Assembly (NCBI GenBank): GCA_038087875.1
Contig: CM075991.1
Coordinates: forward strand, 8,868,001 to 8,932,000
Reading direction: 5' to 3'
Origin: Malacoraja senta
Lineage: Eukaryota
DNA: 64,000 nt
Shown one piece after another: positions 1-64,000 of this stretch. Under the pieces are notes generated by a model. It was not told where the DNA came from, did not search any database, and was given only the letters and a program-made list of their open reading frames with translations. The position numbers and the translations under genes are program-made. Numbering within the stretch: position 1 is the first letter of the stretch; each line of letters starts with the position of its first letter.

Positions 1-249
1 TCTTCCGGTCGACCGCACAATAAGCATTTCCAAACACGCAGACAGCCCATTTGGAAAAAGTACAGATAGATTTCTCACACCCTGATGCCTGGAGCAAATC
101 CCTGATTGGGTTGTTCCTCCTTCTGACCAACTATTTTCAATTATGGGCACTTTTGCGCTGCAGTCTGTCTAGCCAGCCGCATGTCGTTTTACAGCAAATG
201 GGATGCCTCACTGGTACTCCACATTGGTCTTATTACCATCCTTGTTCTT

Positions 250-520
250 CTTTAGTTCAGTTTAGTTTATTGTCACGTGTACCGAGGTACAGTGAAAAGC
301 TTTTGTTGCGTGCTATCCAATCAGACAATACGTGATTACAATCGAACCACTTACAGCGCGTAGATACATGATAAGGGAATAACATTCAGTGCAAGGCAAA
401 GCCAGCAAATTCCGATCAAGGATAGTCCAAGGGTCATCGAAGAGGTAGATAGTAGATCAGCGCTGCTCTCTGGCTGTGGTAGGATGATTCGGTTGCCTGA
501 TAACAGCTGGGAAGAAACCG
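250..520 (-). mobile_element. Rex1/Babar-type LINE 3' end fragment
   Basis: Minus strand encodes ..FFPAVIRQ.., then a 3' UTR ending TTTTCACTGTACCTCGGTACACGTGACAATAAAC(TAAAC)n; same family at 17490-17775 and 36058-37035. Confidence 0.7.
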
Positions 521-974
521 TCAGGTTTCGGGTCAAAATCTCACCCATTCCTTCTCTCCAGAGATGCTGCCTGTCCCGCTGAGCTACTCCGGCATTTTGT
601 GTCTATCTTCGATTTTAAACCAGCATCTGCAGTTCCTTCCTACACAGGAAGTAATGTCAAGTGGATGATGGGAGAGGATTGGTCGGACATCAGCAACAAG
701 GTGGGGATTGGTGGCGATGAACAGAAAATGAATGAAGGACTCCCATTAACTGAGGTTCTCCAGCTCCGGGCTATTTTGCTCGATCTCAGCCCTCCGGTTA
801 ACAGAAGTGTCTAATATTCTTGTAGACCACATGTGCACAACAGATTACAAAATGGAGCACCTCTTCACTTAACTTCTGCTAGACGCTCATAAGAGTGCAG
901 GGCTTCTGCTCTTATGGGATGATGGTCCTCAAGACCCAAACTTTGGGTCCCTAGTCCAGAAGAAGCTTTGTCTG

Positions 975-1279
975 AGTGGTAATGCTGCTGCCTTACAGCG
1001 CCAGAGACCCGGTTCGATCCTGATTAAGTGTGCTATCCGTACGGATATTTTTATATTTTCCCTGTGACCATGTGGGTTTTCTCCAGGTGCTCCGGTTTCC
1101 TCCCACACTACAAAGACATATAGGTTTGTAGTTTAATTGGCTTTGGTAAAATTGTAAATTGTCCCCAGTGTGTAAGACAGTGCTAGTGGTTGGGGTGATC
1201 ACCGGCTGGCGCGGACCCAATGGGCCGAAGGGCCTGCATCCGCACTGTATCTCTAAAGTATCGAAAGTCGAAAGTCTAA
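975..1279 (+). mobile_element. HE1-like V-SINE
   Basis: tRNA-like head (GGTTCGATCC B box), V-domain (GGGTTTTCTCCAGGTGCTCCGGTTTCCTCCCACA), CR1-type tail GGGCCGAAGGGCCTG..CTGTATCTCTAAA. Confidence 0.85.
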
Positions 1280-1478
1280 TGGGCCTGTCCCACTTAGGCG
1301 ATTTCTTGGGCGACTACAGGCGACTGCCACAAAATTTTCAACATGTTGAAACATTTTCGGCAACAATTTTTGCTGTCGTAGGTTGTCGTAGGTGCTGGCG
1401 TAGGTTGTCGCCAGCTGTCGTAGGTGAGTTCCATTAAAACTAGTCCCTGGAAGTCGCCTAAAGAGTGGTACAGGCCCT
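1280..1478. mobile_element. PIF/Harbinger-type MITE (short subfamily)
   Basis: Terminal inverted repeats (TIRs) TGGGCCTGTCCCACT / AGTGGTACAGGCCCT, flanks TAA/TTA, internal palindrome TTTCAACATGTTGAAA. Confidence 0.75.
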
Positions 1479-1498
1479 TTAAGTCCACAACACAGTTA

Positions 1499-1805
1499 AG
1501 GGCCTGTCCCATTGTACGAGGTAATTCAAGAGCTCTCCCGAGTTTAAAAAAAAATCAAACTCGTAGTAAGTACGTAGAATGTACGTAGCGGCTACGTCGG
1601 AGCTCGTGGATGTCTCGTAGCGGCTCGTAACGCTAACAGCAGGTACTCGGGAAATGCGGTAACTCGTGAATTTTTTTGAACACTGTGAAAAATGTCCACG
1701 AGAGCCCCGAGTACCTACGAACGGCTATTACCGTAATTCTCCGAGTTCGAATCAGGGGAAACTCGGGAGAACTCTTGAATTAGCTCGTACAGTGGGACAG
1801 GCCCT
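1499..1805. mobile_element. PIF/Harbinger-type MITE
   Basis: TIRs AGGGCCTGTCCCATTGTACGAG / CTCGTACAGTGGGACAGGCCCT, TTA duplicated on both sides; reverse-orientation relative at 39547-39865. Confidence 0.85.
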
Positions 1806-2414
1806 TTAAGCTTCATGTTAACACTGTGCCAATATTCTGAAAGTGTTTTTGTTCTCCAGCGTACATATTTCTTACTTTATTCAAGGAAACTTGGAAAACA
1901 TGAGGACAGCCAGCAACTAGAGAAAACTATAACCTATTGAGCTGAAACACATTGAGCATGGTGCACAATGAAATGGTTTAATTTATAATTATGTCAGGAA
2001 ATGAGAGATTTCAGAACAAAACCATTTGTTATTACCTGACATTTCGTAATAATGTTTATTTTATAATCTATGGGCCTTTTCTCTCTGTATCATTTCATGC
2101 ACTCTGTATCCTTGTCAACCTCAGAGTGCGCCAATTAACGTCAACACTGGGCACCTTCGACTCATGAGTCTTAGCCACTTGGGACCTGGATTGAACGGAG
2201 TGTCTCATTAGACGTTAAAAGTTAAGAGCTGTCATGGGGGGAAAGGTCTGTGTGTCACAAGTGGGGCCAAGGCCCTTGAGGCAAAGGGCAACCGCAGAGA
2301 CGAGCTTCACAGAGTTGACACCATCCCTTCCAACTTTGGAAAGCTGAATGTCAGTGCTTTTGGGCTTGGCATTAATTTAGCTCCTGCAAACTGCTCAGAA
2401 CACCAAAACCCTTT

Positions 2415-2712
2415 CAGTGTTTAGTGTAGTTTAGTTTAGAGAAACAGCGCAGAAACAGGCCCTTCGGCCCACCGAGTCTGCGCAGAACAGCGACCCCTGT
2501 GACACGAACACACACTATGCACGAGGGACTATTTACAATTTTTACCGAAGCCAATTAACCTACAAACATGTACGTCTTTGGAGCGTGGGAGGAGGCCCGG
2601 GGAAAAACCATGAGGTCACGGGGAGAACGTACAAACTCTGTACAGACAGCTCCCGTAGCCAGGATCGAACCCGGGTCTCTGGTGCTGTAAGTCTCTACTG
2701 CTGTGCCACTGT
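2415..2712 (-). mobile_element. HE1-like V-SINE
   Basis: Reverse complement of head, V-domain and tail with (CTAAA)n end. Confidence 0.85.
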
Positions 2713-3256
2713 GCGGAGTGCTCAAGAAAAAGAGAAATTTGAGATGCTTTCTGCACCACAGATGCAAGTTTTTCTTTGTCTCTTTGCCTTTTTGCCTTTG
2801 CCTTTGCCTCAATCCTCTTTGCCTTTGGATCTGGAGAATTTTGGCCCCTCTGAAGAACCGGAGTCCCAATTAGTGGAACCTTGGATCAGGGGTTGTGTCC
2901 ATTGTGGGGCCAACTCACTCACATGTAGAGTGAGGAGCCAGGCATCTCTGGAATGGAGAAGGAAGCTTACGGGACATCTACCAGGCCATCTTGGCCGCTT
3001 GGGAGAGGTTTATTCCTTGTAACCATGAGACAGGCATCGCAGGCAATCATTGTTCCCAATTACATTAATCTTACCTTATCCCAGGATATCAATCAATCTC
3101 CCACCTCCAAGGTTCTATCATTTAGCTACACACTAGGTGGAATTCTATCGTCAATTCACCGGGCAACCTGGACATCTTTCCAATGGGGGAGGGAACTCGA
3201 GCACTAGTGAGAATCCATCACTATTTGTGATGAAACAAGCTAACGTTGGTTCATTT

Positions 3257-4135
3257 AGATAGATAGATAGATAGATAGACAGATAAACATTTATTGTGAC
3301 ATACACCAATTGGTGCAGTGACATTTGACTTGCCATGCAGCACACAAATAAAGATTACATCCAAGAATTTAACAACATAAAAACATCCCCCCACAATGGT
3401 TCCCACTGTGGGGGAAGGCAGCAAAGTCCAGTCCCATCCCCAGTTCACCCATAGTCGGGGCCTATTGAGGCCTCTGCAGTCGCCGATACGGCAGCCCGAT
3501 GCCTCAGGCCCTCTCGCCGGATGATGAAGCTCCGGCGTCGGGTGAACACTCTCGGCGGCCCGGAGTGTCTGGAGCGGCCGCCTCCTCCCAGTAGACCACG
3601 GCTCCCGAAGTCCACGAGCCGCGCTGGTCGATGCTCCGACTCTGGTGACCTCGTCGTGAGATCCCAGGCTCCACGGTGTTTGAAGCTCAGCGCCGCCCGC
3701 GGCTGGAAGCTCCGCAGACCGCAGACCGCTGACCGCAGACCGCAGACCGCAGCTCCGCGATGTTGGTGCCGGCTGTCACAGCACTCCGGAGCTTACTGCA
3801 CGGCGACCCGGGTTAGGCATCGCCCACTCCGCGATGGTACTTCAGCGCTGTGCCGCCGCCGAAGCTGAAGTCCTGGCCGGTCCCGGCAGGAAAACGCCGC
3901 TCCAGGCCGCGAGGAAGGGGCGAAGATACGGCTCGGAGAAAAGCCGCATCTCCGACCAGGTAGGGACTGCGAAAATAGTTTCCCCCTTCCCCCCCCCCCC
4001 CCCCAACCCCCCACATAAAAAGACTAAAGACCTCCAAAAACAAACACTTTTAACTAACTAAAAATTAAAAAAGGGTGAAAAAACTAACAGCTGCTGGCAG
4101 GGCAGCCATACTCGACGGCGCCCCAGGTGGCCTCA
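3257..4135 (-). mobile_element. GC-rich non-autonomous retroelement, copy A (Rex/Babar-like tail, (TATC)n end)
   Basis: Shared head GGGGCGCC..ATGGCTGCC, T-rich tract, G-run, GC-rich body, hairpin GCCTTCCCCCACAGTGG..CCATTGTGGGGGG, tail ..GGTGTATGTCACAATAAA. Confidence 0.75.
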
Positions 4136-4190
4136 GTCATGTTGTCCATAAAACCCCAGGGTTATGGTACAAATAGGTCTGGTTCACCAA

Positions 4191-4308
4191 AGATAGACAC
4201 AAAGTGATGGAGCAACTCAGCGGGTCGGGCAGCATCTCAGGAGATAATGGATAGGTGATGTTTCAGGTCGTCAACCGTCTTCAGACGTTGTTCCTTCTTC
4301 AGATATTT
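4191..4308 (-). mobile_element. Penelope-like terminal-repeat fragment
   Basis: AGATAGACAC..CTCAGCGGGTC..GCAGCATCTC..CTTCAGAC, flanked by duplicated TGGTTCACCAA (4180-4190 / 4309-4319). Confidence 0.65.
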
Positions 4309-4660
4309 TGGTTCACCAATGTCCTTCAGAGAGGGGATGAACATTGGTCTGGATTATTTAAGGGCCTGTCCCACTTACGCAACCTTTACGGGCGACTGCC
4401 GGCACCCATGATAGGTCGCCGAAATTTTCAACATGTTGAAAATTCTGCGGCGACCAAGAAGAAGCTACGACTCTTTGGAGACCTCCCACGACCAGAGGAG
4501 ACCTCACACAACCATACAGGCGACCCCTGGCGACACGCCAGGGGTCGCCTGTATGGTTGTGAGAGGTCTCCTATGGTCGTATGGTCGTGAGAGGTCACCT
4601 ATGGCCTGTATGGTCGTGAGAGCCTGTATGGTCACGAGAGGGCTCCTGTGGTGGTGAGAG

Positions 4661-4856
4661 ATGGTCACCGCAGGAGGATGAATATATTATAGATAAAAAT
4701 GTTAATATTTTAATTTGATAATTTTGTTTAAGTGTTTTTTAAATTGTGTGAGCTTTCTACTCTCCCTTGTAAATTGTAAATTTGTTTAAAAATCTAATAA
4801 AAAAAACATTTAGAGGAAAAAAAAAAAAATATATATATATATATATTTTTTTTAAA
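4661..4856 (+). mobile_element. poly(A) retro-insertion (L1-like 3' UTR)
   Basis: AT-rich, AATAAA then A-run/(AT)n, TSD TGGTGGTGAGAG (4649-4660 / 4857-4868). Confidence 0.65.
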
Positions 4857-4965
4857 TGGTGGTGAGAGGTCTCCAAAGAGTCGTAGCGTCTTTCTGGTCG
4901 CTGCTGAATTTTCAACATGTTGAAAATTTCGGCGACCTATCACGGGTGCCGGCAGTCGCCTGTAT

Positions 4966-5798
4966 GGCGGATGTGCAGGAGTGGGCGCCGTTTGTATGGC
5001 AGCCTGCCTGCAGTCCGTCGTCTAACTCTTTTATTGTTTGAATATTTTTTATTTTTTTATTATTTGGAGTCTATTCTTTCTATGTGGGGGGGGGGGAACT
5101 GTTTTAACCCCAGTCCTACCTGGTCGGAGATGCGGTTTTCCTCCGAATCGCGTCTCCGGTCTCCCCATGCGGCCTTCCATCGGGCTGGAGCGGCGTTTCC
5201 TGCCGGGGACCACAGCTTCGGCGGCACAGCGCTGGGACATCAGCAGGGAGCGGGCGATGCCTTGTCGGGTCGCCGCTCCGGAGTGCTGTGACCGCCGACC
5301 ACCAACATCGAGCAGCCGTGGTCTGCGGTCTGCGGTTTGAGGGCATCCCGCCACGGGCGGGCGGCGCTGGATCAAAAACACCGCGGAGTCGAAGCTCCAA
5401 CCGGCGCGGCCTGAAGTCCGCGGGCGTCGCAGTCTCCGGGGAAGGAGCGGCCGCTCCAGACATTTCCAAGCTGCTGAGGACTTTTCCACCCGATGCGGGT
5501 GGGCAAACAACATCGGGCTGGCGTTGTGGCGACTGGCTGCAGTGGCCTCAGACTGGCACCGACCTCGGGTGGACTAGGAGGAGGAGGAGGACTGGACATT
5601 TTAGTGCCTTCCCTCACAGTGGAGAGTGTAGATTCTACTGTGGGGGGATGTTCGTGTTTGTGTAAAATTTCTTATAGTGTGTTGTCATTTTTTCTATCTC
5701 TTTTTATCATTTGTTTGGTTAGTAACTGTAAAGCACTTTGGCTTTTGAGTTAAATCGATTGGAAAATGTGCTATATAAATAAACTTATTATTATTATT
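4966..5798 (+). mobile_element. GC-rich non-autonomous retroelement, copy B (L2-type tail)
   Basis: Same head and hairpin as copy A; tail TGTAAAGCACTTTG..GTGCTATATAAATAAAC(TTA)n resembles the L2 end at 56585-56646. Confidence 0.75.
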
Positions 5799-5844
5799 AA
5801 GTGGGACAGGCCCTTTGCCGGCTCTAGACTGACTTGACAACGTG

Positions 5845-6069
5845 TGTAGGAAGGAACTGCCGATTCTGGTTCAAACCGAAGATGGACACAAAATGCTGGA
5901 GTGACTCAGCGGGACAGGCAGCGTCTCTGGAGAGAAGGGATGGATGACGTTTCAGGTCGAGACCCTTCCCCAGTCTGAAGAAGGGTCTCGACTCGAAACG
6001 TCACCCATTCCTTCTCTCCAGAGATGCTGCCTGTCCCGCTGAGTTACTCCAGCATTCCGTGCCCATCTT
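5845..6069. mobile_element. Penelope-derived fold-back (palindromic) insertion
   Basis: Two inverted arms of about 95 bp around CAGTCTGAAG; imperfect TSD TGACTTGACAACGTG / TGACTTGAAAAAGTG. Confidence 0.75.
5973..6006 (+). ncRNA. minimal hammerhead ribozyme motif of a Penelope-like terminal repeat
   Basis: GT-CTGAAGA-A-GGGTC TC GACTC-GAAA-C-GTC-AC, i.e. CUGANGA, stem II, GAAA, GUC. Similar cores at 22019, 40901, 46343, 59945, 60528 (+) and about 15555, 34190, 51150 (-). Confidence 0.65.
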
Positions 6070-6633
6070 TGACTTGAAAAAGTGCTTGACTCTTCATTCC
6101 CAGCTGTATGGTTCTGTGACTCACCATCACCTCCTCAAGGGCACCAATGAAAGGGTAATAAATGGCGGCTATCTGCCCCCCCCCCCCCCCCCGCCATTAA
6201 AATCCAGTCATTGAAACAAAAAAGTCTTCTCATTTCAGCTTTGATGGGGGTCCTTCCCTTAGGGATTGGCCTTTTACCCAAATTATGCCATATAAATTTG
6301 AAAGAAGATGAAATAATTTTGACAAAAAGCTGCAGGTTCTTTCTCCCTGAGTTTTTTTTTTTGCAGAAATATTAGAACATAAATAAAACATCAGCTAACT
6401 TAGTTAAATAATTCACCAAACCTATTTTATTTTGGATCGCTCACGGTGCTGTCACTCTGTAAATAAAAGATGTAGCTTTTGACAATGTCACATTGCAAGT
6501 GTGACTCTGGCCTTTCACTCGAGTGCTGTGTGTGGGATGTGATGCAGAGTTGCGCAATCTGCCTCTTTGGTTGCCGCTGACACACGCGGTCACTTTAGTA
6601 ATCGAGAGCGGGACCTCGTTACCTGCTCCCGCG

Positions 6634-6872
6634 TTTAGTGCAGTTTAGAGATACAGCGCGGAAACAGTGCCCTTTGGCCGACTGAGTCCGCGCCCACCAG
6701 CGATCCCCACACACTAACACTGCGGGCACGGTGGCGCAGCGGTAGACTTGTCTGCCTTACGGAGACCCGGGTTCGATCCCGACTACGGGTGCTGTCTGTA
6801 CGGAGTTTGTACGTTCTCCCCGTGACCTGCGTGGGTTTCCTCCGAGATCTTCGGTTTCCTCCCACACTCCAA
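6634..6872. mobile_element. two partial HE1-like SINEs, head-to-head (tail on -, head on +)
   Basis: 6634-6722 is a reverse tail; 6724-6872 is head plus V-domain. Confidence 0.75.
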
Positions 6873-6889
6873 ATGACTATCCACGCAAT

Positions 6890-7190
6890 CCACATTGGGA
6901 TAGCCCCTGCCTCAACTACCTCCCTGGACAACTTGTTCCATACACCCACCATCCTTTGTGAGAAAAAGTTATCTCTCAGTTTCCTATTAAATCTTTTCCC
7001 CTTCAACTTAAACCTGCATCCCCTGGTCCTCGATTCACCTACTGTTGCCAAGGGTGTCTGTGCCTCTAGCTGATCTATTCCTCTTATGATTTTATATACC
7101 TCTACAAGATAACTCCCTCATTCTCATGCTCTCCAAGGTATAGAGTCATCCTCCCCCTATAGCTCAGACCCTCTAGCCCTGGCAACATCT
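6890..7190 (-). mobile_element. CR1 LINE 3' fragment
   Basis: Minus strand reads ..ESRTRGCRFKLKGKRFNRKLRDNFFSQRMVGVWNKL.., a CR1 ORF2 C-terminus. Confidence 0.8.
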
Positions 7191-7964
7191 GCTCAAATAA
7201 ATAAAAAAACACATTCTCAAGGGCAACTAGCAATGGGCTAGCAAATGCTGGCTGGGCCTTTGAAGCCTACTTTCCTTGAATGAATTATATTAAAAAAAGA
7301 AAGTCATCGGTCTGGGTTATATTTTCCGTTTCTAAAGAAGAAATAAACCTCACATCCTTTATCCAGCAGAGTGTGTGCTGAAATGTCCACATGGATTCTC
7401 TGCTAACACAATTCAGTTCCTCATTGTTCGCATTTCTGGATTATTATCATCATCTGGGGTCGGGGAAAGGGTCGGATAGAATCAAAAGCATCGCGTGCCT
7501 CAAAGCCGAGGCAGTTTCTCCTCATGCCTTATGCAGCCTTTCCATTTATAAACACCGTCCGGAGAGATAAGAATAAGAACAGAGACAGAATCCATCGCCG
7601 TTACTAAAATTCGCAGGCTCGTTGCAATTATCGTATGTCATTTTGAAGACTATATTCAGCGCTCCCATGACACTCTAATAGCAATGATCTTAGACTAACA
7701 AAGAAAAGCCCTGGTGTGGGATGGAGAAGAAATGCTTGTTATTCCACCCTGCGCCTTCCATTCTTTGTCAAGAAAGACATGCGTTTACTTGCAGCCTTTA
7801 GCAATTGCAGGGGCACGACAAAGTACACTGCAGTCTGCAAATGATAGTGGTGAGGGCCATATCATCAGACCCAACATTTTACAGAGGCTTTACTGTTGGA
7901 GATACTAACCTGCCAGAGAGAAGGTTTCCTCAGCAGGACATGGCAGACCTGAAGTGATTAATTG

Positions 7965-8272
7965 TCTGGGAAAGAACAGCAGATGCTGGTTTAAATCGAA
8001 GGTGACACAAAATGCTGGCGTACCTCAGCGGGACAGGCAGCATCTCTGGAGAGAAGGAATGGGTGACGTTTCTCTCCAGAGATGCTGCCTGTCCCGCTGA
8101 GTTACGCCAGCATTTTGTGTCTATCTAAGGGCAATAGAAGATTCAGCTTGTGTAGGAAACAAATGCAGATGCTGGTTTAAATCGAAGATAGGAGAAAGGT
8201 CTCGACCCGAAACGTCACCCATTCCTTCTCTCCAGAGATGCTGCCTGTCCCGCTGAGTTACGCCAGCATTTT
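7965..8272. mobile_element. tandem pair of Penelope-derived fold-back units
   Basis: Two units inside one TSD GTGATTAATTG (7954-7964 / 8273-8283). Confidence 0.7.
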
Positions 8273-8304
8273 GTGATTAATTGACTGATTGATTGTATCG
8301 TTGA

Positions 8305-8560
8305 CTTTGGTTGAGATACAGCGCGGAAACAGGCCCTTCGGTCCTCCGAGTCCCCGCACACTAGCACTGTCCTTCTCACCAGGGACAATTCACAATCTTT
8401 ACTAAAGCCAATGAACCCTAAATCCTGTACGTCTGGAGTGTGGGAGGAATCCGGAGCACCCGGGGAAAACCCACGCGGTCACGGGGAGAACGTGCAAACT
8501 CCGTACAGACAGCACCCGTGGTCAGGAACAAACCAGGGTATCTACCGCTGTGTCGCCCCT
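8305..8560 (-). mobile_element. HE1-like V-SINE
   Basis: V-domain and tail in reverse orientation. Confidence 0.8.
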
Positions 8561-8707
8561 TGATTGATTGATTGACTTTAAAAGTAATTCTTACAAAATA
8601 CTTGCTAATGTGTTTAAAAGTATACAAAACCATTTTGTACACGGACGTATACGGAGCCTACTTTTAATACTTAAATATTTTAAATCTAAATAAATCTAAA
8701 TATTTAA

Positions 8708-9250
8708 TGGTGGCACAGTAGTGCAGCGGTAGAGTTGCTGCCTTATACAGTAGCGCTTACTATAAGGTAAGATCCTGACTAAGGTGCTTGTCCGTGCGGA
8801 GTTTGTACGTTCTCCCCGTGACCGCGTGGGTTTTCTCCGAGATCTTCGGTTTCCTCCCACACTCCAAAGACGTGCAGGTACAGCTTTGTAGGTTCATTGG
8901 CTTTGGTATAAATGTAAATTGTCCCTAGTGTGTGTAGGGTAGTGTTAATGTGCGAGGATCGCTGGTCGGCGCGGACTCGGTGGGCCGAAGGGCCTGTTTC
9001 CGCGCGGTGTCTCTAAACTTAACTTTTTTTTTTTTTTTTTAAGAAGAAAAAGAAAAAAGTTAGATAATGAAAAATAGAAAAATGTGAGATATATAGTGTG
9101 TGAAAAAGAAAAATAAAGAATGAAAAAAGAAAGTTGAGACATAGAAAATAGAAGAAAGAGAATAAAAGAAGAGAAGAGAAGAAAAGAAAATAGAAGGAGA
9201 TCATTTATAATCTTGACCATCCGCAGTCTCTAAACTACACTGAACTAAAT
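8708..9250 (+). mobile_element. HE1-like V-SINE, tail interrupted by an L1 fragment
   Basis: Head GGTGGCACAGTAGTGCAGCGGTAGAG, V-domain, tail; insertion at 9020-9225. Confidence 0.8.
9020..9225 (-). mobile_element. L1 3' UTR fragment (prematurely polyadenylated)
   Basis: Matches L1 UTRs at 27514, 36459 and 47522; poly(T) 9024-9040; TSD GTCTCTAAACT (9009-9019 / 9226-9236). Confidence 0.75.
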
Positions 9251-10082
9251 TTGATGATCAATGGATTCCACCTTTACTGCTGGATCAGGATCGTTGCTGC
9301 TTACTCGGAGTCAACATAATTCTTCGCCAATCTGTTCGACCAGCAAGCTGCTGCTTGAGAATTGGAGGCTCCATGGGGATCAAATTGGATAGGGTTGCGG
9401 AGACTGGCTGATTGGTCATTATCATGATCTCTGTGTGCTAACCACACTGTTCATTAGATACATCAGCAGTGATTCCAAAATCATTAGTTGCTGCCACTAC
9501 TGAAAGCCAGCTTGCAACTCGTGTGAGAAAGTGCACCAGGGCTTCTACACGGGCTGTCGTCAAACTGAGTGGTGTTGACACAAAATGTTGGAGCAACTCA
9601 GCGGGCCAGGCGGCATCTCTGGAGAGAAGGAATAGGTGACGTTTAGACTGAAGTAGGACTGACGAAGACTGAATCTGAAGGAGGGTCTCAAGGGACAAGG
9701 TTAATTGGCTTCAGTAAAATTGTAAATTGTTCCTGGTGTGTAGGACGGTGCTACTGTGTGGGGTGATCATGGGTCGGCGTGGACTCAGTGGGTCAAAAGT
9801 GCATTGTATCACTAAAGGTTAACGTCTAAAGACCAGACAGTGGAGCCTCAGAAAAAAAGGAGCCGTTTCTTTAGCCAGAGAGTGGTGAACCTATGCCATA
9901 GATGGCTGTAATGACCAAGTCATTGGGTATTTTTAAAGTGGAGATTGTTTAATAAGTGTGTCAAAGATTGTCAAAAAACAGGAGAATGGAGTTGACAAGG
10001 AAAAATAGATCAGCCATGATTGAATGGCAGAGCAGATTCGATGGGCCGAATGGTTTCATTCTGCTCCTATGATTTTTTAAAT

Positions 10083-10360
10083 TTTAGTTTTAGAGATACA
10101 GGGTGGAAAGAGGCCCTTCGGCCCACCGACTCCGTGCCGACCTGCGATCCCTGCACACTAACACTATCCTACACACATTAGAGACAAGTTACAATTATAC
10201 TCAGCCAATTAACCCACAAAAGTGTGGGAGGAAACCAGAGATGTCGGGGAAAACCCACGCGGGTCACAAGGAGAACGTACAAACACCGTACAGACAAGCA
10301 CCTGTAGTCAGGATCGAACCCGCGTCTCTGGGGCTGTACGGCAGCGTGCCAACTGTGCCT
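10083..10360 (-). mobile_element. HE1-like V-SINE
   Basis: Reverse head and tail, partial V-domain. Confidence 0.8.
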
Positions 10361-11767
10361 TATGATCTTATGAGGGGGATGGATTTCTTTCCCTGAAGGA
10401 CAGGAACAAACCAGACATCTAATAACAATAATCTAGCACCATTATGTATAACACCACAGTTTATAATTTAAATTACTCCAGACCCGAGGTGAGATTTGAA
10501 CCCAGATACCTGGAACAATTATAGGATTTGTATTGCAGCGTTTAATATCTTCATTAATTTCTCTTGTTGTGCCTTAGCAATTACACAATGCTTGTCTATG
10601 CTCCTGTGAAGCATTTTTGCAAAGTTTGTGCTATATTAACAGTGCTCAGCAAATATAACTTGTTTTTGAATGAACAGGGCAATGAGGATGGCCGTTCCCT
10701 GATGCATCGACATGTTTAAATGGTGAAAAGTGGGGGGTAGTGAGGTGTTGAGGGAAGAAGGGTCCCTTGCAGCCATAAACATAATATACAATCTACATCT
10801 TTATTTAACAATCATTAAACTCATTTCACACTGCTGTAGCTGAGATCGCTCCTTCCTCAATACCAACCATTCCCAAGTGGCTATCATTAACCTTCTTAAA
10901 TTCAACTCACACTGGAATCGCCTAATGCCATTGTGACCGAGAACAACTCATTTTGGCTGCTTACTAAATTGCTTTCCTTGTTATGTTTGAAAAAAAAATA
11001 AATCCATGAAGAGGATCATGAATAATTCAGATTCAGAAGCGACAGAGAGTGGCTCTGACATTAAATATTTGTGGTGGGCTAACATTTCATGAGGAGAAAA
11101 ATCAAACTCGAATTTGAAAGGATAAACCCATTTTATATTCAGGTTGATGAGTACCCTCTTTGTTGAAAGTTGTTTGTCTTCCCTTCGTCCCTTCTCCCAC
11201 CACTGAGGCCATTACTCATACGGGACCATTAAGTACTTTCTCCGGGGGGGAATTATCTCCCTCTGTGGGGGGGAAGACCACAGTCTAGGGTCCTTCCGCT
11301 GCTGGATGTCAAGGGGCAGAGGCAAGAGTGTTTTACCAGTGTATGTCCCAGATAGAACAATGAAATTCTTACTTGCAGCAGCATATATGTAAACATAGTA
11401 CACTGTAAACTAATATAAACTAATGAGAAAAAAACATTTCAGTTTGTGTATATATACACACACAGACACACACACACGTATATATATATACACATGCACA
11501 CATCTGTAAACGAGAGAAAAAAAAGTATACACACATACTCACAAATACACCTATATATATATATATATATGGACATGATGGGCCAAATGGCCTAATTCTA
11601 CTCCTATTACTATTTCTTGGGCTGGCCTGAAACGTCGCCTGTCCATTCCTTCACGGATGCTGCCTGAACCTCCGAGATCTTCCAGTACTTTGTATTTCAC
11701 TCAAAATTCCAGCATCTGCAGTTCCTTGTGGCCTCCTCTATGTTGGTGAAACCAAGCATAGATTACG

Positions 11768-12070
11768 TCATAAGCTCATAAGGAATAGGAGTAGAATTAG
11801 GTTCATTCGGCCCATCTACTGCGCCATTCAATCATGGCTGATCTATCTCTCCCTCCCAACCCCATTCTCCTGCCTTCCCCCCATAGCCTCTAATCAAGAA
11901 TCTATCTATCTCTGCCTTAAAAATATCCATTGACTTGGCCTCCACAGCTGTCTGTGGCAAAGAATTCCACAGATTCACCACCCTCTGACTAAAGAAATTC
12001 CTCCTCATCTCCTTCGTAAAAGAACATCCTTGAATTCTGAGGCTATGACCTCTCCCATGAATGGAAACAT
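11768..12070 (-). mobile_element. CR1 LINE 3' end
   Basis: RGHSLRIQG..EMRRNFFSQRVVNLWNSLPQTAVEA motif plus CR1 3' UTR. Confidence 0.85.
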
Positions 12071-12235
12071 TAGGTCCCTGTTTTGTGGAGTCCCTACAAT
12101 CTTTGTGCAATGGCCATGTTGAATTCCAATTGCACATCACTTTAACGCTCCTTCCCACCCCATACTAACCTGTCGGTCTTTGCCCTCGTCCATTGCTATG
12201 GTGAAGCCAAAAACAAATTGACCGAACGTCAATTT

Positions 12236-12488
12236 GGGGTGGCACTGTGGTGCAGTGGTGGAGTTGCTGCCTCACACCGCCACAGACCTGGGTTCGAAGC
12301 CGACCACGGGTGCTGTCTGTACGGTGTTTTCCTCTCACATTCCAAAGGCGTGTAGGTTCGTAGATTAAATGGCTTCTGTAAATTGTCCTTAATGTGTCGG
12401 ATGGAACTAGTGTACAGGTGACTGGCGGTTGGCGCAGGCTCGGTGCACCAAAGGGCCTGTTTTCACGTTGCATCTCCCAACTAAACTA
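12236..12488 (+). mobile_element. HE1-like V-SINE
   Basis: Head GGGGTGGCACTGTGGTGCAGTGG, tail AAGGGCCTGTTTTCACG..(CTAAA)n. Confidence 0.75.
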
Positions 12489-12499
12489 ATCTCATATTC

Positions 12500-12687
12500 C
12501 TGTTTAAGAAGGAACTGGAGATGCTGGAAAATCGAAGGTAGACAAAAATGCTGGAGACACTCAGCGGGTGAGGCAGCATCTATGGAGCGATGGAAATAGG
12601 CAACGTTTTTCGAGCCGAAACGTTGCCTATTTCCTTGGCTCCATAGATGCTGCCTCAACCGCTGAGTTTCTCCAGCATTTTTGTCTA
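12500..12687. mobile_element. Penelope-derived fold-back insertion
   Basis: Inverted arms centred on CAACGTTTTTCGAGCCGAAACGTTG; duplicated CTAATCTCATATTC (12486-12499 / 12685-12698). Confidence 0.75.
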
Positions 12688-12987
12688 ATCTCATATTCTG
12701 CTTGGTTACCTTACAACCTAATTGCATGAACATTGAATTCTCCAATTTCCGGTAAGCAACATTTCTGGAGTTCTCCGACACACACTCACCTGTCAATTTG
12801 GATTTCGTTATCCTCCTAGTTCATAGAATTCATCCCCTCCCCTACCCCAACTCGATTCCTTTTGCCCATCACCACCCCGAACCCCTCTCCTCATCTGGTT
12901 TTACTTATCACCAACCAGTCTCTGTCCCACCCCTCCCTCATTATGCCACACAGCGGCAATCTTTCCTCTTCCCTCTCAGTCCCTGTC

Positions 12988-13518
12988 AGAAAGACATTAT
13001 AGCCATAGAGGGAGTGCAGAGAAGGTTGACCAGACTGATTCTTGGGATGTCAGGACTTTCATATGAAGAAAGACTGGATAGACTCGGCTTATACTCGCTA
13101 GAATTTAGGAGATTGAGAGGGGATCTTATAGAAACGTACAAAATTCTTATGGGGTTGGACAGGCTAGATGCAGGAAGATTGTTCCCGATGTTGGGGAAGT
13201 CCAGGACAAGGGGTCACAGCTTAAGGATAAGGGGGAAATCCTTTAAGACCGAGATGAGAAAAAACTTTTTCACACAGAGAGTGGTGAATCTCTGGAACTC
13301 TCTGCCACAGGGGGTAGTTGAGGCCAGTTCATTGGCTATATTTAAGAGGGAGTTAGATGTGGCCCTTGTGGCTAAAGGGATCAGCGGGTATGGAGAGAAG
13401 GCAGGTACAGGATACTGAGTTGGATGATCAGCCATGATCATATTGAATGGCGGTGCAGGCTCGAAGGGCCGAATGGCCTAATCCTGCACCTATTTTCTAT
13501 GTATCTATGTATCTATGT
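12988..13518 (+). mobile_element. young CR1 LINE, 5'-truncated (ORF2 C-terminus)
   Basis: Open frame KDIIAIEGVQRRLTRLILGMSGLSYEERLDRLGLYSLE..GYGEKAGTGY*, 3' hairpin and (CTATGTAT)n end; nearly identical to the 62501-63030 copy. Confidence 0.9.
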
Positions 13519-13547
13519 CCCGATGCAGGATCTTAACACAAACCGGA

Positions 13548-14374
13548 CCGGAAGTGGCGGTGCTGCCTTGCAGCTGCGGCTCGCCTGCAGTCCGTTTGTC
13601 TTTTATTTTATTTTGTTTTCTTTTGTCCGTTGTTGCGGTTTGTTTTGGTTTATTTTAGTTGTGTATGTGTGGGGGGGGGGGGGGTGGGAGAAGCGTGTTT
13701 TTTGGCTCTTCCTTCGGGGGCCGGGGGGGGATGCGACCTTTCTTGCCGTATCCCCCGTCTCCGTCTCCGTCTGCGCTGAGGCCTATTGCGGAGCTGGCGG
13801 CCTCCAACTGGGACCGACCTCGGGGCTCGGGAGGCAGAGACAGCCGGGACTTGACAGCACGGGGCTGGCCGACTTCGGGGCTGTGTGGTGGTGTTGCGAC
13901 CCGACTTCGGAGCCTCGGGGGCTCGGCGAGGGCCAGTGGACGACATCGTCGGGAGCTCGCAGGTCACAGGTTGGTGACCTGTTTTTCCGTAGCTCCCGCA
14001 ACAACAGCTGCGTCCGCTGGACTGGAAGGGCGGCAGCTCTCGACCCGGCCAGGGGCAGCGGAGTTTGAACCGGCCCGTTCGGATTCAGCCGCGGGACTTA
14101 CTTACCATCACCCGGCGGGGTCACAACATCGGAGACTCTGGATCACCTCAGCGCAGAGGGAGAGCAAGGAGGGAAGAGACATGGACTTTGGGACTTTTTG
14201 CCTTCCATCACAGTGAGGAGGTGCCTGGTGGACTCACTGTGGTGGATGGTAAACTGTGTTGAGTGTGTGTTTTTGTTATTTATTCTATGTTATGACTGCA
14301 GGCTAAACCATTTCGTTGCACTGGAAAAGTGCAATGACAATAATTGAATCAAAATCAAAATCAAATCAAATCAA
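13548..14374 (+). mobile_element. GC-rich non-autonomous retroelement, copy C
   Basis: Starts CCGGAAGTGGCGG; hairpin CCATCACAGTGAG..CTCACTGTGGTGG; tail ATTTCGTTGCACTGGAAAAGTGCAATGACAATAA(AAATC)n; same subfamily as copy D. Confidence 0.75.
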
Positions 14375-14914
14375 ATGTAGTCTTAGTTTAGTATTAGTTC
14401 AGATTAGAGAAACAGCATGAAAACAGGCCCTTTGGTCCACTGAGACAAGGCTGACCATCAATCACCTGTTTGCACTAGTTCTATGTTTATCCCACTTTCC
14501 CACTCCTGACACACTAGGGCAATCTCTCCTCACAATGTTATCGTAGAAACCACCGAAAATTGGTGCAGGACTAGGCCATTTCGGCCCTTCGAGCCAGCAC
14601 CGCCCATCCAATATGATCATGGCTGGTCATCCTAAATCAGTACCTCGTTCCTGCTTTTCTCCCCAAATCCATTGATTCTGTTAGCCCTGAGAGCTATATC
14701 TAACTCTCTCTTGAAAACATCCAGTGAATTGGCCTCCACTGCTCCTGGGGCAGAGAATTCCTTGGAATTATCCTTGGAATCTGTGTGTTTTGCTGTTGTA
14801 CCTTTGTCGCTGTCCCTCCAGTTCTATTGCACCCTTCCAAGGCTGCTCCTAGTGCTGCAGGTATGGTCTACCCTGAGCTTTGCATTCTGCCATATACTCT
14901 CGAGTAATACTAAT

Positions 14915-15747
14915 TAAGGTATGTTGGCATTCATTGCAAGAGGATTTGGGAACGAGAATAGAGACATCTTGCTCCAATTATAAAAAGCCCTGGTGAGATT
15001 GCATCTGGAAATATTGTACTCAAGTCCGATCTTCACACAAAAGTGTAAATAATACAAGCGAAGGTGGACAATGTTCACCAGCTTGATTCCTGGAGTGGGG
15101 TCTTGTTGTTTGAGGAGAAACATAGCAGATTGCGCTCATATTCTCAAGAGTTCAGAAAATGAAAGCTAATCTCAGTGAAATACATAACATTTTTAAGGGG
15201 CCAGACAAGGTAGACACAAAAATGCTGGAGTAACTCAGCGGGAGAGAGGCAGCATCTCTGGAAAGAAGGAATGGGTGACGTTTCGGGTCGAGACCCTTCT
15301 GCAGATACAAGGTAGATATGGGTTGTGTAGGAAGGAACTGCAGATGCTGGTTTAAAACCCGGATAGACACAAAATGCTGAACATTTCGGTCGAGATGTAG
15401 AAGGGTCCTTGACTAACCGCTGAGTTACTCAAGGAACTGCAGATGCTGGTTTGTACCGAAGGACAGGCACCAAGTGCTGGAGTACTCAGCGGGTCAGGCA
15501 GCATCTCTGGAGAAAAGGAACAGGTGACATTTCGGGTTGGAACCCTTCTTCAGACGGGTTATCACTTCCACTGGCTGGGAGTCTAGAACCAAGAACCATA
15601 ATCTCAAGAAAAGACTCATCCTTTTAAGACAATGATGAGTAGGATTTATTTTCCCAGCGGGCAATGAATCTCTGGAATTCTCTTCCCAGTTAAGCAGTTG
15701 TGGCTCAGTTATTAATTATATTCCAGAGATCCACAGATTTTCAAAAA

Positions 15748-15800
<53 letters not shown>

Positions 15801-15808
15801 AGAGAGAT

Positions 15809-15872
<64 letters not shown>

Positions 15873-15910
15873 AGGGAGGGAGGGAGGGAGAGAGGGAGAG
15901 AGGGAGAGAG

Positions 15911-15973
<63 letters not shown>

Positions 15974-16028
15974 GGGAGGGAGGAGAGGGGGGGGGAGGGA
16001 GGGAGGAGGGAGGGAGGGAGAGAGGAGA

Positions 16029-16079
<51 letters not shown>

Positions 16080-16131
16080 GGGGAGAGGGGAGAGGGGGAG
16101 AGGGGGAGAGAGAGGGAGAGAGGGAGAGAGA

Positions 16132-16180
<49 letters not shown>

Positions 16181-16280
16181 TCTATTCATATATAAATAAA
16201 TCAGCTATGATCTAATTGCATGGTGGTACAGGGACAATCTAATACATCAAATGGTCTATGCCTATTTCTATTTCCTATGT
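14915..16280 (+). mobile_element. old fragmented CR1 LINE with Penelope-terminus and (AG)n insertions
   Basis: Decayed GMLAFIARGF..LLQL.KALVR, later ESRT..NLWNSLP and a CR1 tail. Confidence 0.6.
15746..16180. repeat. (AG)n / (GGGA)n polypurine tract
   Basis: About 435 bp of nearly pure purine. Confidence 0.95.
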
Positions 16281-16850
16281 GACTCTACATTGTGATAAAG
16301 GGCGTTGTGAACTATTGTGGATAAAATGACTGTTGGGAGTGAAATACAGACCACCCTCTGTAGCATTGGGTTCCAATTGGGTTCTGATGCAGAGGGCATG
16401 GAATGTAAAAGCTGGAGACTTTTTCCATTGGAGTCTATTGTGTTCCATTAATTCTACGCCACCTCATAGAGCAATCCTCTGTCCCCTGAATGTTTCCTGT
16501 GTCCTATTCTCTCCACAAGGTCGTCAGTTCCTCCCAGATGTTAACGGTTCATCGACACACCAGGGGCTACTTGGAGCGGTCAATTAACCGACCAACCTGC
16601 ATGCCTTTGGGAGAAAACTGGAGCACTACACAGTCCGAGAGAGAATATGCAAACTCCACGCCAACCAGAGAGCGGGTCTGACCTACCATCTGCCACATGG
16701 ACTATCGGACTTCACTGGAATTTATCTTGCATTAAATGTTTTCCCTTAATCTTGTATCTGTACATTGTGGACGGCTTGAATGTAATCATGTATCTTCGCT
16801 GTCTGGTTGACATGCAACAAAAAGCTATTCATTGTACCTCAGTAGATAAT

Positions 16851-17030
16851 AATAAACCAAACTTAACAAAACTAAACTAAACTAAATTAAACTAAACCAA
16901 ACTAAACTAAACTAAACCAAACTAAACTAATCTAAACTAAACCAGATTAAACTAAACTAAACCAGACTAAACTAAACTAAACTAAACCAGACTAATCTAA
17001 ACAAATCAACCAGACTAATCTAAACAAATC
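16851..17030 (+). repeat. (CTAAA)n expanded retroelement tail
   Basis: Degenerate pentamer array directly after a Rex/Babar-type 3' end (16670-16850). Confidence 0.85.
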
Positions 17031-17489
17031 AGCACCTGGGGTCCAGATTGAACCTTGGTCACTAGAGCTATGAGGCAGCAGTTCTAATAGATGCACCATT
17101 GTGCTGTCATTATTTGAAACTCATGTCTGAAACTGCATGAGTGGATCCATAAAAAGCCACTTTACTGGAGGAACTGCGGTGGTGCAAGAAGGCAGTTCAA
17201 CATAACTTTCTCAAGAGCAACCGAGGATGGAGATGGATACTGTGACACCTGCATCTCATGGATAATTATAAACACCATCGATTCATCGACAACAAAACCA
17301 TCGGCTAACTCAGCGGCCTGTCCCAGAGCTTCTGCTGTGATGGAATAATTCAAGCTTCCTATTGAGCAGCTAATGCGCTCATTGAAAGCCAAACACAGAG
17401 CGGTAATTTGATCACAGCATGTCTTCAGTTTTTCACATGAAGCCATTGGGACACTTTCCCCATAATTACATTTGCAAATAACTCAGATT

Positions 17490-17775
17490 CCAGATTCAGG
17501 GACAGTTTCTTCCCAGCAGTTATCAGTCAATTGACCCATCCCACCAACAACTAGAGAACAGTCCTGAGCTACTATCTACCTCACTGGAGACCCTCGGATT
17601 TCTTTGATCAGACTTTATCGCACTAAACATCATTCACGTTATTCCCCTTATCGTGTATCGGTACACTGTGGACGGCTCGATTGTAATCATGTATTGTCTT
17701 TCCACTGGCTGGTTAGCACGCAACAAAAGCTTTTCACTGTACCTCGATACACGTGACAATAAACTAAACTCAAAC
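17490..17775 (+). mobile_element. Rex1/Babar-type LINE 3' end
   Basis: RFRDSFFPAVISQL followed by tail ..CACTGTACCTCGATACACGTGACAATAAAC. Confidence 0.75.
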
Positions 17776-17950
17776 TCAGAGAGGATGAAGCATCTTCCAG
17801 GCCTGCACTGGCTCAGGGTTGGAAACTCAATGCATGAGCTGGTTTCCTTCCCGCAGATTCTGCCTGACCTGCTGTGTGTTTCCGGCATTTTCTGTTCATG
17901 CTGCAGATAATCGTGTGGGTTTAAGGGTCGAAATTAGTAAAAAGAATTAA

Positions 17951-19884
<1,934 letters not shown>

Positions 19885-20186
19885 TACAAGTGGTCCTTCC
19901 CTCCAGCTAGAGCCAGGTAGTGAGCCATTTCTTTTAATCATAGAATGATAAGGGTGGTGCAGCGGTAGAGTTGCTGCCTTACAGCGCCGGTGACCCAGGT
20001 TCGATCCTGACTATGGGTCCTGTCTGTACGGAGTTTGTACGTTCTCCCCGTGACAATCAAGTCATCCACAGCGGGCTGATACAGTGATAAACGTTTAGTG
20101 CAAGATAAAGCCAGTAAAGTCCGATCAAAAATAGTCTGAGGGTCTTCAACAAGATAGATAGATAATGGTTCAGGATTGCTCTCTTG

Positions 20187-20367
20187 CTATATTTAAGAGG
20201 GAGTTAGATGTGGCCCTTGTGGCTAAAGGGATCAGAGGGTATGGAGAGAAGGCAGGTACAGGATACTGAGTTGGATGATCAGCCATGATCATATTGAATG
20301 GCGGTGCAGGCTCGAAGGGCCGAATGGCCTACTCCTGCACCTATTTTCTATGTTTCTATGTTTCTAT
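20187..20367 (+). mobile_element. young CR1 3' end inserted in a Rex-type tail
   Basis: Nearly identical to the end of the 12988-13518 copy; ends (CTATGTTT)n. Confidence 0.85.
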
Positions 20368-20522
20368 GTTGTTGGTAGGATGGTTTAGTTGCCTATTCAT
20401 TGTGGACGGCGCGATTGTAATCACGTTTTGTCTTTGCGCTGACTGCTTAGCACGCAACAAAAACTGTTCACTGTACCTTGGTACACGTGATAATAATAAT
20501 GAATGAATGAATGAATACTTGA

Positions 20523-21073
20523 AGGCTCTGTCTTACGGTGTTTGCGGTCATCGGCGGTGAAGCGCGGCTTCGCCTGTAGAGTGGACCGCACGGCAACGGC
20601 GAGAGCGCCGAGCCTATGCCACGGGAGCGCTGCACGAATGCTGCGCGGGGGCCGAGTGATTTAAATACGGCTGGTCCCACGTGCTTGCGGTAAGTTTAAA
20701 AAAGGGCGGGCCGACTGCGATGACGTCGGCACGCCGCACGTGACTCACTAGCGGCGGCTGTGGCGGCGGCCGTCCTGATCGCGGCGCTGTAGCGGTGGCT
20801 GTGCCGGCGGCCGTGCCGCACACGTGCCTCACTGGCGGAGGCTGTGGCGGTGCAAGTTCGACGCACGGCGCTCGAGCCACACTGGTGGAGGCTGTGCGGT
20901 AGGGACATATTTTTGAACAGTGTTGGTTTTATTTTAGCACCATGCGGTGTTGGGAACAACGCCGCACGGCCCCGGAATTGTGCGTTTGACCGAGTGCGCG
21001 GTCTATGGCGGCCCAGGAGCGGTAGATTCTTCCCGTTTCGCCGCCAATGACCGCAGACTCGTGAGGCAGGCCT
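20523..21073. mobile_element. CpG-rich Harbinger-like MITE
   Basis: Imperfect TIRs of about 40 bp (AGGCTCTGTCTTACGGTGTTTGCGGTCATCGGCGG / CCGCCAATGACCGCAGACTCGTGAGGCAGGCCT), flanks TGA/TTA; splits a repeat that is intact at 32908-33135. Confidence 0.7.
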
Positions 21074-22696
21074 TTAACTGTCACATGTAACAAGTCACAG
21101 TGACATTATTTGCTTGCATACCCAAGGTGTGCAAATAGTGGTCACATAAAGGGCGCTGCCAAAGTTACAATGTATACACAATATCCGCACTAGATCCCCT
21201 TTTGTTCTCCCTCCCCCTCACGGCAGTCCCCCCATGCCAGGACCTCCTTTGTTCCTTCCTATTTGTTTCTTCAATAAACTAAACTGGACTGAAAAAATAA
21301 TTTTCATGTTGGCCCCTGGAGGGTTGAAGTCAGTGTCCTTTCCGTTAACACTGCGCACACGGGAGATTGAACTGAAGCCTGCATGGTCCAATTGCACACA
21401 AGACATTTACAGTGGCTCACTGAGCCAACGGCATCACCCTTGGTGTTGTTGAGATGCTGCAGTGGGACTGGTTGACAGGATAATTACACCAGCTGGGACT
21501 CTGCCGAGGGATCGCATTGAGCTATTACACTCATCGATCCACACAACTGCGCACTCATTGGGGAAAGTTGTGCCGCAGTTTGTGATGAAGGCGTTGGAAA
21601 GCATTCACACGGAGATTACGCCGATATCATTACACTGCAATCTGCAGACCGGTTGTCGTCAGAGAGTGCTACAGTGTGGACACAGGCCCTTCGGCACAAC
21701 TTGCCCACGCCGGCCAACATGTTCCAGCTACACTAGCCCCACCTGCTTGCATTTAGTACATATCACTCCAAACCTGTCCTATCCATGTACTCTCCCCTCA
21801 CCCACCTTCATCCCCAAAGCCTGGGCACAATGGACAACAACATTGCCACAGAAGGCTGTGGAGGCCAAGTCAGTGGATATATTTAAGGCAGAGGTAGTAG
21901 ATTCTTGATTAGTGCGGGTGTCAGGGGTTATGCGGAGAAGGCAGGAGAATGGGGTTAGGAGGGAGAGATAGATCAGCCATGATTGACGTGTAGTAGACAT
22001 AGGTAGGAAGGGTAGGGTCTGAAGAAGGGGCTCGACCCGAAACGTTACCCATTCCTTCTCTCCAGAGATGCTGTCTGTCCTGCTGAGTTACTCCAGCATT
22101 TTGTGTCTACCTTTGTGTAGGAGACTTGATGGGCCAAATGGCCTAATTCTGCTCCTGTGACTTATGAACAATGTCCCTTAGATAGACACAAAGTGCTGGA
22201 GTAACTCAGCAGGTCAGGCAATGCAGGAAGGGCCGATATAAGGTAGGGTTATGTAGGAAGGAACTGCAGATGCTGGTTTATCCCAAAGATAGACACAACA
22301 TGCTGGAGTAACTCAGCGGGTCACGCAGCACCTCTGGAGAAAAGGAATGGGTGACGTTTCAGGTCGGAACTCATCTACAGACTGAAAGCTGGCGAAGGCC
22401 AGAACAAGATAGGGTCGGCCACAGATGACTTCAGGAAGGGTGGAGTCCATAATGACCCATTGTTGGCTGTCTAAGGACAGGGATATAATATGCTGACAGT
22501 GAACTAGTTCACTGGTGGTGGAGGCAGATAGAGACCTAGAAACATACAGCATGAAAACAGGCCATTCAGCCCAACTCATCCATGCCGACCAGGATGCCCC
22601 ATCTAAGCCAGTCCCATTTGCTTGCGTTTGGCATAAATATGATAGAACATAGGACAGCACAGCACAGGAATGGTGCGTGACATTTAAGAAACAGAC

Positions 22697-22731
22697 AGAG
22701 AAAGAGAGAGAGTGAAAGAGAAAGAGAAAGA

Positions 22732-22829
<98 letters not shown>

Positions 22830-22853
22830 AAAAGAAAGAAAGAAAGAAAGAAA

Positions 22854-22896
<43 letters not shown>

Positions 22897-22912
22897 GAGA
22901 GAGAAAAAGAGA
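22697..22912. repeat. (AG)n + (AAAG)n microsatellite; purine-rich sequence continues to about 23330
   Basis: Direct observation. Confidence 0.95.
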
Positions 22913-23971
22913 GGAGGTTGCAAAAGAAGGGTTTCGGCCCGAAACGTTGCCTATTTCCTTCGCTCCATAGATGCTGCTGCACCCGCTGAGTTTCTCCAGC
23001 ACTTTTATCTACCTGAGAAAAAGAGAGAAAGTGAGAGAGAGAGAGAAAGAAGAGAGAAAGAAGGATAAATAGCAAGTGGGAAAAGAGAAAGTGAGACAGA
23101 TAAAGAGAAAGAGGGAGAGAGTGGGGGAGAAAGAGTGTTGGAGGAGAGGGGAGGAGGGGGAGGGAGAGAGAAAGTGAGAATGAAATGGGACGGGAGAAGA
23201 GGCAGAGGAGGGAAGTTGAAAGGGAAAAAGGGAGGGGCATTAATGGAGATTAGGAGGTAGATCGAGTGATGGGGAGATGAAAGATAAGAAGGGAAAGATA
23301 AGATAAGTCGATCTAGAAGAGGATTGGATGTGGGGGATGGAACAGGATGACAATGAAAACAACAACACAAACTGAATGAACTGAGGCTGCCATTTGTAGA
23401 TACAAGGAACTGCAGATGCTGGAAACTTGCATAAAACACAAAGTGCTGGAGTAACTCAGCCAGTCAGGCTGCATCTGGAGGATATGGATAGGCAATGTTT
23501 CGGGTTGGGAATTTCATCAGACTGATTGTAGCGGGGGGGATGCTAATTAATGTTAAATTATACGACAAAGCTATTCTGAGAGAGATTAAGGTAGTGTCAA
23601 AAGAGCTGGACTTCAACTGGGGTCCCTATTTTAGGACCGATCAAGCAAAGGGGTTTGGCTTTGCTCATTAAATCCAAGAAAAATCTTAATTTAGTGCTAG
23701 CAGATCATTTAGGTGTACAAACAAGAAGGCTGGTAATTAACGCTAATTACATTTGCAAGTGCTCAGTTTCAGGAGTAATCATTGTTACGAATTTCAAAGT
23801 TTACCTACATGGCAGTGACAACACCCACACTAAAGTTAACTCTGTACAACATGATCCTGTAACAATGGAATATGGTAGTTTAGTTCAGAGATACAGCGCA
23901 GAAACAGGCCCTTCGGCCCACCGAGTCCACACCGACCAGCAATCCCCGCACATTAACACTATACGACATTA

Positions 23972-24873
23972 AGGGCCTGTCCCACTTAGGCGACTCTTTA
24001 GGTGACTTCCAGGGACTAGTTTTAATGGAATTCACCTACGACACCTGGCGACAACCTACGTCAACCTACGACAACCTACATGTGAGACCACCAGGGGCGC
24101 TGGGGAGATGGCCAGCCCTGCCGGCAGTCCGTTCTATTTTTCATCTTTTGTTATTTTTAGCGCCTGTTAAGAGTTTGTTTTAATGTTCTACGGTTTGGTT
24201 TATGTGGGGGATCGGGGGAAACTTTTTTTCAAGTTCTTACCTTCCCGGAGATGTGATCATTTTTCGGATCACATTCTCTGGGCGCTCTGCGGCCTACCAT
24301 CGCTGGAGCTGGGAGCCGCCTCGGACTGTCGTGAGCCCCACCGCGGGGCGCGGACTTAAAAATCGGAGCGGATCCCTTGCCTGGGATCGCTCCCACCGTG
24401 GCCTGCGGATTTGCCATCAAGGTCTCGCAGTCACGGGAGACGCTAGTCGGGAGCTCCAACGCCGCGGAATGTTCGACCAGCTCCGACGCGAGGTTCGATC
24501 GCCCGGCGCGGGGGAGCTGACAACCCCCCCTGATGCAGGAGCTGATCGCCTCAACGCGGAGGGCCCGAACGCCGCCGGCTATGGGAGTCAAGATCGTCCC
24601 GTCAACGGAGGGCTCGAGGCCCCTGACCGAGGAAGAACAAAAGGGAAGGCCTTGAACTTTATTTAGCCTTCCATCACGGTGAGGAATGTCACTGTGGTGG
24701 ATGTTCATGTTAAAATGTGTTTTTGAGTCTGTTGCTTTTAATTGTATGACTGACCTGGCCAGTGAAATTCCTCGTATGTTGCAAATCATACTTGGCGAAT
24801 AAAATCTGATTCTGATTCTGATTCTGACAACCTACGACAGCAAATTTTTTTGCCATTGTAGCCAAAAAAATTC
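23972..24873. mobile_element. Harbinger-type MITE (one TIR lost), interrupted
   Basis: TTA+AGGGCCTGTCCCACTTAGGCGAC; reverse relative of 1280-1478; resumes at 24827 with ACAACCTACGACAGC. Confidence 0.7.
24081..24826 (+). mobile_element. GC-rich non-autonomous retroelement, copy F ((TCTGAT)n tail)
   Basis: Head CCACCAGGGGCGCT..ATGGCCAGCC, hairpin CCATCACGGTGA..TCACTGTGGTGG, tail ..CATACTTGGCGAATAAAA(TCTGAT)n. Confidence 0.75.
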
Positions 24874-25197
24874 ATGTCTTTGGAGTGTGGGAGGAAACCA
24901 GAGAAAACCCACGTGGTCACAGGGAGAACGTACAAATTCTGTACATACGCCACCCGTAGTCAGGATCGAACCCGGGTCTCCGGCAGCAACTCTACCGCTG
25001 CACCACCGTGCCGCCCTGGCATGTGTTATTGTTCATTATATTATTGTACTATTGATTATTAGGTCAAAAGGTCAAAAGTGATAGGAGCAGAATTAGGCCA
25101 TTCGGCCCATCTAGTCACAAAATGCTGGAGTAACTCAGCGGGTCAGATAGCATCAGTGGAGAGAGGGAATAGGTGACGTTTCGGGTCGAGAGCCTTC

Positions 25198-25535
25198 TTA
25201 CATAGAAACATTGAAACATAGATACATAGAAACATAGAAAATAGGTGCAGGAGGAGGCCATTCGGCCCTTCGAGCCAGCACCGCCATTCATTGTAATCAT
25301 GGCTGATCGTCCCCTATCAATAACCCGTGCCTGCCTTCTCCCCATATCCCTTGACTCCACTAGCCCCTAGAGCTCTATCTAACTCTCTCTTAAATCCATC
25401 CAGTGACTTGGCCTCCACTGCCCTCTGTGGCAGGGAATTCCATAAATTCACAACTCTCTGGATGAAAACGTTTTTTCTCACCTCAGTCTTAAATGACCCC
25501 CCCCCCCCTTTATTCTAAGACTGTGGCTCCTGGTC
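25198..25535 (-). mobile_element. CR1 3' end
   Basis: (CATAGAAA)n tail and NLWNSLP region; same subfamily at 48328-48674 and 58668-58953. Confidence 0.8.
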
Positions 25536-26159
25536 TGTGGCTCCTGGACTGTGGCTTCTTCTCCCCAGTCTACTCCGTCATTCGATCATAGGAGGGAGAT
25601 CTATCTCTCCCTCCTAACCCCATTCTCCTGCCTTCTCCCCATAACCCCTGACACATTACCGTGTATTTATCAGTGTGTCATTGTGTTAATGGGTGCAGCA
25701 AGAAAGCATTTCATTATTACGTCGTCGGCATAAATGACAATGAAACACTCTTGCCACAACCTAATAATGTTGGACTCATGGCTGGGGAACGTGAGCCACA
25801 TGGATAATTGGAAACCATTTGGAGATATTTGTTTATTTGATGGTAATGACTTTGCTCCTGTTGTTGGTCTTTGATCAGGCTGCTGTTTGACACACTCAAT
25901 GCCATATGTTCTGTGGCATCGCACATGCCAGAGACCCGGAAGATGCATTGTAGATGTAAAAGGAAGCAGATGCAATCAGTGAGATGGTCCCCATGCTGAG
26001 GGCACAGCTGGTGAGAGGCACACATACCCCAGAGCTCCCTCCATGTGCAGTGCGCGGTGTCTAAGTTCCTCCAAGCTCCCAGCTTCAGACAAAATGTGCC
26101 ACTGTTTAGTTTAGAGATACAGCTATTCAAGCTACAGGCTCTCCATCACCTTCTCAACT

Positions 26160-26612
26160 TCATGTTCATACGTTCTAGGAGTAGAATTAGGCCATTCGGC
26201 CCATCAAGTCTACTCTGCCGATAGACAAGAAATGCTGGAGTAAGTCAGCGGGTCGGACAGCATCTCTGGAGGGAAGGAATAGGTGACGTTTCGGGTCGAG
26301 ACCCTTCTTCTCCAAGTCTACTCAATCATATCTGATCTATCTCTCCCTCCTAACCCCATTCTCCTGCCTTCTCCTCATAACCCCTGACACCCGCACTGAT
26401 CAAGAATTTGTCAATCTCCACCTTAGAAACATCCATTGACTTGGCCTCCACGGCCGTCTGTCTACAGATTCAACAGCCTATGACTAAAGAAATTCCTCCT
26501 CATCTCCTTTCTAAAGGTACGTCCTTTTATTCTGAGGCTGTGGCCGCTGGTCCTAGACTCACCCACTAGTGGAAACATCCACTGCACATTCACCCTATCC
26601 AGGGCTTTCATT
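26160..26612 (-). mobile_element. CR1 3' end with a nested Penelope-terminus fragment
   Basis: CR1 tail and ORF end; insertion about 26221-26312 near a duplicated CAAGTCTACTC. Confidence 0.75.
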
Positions 26613-27387
26613 ATTCAAAATAAAGGTTGCTGAATTTCCAATATATCTCATATATCACAAACTCTCATGGTCCAAACTCCATTGCTCAGCATGCAACCCT
26701 GACCGATATCAATAAGGAATTTCCTGATTAGTACGGGTGTCAGGGGTTATGGGGAGAAGGCAGGGGAATGGGGTTCGGAGGGAGAGATAGATCAGCCATG
26801 ATTGAATGGCAGAGTAGACTTGATGGGTCGAACGGCCTAATTCTATTCCTATTCCTTTTGACCTTATGAGTGTCTTTTACTTCACAGGAAGCTAGTCCAG
26901 AGAGTTGTAGGTCTGTGAGCTGCCCTCCTTGAAACTTCAAAACACCATTTGATAAAAATTTGAAGAAGGGTCTCAACCTGAAAAGTCACCTATTCCTTTT
27001 CTCCAGAGATGTTGTCTGACCCACTGAGCTCCTCCAGCCTTTGAGTCCATCTTATATTTGATAATCCCACATGTTTAACACGAGCAGACATTCAAAGCAT
27101 CACTATCAGGTTTTCACACTCTTCCCAGGACAATCTTTGCAGCAATTGAATTGCCTCTGAAGAAAATCCTCCTGCAAAATAATACACAATGGGCTCCTGC
27201 AATACTGGTAAGTGTCACTCTGCAGTGAAAAAAGCAAAGAGCTGGTAAAAAGCCCAATATTGATTTACCTAATACTGTAATCCCAAACACCCTGATAGCA
27301 TTCAGTTTATCTCTCTGCATTTATCACATGGATATATATTTCTCAAGAGTCTCACAATGGTCTGAGATCTCTCTGCCCCATTTCCAA

Positions 27388-28060
27388 GAAGATAGACACA
27401 CAATGCTGGAGTAACTCAGCGGGACAGCATCTCTGGAGAGAAGAAATGGGTGACGTTTTGGGTCGAGACCCTTCTTCTGACTGTGATGTAGAGAGATATA
27501 GAACAAATGAATGTCCTCCTAATAGATAAATTTGACCAATTCACAACGAGTTGGTCTCCATTTGACGTCTTTTTGGAACCATATGGTGCAACATAATTGT
27601 AAAAGCTAACTCGTGAGGGATGGTCAAGATTATAAATAAGATCTTTTTCCTTTTTCTCCCTTTTCTTCTTTTATTCTCTTTTTCCTATTTTCTATTCTTT
27701 AACTTTCTTCTTTCACTTTCTATTTTTCTTTTCCACACACTATATATATCTCACATTTTTCTCTACCTCATTATCTAATTTTTTTTAATTTTTTTTCTTT
27801 ATTATAAAAAAATATAAGAAGCTGTACATAAAATGTATTATGAAAATATGATTGTATACAATTGTACTTACTTCTAATAAAATAAAAATATTATAAAAAA
27901 AAGGACAACTGAATGAAAGATATGCAAAAAAGTTATGACGATAAAGGAATCAGGCCATTGTTCGCTGTTTGCTAGGTGAGAACGAGAAGCTGGTGCGACT
28001 TGAGTGGGGGAGGGATGGAGAGAGAGGGAATGCAGGTGTTATTTGAAGTTAGAATAAATA
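27388..28060 (-). mobile_element. Penelope-like pseudo-LTR, interrupted by L1
   Basis: Reverse relative of the 60242-60622 repeat, including the hammerhead-like region. Confidence 0.7.
27514..27902 (+). mobile_element. L1 LINE 3' end
   Basis: LLIDKFDQFTTSWSPFDVFLEPYGAT*, T-rich UTR, AATAAA, A tail; imperfect TSD GAACAAATGAATG / GGACAACTGAATG. Confidence 0.75.
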
Positions 28061-28554
28061 CTGTAAGTCTGTTGTCCCTACCCCAACGTTATTCTATGCG
28101 AATGGTCTTTTAGCTACTTTCTCGGTTTGGGATCTATTATATAATTGAGATTTGACTAATAAACACCAACCTTGTCAGTAATGTCTACATTCTGTGAACA
28201 AATAAATTAAAACAAATACACTACACTAGTGTGTTGGCGTTTAATCAAAAATGATTGATATGGGATTTGAACACTAACTCGTAATCGTGAGGTAGTGGAA
28301 TTGCCAATGGGCCATATATATAGCTAACATTTTGTAGAGCTTGCAGTGAAATCAAATGTGGTGTTTTTCCCACCTCTCTATCTCCTAATTTACTGCAGTG
28401 GTGGTTTGGGAACAGAAGTTAAATAGGTTAATCTAAAACATTCATCTAATCTTGTATAAATCTAAGCTATGCAGGTTTGGAACCGGCTGCTAACATTCCA
28501 TAGCAGATGCTATCTACTTGCTCCATCTAGACATTTCCTGCATTTGTAACGAGC

Positions 28555-28845
28555 TTAGTTTAGTTTTGAGATACATCGCAGAAGCATCACTGAGTCCGCG
28601 CCGACCAGTGATCCCCACACATTAACACTACCCCCACACACACTAGGGGCAATATACATTTACTCCAAGCCAATTAACCTACAAACCTGTATGTCTTTGG
28701 AGTGTGGGAAGAAACCAGTGCACCTGGGGAAAATCCATGGGTCACAGGGAGAATGTACAAACTCCGTACAGACAGCACCCGTAGTCAGGATCGAACCCGG
28801 GTCTCTGGTGCTGTAAGGCAGCAACTCTACCGCTGCGCCACTGAC
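28555..28845 (-). mobile_element. HE1-like V-SINE
   Basis: Full reverse copy. Confidence 0.85.
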
Positions 28846-29069
28846 TTAAAACATTCTGGTGAGGAGTTTTTGATTTCCAACATGAACTTTGTTTCTCTTG
28901 CCGCAGATGCTGCCTGACCAACTGGGTGTTTCCTGCATTCTCAATTTTTTTTTATTTCTTCTAAATGTTCTTGCTAAATTCTGCCAGGCGAGCTTTCCTT
29001 CTGACAAGCACACTGATCTCAGTGACCAAAGCGTACCCTTGTATCCCACAGCCCCACCTTGACGTTAGG

Positions 29070-29640
29070 CTTTCGAGATCCAGCATGGAGACACGCCCTT
29101 CGGCCCACTGAGTCTGCGCTGACCAGTGATCTCCCTCTACACTACCACTATCCTACACATTAGGGATAATTAACTGGAGACAATTAATCCACAAATCTGC
29201 ACGTCTCTGGAAGTGAACCGGAGTACCCGGAGAAAACCCACACGGTCACAGGAAGAAGGTACAAACTCCAGTGATACCCACACAATGTCACTATCCTACC
29301 CACACGAAGGACGATTTTTATATTTACACCAAGCCAATTAACCTACAAACCTGAACACCTTTGGAGTGTGGGAGGAAACCGGATCACCCGGGGAAAACCC
29401 ACGCAGGTCACGGGGAGAGAGTACAAACTCTGTATGGACAGCATCTATATTCAGGATCGTACCCAGGTCTCCAGCGCTGTAAGGCAGCGTCTTTTGGGAA
29501 AAATGCGAAATGTTTTTTTGGGATGTGGGAGGAAACCAGAGCTCCCTGCACCGTGATAAGGAGACTGCACAAATTCCACACAAGAAGGACCAGAGGTCAG
29601 GATTGAACCCAGGTGACTGGTGCTGTGAGATAGCAACTCT
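29070..29640 (-). mobile_element. cluster of three partial HE1-like SINEs
   Basis: Three successive V-domain fragments at about 29070, 29280 and 29515. Confidence 0.7.
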
Positions 29641-29779
29641 GCTGGCTGGCGCTTCGGTGCCTCCATTTGCATCAGTTGTTACCCGAGGCATTGCCTCTGG
29701 CAGGGACAGCTACACCATCCAAGTCACAAAACACGTCCATGCTGTGTCTATAAATCGCTCCTCTCACTGGCTGCATTGG

Positions 29780-29980
29780 GAGAGCTTTTACTTATTAATT
29801 AGAAGGCTGTGGGTTCAAATCCCACTTCAGAGCATTCAGGATTAAACTCTCGGCTGCTGGTACAAACATTTTAAACATTAATCTGAAGTGTGTCTGTTCT
29901 CTCAGGTAGATTTAAAAATAAACCATTCAAGGACATTTACTTCTCGGAAAGGGGGGAGAGTTCTCCACGGTGTTGACGTG
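29780..29980 (+). mobile_element. ancient DeuSINE (SacSINE1-like) relic
   Basis: AGAAGGCTGTGGGTTCAAATCCCACTTCAGAG head and CTCTCAGGTAGATTTAAAA..GAGTTCTCCACGGTGT, resembling the Deu domain; related relics at 43290-43400, 49565-49930 and 38625-38760 (-). Confidence 0.5.
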
Positions 29981-30338
29981 AGCACACCTTGAACACTGTA
30001 CGCTGTTTTAATCTCCGTATTCTCAGAGGGTTTAGTTTGGATTGCAGGCAGTATAAAGAAGATTCGCCGAGCTTATTCCTGAGATGAAGGAGGTGCCGAA
30101 CAAGGAATCGTTGAGCAGGGTTGGCTGATACATACCGTGATTTTAAACAAAAATGAATTAGGTTTTGAGAACATTGATAGGCACAAACCTGGAGTCATAG
30201 AGTGGTACAGCTGGTGTGGACAAGCCCAACTTGTCCACACCAGCCAACATGTCCCAGCTGCACTAGTCCCACCTGCCCTCCAAACCTGTCCGATCCATGT
30301 ACCTGTCTAAGTGTTTCTTAAACATTGGGATCGTCCCA

Positions 30339-30597
30339 TTCACAGAGAGTGGTGAGTCTGTGGAATTCTCTGCTTCAGAGGCAGGTTCTCTGGATGCTTT
30401 CAAGAGAGAGCTAGATCGGGCTCTTAAAAATAGCGGAGTCAGGGGATATGGGGAAAAGGCAGGGACGGGGTACTGATTGGGGATGATCAGCCATGATCAC
30501 ATTGAATGGCGGTGCTGGCTCGAAGGGCCGAATGGCCTACTCCTGCACCTATTGTCTATTGTCTATTGTCTATTGTCTATTGTCTATTGTCTATTGT
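30339..30597 (+). mobile_element. CR1 3' end nested in an opposite-strand CR1 (30195-30705)
   Basis: VVSLWNSL region and (TATTGTC)n tail; same subfamily as 41409-42031. Confidence 0.8.
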
Positions 30598-31016
30598 CCC
30601 TGCCACAACTACCTCCTCTGGCAGCTTTTTCTATACACCCACCACCCTTTGTGTGAAAAAGTTACCCCTCAGGTTCCTGTTAAATCTTTTCCCCTTCACC
30701 TTAAACACCATTACACCACCCTGGAGATGTTGGAAAACTAAAATATAAGCTGGACATAGTCAGCAGGTCAGGCTGCAGTTGTGGAAAGAGCTGAAATATT
30801 CACTCTATGCAGACGCTGGCTGACCTGCTGAGCATTTCCAGCATATCTGCTTTTCGTAGCGGAATGAATAATAATTCCTCTAACGTCAAGTAACCCTTGC
30901 TTCACGTTCAGCTGAGATGCTGCCTGACCCATTGTTACTCCATCACTTTGAGACCTTTCGTGTAAACCAGCATCTGCAATTCAGTGAAGAAACAAAGGGA
31001 AGATGCAGGTTTTATA

Positions 31017-31430
31017 CCTTCTTCCTTGTGTCCAGCCGTCTTCTATATCACATCTTTACAGTGGTTGGCGCAGGCGAGCGCAGCGGCATTTGGTTCGGCC
31101 AGGTCATCTTCGGTACATTGTGGAGCTTGGCTACATCTCATGATGTGTTCCATGATTTGGGATTTGCCACACACACACACACACACGCATGCATCGGATG
31201 TTGTTATTTTCCATTTCTTCGTGGACACCTTGCAGCGTCCTTCGCCGACCCGCAGGCGGCTCAGTGTTTTCCAGACAGCCCAAGGTTGATCTCACGTGGC
31301 CGGTAGCGAGGCATTCGTCTGGGGGTGATGCCTCTCTCCATCCATTGGGTTGTCTGGCTGCCAAGGCTGCTCCACTGGTTCTGCCATTCAGTAATCCTGG
31401 CATCAGTTGGGGTGGCCTCCAGTCCTTCAG
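31017..31430 (-). mobile_element. Ingi/Vingi-like LINE 3' fragment
   Basis: WAVWKTLSRLRVGEGRCKVSTKKWK..C.CGKSQIMEHIMRC..CTEDDL..ALACANH, a CCHC-type C-terminus; tail GGACACAAGGAAGAAG. Confidence 0.65.
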
Positions 31431-31497
31431 TCTCTATACCAAAGAGAGACACAAAATGCTGAAGTAACTCGGCGGGTCTAAAGAAGGGTGCTGAATT

Positions 31498-32540
31498 TAG
31501 GTATGTTACAAAACTTACCTTCAGTCGCGCTGTAATTCTGCCACTGGCCGTGTGCGCGATTTTGGCACCTTTAAGGGGGGGGGGCGGGGTTAAAACGCGG
31601 TTTCTCCTCCCTTGTCCTGAATTATATTTCGTTGGAGTACAAGCGTTGGCTGAAGAATCGTTCTTAGCGACGTTTTGTGAATTTTTTATTTTTATTAAAT
31701 CGTCAATGTCAGCGCTAGAGTAATTTTAAAAGCAGCTCCTGAAGCGTCAACGCCGATAACGGGGACAGATTTCACACACGGGACAGGTAAACGAAAGTGG
31801 TTTCTTTAAATGTATAAAAGTGCTTCTTAAGAAGCCTTTAATTCACATTTTTTCATGCGACACGGTGATTTTATTCCCCGAACTAACGGCAGTATTTTTC
31901 ATGCCAATACGGGGTTAAATTCACCGCAAATGAACGTTCCAAAAGATCGCATTCCAGAAATCCTCACTCGCAAGATGATTTAAATGCCCATTAATTTACA
32001 GGTATTAAACATTCAATTCCTTCCATTTGGCCTGTAAATTCATGAAAATGAGATTTAAAAATTATGTTATATTGTGAATTATTGTGTGAATGTTATTTGG
32101 ACACTTAGGCTATTTAAAAATGTTAATCTATTCTTAAGAAATTGATAGATGTTTAGATCTAGTAATTGAATTTTGTAATTAGCTACAATTAGGTAACTAA
32201 CTAATTATATGCTTTACTTTCATGTCTTCTAAGTAAGATTGTTTCATACTTGTTTCAGAATGCTTCAATCTATAATAACTGAAAATTTCTTTCAGTTATC
32301 TTAATTTTTAAGAAAGTTATGGGCTTTTAACTGTCCTCGATCACAGCTTTTGTGTTAAGTCAATGGAAAAGCAATAGGGAACAAGATGCTAATTTCCGAG
32401 TATGAAAATGGCCATAACTTCTTTAATACTGAAGATATGAAAGTGAATTAGGTGTCAAATTAAACTTCTTTTTATGCTTTATCTGATGGGATAAATTGCA
32501 GACTTTATTTTTAAAATCTCAAAATTTTGTAACATTACTA
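31498..32540. mobile_element. non-autonomous DNA transposon with TAG..CTA termini and 7-bp TSD (hAT-like)
   Basis: TIRs TAGGTATGTTACAAAA / TTTTGTAACATTACTA; exact TSD CTGAATT (31491-31497 / 32541-32547); no transposase ORF. Confidence 0.75.
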
Positions 32541-32907
32541 CTGAATTGAAACGTCTCATTGCTTTGTTCTCCAGAGATGCCACCTGATTTAAAGTACTCC
32601 AACGCTTTGTATCTACCTGCAGTTCCTTGTTTCCACCAGAAGGCATAGGTTTGAATAAGAACTAAGAGTTTTAGGGGGGAATATGAGGAAGATGTTGATG
32701 AGTGAGAGGATGGATGAAATGTGAAACAAACTGCCTGACCGGGTGTTGGTGGCAGATGCTCTCACAACATTTAAGAACTATCTCGGTGATCACTTAAATC
32801 ACCAAATCATTGTAGGCTTATGGGTCAAGTGCTGGGAAATGGGATGGGTCAGCATGAATGTGATGGGCAGAAAAGCCTGCTTCTGTGCTGGAAAACTCTA
32901 CAACGTT

Positions 32908-33135
32908 TGAATGAATGAATGAATGAATGAATGAATGAATGAATACTTTATTGTATTGACAAGTCACAGTGAAATTCTATAATTGCACACCCAAGGTATG
33001 CAAATAGTGGCCGCATAAAGGACACTGACAAAGTTACAAAGTATCCCGCTCCAGACCATTTTGGTACTCCCCCTCCACCCCCCCACCCCCCCTCCCACAT
33101 GGCGGTCCATCCATGCCGTGTCCTCCTTTGTTCCG
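32908..33135 (-). mobile_element. retroelement 3' end with (ATTC)n tail
   Basis: Second copy at 20500-20522 + 21074-21260, split by a MITE. Confidence 0.55.
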
Positions 33136-33205
33136 GCGGCGCAATCTCTGGCTCTGTCCAACGCAGGTTAGCTGACTTCTCCCAAAAAGAGCATTGTTGA
33201 CAGGC

Positions 33206-33271
33206 GGCCCCATAGCAGAAGTGTCCACGTCGCAGGGCTGGAAACTGGACGTATCCCGAGCTAATTCTGCT
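33206..33271 (+). ncRNA. HDV-like self-cleaving ribozyme (predicted)
   Basis: P1 GGCCCC/AGGGCT, P2 AGCAGAA/TTCTGCT, P3 GTG/CGC, L3 TCCACGT, P1.1 CC/GG, P4 GGA-CGTA-TCC, J4/2 CTAA, all in the correct nested double-pseudoknot order. Confidence 0.75.
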
Positions 33272-33396
33272 GCCACCATCATCTATTGCGACAAGTGATG
33301 GCTCCCACTGATTGTCGCCGGAAGCTTGCGTCCTTTTCAGGACGGACGATGGCAGCGAGGTCAACATTTGTAACAAGATGGACACGAAAAGAAGAA
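33206..33396 (+). mobile_element. short non-autonomous Ingi/Vingi-derived element beginning with an HDV-like ribozyme
   Basis: TSD GTTGACAGGC (33196-33205) / GTTGCAGGC (33397-33405); tail GGACACGAAAAGAAGAAG like the Vingi-like LINE ends in this window. Confidence 0.7.
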
Positions 33397-33435
33397 GTTG
33401 CAGGCAATGGATTAGAGGCTAATCACATACATAAT

Positions 33436-33780
33436 AGAGTGGATCGGGTGGATGTGGAGAGGATATTTCCACTAGTGCGATAGTCTAGGACTAGAGGTCA
33501 CAGCCTCAGAATTAAAGGACGCTTTTTTCGGCAGGAGATGAGAAGAAATTTCTTTAGTCAGAGGGTGGTGAATCTAAGGAATTCATTGCCACAGAAGGCT
33601 GTGGAGGACAAGTCAGTGGATATTTTTAAGGCAGAGATAGATAGATTTTTGATTAGTACAGGTGTCAGAGGTTATGGGGAGAAGGCAGGAGAATGGGGTT
33701 AGGAGGGAGTGATAGATCAGCCATGATTGAATGGCGGAGTAGACTTGATGGGCCGAATGGCCTAATTCTACTCCTATTCC
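33436..33780 (+). mobile_element. CR1 3' end
   Basis: DRVDVERIFPLV..SRTRGHSLRIKG..RNFFSQRVVNL plus tail. Confidence 0.85.
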
Positions 33781-33914
33781 ATTTGTCCTTGACAGGCAAT
33801 GTATTAGGGGCAAAATAGGCAATCACATACACGATATGAAAGTAACATACACTAAATCAAATTAGATTTGTAAAGAAACTACTTAACTTTTTCTAAACTT
33901 GACAGAGTTCACTA

Positions 33915-34597
33915 AGGCAGTATGGTGGTGCAGCGGTAAAGCCTGAGCGGCGGGCTGCCCGTAGCGGCGATTGCGGAGGCCCCAGCCACGGGTAAACATC
34001 AAGGAAGATGACTGACTTTGGTGCCTTCACTCAAAGTGGGAGACTTTTGATTCTGCTGTGTGGGGATGTTTTATGTTGAACTCTATCAACTCTATGGTAC
34101 ACAAAAATGCTGGAGAAACTCAGCGGGTGCAGCAGCATCTATGGAGCGAAGGAAATAGGCAACGTTTCGGGCGAAAACCCTTCTTCAGACTCTATCAACT
34201 CTATGTTGTGTCCAATTTTATGGAATGGCTGTATGGTGATCACATTTCACTGTGCCAACCGGCACATGTAACAAATAAATATATCTTGTATCTTGTATCT
34301 TGTAAGTTGCTGCCTTGCAACACTTACTGCGCCGGAGACCCGGGTTCGATCCTGACTACAGGTGCTGTCCATCTGGAGTTTGCACGTTCTCCCCGTGACC
34401 TTCGTGGGTTTTCTCCGAGAACTTCGGAATCTTCCCTCACTCCAAAGACCTACAGGTTTGTAGATTAATTGGCTTGTTATGAGTGTACAATGGCCCTAGT
34501 GTGTGTAGGATAGTGTTAGTGTGCGGGCATCACTGGTCGGTGCGGATTCGGTGGGCTGAAGGGCCTATTTCCGCGCTGTATATCTAAACTAAACTAA
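33915..34597 (+). mobile_element. HE1-like SINE containing truncated GC-rich element copy G (33941-34301), itself containing a Penelope-terminus fragment (34097-34188)
   Basis: SINE head split at GCGGTAAAG/GTAAGTTGCTGCC; inner TSD ACTCTATCAACTCTATG (34080-34096 / 34189-34205). Confidence 0.75.
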
Positions 34598-36196
34598 TTA
34601 AAAAAATTGTCCTGTGAATCTCACCGGTGGAACGAGAAAGTGAGTTAACATTTCAAATTCTAACCCTATTGTCGGAGGTTAACTTTGTTTCTCTTTCCGC
34701 AGATGCTGCCTGACCTGCTGAGTGTTTCCACCATTTTTTAAAATTTTTGTTTCAGATTTTCAGAGTATGCAGGGTTTTCTGTCATTTTTGCACGGCAACT
34801 CAGGCGGCATGACCTTTGCATGCAGTAGTTTTGTTCAAAGTGAGCCAAAGGACATCCATTTTACAACAATCAGGATGTTTTGGCATGTCGGGGATAATAT
34901 CAAGGATATTAATTTGCAGTGACTGAACAAGTCAAGCTTGATTATATCAAATGACATTCCAGAATTCTTACTGGCTCAGGGGACCAAATTCCATTATTCT
35001 GTAAAAATTATAAATGAGTGGCCCTTATTGTATATTCTATTCCCTTATCAGTCACTTGTTTTTTATTTCATACCATTCGGATACCTGTGCAATGGAAAGA
35101 TGAACTCCTTCATACTCTTCTGCCTACATATACTTCCGTAACATCACATAACAAGGGCAGGTGCGTGCCATTGATGCAGTCTCACCTGGAAGCTTTTCAC
35201 TGTACCTCGGTATACGTGACAATAAACTAAATTAAACCAACTTCACATAAGTCCTAGGAGCAGAATTGGGCCATTCGGCCCATCAAGTCTACTCCACCAT
35301 TCAACCATGGCTGAGCTATCTTTCCCTCTCAACCCAATTCTCCTGCCTTCGTCCCACAATTGACTTGGCCTCCACAGCCGTCTGTGGCAATGAATTCCAC
35401 AGATTCACCGCCCTCCGACCAAAGATATTCCTCCACATCTCTTTCTAAAGGTACACCCTTTTATTCCACAGATTCGTCACCCATTTGGTGATGGATTCGA
35501 CTGGACGAATGCGGAGATAGGAAGGGATGAGCCCATGGAGGATTCGAAATAAAAGGGGGGAATTTTAACGTTGAACCATTCATCCTCAGCGGTGTCCTCC
35601 TGAAATCAGGCGGGCCCCATTACTGACAATCTTCCTTGACCCGTACTTTGAACATCCTGAAAATCTACACCTGACCCCTTTCCCTCCTACCGACCGCATC
35701 ATTGATTCAGTGGCCATTCGGAAGCTATTGAGCCTGAATTGGGTGTTGCTTCCACATTGAAGATGTTTCTATGAATCACAAGCTGCCAGCACATCAGTCC
35801 GCTGATTTTTTTTTTTACATCTCTTTTGATGTGGGGAAGAAAGGACATTATGACGATCAGCAGAGGAATGTATTCAAGAAAGTAATGTAACGCGTAAAAG
35901 CATAAAGGAAGACCTTGGATGCTTGGAGACCATTGTCTACGCTCCGTGATGTAGCAATAGGCCTGGAAGCATTGTAAAACCATACTGCTTTGGAAGAAGC
36001 AATAGCCAGAGCCATCTTGTTTAATTGCTTGCTATTTTTATAGACATTAGGGGGATATCTAGTTTAGTTTAGTTTATTGTCACGTGTACCGAGGTGCAGT
36101 GAAAATTCTTTTGTTGCGTGCTAACCAGTCAGCGGAAAGACAATACGTGATTACAATCACGCCATATACAGTGTACAGATACATGATAAGGGAATA

Positions 36197-36393
36197 TTTA
36201 GGAAGTAACTGCAGATGCTGGTTTAAACCGAAGATAGACACATAAAGCTGGAGTAACTCAGCAGGTCAGGCAGCATCTCCGGAGCGAAGGAATGGGTGAC
36301 GAAGAAGAGCCTCGACCCGAAACGTCACCCATGCCTTCCCTCCAGAGTTGCTGCCTGTCCCGCTGAGTTGCTCCAGCTTTTTGTGTCTATCTT
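36197..36393. mobile_element. Penelope-derived fold-back insertion
   Basis: Exact 15-bp TSD CATGATAAGGGAATA (36182-36196 / 36394-36408). Confidence 0.8.
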
Positions 36394-36458
36394 CATGATA
36401 AGGGAATAACATTTAGTGCAAGGTAAAGCCAGTAAAGTCTGATCAAGGATAGTCCGAG

Positions 36459-36917
36459 TGGATTGCAAGTATGTTGGATACCGCACATCTTGAGGAAATG
36501 CGATTCCTCCTAATAGTTAAATTTGACCAATTCATAACGAGTTGGTCTCCATTTGTCGTCCTTTTGGAAACATATGGTGCAACACAGGTGTAAAAGCTAA
36601 TCCGTGACTGGGTGAGGAATGGTGAAGTTTATAAATACGATCTCCTTCTCTTTCCTTTTTCTTCTCTTTTCTTCTTTTACTCTTTTTCTTCTATTTTCTA
36701 TTTCTTAACTTTCTTCTTTCAATCTCTATTTCTCTTTTTCACGCACTATATATCTCACACATTTCTATTCTTCATTATCTAATTTCTTTTTATTTTTCTT
36801 CTTTATTACAAAATTAAAAAAATAAGAAGCTGTACATAAAATGTATTATGAAAATATGATTGTATACAATTGTACTTACTTCTAATAAAAATAAATAATT
36901 AAATTAAAAAAAAAAAA
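36459..36917 (+). mobile_element. L1 LINE 3' end
   Basis: WIASMLDTAHLEEMRFLLIVKFDQFITSWSPFVVLLETYGATQV*, AATAAA, poly(A), 14-bp TSD AAGGATAGTCCGAG. Confidence 0.85.
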
Positions 36918-37908
36918 AAGGATAGTCCGAGGGTCGCCAATGAGGTAGATGGTAGTTCAGGACTGCTCTCTGGTTGTTGGTGGGATGGTTCAGTTGCCTG
37001 ATAACAACCGGGAAGAAACCTGTGCTGAATCTGGGTGTGTGCGTCATAGCCATGAACACTCACTGTTTGTACCATGATTTTATCTGATGGATTAACTCAC
37101 TGATAAACCCCCTGTTGGTTTGGCCCTTCAGATGGTCCCGTGATACACGATCTGAGTTGCAGAAACCGAGGTTGGATGCTAACGTGCACACTTTGCAGGA
37201 CGCAAAGAAAGGCTGGTTACCAAAGCATGCCATGTTTTCCTTATTAATTTATTTTTCCAGAGATCCACACCACAAGAGTTAATTGCAGCTCAGTGGTTGA
37301 TGTCCTGAATTGTTGTTTCGCCTCGTTCTGTACCGCTGATTCCTAGGTCAATGTTGCAGTGGTGTTTGTGGAGCCTCACAGCTCCAGGTAGCGGGGTTAA
37401 ATCCTGATCCTGGGTGCTCTCTGTGTGGAGTTTGCATGTTCTCCCTGTGGCCGCTTGGATTTCCTCTAGTGTGCCCCTTTCCTCCCACATTCCACGTACT
37501 CGCAAGTTGATCGGTTGGCTCGCCATTGTACTGTAGATTGTAAACCAAACTAAACTGAATAGGCAACTTTGTCCCACAATGTTTGTGCCAAACATGATGT
37601 CTAAAATACTCATCTCCCATCTGTCTGTACATAATTCTCCTTATCCCTTCATTCCCTGCACATCCATGTGCCCATCTAAAACCCTCTTAAACACCACTGT
37701 TGTATCTGCCTTGACCACCACCCCTGGCAACCTGCCGCACACATCTCCTTTCAACGTTGGCCTCTCACTTTAAAACCATGCCCTCGAGACTATGACATTT
37801 CTGACCTGGCAAAAACTCTGGCAACCTTGAGGTCAACGAAAACCACGAGAACATGAAGAAAAGATGATTAGCTCGCGAGTATCAACATTAGCATCCCTAA
37901 AGGGGAGA

Positions 37909-38445
37909 GAAGTCAAGTCAAGTGAGTTTATTGTCATGTGTCCCTGATAGGACAATGAAATTCTTGCTTTGCTTGAGCACAACAGAACATAGTAGGCATT
38001 TACTACAAGGCATTCTATAAATATATACACAATGGTCAATATACTGATAAAGTGCAAATAACAGTATTGGCTAGTAAAGTTCAGTGTTATGTCCGAGCCA
38101 GGTTTAATAGCCTGATGGCTGTGGGGAAGTAGATGTTCCTGAACCTGGTCGTTGCAGTCTTCAGGCTCCTGTACCTTCTACCTGAAGGTAGTAGGGAGAT
38201 GAGTGTGTGGCCAGGATGGTGTGGGTCCTTGATGATACTGCCAGCCTTTTTGAGGCAGCGACTGTGGTAGATCCCCTCGATGGAAGGGAGGTCAGAGCCG
38301 ATGATGGACTGGGCAGTGTTTACTACTTTTTGTAGTCTTTTCCTCTCCAGGGCACTCAAGTTGCTGAACCAAGCCACGATGCAACCGGTCAGCATGCTCT
38401 CTACTGTGCACCTGTAGAAGTTAGAGAGAGTCCTCCTTGACAAAT
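37909..38445 (-). mobile_element. Rex1/Babar LINE 3' fragment
   Basis: LSNFYRCTVESMLTGCIVAWF..RKRLQKVVNTAQSIIG..IIKDPHHPGH..LLPSGRRYRS..FPTAIRLLN; tail GACAATAAAC..(CTTGA)n. Confidence 0.9.
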
Positions 38446-38895
38446 GCAAAGGAAAAGCCTTGCTTTTTCAATGCTTCAAAAATCCATGGCTTGAAACCAT
38501 CAGCTCCTGAAGGTTTATTTATTTTTAAACTAGTTATTTTCTCCATTAACTTTTTTAAAATTAATTAAATCTTGCAAGTTCTTCCTCATGATTAACTTTC
38601 TTCTCGCCATCTACTGGGAAATCAAAAATAGACTTGTGTATTTGTGTCATTTCAGGGCATCCTAACGCACTTCATTGCCATGGAGTTGACTTTTGTTTTG
38701 CAGTCACTGTTGCAAGGAAGGAAACCTATTTGCGTTTCGCTAGATTCCACAAACACCAATGCAACGTGGACCTAGGAATCAGTGGTACAGAACGAGGCGA
38801 AACAACAATTCCGGACATCAACCACTTTCTTCTTCAACATCTTATGCTGAGAACGAAGCATTTGGAGGCCATTTCATAAGCGATAGGAGCAGAAT

Positions 38896-39045
38896 CAGGG
38901 CAGCAGTTTGGGAGAAGTCCTTATTTGTTTGGCACAGGAGTTGCAGTTCGTCCAATTTGTTGTTGAGGGAACGTAGATTTGCAAGGAATATACATGGGAG
39001 CGGTGTGCGTAATTCTCGTTGCCTGAGTCGGACGAGTGCTCCAGA
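38896..39045 (-). mobile_element. Rex1/Babar endonuclease N-terminal fragment
   Basis: RTPLPCIFLANLRSLNNKLDELQLL..NKDFSQTAAL. Confidence 0.7.
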
Positions 39046-39182
39046 GAGATTTGGTGTGAGTATACATTCAACATAGACAGGACCCAAGGTCAGGATTGAA
39101 CCCAGGAACTGTGAGGCAACATGTCAATGGGATCATTTATTTTTGCCTTGGAAGCGAAATGTATTTTTTGTATTTGATCACA

Positions 39183-39522
39183 GCAGAATTAGGCCATTCA
39201 ACCCATCAAATCTACTCCACCATTCACTCATGGCGGATATATCTAACCCCCACAACCTTCCCCCCTTCTCCTGCCTTCTCCCCATAACCTCAGACACCCG
39301 TAGCAATGAAGAACCAATCGCTCTGGCTTAAAAATATCCATTGACCTGGCTTCCACAGCCTCTGTGGCAATGAATTCCGCAGATTCTCCACACTCTGACG
39401 AAATAAATTCCTCCTTGTCTCCTTCCTGAAGGAACGTCCTTTTTTTCTGAGGCTATGACTCCTGGTCCTAGACTCTCTCACTTGTGGAAACATCCTCTCC
39501 ACATCCACTCCATCCAGGCCTT
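39183..39522 (-). mobile_element. CR1 3' end
   Basis: DVERMFPQVRESRTRSHSLR..NLRNSLP plus tail. Confidence 0.8.
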
Positions 39523-39546
39523 CCTGGTTTAACCCCTTGCCCTTAA

Positions 39547-39865
39547 TGGGGCTGTCCCACTGTACGAGCTAATTCAAGAGTTCCCCCAAGTTTCCCCTGA
39601 TTCTAACTCGGAGAATTACGGTAATAGCCGCTCGTAGGTACTCGGGGCTCTAGTGGACATTTTTCAAACATGTTGAAAAATATTCACGAGTCTTCACGAG
39701 CTTACCGCGTTTCCCAAGTACCTGCCGTTAGCGTTACGAGCCGCTAAGAGACGTCCCGAGCTCCGACTTACCCGCTACGTACATTCTACGTGCTTACCAC
39801 GAGTTTGATTTTTTTTTTTAACTCGGGAGAGCTCTTGAATTAGCTCGTACAGTGGGACAGCCCCT
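39547..39865. mobile_element. Harbinger-type MITE
   Basis: TIRs GGGGCTGTCCCACTGTACGAGCTAATTCAAGAG, TSD TAA/TAA. Confidence 0.85.
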
Positions 39866-39870
39866 TAAGA

Positions 39871-40082
39871 CAGGGGTTCCCAACCATTTTCATCCCAGGC
39901 AACTTTAATAGCACGTGGCAATGTTATTTCACTTATTTATGAACTACTAATGATGAACAGATACCAGACACAGTCGGTCAATGAGAAAAAATATGTCCAA
40001 ATCCATAATCAACAAATTTACCCCCTGAATGGGTGAAATTTACCCCCTGGGGGGTAAATCTTCCCCAGGTTGGGAACCCTTG
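39871..40082. mobile_element. hAT/Charlie-type MITE
   Basis: TIRs CAGGGGTTCCCAACC / GGTTGGGAACCCTTG; 8-bp TSD CCTTAAGA / CCCTAAGA with central TA. Confidence 0.8.
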
Positions 40083-41011
40083 CCCTAAGAGAACACCTTC
40101 CTCAGCACAGCAATACATCGGGACTACCCTGAGATCTTGAATCTGAGCACTAAATCCAAGCCTAATTGGCCTTGAACCCTTGACATTCCGTCTCCCAGGT
40201 GTGGCTGCAATCCCACAGAGGCACAGCTGGGACCTGAGTACACTTGAGTAATTATTTAGCAGGTCCTGTTATTCCTTGATTTTCAATGACAACATCTGTA
40301 CCCACAATCTAACAGGAACGTTTAATTATGAAAGTGTTTGAGAGACAGCAAGATAGATAATTCCCACTGACTGGCAAATCAACAACAAGAGGCCATGAAT
40401 AGACGATTAGCATCAGAAGGTTCAGAATATTTTTTTCATGGTAAGAATCTTTTTTTAGTGCAGAATATGTTAATATTAAAAGTGAGTGACTCATGAGTTC
40501 TGGGAGGGAAGTTGTCAAATGAAAATAGAAAAAATATTAATGGATATAGGGAAAGAGAAAAGAAAACTGATAAACCAAAGGTCAGAAGAAGGTTCCTGAC
40601 CCAAAATGTCACCTATCCCTATCCCTTTTCTCCAGAGATGCTGCCTGACCCATTGAGTTACTCCAGCACGTTGTGTCTATCTTTGGTATACACCAGCATC
40701 TGCAGTTCTTTGTTTCCACAATATATACATAGAGACTGCCACAAGGAGGGGTTAGCACCAGCCTGATGGGCTAAATAGCATTGGTTAACATTGACTTCTC
40801 CAATGTCAGGTAGTCCTTGCTTTCTCCCTCCTTCCCCTCCCCTTCCCAGCTCTCCCACAAGCCTACTGGCTCCGCCTCTTCCTTTCTTTTTGACATCAGT
40901 CTGAAGAAGGATCTCGACCCGAAACGTTGCCTATTCCTTCATTCCATAGATGCTGCCTCACCCGCGGAGTTTCTCCAGCTTATTTGTCTACCTTTGGTAT
41001 TTGTTTGGTTA

Positions 41012-41307
41012 AGTTTAGCTTAGTTTAAAGATACAGCACAGAAACAGGCCCTTCGGCCCGCCCTGTCCGCACTGACCAGCGATCTCCACTCACACTCCAC
41101 TATCCTACACACTAGGGACAATTTTACATTTACCAAGACAATTAACCTACAAACCTGTACGTCTTTGGAGTGTGGGAGGAAACCGGAGCAAAACCCACGC
41201 AGACCACGGGGAGGGGGACGTACAAACTCTGTTCAGACAGCACCCGTAGTCAGGATCGAACCCGGGTCTCTGGTGCTGGAAAGCAGCAGCTTTACCGCTG
41301 CGCCCAC
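41012..41307 (-). mobile_element. HE1-like V-SINE
   Basis: Full reverse copy. Confidence 0.85.
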
Positions 41308-41408
41308 TTGCTTTGCTTCGTCCTGTCCCCACCTTTCTTTTCCAGTTTTCTCCCCCCTACTCCATCTGTCAGAAGAAGGATCTCAAACGGAAACGTCGTC
41401 TGTCCGGT

Positions 41409-42031
41409 CAATAGACAATAGACAATAGACAATAGGTGCAGGAGTAGGCCATTTGGCCCTTCGAGCCAGCACCGCCATTCAATGTGATCATGGCTGATCA
41501 TCCCCAATCAGTACCCCGTTCCTGCCTTCTCCCCATATCCCCTGACTCCGCTATCTTTAAGAGTCCTTTCTAGTTCTCTCTTGAAAGCATCCAGAGAACC
41601 GGCCTCCACTGCCTTCTGAGGCAGAGAATTCCACAGACTCACCACTCTCTGTGAGAAAAAGTGTTTCCTCGTCTCCGTTCTAAATGGCTTACTCCTTATT
41701 CTTAAACTGTGGCCCCTGGTTCTGGACTCCCCCAACATCGGGAACATGTTTCCTGCCTCTAGCGTGTCCAAAACCCTGAGCAATCTTATACGTTTCAATG
41801 AGATCCCCTCCCATCCTTCTAAACTCCAGAGTGTACAAGCCCAGCTGCTCCATTCTCTCAGCATATGACAGTCCCGCCATCCCGGGAATTAACCTTGTAA
41901 ACCTACGCTGCACTCCCTCAATAGCAAGAATGTCCTTCATCAAATTAGGGGACCAAAACTGCACACAATACTCCAAGTGTGGTCTCACTAGGGCTCTGTA
42001 CAACTGCAGAAGGACCTCTTTGCTCCTGTAT
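41409..42031 (-). mobile_element. CR1 LINE 3' fragment (frameshifted)
   Basis: YRSKEVLLQLYRALVRPHLEYCVQFWSP..EGVQRRFTRLIPGM..; (CAATAGA)n tail. Confidence 0.9.
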
Positions 42032-42269
42032 TTGATTCCCTCCCCTCCCCAAAGATTGCCTGACCCTCCTGCACTTTGCTTTTTGCTTCTCTTCATTCAT
42101 TTGTCCGCAGGATGTGAGGGGTTGCTGGTACAGAACGCGCTGTCTGAGTTTAATGATCCCTTCGCTGAGATCGCTGTGCAAAGCCACAAACCAGAACAAG
42201 CTTCCCTCCTTTGAAGGCCACGAGTGGAGGAAATAAAACAGATTGACGGGCCAGGCAATGGAGAGAGAA

Positions 42270-42380
42270 ACAAAGTTAACATTTTAGAAACAGAATTAAC
42301 ATTTCAGAAACAGAGTTAGGGCTTAGAAGACAGAGTTGGTGCTTCAGAAATAGAATAAGAGCTTCAGAATCGGAGTTAAG
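42270..42380. repeat. degenerate minisatellite of about 20 bp
   Basis: About six units like AGAAACAGAGTTAACATTTC. Confidence 0.6.
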
Positions 42381-42516
42381 ACCTTTTATCTCCCAGATTT
42401 GATGAAAGACCGTCAACCTGAACAGTTCATTCTGTTTCTCTTCCAACAGATGTTGCCTGATTTCAAGGATTTTCTAGTTGGAAAAACAACCTACTGTTTT
42501 TCCGCAGGCGGGCTTA

Positions 42517-42742
42517 CGGGCCTGTCCCACTTTCATGACCTAATTCACGACCTCTGCCGAGTTTGCCCTTGACTCATACTCGCAGCATGGTCGTCACGAG
42601 GTCGTAGGAGGTCGTAGGAGGTCGTGATGCTAGTCGTAGGTACTCGTGGCATCAAGTAGGTCGGGGCGTTTTTCTAGCCTGATGAAAAATGTCCACGAGT
42701 AAAAAAGGTCATGAATTAGGTCGTGAAAGTGGGACAGGCCCT
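42517..42742. mobile_element. Harbinger-type MITE
   Basis: TIRs GGGCCTGTCCCACTTTCATGACCTAATTCA / TGAATTAGGTCGTGAAAGTGGGACAGGCCC, TSD TTA/TTA. Confidence 0.85.
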
Positions 42743-42967
42743 TTAGGATTGAGGAGCCTTGCTGGATGGATGAAGGTGTGGACCTGACGTTGTGATCCGG
42801 TGGAATGTGGGACTGATCCCGAGGGGCAAATTGTCCATTTAAAATTCCAATGCTTCATCCTACACTACAACAAAGGTATACACGGTGAAAGGTAATTGGT
42901 GTAACTAAGTGAAAAGAATTTCAAATTGGACCTTCTCCTTAACTGCAACATTCCTTTTCCCCATGGT

Positions 42968-43270
42968 TAAGACTTTAGACTTCAGAGATACAGCGTGGAA
43001 ACAGGACCCTGCGGCCCATCGTGTCCACGCGGACCTATGATCACCTCATCGACCAGCACTATCACACACGCCAGCGACAAGTTAACTATTTCACCGGCGT
43101 CAATTGATTTACACACCTGTATGTCTTTGGGGAGTGGGAGGAAACCGGAGCACCCGGAGAAAACCCACAGGGAGAACGTACAAACGCCTTACAGACAGAC
43201 AGCAGCCGTGGTCAGGATCGAACCTGAGTCTCTGGCGCTGTAAGGGAGCAGCTTTACCGCTGCGCCACTG
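42968..43270 (-). mobile_element. HE1-like V-SINE
   Basis: Reverse copy. Confidence 0.8.
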
Positions 43271-43501
43271 TAGCTCGAGTGGATGTCTCCTTCCCTTCTG
43301 AGTCAAACGTTGCAGGTTGAAAGGCCCACTGTAGAGACTTGAGTGCAGAAATCTAGACTGACCAAGACTGAAGGGAGGAAGTGGTAGGGGCAGGTGCAAT
43401 TACTACATTTAAATACACAAGGAGAGGTAGACACCAAGAACTGCAGATGCTGGTTTACAAATAAAGACACAAAGCGCTGGATTAACTCAGCAGGTCCATG
43501 A

Positions 43502-44760
43502 CTTCTTCTTCTGTCGTGTGTCTTTCAGACCTGCAGCTCCGTTGAGGCGAGCCAGGCCAACGTGTCATCGTCCAGGTCAATCACACCTCGTTCACCATTC
43601 GGTGGCTGGTGTTTGGGGCAACTGGTGACTATGTGTGGGCTCCACCGTCTGTGTTGGGTCCCCACACTCGCAGGAGGCACTCGCTGTCCACGTGGCCCCA
43701 CCTCTTCATCGCTACTCCATAGCGTCCGATGCCTGTCCTCAGCGGTTGAGGGTTGTCCACTGTTTTCGGGGCAGGTCCTGGCCAGGGACGTCCATGGGGT
43801 CATCGATGTAATGGTGTAGCCTAGATGGTTCCGCTGACTTAGAGATTCCTTTATTTGTCATTCAGACCTTTCGGTCTGAACGAAATTTCGTTGCCTGCAG
43901 TCATACATACAATAATAAATAACAAAACACACAATAAACACAAATTAATATCCACCACAGTGAGTTCACCAGGCACCTCCTCACTGTGATGGAGGCAAAA
44001 GTCTTAAAGTCTCTGTCTCTTCCCTCTTTGTTCTCCCTCTGCGCTGAGGCGATCCAGGCTTCTGATGTTGTGACCCCGCCGGGTGATGGTAAGTCAGTCC
44101 CGCGGCTGAATCCGTGCTCAGTCCGCGACGGGCCGGTTCAAACTCCGCGGCCCGGGGTGGCCGAAGCTGCCGAAGCTGCCGCCCTCCAGTCCAGCCGACG
44201 CAGCTGTAGTTGCGGGAGCCCCAGAAAAACAGGTCACCAACCTGGGACCTGCGCGCTCCCGAAGATGTCGTCCACCGGGCCCGCGGCCGAGCCTCCGGAC
44301 TCAGGTCGCCACCAGTGTCCTCGGTCGCCACCGCCAGAACGCCACCGCAGCCCCGGAACGCCGGAACGCCACCGCAGCCCCGAGGCCGGCCAGCCCCGCG
44401 CTGGTAAGTCCTGGCTCTGCCTCCGGAGCCTCGAGGTCGGTCGTTCGGTTGGAGTTGGAGGCCGGCAGCTCCGCCATTTTGGCCTCAGCGCAGACGGAGG
44501 CAGAGAAGGGGGATACGACAGAAAAAGTCGCATTCCCCCGAAGGAAGAGACAAAAGTCATGTTTCACCCCCCCCACCCCACACATACACAACCCAATAAA
44601 CTAAAATTTAACTAAAACAGGACAAAAGAAAACAACAAAAAAAGTAAAAACAGACGGACTGCAGGCGAGCCGCTGCTGTAAGACAGCGCCGCCACTTCCT
44701 ATCGATTTCCACTGGTCTCTCCATCTAGTCTTGACCCAGGCGGCCTTAGAAGCGTCCATG
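43502..44760 (-). mobile_element. Ingi/Vingi-like LINE 3' fragment split by GC-rich element D
   Basis: KAAWVKTRWRDQWKS (44701-44760) joins AEPSRLHHYIDDP..WTTLNR.RTGIGRYG..CECG..HIVTSCPKHQPPNGERGVIDLDDDTLAWL; tail CACACGACAGAAGAAGAAG. Confidence 0.7.
43841..44699 (-). mobile_element. GC-rich non-autonomous retroelement, copy D
   Basis: Starts GGAAGTGGCGGCGCTG; body similar to copy C; terminal hairpin TTCAGACC-GAAA-GGTCTGAA before AATAAA. Confidence 0.8.
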
Positions 44761-45286
44761 ACCATAAGATATAGGACCATAATTGGGCCATTCGTTCCAT
44801 CAAGTATGCTACATCATTCAATCATGGCTGATCGATTTCTGTCTCTCATCCCCATTCTCCCAATAACTGATGCCCTTTCCAATCAAGGGTCAGGAGGCAT
44901 CAAAGGTGACTTTGTACGTTCGCTCCATAACATGCGTGGGTTTTCTCCAGGATCTCCAGTTTCCTCCCACACTCTACAGACACACCGTTTTGTAAGCTAA
45001 TTCACTTGGTATAATTGTAAATTGTCCCGAGTGTGTTTAGGATAGTTTTAAGTGTACGGGGATCACTGGTCAGCACGGACCTGGTGGGCCGAACGGCCTG
45101 TTTCCACGCTGTATCTCTAAACTAAACTAAACTAAACTCAGGGCAGATGACTGTAGTCAATTAACCTACCGTACACCTGAGATGTAATCAGAGCACCTGG
45201 GGGAATCCCATGTATATAAGGGAGAACATTGTTGTGATTGAGGCCTCACCGTCTGAAATGACTATGAATGCAAATTCAATAATAGC

Positions 45287-46130
45287 ATTGAATTGAATTG
45301 AATTAGACTTTATTAATCCCCTTATTCAGGGGAAATTCAGAAGTCCTTGCAGCACACTAATAAAATACAACATGGTATTAAAAAGTTCAACACCAAAACA
45401 TCCCCCCACAGTGGGTCCCACTGTGGGGGAAGGCACAAAGTCCAGTCCCCATCCTCTTGTCCACCCAGAGTCGGGCCCACTGAGGCCTCCACAGTCGCCG
45501 CCACGGCGCCCGATGTTCTCGCCGGGTGATGGTGCTCCGGCATCGGGAGAACCCCCAGCGGATTGGGGTACCAGGAACGACCAGCGTCCCACCGAAGACC
45601 GCGGCTTCCAAGCCAACAGACCGCGCCGGACGGAGCTCCACACACTGGCAATCTCAGCAAGAGATCCCAGGCTCCGGGATGTAACGTTCAGCGTCGCAGC
45701 TGGGCCGCTCCACAGAACCGCTGCTCCACGATGTTCTCATCGGCGGTCCCAGCATACTGGAGTTCCAGCGCGGCGGCCCAGGAAAGGCATCGCCCGCTCC
45801 ACGACAGCGCTCCAGCGCTGCACCGCCGCCAAAGCCGATGTTCAGCGCCGCCGCCAAAGCCGATGTTCTGGCCAGGTCCCCTCAGGGAAACGCCGCTCCA
45901 GGACCCGCTGGTAGGCCGCAAGGACAGGTCGAAGGCGCTGCTCGGAGGAAGGCAACCCCTCCGACCAGGTAGGGACTTGAAAAGCAGTTTCCCCCTTCCC
46001 CCCCCACCACCGCCCACACATAAAAAGATTAGGCCCCCTGACTACACACTAAACGTACTAAAAATAATAAAAAAGAAGGGAAAAAAACGGACAGCTGCAG
46101 GACAGGCAGCCGTTCTGGACAGCGCCTCCT
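45287..46130 (-). mobile_element. GC-rich non-autonomous retroelement, copy E (Rex/Babar tail type 2)
   Basis: Hairpin CCCCCACAGTGG-GAC-CCACTGTGGGGG; tail AATTTCCCCTGAATAAGGGGATTAATAAAGT(CAATT)n. Confidence 0.75.
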
Positions 46131-46503
46131 TCAAACTGGAGTAGGATGAATACTTGACGGTGAAGCAAAGGTCACGGAGAAAATGAGACAGGAATGGAAC
46201 CAAATGGACAGGCCAACAAGAGAATCACAAAAGGTCTTTTGGGTGGACGCCTGTGAATCTAAACTCCATGAATCTAATTCACAGCAACCTGCAGGGCCTT
46301 TACCCCTGGAGCAGCGCATTTGGTCAATATACACATATGCATCTGAAGAAGGGTTTCGGCCTGAAACGTTGCCTATTTCCTTTGCTCCATAGATGCTGCT
46401 GCACCCGCTGAGTTTCTCCAGCACTTTTGCCTACCCGATTTTCCAGCATCTGCGGTTCCTTCTTAAACAATTTATTATATTCAAAATCATCTCATTTATA
46501 TAG

Positions 46504-46910
46504 GGGACAGCACAGTGGCCCAACTGGTAAAGCTGCCGCCTCATAGCACCAGTGACCCGGGTTCGATGCTGATCTCAGGTACTCCCGACGTGAAGTTTGC
46601 ACGTTCTCCCTGTGACCACGTGGGTTTCCTCCAGGTGCCCCCGGTTTCCTCCACGATCCAAAGACGCGCGGGTTTGGAGGTTAATTGGCCTCCGTAAATT
46701 GCTTCCGGTGTGTAAGGAGTGGATGAGAAAGTGGGATTTCATACAACTACTGTGATCAGGTGATCAATGGTCGGCATTGACTCGGTGTAATTGTAAAGTG
46801 TCCCTAGTGTGTTAGGATATTGCTAGTGTGCGGGGGCCGCTGATCGGCACGGACTTGGTGGGCTGAAGGGGCCTGATTCCGCGCTGTATCTCTAAGCCAA
46901 AGTAAATAAA
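46504..46910 (+). mobile_element. HE1-like V-SINE with duplicated or chimeric tail
   Basis: Head, V-domain and two successive tail segments. Confidence 0.7.
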
Positions 46911-47521
46911 CCCAATCTGCGTTAGCTTTCTCTGATTTATTGTTTTTTCCAGTCCAGCCGAGGAGCTTAATTCTGATTTTCAAGATTACAAAGGAATTTT
47001 ATGAAGATTATGATGGATTATGAAGATTACCTGGTAAGGATTGTGTTAACTAGCAGATGAGACAATGACGCTTTATCTTAAGGAAGATAGACACAAAATA
47101 CTGGAGTAACTCAGTGGGACAGGCAGCATCTCTGGAGAGAAGGAATGGGTGACGTTTTGGGTCGAGATGTCGACCCATCTTTTATGTCCATCTTCAGAGC
47201 AATTTTGTAATTGTTTTAATAAGGGAAGGTATTCAAAACGTATACATTCTTCTGGGAAAGAGGTATTAAAATATTGAAGGATGACATCAAAATTGTTAGG
47301 TATAGCTCTTAGGGCCAACGGAATCAAGGGAAATGGGGAGAAATACTTTGCCACAGAAGGCAGTGGAGGCCAATTCACTGGATGTGTTCAAGAAAGAGTT
47401 AGATTTAGCTATTGCGGCTGAGGGATATGGGGATAAAGCTAGAATGGGGTATTGATTTTGGATGATCAGCCATGATCATATTGAATGGCGGTGCTGGCTT
47501 GAAGGGCCGAATGGCCTACTC

Positions 47522-47804
47522 ATTTTTTTTTTTTTTAAATATTTTTATTTTATTAGAAGTAAGTACAATTGTATACAATCATATTTTCATAATACCTTTT
47601 ATGTACAGCTTCTTATTTTAAAAAAAATTTGAAATAAAGAAGAAAAAGAAAAAAGTTAGGTAATGAAAAATAGAAAAATGTGAGATATATAGTGTGTGAA
47701 AAATAAAAATAAAGAATGAAAAAAGAAAGGTGAGACATAGAAAATAGAAGAAAGAGAATAAAAGAAGAGACGAGAAGAAAAGAAAATAGAAGGAGATCAT
47801 TTAT
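47522..47804 (-). mobile_element. L1 3' UTR inserted in a CR1 tail
   Basis: Poly(T), TSD AATGGCCTACTC (47510-47521 / 47805-47816). Confidence 0.85.
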
Positions 47805-47984
47805 AATGGCCTACTCCTGCACCTATTTTCTATGTTTCTATGTTTCTATGTTTCTAAAGTAGGAACAGGGTACCATGATCATATTGAATGGCGGTGCTGG
47901 CTTGAAGGGCCGAATGGCCTACTCCTGCACCTATTTTCTATGTCTCTATGTTTCTAAAAGAAAAAAAAATAATTAGATTGCTGT

Positions 47985-48285
47985 TGTGGTGATTATATTA
48001 CTGGACTAGTGATTAGGGACCTGGACTATTGATCCATCAACATGTGTTCAAATCCCAGCAAGGCAGTGCAGGAATTTAAATGCAATTAAATGAACCTGGA
48101 AATCTGAAAATAATGCCAGTCGCAGTAATGATGACCTTGGAAGCTGTTGGGTTGTGAAAAACGAGCTTTTGTTTCTCACAATCAATCCTTCCTTCAGGAA
48201 ATCTGTTATCTTAATGCATTCTGGCCTCTCATTCCAGACTCAATGTCATCAGGCCTGGTTATGATGGACAGTAAACGACCATGTT
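47985..48285 (+). mobile_element. old tRNA-derived SINE (unnamed family)
   Basis: ACTGGACTAGT..GTGTTCAAATCCCA B-box-like head, decayed body. Confidence 0.45.
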
Positions 48286-48957
48286 GTTTAGTTTCGTTTA
48301 GTTTAGTTTAGAGATACAGCGCGGAAACATAGAAAATATGTGCAGGAGGAGGCCATTCGGCCCTTCGAGCCAGCACCGCCATTCATTGTGATCATGGCTG
48401 ATCGTCCCCAATCATTAACCCGTGCCTGCCTTCTCCCCATATCCCTTGACTCCACTAGCCCCTAGAGCTCTATCTAACTCTCTCTTAAATCCATCCAGTG
48501 ACTTGGCCTCCACTGCCCTCTGTGGCAGGGAATTCCACAAATTCACAACTCTCTGAGTGAAAACGTTTTTTTCTCACCTCAGTCTTAAATGGCCTCCCCT
48601 TTATTCAAAGACTGTGGCCCCTGGTTCTGGACTCGCCCAACATTGGGAACATTTTTCCTGCATCTAGCTTGTCCAGGCCCTTCGGCCCACCGATTCCGTA
48701 CCGACCAGCGATCCCCGCACACTACCACTATCGTACACACACGAGGAACAATGTTTACATTTATCGCAAGCCAATTAACCTACACACCCGCACGGTCTTT
48801 GGAGTGTTGTAGGAAACCGGAGCACCCGGAGAAAGCCCACGCAGGTCACGGGGGAGCGTACAAACTCCGTACGGAGAAGCACCCTTAATCAGGATCAAAC
48901 CCGGGTCTCTGGCGCTGTGAGGCAGCAACTCTGCCGCTGTGCCACCCTGCCGCCCCT
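48286..48957 (-). mobile_element. HE1-like SINE with nested CR1 3' end (48328-48674)
   Basis: SINE split at GGAAACA|GGCCCTTCGG. Confidence 0.8.
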
Positions 48958-49160
48958 GATCACTTCGCAGAGCACCTGGCCTCACTCCGATGTGATACAA
49001 CGAGCTTCCGATTTCCTGCCACTTTAATTCCCTTTCCCACTCCGACCTCTCTCTCAGTGTCCTCCTGAACTGTTACAAGTAAACCCAATGCAAGCTTGAA
49101 GAACAACACTTCATCTGTTGTTGATCTGGGCATGTTGCGGCCTTGCGGACTCAACCTTGG
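48958..49160 (+). mobile_element. Penelope GIY-YIG endonuclease C-terminal relic
   Basis: DHFAEHL..HFNSLSHSDLSL..KLEEQHFI..LGML.P.GLN. Confidence 0.65.
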
Positions 49161-50388
49161 GTAACTCACTCGTACTCTTTGCCTGTATTAGAACGGGCTA
49201 CTTTTCGGTATTTTAGATTGCTTTTTCATTTTCTGTTAGTATAGTCCAGCTTGCTGGGCATGCCACAGGGCCTTGCTATCAACAACAACACATTACGCAA
49301 ACAAAAAAGCCTAATCTGGTCAGCATGGACATCGATAGGCCGAAGGGCCTGTTTCTGTGCTGTATCACTAAAGTCTAAAAGTCCAACGTCTCAAGTAAAT
49401 ATTGCAGCTCTTTTGTGCCTCAGTCCTGAAGGGAATATGTGTTTAGGTGCTGAATCGCTTGCCTGATTAATGCTTTGTGCAGTTTATCTCTTTCTGATAT
49501 ATGGTCTCCTTCATCATACTGTGCTCAGGCACCCACATGCCTCTGCTTTACCCACAGCTCCAGCATTGAGTCAGAAGATTTAGTGTTCAAATCGTTCTCC
49601 TGAGGCTTACATATGCACGGCTTACTGTCATCTTGGACTGCAATGGCTCTGCCACAGATGAGAGCCGTTGTCCTGTCAATGGTCAGTACATTTTGAGAGA
49701 CGACTGGCTGGTAGTCGAGGTAAATCTATAAAGCAAAACCCTATAAAAGAGCCCCTGCCATGAAAGATTAAGGAGTACTACCTGCAGTGTCCTGGAGAAT
49801 GTCCATCCCGTGATCACCATTTCCAAGCACGCTATCAGATCATTAACACACAGTTGCTTAAGGGAGCGTGCAGGGCAAGAGACGCATACTGTTGCTTGTC
49901 AGAAGTAAATTGGCTGCAAGCGGCTACACAACGCTGCAGAAATTGTGATAGAAATTTGTCGTTATTTCCTGGGCGCACTACTCATTCGACAAGTTTCAAT
50001 GATCCATTATCCGGCGCACAACAGGCCTCTGATCTTCCAGTTCATTTAGAATCCTCTGTGTTCCTGTCCTACTTGCTTCTGCATTGAATTGCTTCAATCT
50101 TTGATGCATCAGATTACACCCCCCTGCATATAGTTTGATGCACATAGCCTGCTGCTGCCTCTCCAAATCAACATCAGAATGGAATTTTTGGTCAAAGGGA
50201 TGGATGCGACGTGAGTGGGGACGATTGCCGCATCAATATGGATAGAAGGAGGTTAACGATAACAACTGGAAAGCTCATGGAGGGCAGGCAAGATAGTGAG
50301 CTATTTAGGTGAATGAGAGAGGATAGTGACGAGTGGTAATGTGATAATCCTGGGGCGATTTCAGTATCCGAGGTGCAATAGATGAATT

Positions 50389-51030
50389 GGGCAGCATGGT
50401 GGTGCAGGTGCTATAGCCCTGCACGGGAAGGTAGACACTCCCGCCCCCACGAGTCTCGGGCAGATGGGGCTCGTCAGCCTGGGAAGGCGGTCCATCTAGG
50501 GTGCAGCACCCATGGTCAGTCATGACTGAGGTGGGCCTACTACCAGGTGGTGCAGTGCCAAGTCCCGGGTTCCATCCTGACTATGACACGATACAATACG
50601 ATCGAACTTTATTCATCCCAGGAGGGAAATTGATCAGCCAAAACACAAAATACATGAAACATGAAATTAAAGTGACGAGTGGAAAGGATTGGGGATGTGC
50701 AAAGACTGGGGAGGGGAGGGGGAGGGGGAGCGGTGGGGGGGAGGGGAGTCAGTCTCAGTTTCAGTCTACCCATGACAGAAGGTGGAGGAGTTGCACAGTT
50801 TGATAGCGGAGTGGGTGCTGTTTGTACCTTCTCCCCACGACCGTGTGTGTTTTCTCCGGGTGCTCCAGTTTCCTCCCTCATATGAAAGATGTACAGGTTT
50901 GTAGGTTAATTGGCTTTGGTAAAGTTTGCAAACAGCCCCTAGTGTGTAGGATAATGCACTAGGGGCGATCGCCGGTTGGCACGGACTCGGTGGGCCGAAG
51001 GGCCGGTTCTGCGCTGTATCTCTAAAGTCC
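50389..51030 (+). mobile_element. HE1-like SINE with two nested insertions
   Basis: Insertions at 50408-50545 (RTE-like) and about 50586-50808 (Rex/Babar 3' end, minus strand). Confidence 0.75.
50408..50545 (+). mobile_element. 138-bp bipartite RTE-like non-autonomous element
   Basis: TSD GGTGGTGCAG (50398-50407 / 50546-50555); CAGCCTGGGAAGGCGGTCCATCTAGG (RTE 5' UTR-like) joined to CCCATGGTC..CATGACTGAG (RTE 3'-like). Confidence 0.55.
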
Positions 51031-51421
51031 AAAGATGGAGACAGAGGCTGGAAGGTAATAAGTGGATAGACACTGGGGTAACTCAGCGGGTCAGGCAGCA
51101 TCCCTGGATAGAAGGAATGGGCGACGTTTCGGGTCGAACCCTTCTTCAGACTCAAAACTAGGTAATAAGTGGAACCAGGTAAAGGTGGGATGATGGTCAA
51201 TGGAAACAGTTGGAAATGAAATGGGAAGGTTAGGCCAAGCAAGAAGAGCCCCAAGTCTGTATGGGTGTTATCAAGCAAAATATGACACTGTGCCAGTTCA
51301 GTGGAGGTAGAGGAGGTATCTAAAAGCTTGGTCAATGAAAAAGGTTTTGATAAGGTTCAGTGGGAGAATTCGAGATATATGCTTTGGCAGCTGAAGGTGT
51401 GGTCACCAATGATGGTGATGG

Positions 51422-51858
51422 TCACAAACTCATCAGGAAGGCTGGCTCCGTCCTGGGGTGGAGTTGGGAGTCGGATTCACGGGAGGTGGGTCTTGGAGGG
51501 GAGGATGCTCCTCAAACTGCAGAGCATCCTGGACAATACATCTCACCCCCTCCATGACACACTGGTCAACCTGAGGACCACCTTCAGCAACAGACTGGTT
51601 CCACCAAGATGCAGGACAGAACGCCACAGGAGATCCTTCTTCCCTGTGGCTATCAAACTGTACAACTCCTCCCCCTTCTGTCGTGGGGTAGACTGAGACT
51701 GACTCCCCTTCCCTCTCCCCCCACTCCCCCCTCCCCAATCTTTGCACATCCCAATCCTTTCCACTCGTCACTTTAATTTCATGTTCATGTATTTTGTGTT
51801 TTATGACTGCTGGCAGATCAATTTCCCTCCTGGGATAAATAACGTTCTATCGTATCAT
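51422..51858 (+). mobile_element. Rex1/Babar LINE 3' fragment (second subfamily)
   Basis: KLIRKAGSVLG..MLLKLQSILDNTSHPLHDTL..FSNRLVPPRCRTERHRRSFFPVAIKLYNSS; tail AATTTCCCTCCTGGGATAAATAA; inverted copy at 50586-50808. Confidence 0.85.
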
Positions 51859-52072
51859 ATGGAATAATTGGCATCAAGGACGTGCAAGAGGCACGTAAGA
51901 ATCAAATTGTTCGATCTGGCACAAATGACAATAAAACACTCTTGACATGACAGAACTGGTGCGAGAGGTGACCCCACGTCTGGAGGAGGTCACAGAGGCC
52001 AGAGGTGGAAGTGGAGAGACTATGGAAGTGTCTTGGCAAGAAGTGAACACTGAAAATGTAGGACATGGATGG

Positions 52073-52254
52073 TTAGACAAAAATGCTGGAGAAACTCAGC
52101 GGGAGCGGCAGATTCTATGGAGTGAAGGAAATAGGCAACGTTTCGGGCCCGAAACGTTGCCTATTTCCTTCGCTCCATAGATGCTGCCGCACCCGCTGAG
52201 TTTCTCCAGCATTTTTGTCTACCTTCGATTTTCCAGCATCCGCAGTTCCTTCTT
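52073..52254. mobile_element. Penelope-derived fold-back insertion
   Basis: Perfect centre CAACGTTTCGGGCCCGAAACGTTG; TSD GGACATGGATGG (52061-52072 / 52255-52266). Confidence 0.8.
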
Positions 52255-52332
52255 GGACATGGATGGGTAATGGAATATCAACCTACATTGATATTCGTGC
52301 CTTGTTGAGTTCCTGGCACCCTGAATCCACTG

Positions 52333-52630
52333 TTTAGTTTAGATTAGATATACAGCGCGGAAACAGGCCCTTCGGCCCATCGAGTCTGCGCCGACCAGCG
52401 ATCCCCGCACACTAGCACTATCCTATACACACTAAGGATAATTTACAATTATGCCAGGCCAGTTAATCTACAAACCTGTACGTCTTTGGAATGTGGGAGG
52501 AAACGGGAGATCCCAGAGAAAACCCACGCAGGCCACGAGGAGAACGTACAAACTCCCTACAGACAGCGCCCATGTTCAGGATCGAACCAGGTTCTCAGGC
52601 AGCAACTCTACCGCTGCGCCACCATGCTGC
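52333..52630 (-). mobile_element. HE1-like V-SINE
   Basis: Full reverse copy between two long direct repeats. Confidence 0.85.
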
Positions 52631-53519
52631 TTATGGAGGTGTCTTGAAGCAAAACAAAGATTTGTGCTTGTAAATTGCTGGAAACGAACACTGAAAATGT
52701 AGGACATGGATATGTAATATAATGTCAAACCGCATTGATGTCCGTGCCTTGTTGAGTTTCCTGGCACCCTGAATCCGCTGGTGCTGAGCGGGAGTATGAA
52801 CGACTGTATCAGGATGACTGTGTCATGACAAGAGTCCAACATGACATTTGGAAGAAGCCCTGCGATGTTGGCAGACTTCAGCTTCAGAGCAGAAGGCAAA
52901 GTAACTGAAGCGGTGGAAGCACAACCTCGGTGCCAAATACCCACAGAAAAAAATCCACTCACAACATTGCTCATTGACTCCAATAGGTTTTAAAGCAGTT
53001 TTAATCGCAGACTCTAGAAAAAAGAACAATGCTTTGTTCCTTCGACTTAAGATCTCATTGGAGTTTCGGCTTGGCTTGGCTTGGCATGTGATCCATCACC
53101 CCATTGATTTCAGTGCAGGTTAGAATATTGAGATTAACTAACTCCGCTTTTTAAATTAACTCAATTTTGTATAATGTGTTTCAATTCCTTAGTTTTTATC
53201 ATCGGATCATTTTATAGAAATTTTATGATTTTTGAGTTTTAACTGTTCAAGGCGCTGAAGGCACATTATGTGATGGGCATAACTGCTGTCTGTCAAAGGC
53301 TTTCAGGGCTGTTTTTGGTGTGGGTTGCAATCTTCCATTGGAGACCCTACTCTTCCTCAGGCTGAAGACTGAACAGATGAGTTGAGCAACAATGGCTCAT
53401 GGGTCGGTGTCTTCGGATCGAGGCATCAGTGGAGTGGGCCGCTGGAGGCCCTGCAACAGCCTGGGGCTCGATTGGATCGGGCGACGCTCCAGAAGGGGTG
53501 AGAGGATGAATGGGGGAGT

Positions 53520-53817
53520 AGGGCAGCACAGAGGCACAGCAGTAGAATGGCTGCCTTACAGCACCAGATGCCCGGGTATGGGTGCTGTCTGTACGGAGTT
53601 TGTACGTTCTCCCCGTGACTGTGTGGGTTTATCTCCGGGTTCTCTGGTTTCTTCCCACTCTCTAAAGACGTACAGGTTTGTAGGTTATTTGGCTTGGTAT
53701 AAATGTAAATTGTCCGTAGTGTGCGAAGGATAGTGTTAGTGTACGGGGATCGCTGGTCGGTGCAGACTCGGTGAGCCGAAGGGCCTGTTTTGTGCTGTAT
53801 CTCTAAACTAAACTAAA
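53520..53817 (+). mobile_element. HE1-like V-SINE
   Basis: Head, V-domain, tail. Confidence 0.85.
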
Positions 53818-54114
53818 CCCGAGGGGGAGAATGGCCTACTTCTGCTGCTATGACTTGTGAAGTTATGAAATGAAAATGGCGAGCCTGTGGATCGGTCGCG
53901 GCCTGCAGCGGCACGGAGCAGTGGAGGACATCAACGATTTAACTTGGCCAGGCCGACCCTGCAATGTCGCCAGTAGGCGGGCCTCCATGACCAAGTTAAG
54001 AACTCTACATGTATAACAACGTCCAGACTTGACGCTTGAAAAATGGCGCCATACATGGCGACTCTTGTATACTGTCTCAGTGTAATATTCCCATACACTT
54101 GTCCCTAACTATGA

Positions 54115-54422
54115 TTTAGTTTAGTTTAATTTAGTTTAGAGATACAGCATGGAAACAGGCCCTTCAGCCCACCAAGTCCACACTGACCAATGATCATCCA
54201 TTCATACTAATTCTATCCTACACATAAGGGACAATTTACAGAAGCCAATTGACCTACAAACCTGCACAACTTTGGAGCGTGGAAGGAAACCGGAGCATCC
54301 GGGGAAAATCCACGCACTCACAGACTGAAGGTACAAACTTTGTACAAACAGCACCCGAGGTCAGGATCGAACCGGGGTCTCTGGTGCTGTGAGGAAGCAA
54401 CTCTACCATTACGCCACCGTGC
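54115..54422 (-). mobile_element. HE1-like V-SINE
   Basis: Reverse copy. Confidence 0.8.
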
Positions 54423-55051
54423 ATAATAATAACTTGTGTGTAGCAATATTTTTAATATGACTAGCATTTCACAGTACCGTGTCAGTAAAGTATCATTGAA
54501 CCATCGGGCTGCTGGAGTGAATGCCTTTAGGTCGCTTGTTTAATCTTTCACATCCCAACAAGGTAGGAGGAATCAAAAGCTGAAAGGATGTGAAGAGGGA
54601 GGAGGATTTAAAAGACCATGGCATGGAAAAATCTGAAGTCATCCAGCAAGCAAAGAAGCAGGCTTTTCTGACAGTGAGAGATCATAAAATGTTGACGTTC
54701 AAAAGGAACAAGGGTGCTTGCACACGTGTTAGTGAGAAGCAAATGAGCTAATCGGCCTGGATCACAGAAGGATTTGACCTGTGCACAAGGGCACAAGATC
54801 CTTTTCAACATTAATATTTCCAAATCTCCCACCACTTATACTCCGCTTTTCTGCTTGTTGTACTGGTGAATGACCACAAAGATGGCTCACAGACAAGCGG
54901 AGAAACTCGTGATTAGTGACAAAGGGGACATCAGACCCTGTCAGACTTGAACTGACAAGATGCCCGTAGACAGTCAGAAAGTTTCTATTTTCACCCAGGT
55001 TGGAAATGTCATAGGCTAGAGGGCATAGCTTTAAGAGTCAAGAGAGTTTCA

Positions 55052-55432
55052 CGGGCCTGTCCCACTTAGGCGACCTTTTCGGGCGACTGCTGGCACCCGT
55101 CATAGGCCGCTGAAAATGTTCAACATGTTGAAAATTCAGCGGTGACCAGAAAGACCCTACGACGCTTTGGGTGACTAGGGAGACCTCTCACCACCATACA
55201 GGCGACCCCTGGCGACGTTGTGGGTGTCGCGGGGTGTCACCAGGGGGTCACCTAAGTGGTCGTGAGAGGTCGCCAGGGGTCGCCTGTATGGTCGCGAGAG
55301 GTCTCCTAGTCAGCCAAAGAGTCGGAGCGTCTTTCTGGTTGCCGCTGAATTTTTAACATGTTTGAAAATTTTCGGCGACATATGACGGGTGACGGCAGTT
55401 GCCGAAAAGGTCGCGTAAGTGGGACAGGCCCT
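55052..55432. mobile_element. Harbinger-type MITE, near-fully palindromic
   Basis: TIRs GGGCCTGTCCCACTTA.GCGACCTTTTC, exact TSD TCA/TCA. Confidence 0.85.
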
Positions 55433-55442
55433 TCATTGTCAT

Positions 55443-56646
55443 AACAGCCTGCTCACCAGACTTAGGGACCTTGGCATTGAAGGTTCTGCACTCAGCTGGT
55501 TCCGTTCTTACCTTTCCAACCGATCCCACTTCATCTCTCTCCATAACCACACCTCTGCCACAGCCACTGTCACTCAAGGCGTTCCCCAAGGCTCCGTTCT
55601 TGGTCCCCTCCTCTTCATCATCTACATCCTCCCCCTTGGTCATATACTCCGTCACTTCAACCTGGACTTCCACTGCTATGCTGATGACACCCAGATCTAT
55701 CTCAGCACCAAGTCCCCCCACCACCCCCTCTCTCCCATATCAACTCCTGCCTATCAGCCATCAAATCTTGGATGCAACTCAACTTCCTTAAATTAAACAG
55801 TAGCAAAACAGAATTTCTCCTCATTGGCTCCAAATCAACACTCACTAAAATTAACAACCCCACTCTCACTATCGACGGCACCACTGTCTCCCCATCTCCT
55901 CAGGCACGCAACCTTGGCGTGATCCTTGACTCAACCCTCTCCCTTGAGCCTCACATCCGCCATGTTGTCAAAACATCATTTTTTCACCTCCGCAACATTG
56001 CCAAAATCAGATCGTCTCTCACACCCCCCGCTGCTGAAAGACTCATCCATGCCTTCATCTCCTCCCGACTGGACTACTGTAACTCTCTTCTTTTCGGAAT
56101 CAATTCCAGCAGCATCAACCGACTCCAACTGGTCCAGAATGCAGCCGCTCGACTCATTACCCACACCAAATCCTGGCACCACATCACCCCAGTTCTCAAA
56201 GAACTTCACTGGCTTCCCATTTCCCACCGGATCACCTACAAAATCCTGGTCCTCACCTACAATGCCCTCAACAACCTGGCCCCCCCCTTATCTCATTGAC
56301 CTCCTCTCCCCCTACCAACCCTCACGGTCCCTCAGATCCACATCAGCCGGTCTCCTCTCCACTCCGAAATCAAACCTCTGCACTTTTGGAGGCAGAGCCT
56401 TCTCCAGGGCAGCTCCCAGGCTCTGGAATTCCCTCCCACAACCGGTCCGAAATTCCCAGTCCCTCACCATCTTCCAGTCCCCGCCTCAAGACCCATCTCT
56501 TCACCTCTGCATACCCTTAGTCCCATGTTCCCCTCCCCTCTGTCTTACTGCTCTATTTTGTTTTGTTTATTCCTGACTCTCAATTGTAAAGCGACTTTGA
56601 GTCCTGAAAAGCGCTATATAAATAAAATCTATTATTATTATTATTA
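55443..56646 (+). mobile_element. L2-clade LINE, 5'-truncated reverse transcriptase pseudogene
   Basis: ALSWFRSYLSNR..GVPQGSVLGPLLF..FHCYADDTQIYL, NFLKLNSSKTE, SRLDYCNSLL..LQLVQNAAAR, LHWLP, with frameshifts; tail GCGCTATATAAATAAA..(TAT)n. Confidence 0.92.
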
Positions 56647-56751
56647 TATGTCCCAGATAGAACAATAAAATTCTTACTTGCGGCAGCACAACAGAATATG
56701 TAAACATATTATACTGTAAACTATATAATAAATGAGAAAAAAAGTTTAGTG

Positions 56752-56753
56752 TG

Positions 56754-56826
<73 letters not shown>
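56752..56826. repeat. (CA)n/(TA)n microsatellite
   Basis: Direct observation. Confidence 0.9.
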
Positions 56827-57624
56827 TTGCATGCACACATTCAAATGAAATGTGCAGGGCAAGATTTGTATTTTGACACAGGGTGGTGGGTGCCTGGAAT
56901 GTGATGCCAGGTGTGGTGATGGAGGCAGATATGATAATGGCAGTCGAGAGGCTCTTATATTGGCACATGGATATGATAGGAATGGAAGGCGAGGGATCAT
57001 GTGTAGGCAGATGAAGTTAGTTTGCCTTGACACTGTGTTCGGCACACACACATTGTGAGCTGAAGGGCTCGTTCCCGTGCTGTACTTTTCTATGATCTAT
57101 GTTCTAAATAGGAGCTGAAGAAGGCCATTCAGCCCTTCAACCCTGCCTTGAATTTGCTCACAGCCCTGTCCGCTGGAAAATTCTGAAAATTCACAACCCC
57201 TCAGTGTGAAGAAATCCCCCTGATCTCAGGTCTAAAGGCCGAGCACTTTATTCTGAGTCTACTTTTCTGAGCTCCCTGCTGTCACCAGACTTTATCTGTT
57301 TCCTGACAACAGTTATTTGGCTAATCGATCTATTTTCTCTCTCCCCCCTTTTCTTTTGGCTGGGAGCATGGTAGAATTCTCATGTTCATAAGTGATAGAA
57401 GCAGAATTAGGCCATCCGGCCCATCTAGTGTACTCTGCCATTCAATCATGGCTGATCTATTTTTCCCTCTTAACTCCCTTCTCCTGCCTTCTCCCCATAA
57501 CCTCTGATACCTGTACTAATCCAGAATCAATCTATCTTTGCCTTAGAGATATCCATTGACTTGGCCCCCATGGCCTTCTGGCAGATTACAAGCAACAAGC
57601 CTATATCTGTGATGATCTTTAATC

Positions 57625-58090
57625 CCAGGAATGATTGGCTTAACATTTGATGAGTGTTTGACGGCACTGGGCCTGTACTCGCTGGAGTTTAGAAGGATGA
57701 GGGGAAGGGGACCTCATTGAAACTTACCGAATAGTGAAAGGCCTGGATAGCAGGGTGTGTTTCCACGTGGGAGAGTCTAGGACCAGAGGTCATAGCCTCA
57801 GAATAAAAGAACGTACCTTTAGAAGGGAGATGAGGAGGAATTTCTTTAGTCAGTGGGTGGTGAATCTGTGGAATTCGTTGCCACAGAAGGCTGCGGCGGC
57901 CAAGTCAATTAATATTTTTAAGGCGGAGATTGATACATTCCTGATTAGTACGGATGTCAGGGGTTATGGGGAGAAGGCAGGAGAATGGGGTTGAGAGGGA
58001 AAGTTAGATCAGCCATGATTGAATGGCGGAGTAGACTTGTGATGGGCTGAATGGCCTAATTCTGCTCCTATAACTTATCAACTTATGAAA
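57625..58090 (+). mobile_element. CR1 3' fragment (inverted partner at 57380-57580)
   Basis: LGLYSLEFRRMRG..ESRTRGHSLRIK..NLWNSLPQKA plus tail. Confidence 0.85.
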
Positions 58091-58474
58091 GACCCTTAAA
58101 AGTTGCCGCTGACATAACACGACCCAGAAGGAGACGACTCATTGAATATCAGCTCCTGTGTGTTAATGATCCTTTAATCACAATAAACTTTAATGATATG
58201 AATTACTTTATGCTTTTCTCTCTTTTGACAAGTTGTTTCATTTCTGGAAAATGCTGTATATATCCTTTACAAGTAGCAATTGACATTTTAAGGCAATATT
58301 CCATTATGAGTCAAAGAATGGAGGAAATTTTGCCCGAGGGACCTCATTAATAATGCAGTAGCTTTACATAAAAAAATGATCTGGATGGACTACTCTATGA
58401 GCTGTATAATAGTTTAAGATGGTTAGAGTATTAAAGATGGTTAGAATATTTTGTGTTCATTTCTTCTCCTCTGG

Positions 58475-59240
58475 TCTGTACAGATTGCAGAGAAGATTTG
58501 GGAGGATGTTGTCAGGACTCGAGGGCCTAAGGCTTAGGGAGAGGTTAGGCAGGCCTGGACCTTTGTTCATTGGGGTACAGGAGCCTGAGGGGTGATCTTA
58601 TAGAGGTGTATAAAATAATGAGGGGAATAGATAGGGTGGATGCACAGGGTCGGAAAATGAAGAAGACTAGAAACATAGAAACATAGAAAATAGGTGCAGG
58701 AGGAGGCCATTTTCCCTTTGAGCCAGCACCGCCATTCTTTGGCTGATCGTCCCCAATCAATAACCCGTGCCTGCCTTCTCCCCATATCCCTTGATTCCAC
58801 TAGCCCCTAGAGCTCTATCTAATTCTCTCTTAAATCCATCCAGTGATTTGGCCTCCACTACCCTCTGTGGCAGGGAATTCCACAAATTCACAATTATCTG
58901 GGTGAAAAAGTTTGTTCTCACCTCAGTCTTAAAAGGCTTCTAAGACTGTGGCCCCATAGGTTCAAGGTGAGAGGGGGAAGATTTAATAGGAATCTGAGGG
59001 GCAATCGCTTTCACTCAGAGTGTGATGGGTGATCACTCAGGAACGAGCTGCCAGAGGAAGTGGTTGGGTCAGATACTGTAGCAGCATTTAAAAGACACTT
59101 GGACAGGTCAATGAATGGGAAAGGTTTTAAAGGATATGGACCGAATCTGGGCAAATAGGACTTGTTTAGATGGGGCATCCTGCTCGCATGGATGAGTTGG
59201 GCTGAAGATCATGCTTCTGTGATGCATTAGTGCATGACTA
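58475..59240 (+). mobile_element. older CR1 with nested opposite-strand CR1 end (58668-58953)
   Basis: RGDLIEVYKIMRGIDRVD..FKVRG.RF..; inner (CATAGAAA)n tail. Confidence 0.75.
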
Positions 59241-59499
59241 TATCCCATCTCTGGCCAAAATAATGTACCTTTGCCAGTGTATTCAAGCATATGGTTTACA
59301 AAGGTATAGCATGCAGATAGTGCCCCATGGTCCCCTTGGGTGGACAGCTCCAAAGAAGCACTGTCCTTCAGGTGGTGGAATTGTTTCTCATCTTGGTCCT
59401 AAATGGCAAAGCATGGATGGATGGGCTGAATGGCCTAGTCTTATCCTAGTTTCTATGTTGTCCCCTTATTGTGACACTGCAGCCCCGACTTCTGATCAC

Positions 59500-59845
59500 T
59501 TATGTATAAGATCATGAGAGGAATAGATGGGGCAAATGTAGTATTTTACCCAGAGTAGGGGAATCAACAACCAGAGGAGCAGGGAATGATTTCATAGGAA
59601 CCTGAGGAGCGATGTTTTTTACACAAAGGGTGGTGGGTGTATGGAACGAGCTGCCAGAGGAGATAGTTGAGGCTGCTACCAACGCAACCTTCAATCAACA
59701 TTTGGACAGGTGCACGGATAGGGCAGGTTTAGAGGGATATGGGCAAAACGCAGGCAGGTGGGACTAGTATGGATGGGACATGTTGGTCGGCATGGTCAAC
59801 TTGGGCCAAATGGCCTGTTTCCACGCTGTATGACTCTGTGACTCA
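59500..59845 (+). mobile_element. CR1 3' end
   Basis: FTQRVVGVWNELPEEIVEA plus tail. Confidence 0.8.
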
Positions 59846-60241
59846 CTTCAACCAGAGGAAGCATAATCCTTCTATTTAGGTTGGAAAACCCCTTAAGAAT
59901 TTGGTACATTTCATTCTGCCAAACCTAATAGAGGAGGAACCAGTCTGAAGAAGGGTCTCATCCTGAAACATCACCCATTCCATCTCTCCAGAGATGTTGC
60001 CTGTACCGCTGCGTTACTCCCGCACTTTGTGTCTAATTTTGGTTCAAAACAGCATCTGCAGTTCCTTCCTACAAAGTCTGATTAGTCTCTCCTCACAGAA
60101 TAACCCCCCCCCCCCTATTCCAAGAATTAGACCTGTGAACCATTACTCCACTCTCTCAAGAGTCAGTATATTTTTTTCTTACATGGGGAGGGCAAAAATG
60201 TATCTAATGTCCAGCCTCAGTTCTCACTTGAGTCCTCGGTA

Positions 60242-60622
60242 ATTGGGCAGCTTACAACCCAGCGGTATGTACATATAATGATTTCTCTAACTTCAAGCAA
60301 CTCTTGCTTTCCCTCTCTCTTTGTCCCTCCCCCCACCCTAGTTCTCCGACTAGTTTCACTGTCCTCCTGATTAATTTTACTGTTTGTATGCCTCGTTGTC
60401 ACCTTCCCCCAGCCAACATTGAACCATTCTACACTGCCTAGAGCATCGTCTGCTTTAATCTGTCATTTTCACACCTTGCATTCTCTTTGTACCCATCCAT
60501 ATATCCAGGTTCCCTCTGGCTCTCAGTCTGAAGAAAGGTCTCGACCCGAAACGTCCCCCATTCCATCTCTCCGGAGATGCTGCCTGTCCCGCTGAGTTAC
60601 TCCAGCATTTTGTTTCCATCCT
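60242..60622 (+). mobile_element. Penelope-like pseudo-LTR (endonuclease end, UTR, hammerhead core at 60528)
   Basis: LGSLQPSGM..DFSNFK then a pyrimidine-rich UTR, CTGAAGAAAGGTCTCGACCCGAAACGTC; inserted in an old minus-strand CR1 (about 60100-61000). Confidence 0.75.
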
Positions 60623-61425
60623 CTTATAATTTCAGTAAGATGTCTTTACTCTTGTACTCAAATCATCTTGCAATGAAGGGTAATGTACTATTTGTCTTTC
60701 TAATTGCTTTCTGTACCTGCAGATTAGCTTTTAATGATCACTGAACAAGGACACAAAGTTCCCTCTGACATCAACACCTTTCAAACTCACCATTTGGGGA
60801 TACGTGCCTTACTATCTTCTCTGCAAAAGTGGACAACGTCACATTTTTCCACCCAAGTTGCCATGTCCTTGTTCATTCACTTAACCTGTCTGAACCAACT
60901 GCGGTAGCCCCATTAAGATCATCCTCACAACTCTTCCTGCCACTCAGCTTTGTATCATCATCAAGCTTGGATATATTACACTTAACTCCCTTCAGATTAA
61001 TGATAATTTTTTCAATTTATTGGCTGGACGGATGACTGTCAATAGAACACAGAGGCACCTTGGTGGGACAAGCGGCATCTTTGGAGAGAAGGAATGGGTG
61101 ATGTTTCGGGTCAAGACCCTTCTTTAGACATCTCAACCCAAAACGTCACTCATTCCTCTCTGGAGATGCTGCCTGTCCCACTGAGTTACTCCAGCATTTT
61201 GTGTCTATCTTCAGTTTCAACCAGCATCTGCAGTTCCTTCCTAACTGGTCTGCTACGTATGAATCCGAGCCAGAATCAGATCACCAGCAAATATTTTACC
61301 ACCATGTTCCCCATGAACACATGACGTGTTAAACAGGTGAGACGCAGCATCCATCAGAAGGGAAGGTGGGGAGTGCAACGTAGAGGGAATCTAAATGGAG
61401 AGGAGGGAATAGGAGACGTGGAGCT

Positions 61426-61729
61426 TTTAGTTTAGTTTAGTGATACAGCGCGGAAACAGGCCATACGGCCCGCCGTGTCAGCACCAACCAGCAATCCCCG
61501 CACATTAACACTAACCTACACACACTAGAGACAATTTACAATTATACCAAGCCAATTTACCTACAAACTTGCACGTCTTTGGAGTGTGGGAGAAAACCAG
61601 AGCTACCGGAGAAAACCCACGCAGGTCACGGGGGGGACGTACAAACTCCGTACAGACAAACAACCCAAGTCAGGATCAAACCCGGGTCTCCGGCGCTGTA
61701 AGGCAGCAACTCTACCGCTGCGCCACCCG
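61426..61729 (-). mobile_element. HE1-like V-SINE
   Basis: Full reverse copy. Confidence 0.85.
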
Positions 61730-62500
61730 GGCATTTGTTGGGGGGGGGGGGGGGGAGAGGAAAAATAGGGGACCCAGAGTAAGAGATTTGATGACAGGTT
61801 GCAGTGGTGGATTATACTGAGCCCGAAATTAGTAGATAATTACTGATCCGTCTGCACAATGCACCAGTCACTTGTTTGTGTCAATTCATTACTGGAGGTG
61901 GGGTGTTACAGAATACATTAGCAGAACATTGTCTGCAGGTAAGAATCGAACATTAATCTTGTGCATTGTTTCCTTTCCAGTGCCTGTGCCAAGTGACAGC
62001 TGGTTGCTTCCTGCAACAAGGCTCCACACATCAATCAATGCTTCTGGCTCCTCAAGTAGGATTTTAGTATGCACACTATGATTGAAGTTCATCATTTTCT
62101 AATTAACCCTACTGGGCAGTTGACCCAACTCACAATAAAGGAGTTTTATCAATGAAGTTTTACAATTTCATTTCCAGCTCAAAGAAAAGTGAAGTTTTTG
62201 AATTAATCAAATAAGTTAATTTGATTCTCTTCATAAAAATGCATTCTCCATATCAGCATTTCTCAATTGGGAATTTGCCAGACAGGTCTGGAGCAGCAGC
62301 CAATTGAAATGTGGTCTGCAGCTTGGCAAATCAAGTTAGTGTTGCAGAACTGTTTTTTTATAATTAAGTTGGGTCCTCTCTATCCAACTTGCCTCTTCTT
62401 GTGGGTCAACTCATTCTTCTTGTCTCTCCTCCTGCCCCTGAAGTCCATCACATTTTTCTCATTGTTTGCAAATTTTTGCACTGTCTGGAAATGTCAAAAT

Positions 62501-63380
62501 ATAGATACATAGAAACATAGAAAATAGGTGCAGGAGTAGGCCATTCGGCCGTTTGAGCCTGCACCGTCATTCAATATGATCATGGCTGATCATCCAACTC
62601 AGTATCCCGTACCTGCCTTCTCTCCATACCCCCTGATCCCCTTAGCCACAAGGGCCACATCTAACTCCCTCTTAAATATAGCCAATGAACTGGCCCCAAC
62701 TACCCTCTGTGGCAGAGAGTTCCAGAGATTCACCACTCTCTGTGTGAAAAAGTTTTTCCTCATCTCGGCCTTAAAGGATTTCCCCCTTATCCTTAAGCTG
62801 TGACCCCTTGTCCTGGACTTCCCCAACATCGGGAACAATCTTCCTGCATCTAGCCTGTCCAATCCCATAAGAATTTTGTACGTTTCTATAAGATCCCCTC
62901 TCAATCTCCTAAATTCTAGCGAGTATAAGCCGAGTCTATCCAGTCTTTCTTCATATGAAAGTCCTGACATCCCAGGAATCAGTCTGGTGCAATTTCTCTG
63001 CACTCCCTCTATGGCTATAATGTCCTTCCTCAGATTTGGAGACCAAAACTGTACGCAATACTCCAGGTGTGGTCTCACCAAGACCCTGTACAACTGCAGT
63101 AGAACCTCCCTGCTCCTATACTCAAATCCTCTTGCTATGAAGGCCAACATACCATTCGCTTTCTTCACTGCCTGCTGCACCTGCATGCCTACTTTCAATG
63201 ACTGGTGTACCATGACACCCAGGTCTCGCTGCATCTCCCCATTTCCTAATCGGCCACCATTTAGATAATAGTCTGCCTTCCCGTTTTTGCCACCAAAGTG
63301 GATAACCTCACATTTATCCACATTATACTGCATCTGCCAAACATTTGCCCACTCACCCAGCCTATCCAAGTCATCTTGGC
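62501..63380 (-). mobile_element. young CR1 LINE, 5'-truncated, open ORF2 C-terminus
   Basis: QDDLDRLGEWANVWQMQYNVDKCEVIHFG..QRDLGV..LYRVLVRPHLEYCVQFWSP..GYGEKAGTGY*, uninterrupted for about 260 codons. Confidence 0.92.
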
Positions 63381-63840
63381 ATTGATAAAAAAAATACATC
63401 TCTTGATGCTCCTGAACACATCATCGGTGATGTAACCTGGGATTCATTGGGTGTTTCGGGTCTTTCAACATCAGACACCCTCACCCAGGCGACCCAGCCG
63501 TGGTTGATCAGACCACGACTTGTGTTCAGGTGGCATTCGCTCCTCCCCATGGACCTCCTCTCCTGATCCAGAGCCATCTCGAGGCTTTCTCCGCAGCCTC
63601 TGTGGTGTTCTTGATGGCTCTTGTCCTCGCCACTCCGTTGACGCCCAGTGCGCTCAAGGCTTTGTAGAGCGATTGCCCTGCAAAACCTCTGCAGCCAACC
63701 TCGATGGCCAAACACCTTGCCTTCCAACCCTGCTTACGGCAGTTTATGACCAGTTCTTCATACTTGGTCATCTTCCTCTCGTGGGCCTCCTCCAGACGGT
63801 CCTCCCACGGCACTGTCAGTACCAACAAGACGATGTTTTG
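63381..63840 (-). mobile_element. R2-Hero (HERO) non-LTR retrotransposon 3' end, restriction-like endonuclease domain
   Basis: LTVPWEDRLEEAHERKMTKYEEL..GWKARCLAIEVGCRGF..EAAEKASRWLWIRR plus 3' UTR. Confidence 0.85.
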
Positions 63841-64000
63841 TCATGAATCTCTCCGACCATGGTGCTTTGAGGGAAGAGACACAAAAAGCTGGAGTAACTC
63901 AGCGGGTCAGGCAGCATCATCTGGAGCAAAGGAAGAGGTGACGCTTTGGATCAAGACCCTCCTTCGGACTGAGAGTCAAGGGATCAGCCATGATCATATT

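What the first reader, a model, noticed from the sequence alone, without database searches (positions are those of the whole stretch)
3257..46130. One GC-rich non-coding retroelement body fitted with interchangeable LINE tails
Seen: six elements of about 750-880 bp share a layout (A 3257-4135 -, B 4966-5798 +, C 13548-14374 +, F 24081-24826 +, D 43841-44699 -, E 45287-46130 -). The layout is a GGCGC..GC(C)TGC(C)AG..CCG head, a T-rich tract, a G-run, a CpG-rich body and a GCCT(T)CC hairpin. Copy G (33941-34301 +) is 5'-truncated and keeps only the hairpin region and tail. The last ~100 bp differ. B ends like the L2 at 56585-56646. E ends like the Rex/Babar at about 51820. A and G end like the Rex/Babar tail at 17731-17763. 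C, D and F have other stem-loops. Terminal microsatellites also differ (TATC, TTA, AAATC, TCTGAT, TATCTTG, CAATT). There is no tRNA A/B box; C starts with an ETS-like CCGGAAGTG and D with GGAAGTG. Known: L2- and Rex-type RTs recognise their own 3' tails, and SINE superfamilies swap tails. Inference: a probably Pol II-driven non-autonomous superfamily that has repeatedly switched partner LINE across clades.
Basis: partly seen in the sequence, partly recalled or inferred. Interest (0 to 1): 0.75.

Follow-up and report, generated by a model that had tools for sequence, protein, structure and literature searches.

The report
Rex1-headed non-coding retroposons, swapped tails
These skate- or ray-like repeats are protein-free passengers of the Rex1/Babar jumping gene: they keep its start and usually its end around an unrelated GC-rich middle, and one of them has taken the end of a different jumping gene (L2), a type of derivative I did not find described for Rex1.

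Summary
The seven elements are real and share a layout, but the reading changes. The head is not anonymous: it matches the extreme 5' end of Rex1/Babar LINEs. Five teleost-type Rex 5' ends, scanned over 3,196 window tiles, ranked all six heads in the top 30; 120 control sets never came near. Six of seven tails carry the Rex/Babar stem-loop signature; only B ends like L2. The GC-rich core is non-coding and forms three lineages (A/B/E, C/D, F), with little detectable homology between them; a 13-bp hairpin before the tail is shared by all seven. Best reading: a probably Pol II-transcribed, non-autonomous superfamily descended from a Rex 5' end, moved in trans by Rex proteins, exchanging tails between Rex lineages and at least once with L2. 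B-specific tail sequence is repeated in a related genome run. Kojima 2018 lists only RTE, Ingi, Vingi and R2 as sources of such elements. Repbase and Dfam could not be searched, no host genome was held, and no earlier finding of this scan matched.

The parts
3257..4135 (-). Element A (A/B/E group), Rex-type tail, TATC repeats
4087..4122 (-). Head of A, homologous to Rex1/Babar 5' end (top tile of 3,196 for L003 and L005 queries)
3978..4086 (-). T-rich tract, then TATG and G run of A
3490..3977 (-). Post-G-run block and CpG-rich non-coding core of A
3382..3419 (-). Conserved hairpin of A
4965..5797 (+). Element B (A/B/E group), inserted in the inverted repeat of a MITE-like element; about 9 host bases replaced, no target duplication
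   Evidence: (joints 4964 to 5798)
5606..5653 (+). Conserved hairpin of B
5727..5797 (+). L2-type tail of B with TTA repeats
13548..14374 (+). Element C (C/D group); head top tile for Rex L012; hairpin 14200-14251; Rex-type tail stem near 14310-14345
24080..24825 (+). Element F (third group); hairpin 24666-24706; Rex-type tail; TCTGAT repeats
24070..24079 (+). Left copy of a probable 10-bp target duplication of F (right copy 24826-24835)
   Evidence: sister element at 1359-1448 holds one copy at the site; the host has 10-mer tandem units, so not certain
33941..34301 (+). Element G, 5'-truncated; hairpin from 34023; Rex-type tail; inserted in a SINE head
34097..34188 (+). SINE piece inserted into G, flanked by a 16-17-bp duplication
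43841..44699 (-). Element D (C/D group); head top tile for Rex L011; hairpin 43946-43996; Rex-type tail; interrupts a coding LINE fragment
45287..46130 (-). Element E (A/B/E group); hairpin 45396-45434; tail of the 50.6/51.8-kb Rex lineage type
55419..56646 (+). L2-type LINE 3' part (RT domain) whose end resembles B's tail
   Evidence: clade label L2 from recalled motifs, and low identity to Rex proteins (26-44%)
51430..51855 (+). Divergent Rex/Babar 3' end (C-terminus 34-41% identical to Rex proteins); second copy 50596-50807 on -
37930..38450 (-). Rex1/Babar 3' end with ORF C-terminus and tail stem-loop
17490..17780 (+). Rex/Babar 3' end family (also near 253-522, 35190, 36060, 20412-20496); reads SFFPAVI at the ORF end

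Best explanation
A superfamily of non-autonomous, non-coding retroposons descended from Rex1/Babar LINEs. Each keeps about the first 100 bases of a Rex element (the GGCGC...ATGGC head and T-rich tract), then a G run and a CpG-island-like core unrelated to Rex coding sequence, a conserved hairpin, and a LINE 3' tail. Shown: head homology, no coding signal, tail types, shared hairpin. Inferred: RNA polymerase II starts at the Rex-derived head, helped by the CpG-rich core (T runs of 4 or more within 130 bases would stop Pol III, from general knowledge); the RNA is bound at its tail stem-loop by the reverse transcriptase of a Rex (or, for B, L2) element and inserted by target-primed reverse transcription; template switching during that step replaces the tail downstream of the hairpin, so sister bodies carry tails of different Rex lineages (A versus E) or of L2 (B).
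For: Five Rex 5' ends (36 nt) rank the six heads 1, 14, 17, 20, 22, 30 of 3,196 tiles; best of 60 shuffled and 60 GC-matched ORF control sets reached worst ranks of 188 and 363, geometric means 103 and 81.5 against 12. The two Rex 5' ends fixed by breakpoints between independent insertions each pick a head as top tile (L003: A; L012: C). Tail signature (ATTTC, stem-loop, AATAA, microsatellite) is shared by ORF-linked Rex ends L001, L003, L005, L009, 37984, 50673 and by A, C, D, E, F, G, not B. A's tail is 84% identical over 32 nt to the L001 Rex tail. B matches A and E at z 4-29 in head, post-G block, core, pre-hairpin and hairpin, but not in the tail (z -0.9, 0.9). Core indels are multiples of three in 14 of 69 cases; no Pfam family in 15 of 15 core ORFs scanned. 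Hairpin pairs in 95.5% of 89 cells, 3 of 13 pairs with two-sided change. In run X1, B-specific T tract (41-51k) and tail (31-43k) have similar summed depth against 12-100 for single listed contigs, with 11 contigs sharing a variant at 5708.
Against: The reverse test was weak: element heads found a Rex 5' end as best hit in 2 of 6 cases, with scores no higher than background; a profile of the heads gave best E 0.27. One of five Rex queries (L008) picked no head in its top six. Three of the five Rex start points were placed by eye at the ORF start. The Rex loci are teleost-like contigs from metagenomes, not from the host; no full-length host Rex DNA was seen. Between-group core homology is not shown, so common descent rests on head, post-G block and hairpin. 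The two main two-sided hairpin changes split by lineage and may be one event. No listed contig spans B's hairpin and tail together (7,830 pieces were not shown), and summed depth is no copy number. Only F shows a probable target duplication. No transcription data.
Confidence: 0.62

Rival explanations
1. Each group is a plain internal-deletion derivative of a chondrichthyan Rex/Babar lineage that has a long GC-rich UTR; core and hairpin are that UTR, and only B is a chimera.
For: Head and tail both come from Rex in 5 of 6 full-length copies; this is how RIME, Bov-A and RTE-N elements arise (PMC5786205). Host full-length Rex DNA could not be examined.
Against: In the five Rex families whose 5' ends were read, the ORF begins at the head with no long UTR; none of 17 Rex loci matches core or hairpin; Rex 3' ends in the window lack the hairpin motif (7 matches, all in the elements).
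Confidence: 0.24
2. One reading: one SINE-like body with its own Pol II head, independent of any LINE 5' end, that has repeatedly changed partner across LINE clades.
For: Shared layout and hairpin; an L2 tail on B; C and D begin with an ETS-like word (sequence; motif name recalled). GC-rich promoter words such as YY1/ETS sites (recalled) could resemble Rex starts by convergence.
Against: Heads match Rex 5' ends far beyond controls, and different heads match different Rex families; T tract and spacing also agree (TATG 97-108 bases from the head in elements, the Tyr codon of the YDR-like motif 111-121 in Rex); 6 of 7 tails are Rex type; cores split in three.
Confidence: 0.08
3. The three groups arose independently from different Rex families and captured unrelated GC-rich sequences; the likeness is due to shared Rex ends only.
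For: Core z-scores between groups are mostly under 3; heads match different Rex families.
Against: TATG + G run and the hairpin, which were not found in any Rex locus, are in all groups at matching places; hairpin z between groups 2.0-8.2, post-G block of F against A/B/E 5.5-10.4.
Confidence: 0.06

Closest known systems
Bipartite ORF-less non-autonomous LINEs (RIME from Ingi, NARTc, Bov-A, RTE-N, Vingi derivatives; PMC5786205, main text read)
   Same: Keeps the 5' and 3' ends of a LINE, no ORF, probably Pol II, moved in trans.
   Different: Parent is Rex1/Babar, not among the four clades listed there (RTE, Ingi, Vingi, R2); a 500-600-base middle with no match to the Rex loci examined; tail replaced, once by L2.
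Rex1/Babar LINEs (PMC6274825 section 2 read; PMC13343379 passages: no ORF1, highest coverage in rays among others)
   Same: 5' head, T-rich tract, 3' stem-loop and microsatellite end.
   Different: No endonuclease or reverse transcriptase; G run, CpG core and hairpin are absent from the Rex loci examined.
SINE superfamilies with conserved bodies and exchanged tails (CORE, V, Deu; CmiSINE and SacSINE1 of cartilaginous fishes, PMC5499810 passages)
   Same: Modular build, conserved internal element, tail switching between partner LINEs.
   Different: No tRNA, 5S or 7SL head, no A/B box, T runs near the 5' end, longer; head is LINE-derived.
GC-rich-headed SINEs of unknown origin (mentioned in PMC5786205, citing Suh et al. 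2016; original not read)
   Same: GC-rich non-Pol III front part on a LINE tail.
   Different: Those are RTE-linked bird elements by that account; here the extreme 5' end is traceable to Rex.

Membership tests
SINE (tRNA/5S/7SL-headed) | Pol III small-RNA head with A/B boxes | tested here: not met
   0 Rfam matches, 0 tRNA genes, no A or B box in 6 of 6 heads, T runs in all six
SINE (tRNA/5S/7SL-headed) | LINE-derived 3' tail | tested here: met
SINE superfamily with known conserved domain | Body homologous to CORE, V, Deu, Ceph or Meta domain | not testable with these tools
   No Repbase, Dfam or SINEBase sequences were available
Bipartite non-autonomous LINE | 5' end from a LINE 5' end | tested here: met
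   weaker in reverse
Bipartite non-autonomous LINE | 3' end from the same LINE clade | tested here: met
   6 of 7 copies; not met for B
Bipartite non-autonomous LINE | No coding capacity | tested here: met
Bipartite non-autonomous LINE | Whole element explained by internal deletion of one LINE | tested here: inconclusive
Autonomous Rex1/Babar | Single ORF with APE and RT | tested here: not met
   tblastn of 47 proteins against the elements gave only short chance-like hits, best E 0.001 and out of register
Non-LTR retroposon (any) | Insertion marks of target-primed reverse transcription | tested here: inconclusive
   5' truncation of G, 3' microsatellites in 6 of 7, probable 10-bp duplication at F; none at B; none established for A, C, D, E, G
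Pol II-transcribed element | Transcription start at the head | not testable with these tools
   Only contigs were served

The most novel reading that the evidence does not exclude
An old, undescribed superfamily of tripartite retroposons spread across several cartilaginous fish genomes: a Rex1/Babar promoter head fused to a captured CpG island and a conserved RNA hairpin that marks the point below which tails are exchanged, letting the element move between Rex lineages and to L2. It would be a Pol II counterpart of SINE superfamilies, would locate the Rex1 promoter in about 100 bases that overlap the ORF start, and would scatter thousands of CpG-island promoters through these genomes.
Probability: 0.4. 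Interest if true: 0.72.

Novelty: new variant of a known kind. Interest (0 to 1): 0.56.

Why it matters
It would add Rex1/Babar to the short list of LINE clades that give ORF-less derivatives, and give a live example of the step proposed in PMC5786205, where a LINE-derived element loses the link between its 5' and 3' parts by tail exchange. What the elements keep from Rex points to the cis-acting signals of a little-studied but widely transferred LINE and makes them testable. High-copy 800-base CpG-rich units matter for repeat annotation and for methylation and promoter studies in skates and rays.

Tried and rejected
No host genome held. Hairpin pattern: 0 matches in viral, genome and metagenome contigs. 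Rex queries found no relatives in viral or genome contigs. No RNA holder listed for 43700-46300; no conclusion on expression. In runs X3, X4, X8 the bin 5674-5704 of B had no cover while core parts were covered; this is absence of cover only and is not used to date the L2 tail. Coding body or ORF1-only element: rejected; protein searches with three core ORFs gave 0, 0 and 2 hits, the two being unrelated multi-stretch matches to PKD and FlaF-like proteins; these searches were length-limited as their outputs state. Head profile by nhmmer not significant. The match of B's tail at 32340 ties the L2 score but lies in AT-rich DNA without the stem or end: chance. The tail-signature pattern is loose: it gave 31 window matches, many unrelated, and matched E and the 50.6-kb end from a shifted start, so the reading rests on inspection. 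A CTCF-like word before the heads of A and F is one G short of the recalled core: not pursued. Literature: 9 searches showed no description of Rex-derived non-autonomous elements; the library lacks most subscription papers and Repbase Reports. Earlier scan findings: none by sequence or place; eight by words were bacterial and unrelated.
Full report
Setting. The window is repeat-rich vertebrate DNA; a Rex fragment in it is 82% identical to a Leucoraja erinacea sequence and its other cartilaginous-fish hits are rays and a shark, so a skate or ray is likely (inference). No genome was held.

Observation. The seven copies align. Pairwise BLAST joins A, B and E over about 800 bases (61-68% identity with gaps) and C with D (76%); between groups only the first 230-280 bases and the hairpin region hit. 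Segment scores against locally shuffled sequence show cores related within groups (z 11-48) and barely between them (z -0.4 to 4.6). The hairpin motif occurs 7 times against 0.11 expected. Its 13-pair stem is paired in 95.5% of cells, above 500 of 500 shuffles, with three two-sided changes, two of which separate A/B/E/G from C/D/F; with seven related sequences this is support, not proof. Cores are 65-68% GC with CpG near expectation and non-coding: 14 of 69 indels are multiples of three, 15 core ORFs have no Pfam match, and Rex proteins do not align.

The head. From recall I suspected the head resembled teleost Rex1/Babar starts and noted this before having Rex DNA. An alignment of four Rex N-termini retrieved 17 metagenome loci with fish-type Rex elements. 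Independent insertions fixed two 5' ends (L001/L003, L010/L012); three more were placed at the ORF start by eye (L005, L008, L011). Their first 36 bases were scored against 3,196 window tiles: the top tile was an element head for L003 (A), L005 (A), L012 (C) and L011 (D); L010 tied E at the top; L008 picked none. Averaged over five families, the six heads ranked 1-30; the best of 60 shuffled and 60 GC-matched ORF sets had worst ranks 188 and 363. The reverse test was weaker (2 of 6, against 0 of 60 core pieces and 2 of 90 shuffles) and a head profile was not significant. In four of five Rex families a T-rich tract follows the head and encodes the N-terminus; the elements keep the tract but no ORF. 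L011 begins with a word equal to the YY1 consensus as I recall it, and C and D with an ETS-like word; both labels are recalled, not tested.

The tails. ORF-linked Rex ends (L001, L003, L005, L009, window 37984 and 50673) share an ATTTC-stem-loop-AATAA ending, and so do A, C, D, E, F and G. A's tail is 84% identical over 32 bases to L001's. E's tail is closest to the 50.6/51.8-kb ends, whose ORF end is only 34-41% identical to the Rex proteins, so sister bodies A and E carry tails of distant Rex lineages. C and D keep the same frame with different stems. B alone ends like the L2-type LINE at 56.6 kb: score 37.5 against a shuffle maximum of 30.5 in 2,000, best non-self of 9,136 windows, same stem topology; its tail is unrelated to those of A and E while its other parts are related.

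Other genomes. Contigs of 4 of the 24 listed runs, coded as four organisms, were laid on B at 80% likeness. All four hold many contigs on the core (1,426-3,089 laid per run, flanks included). In X1 cover is continuous through the B-specific tail at a summed depth like that of the B-specific T tract and far above single contigs, then falls off after 5798; this suggests a repeated L2-tailed subfamily, but depth is no copy number and no listed contig spans hairpin and tail. Joints across the site show the empty host element with about 9 bases that B replaced, and no duplication. F has a probable 10-base duplication by comparison with a sister host element.

Mechanism. Shown: Rex-derived head, non-coding CpG core, shared hairpin, Rex or L2 tails. 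Inferred: Pol II initiation at the head (no Pol III boxes, early T runs), tail recognition by the partner's reverse transcriptase (stringent 3' recognition is described for several LINEs including eel L2 in PMC3747384, passages read; I saw no such test for Rex1), insertion by target-primed reverse transcription, and tail exchange by template switching. The role of the hairpin and the origin of the core are open.

Comparison. PMC5786205 (parts 1-4 of 5 read; supplement not read) names RTE, Ingi, Vingi and R2 as the only clades reported to give ORF-less bipartite LINEs and proposes that tail exchange can uncouple their 5' and 3' parts. PMC13343379 (abstract and passages; supplements not read, and their element libraries may hold these repeats) reports Rex1 lacking ORF1 and abundant in rays, with no occurrence of 'non-autonomous' in the main text. 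PMC5499810 (passages) and PMC6274825 (passages, section 2) describe no such element. Nine searches found none; Repbase and Dfam were not searchable, so an existing unnamed or database-only entry is possible.

Verdict. A real family, best filed as a new variant of non-autonomous LINE derivatives: works like a bipartite LINE derivative and swaps tails like a SINE superfamily, but is not a SINE, and membership among plain bipartite elements is undecided until host Rex elements are examined. Interest 0.56.

Noticed in passing
window 20540-21075 (+): GC-rich island with short GC repeats; ranked 2 and 3 in the Rex-head scan but has no homology to the elements. Unexplained; could be another element or a promoter.
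   Followed up: partly
window 38875-39045 (-): Fragment of a Rex N-terminal region about 430 bases upstream of a Rex 3' end, without its head; possibly two separate pieces.
   Followed up: partly
window 34097-34188: SINE piece inserted inside G with a 16-17-bp duplication; G itself sits in a SINE head.
   Followed up: yes
window 4360-4964, 23993-24079, 1359-1466, 39542-39869, 55053-55433: MITE-like elements with related inverted ends; B and F both inserted into such elements.
   Followed up: partly
window 43640-43840 and 44700-44790 (-): D interrupts a reading frame that looks like an RTE-type LINE C-terminus (label recalled).
   Followed up: partly
window 21080-21260 and 32950-33140: Two similar stretches that follow TGAA-type or TCACA-containing repeats and may be minus-strand 3' ends of a further Rex-like family.
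   Followed up: no
L001, L003, L005, L008, L011, L012 5' ends: Rex1/Babar ORFs start at the very 5' end of the element, and four of five families begin with a T-rich tract encoding a mostly hydrophobic N-terminal stretch before a YDR-like motif; function unknown to me.
   Followed up: partly
window 17951-19882: A 1.9-kb AC-type microsatellite.
   Followed up: no
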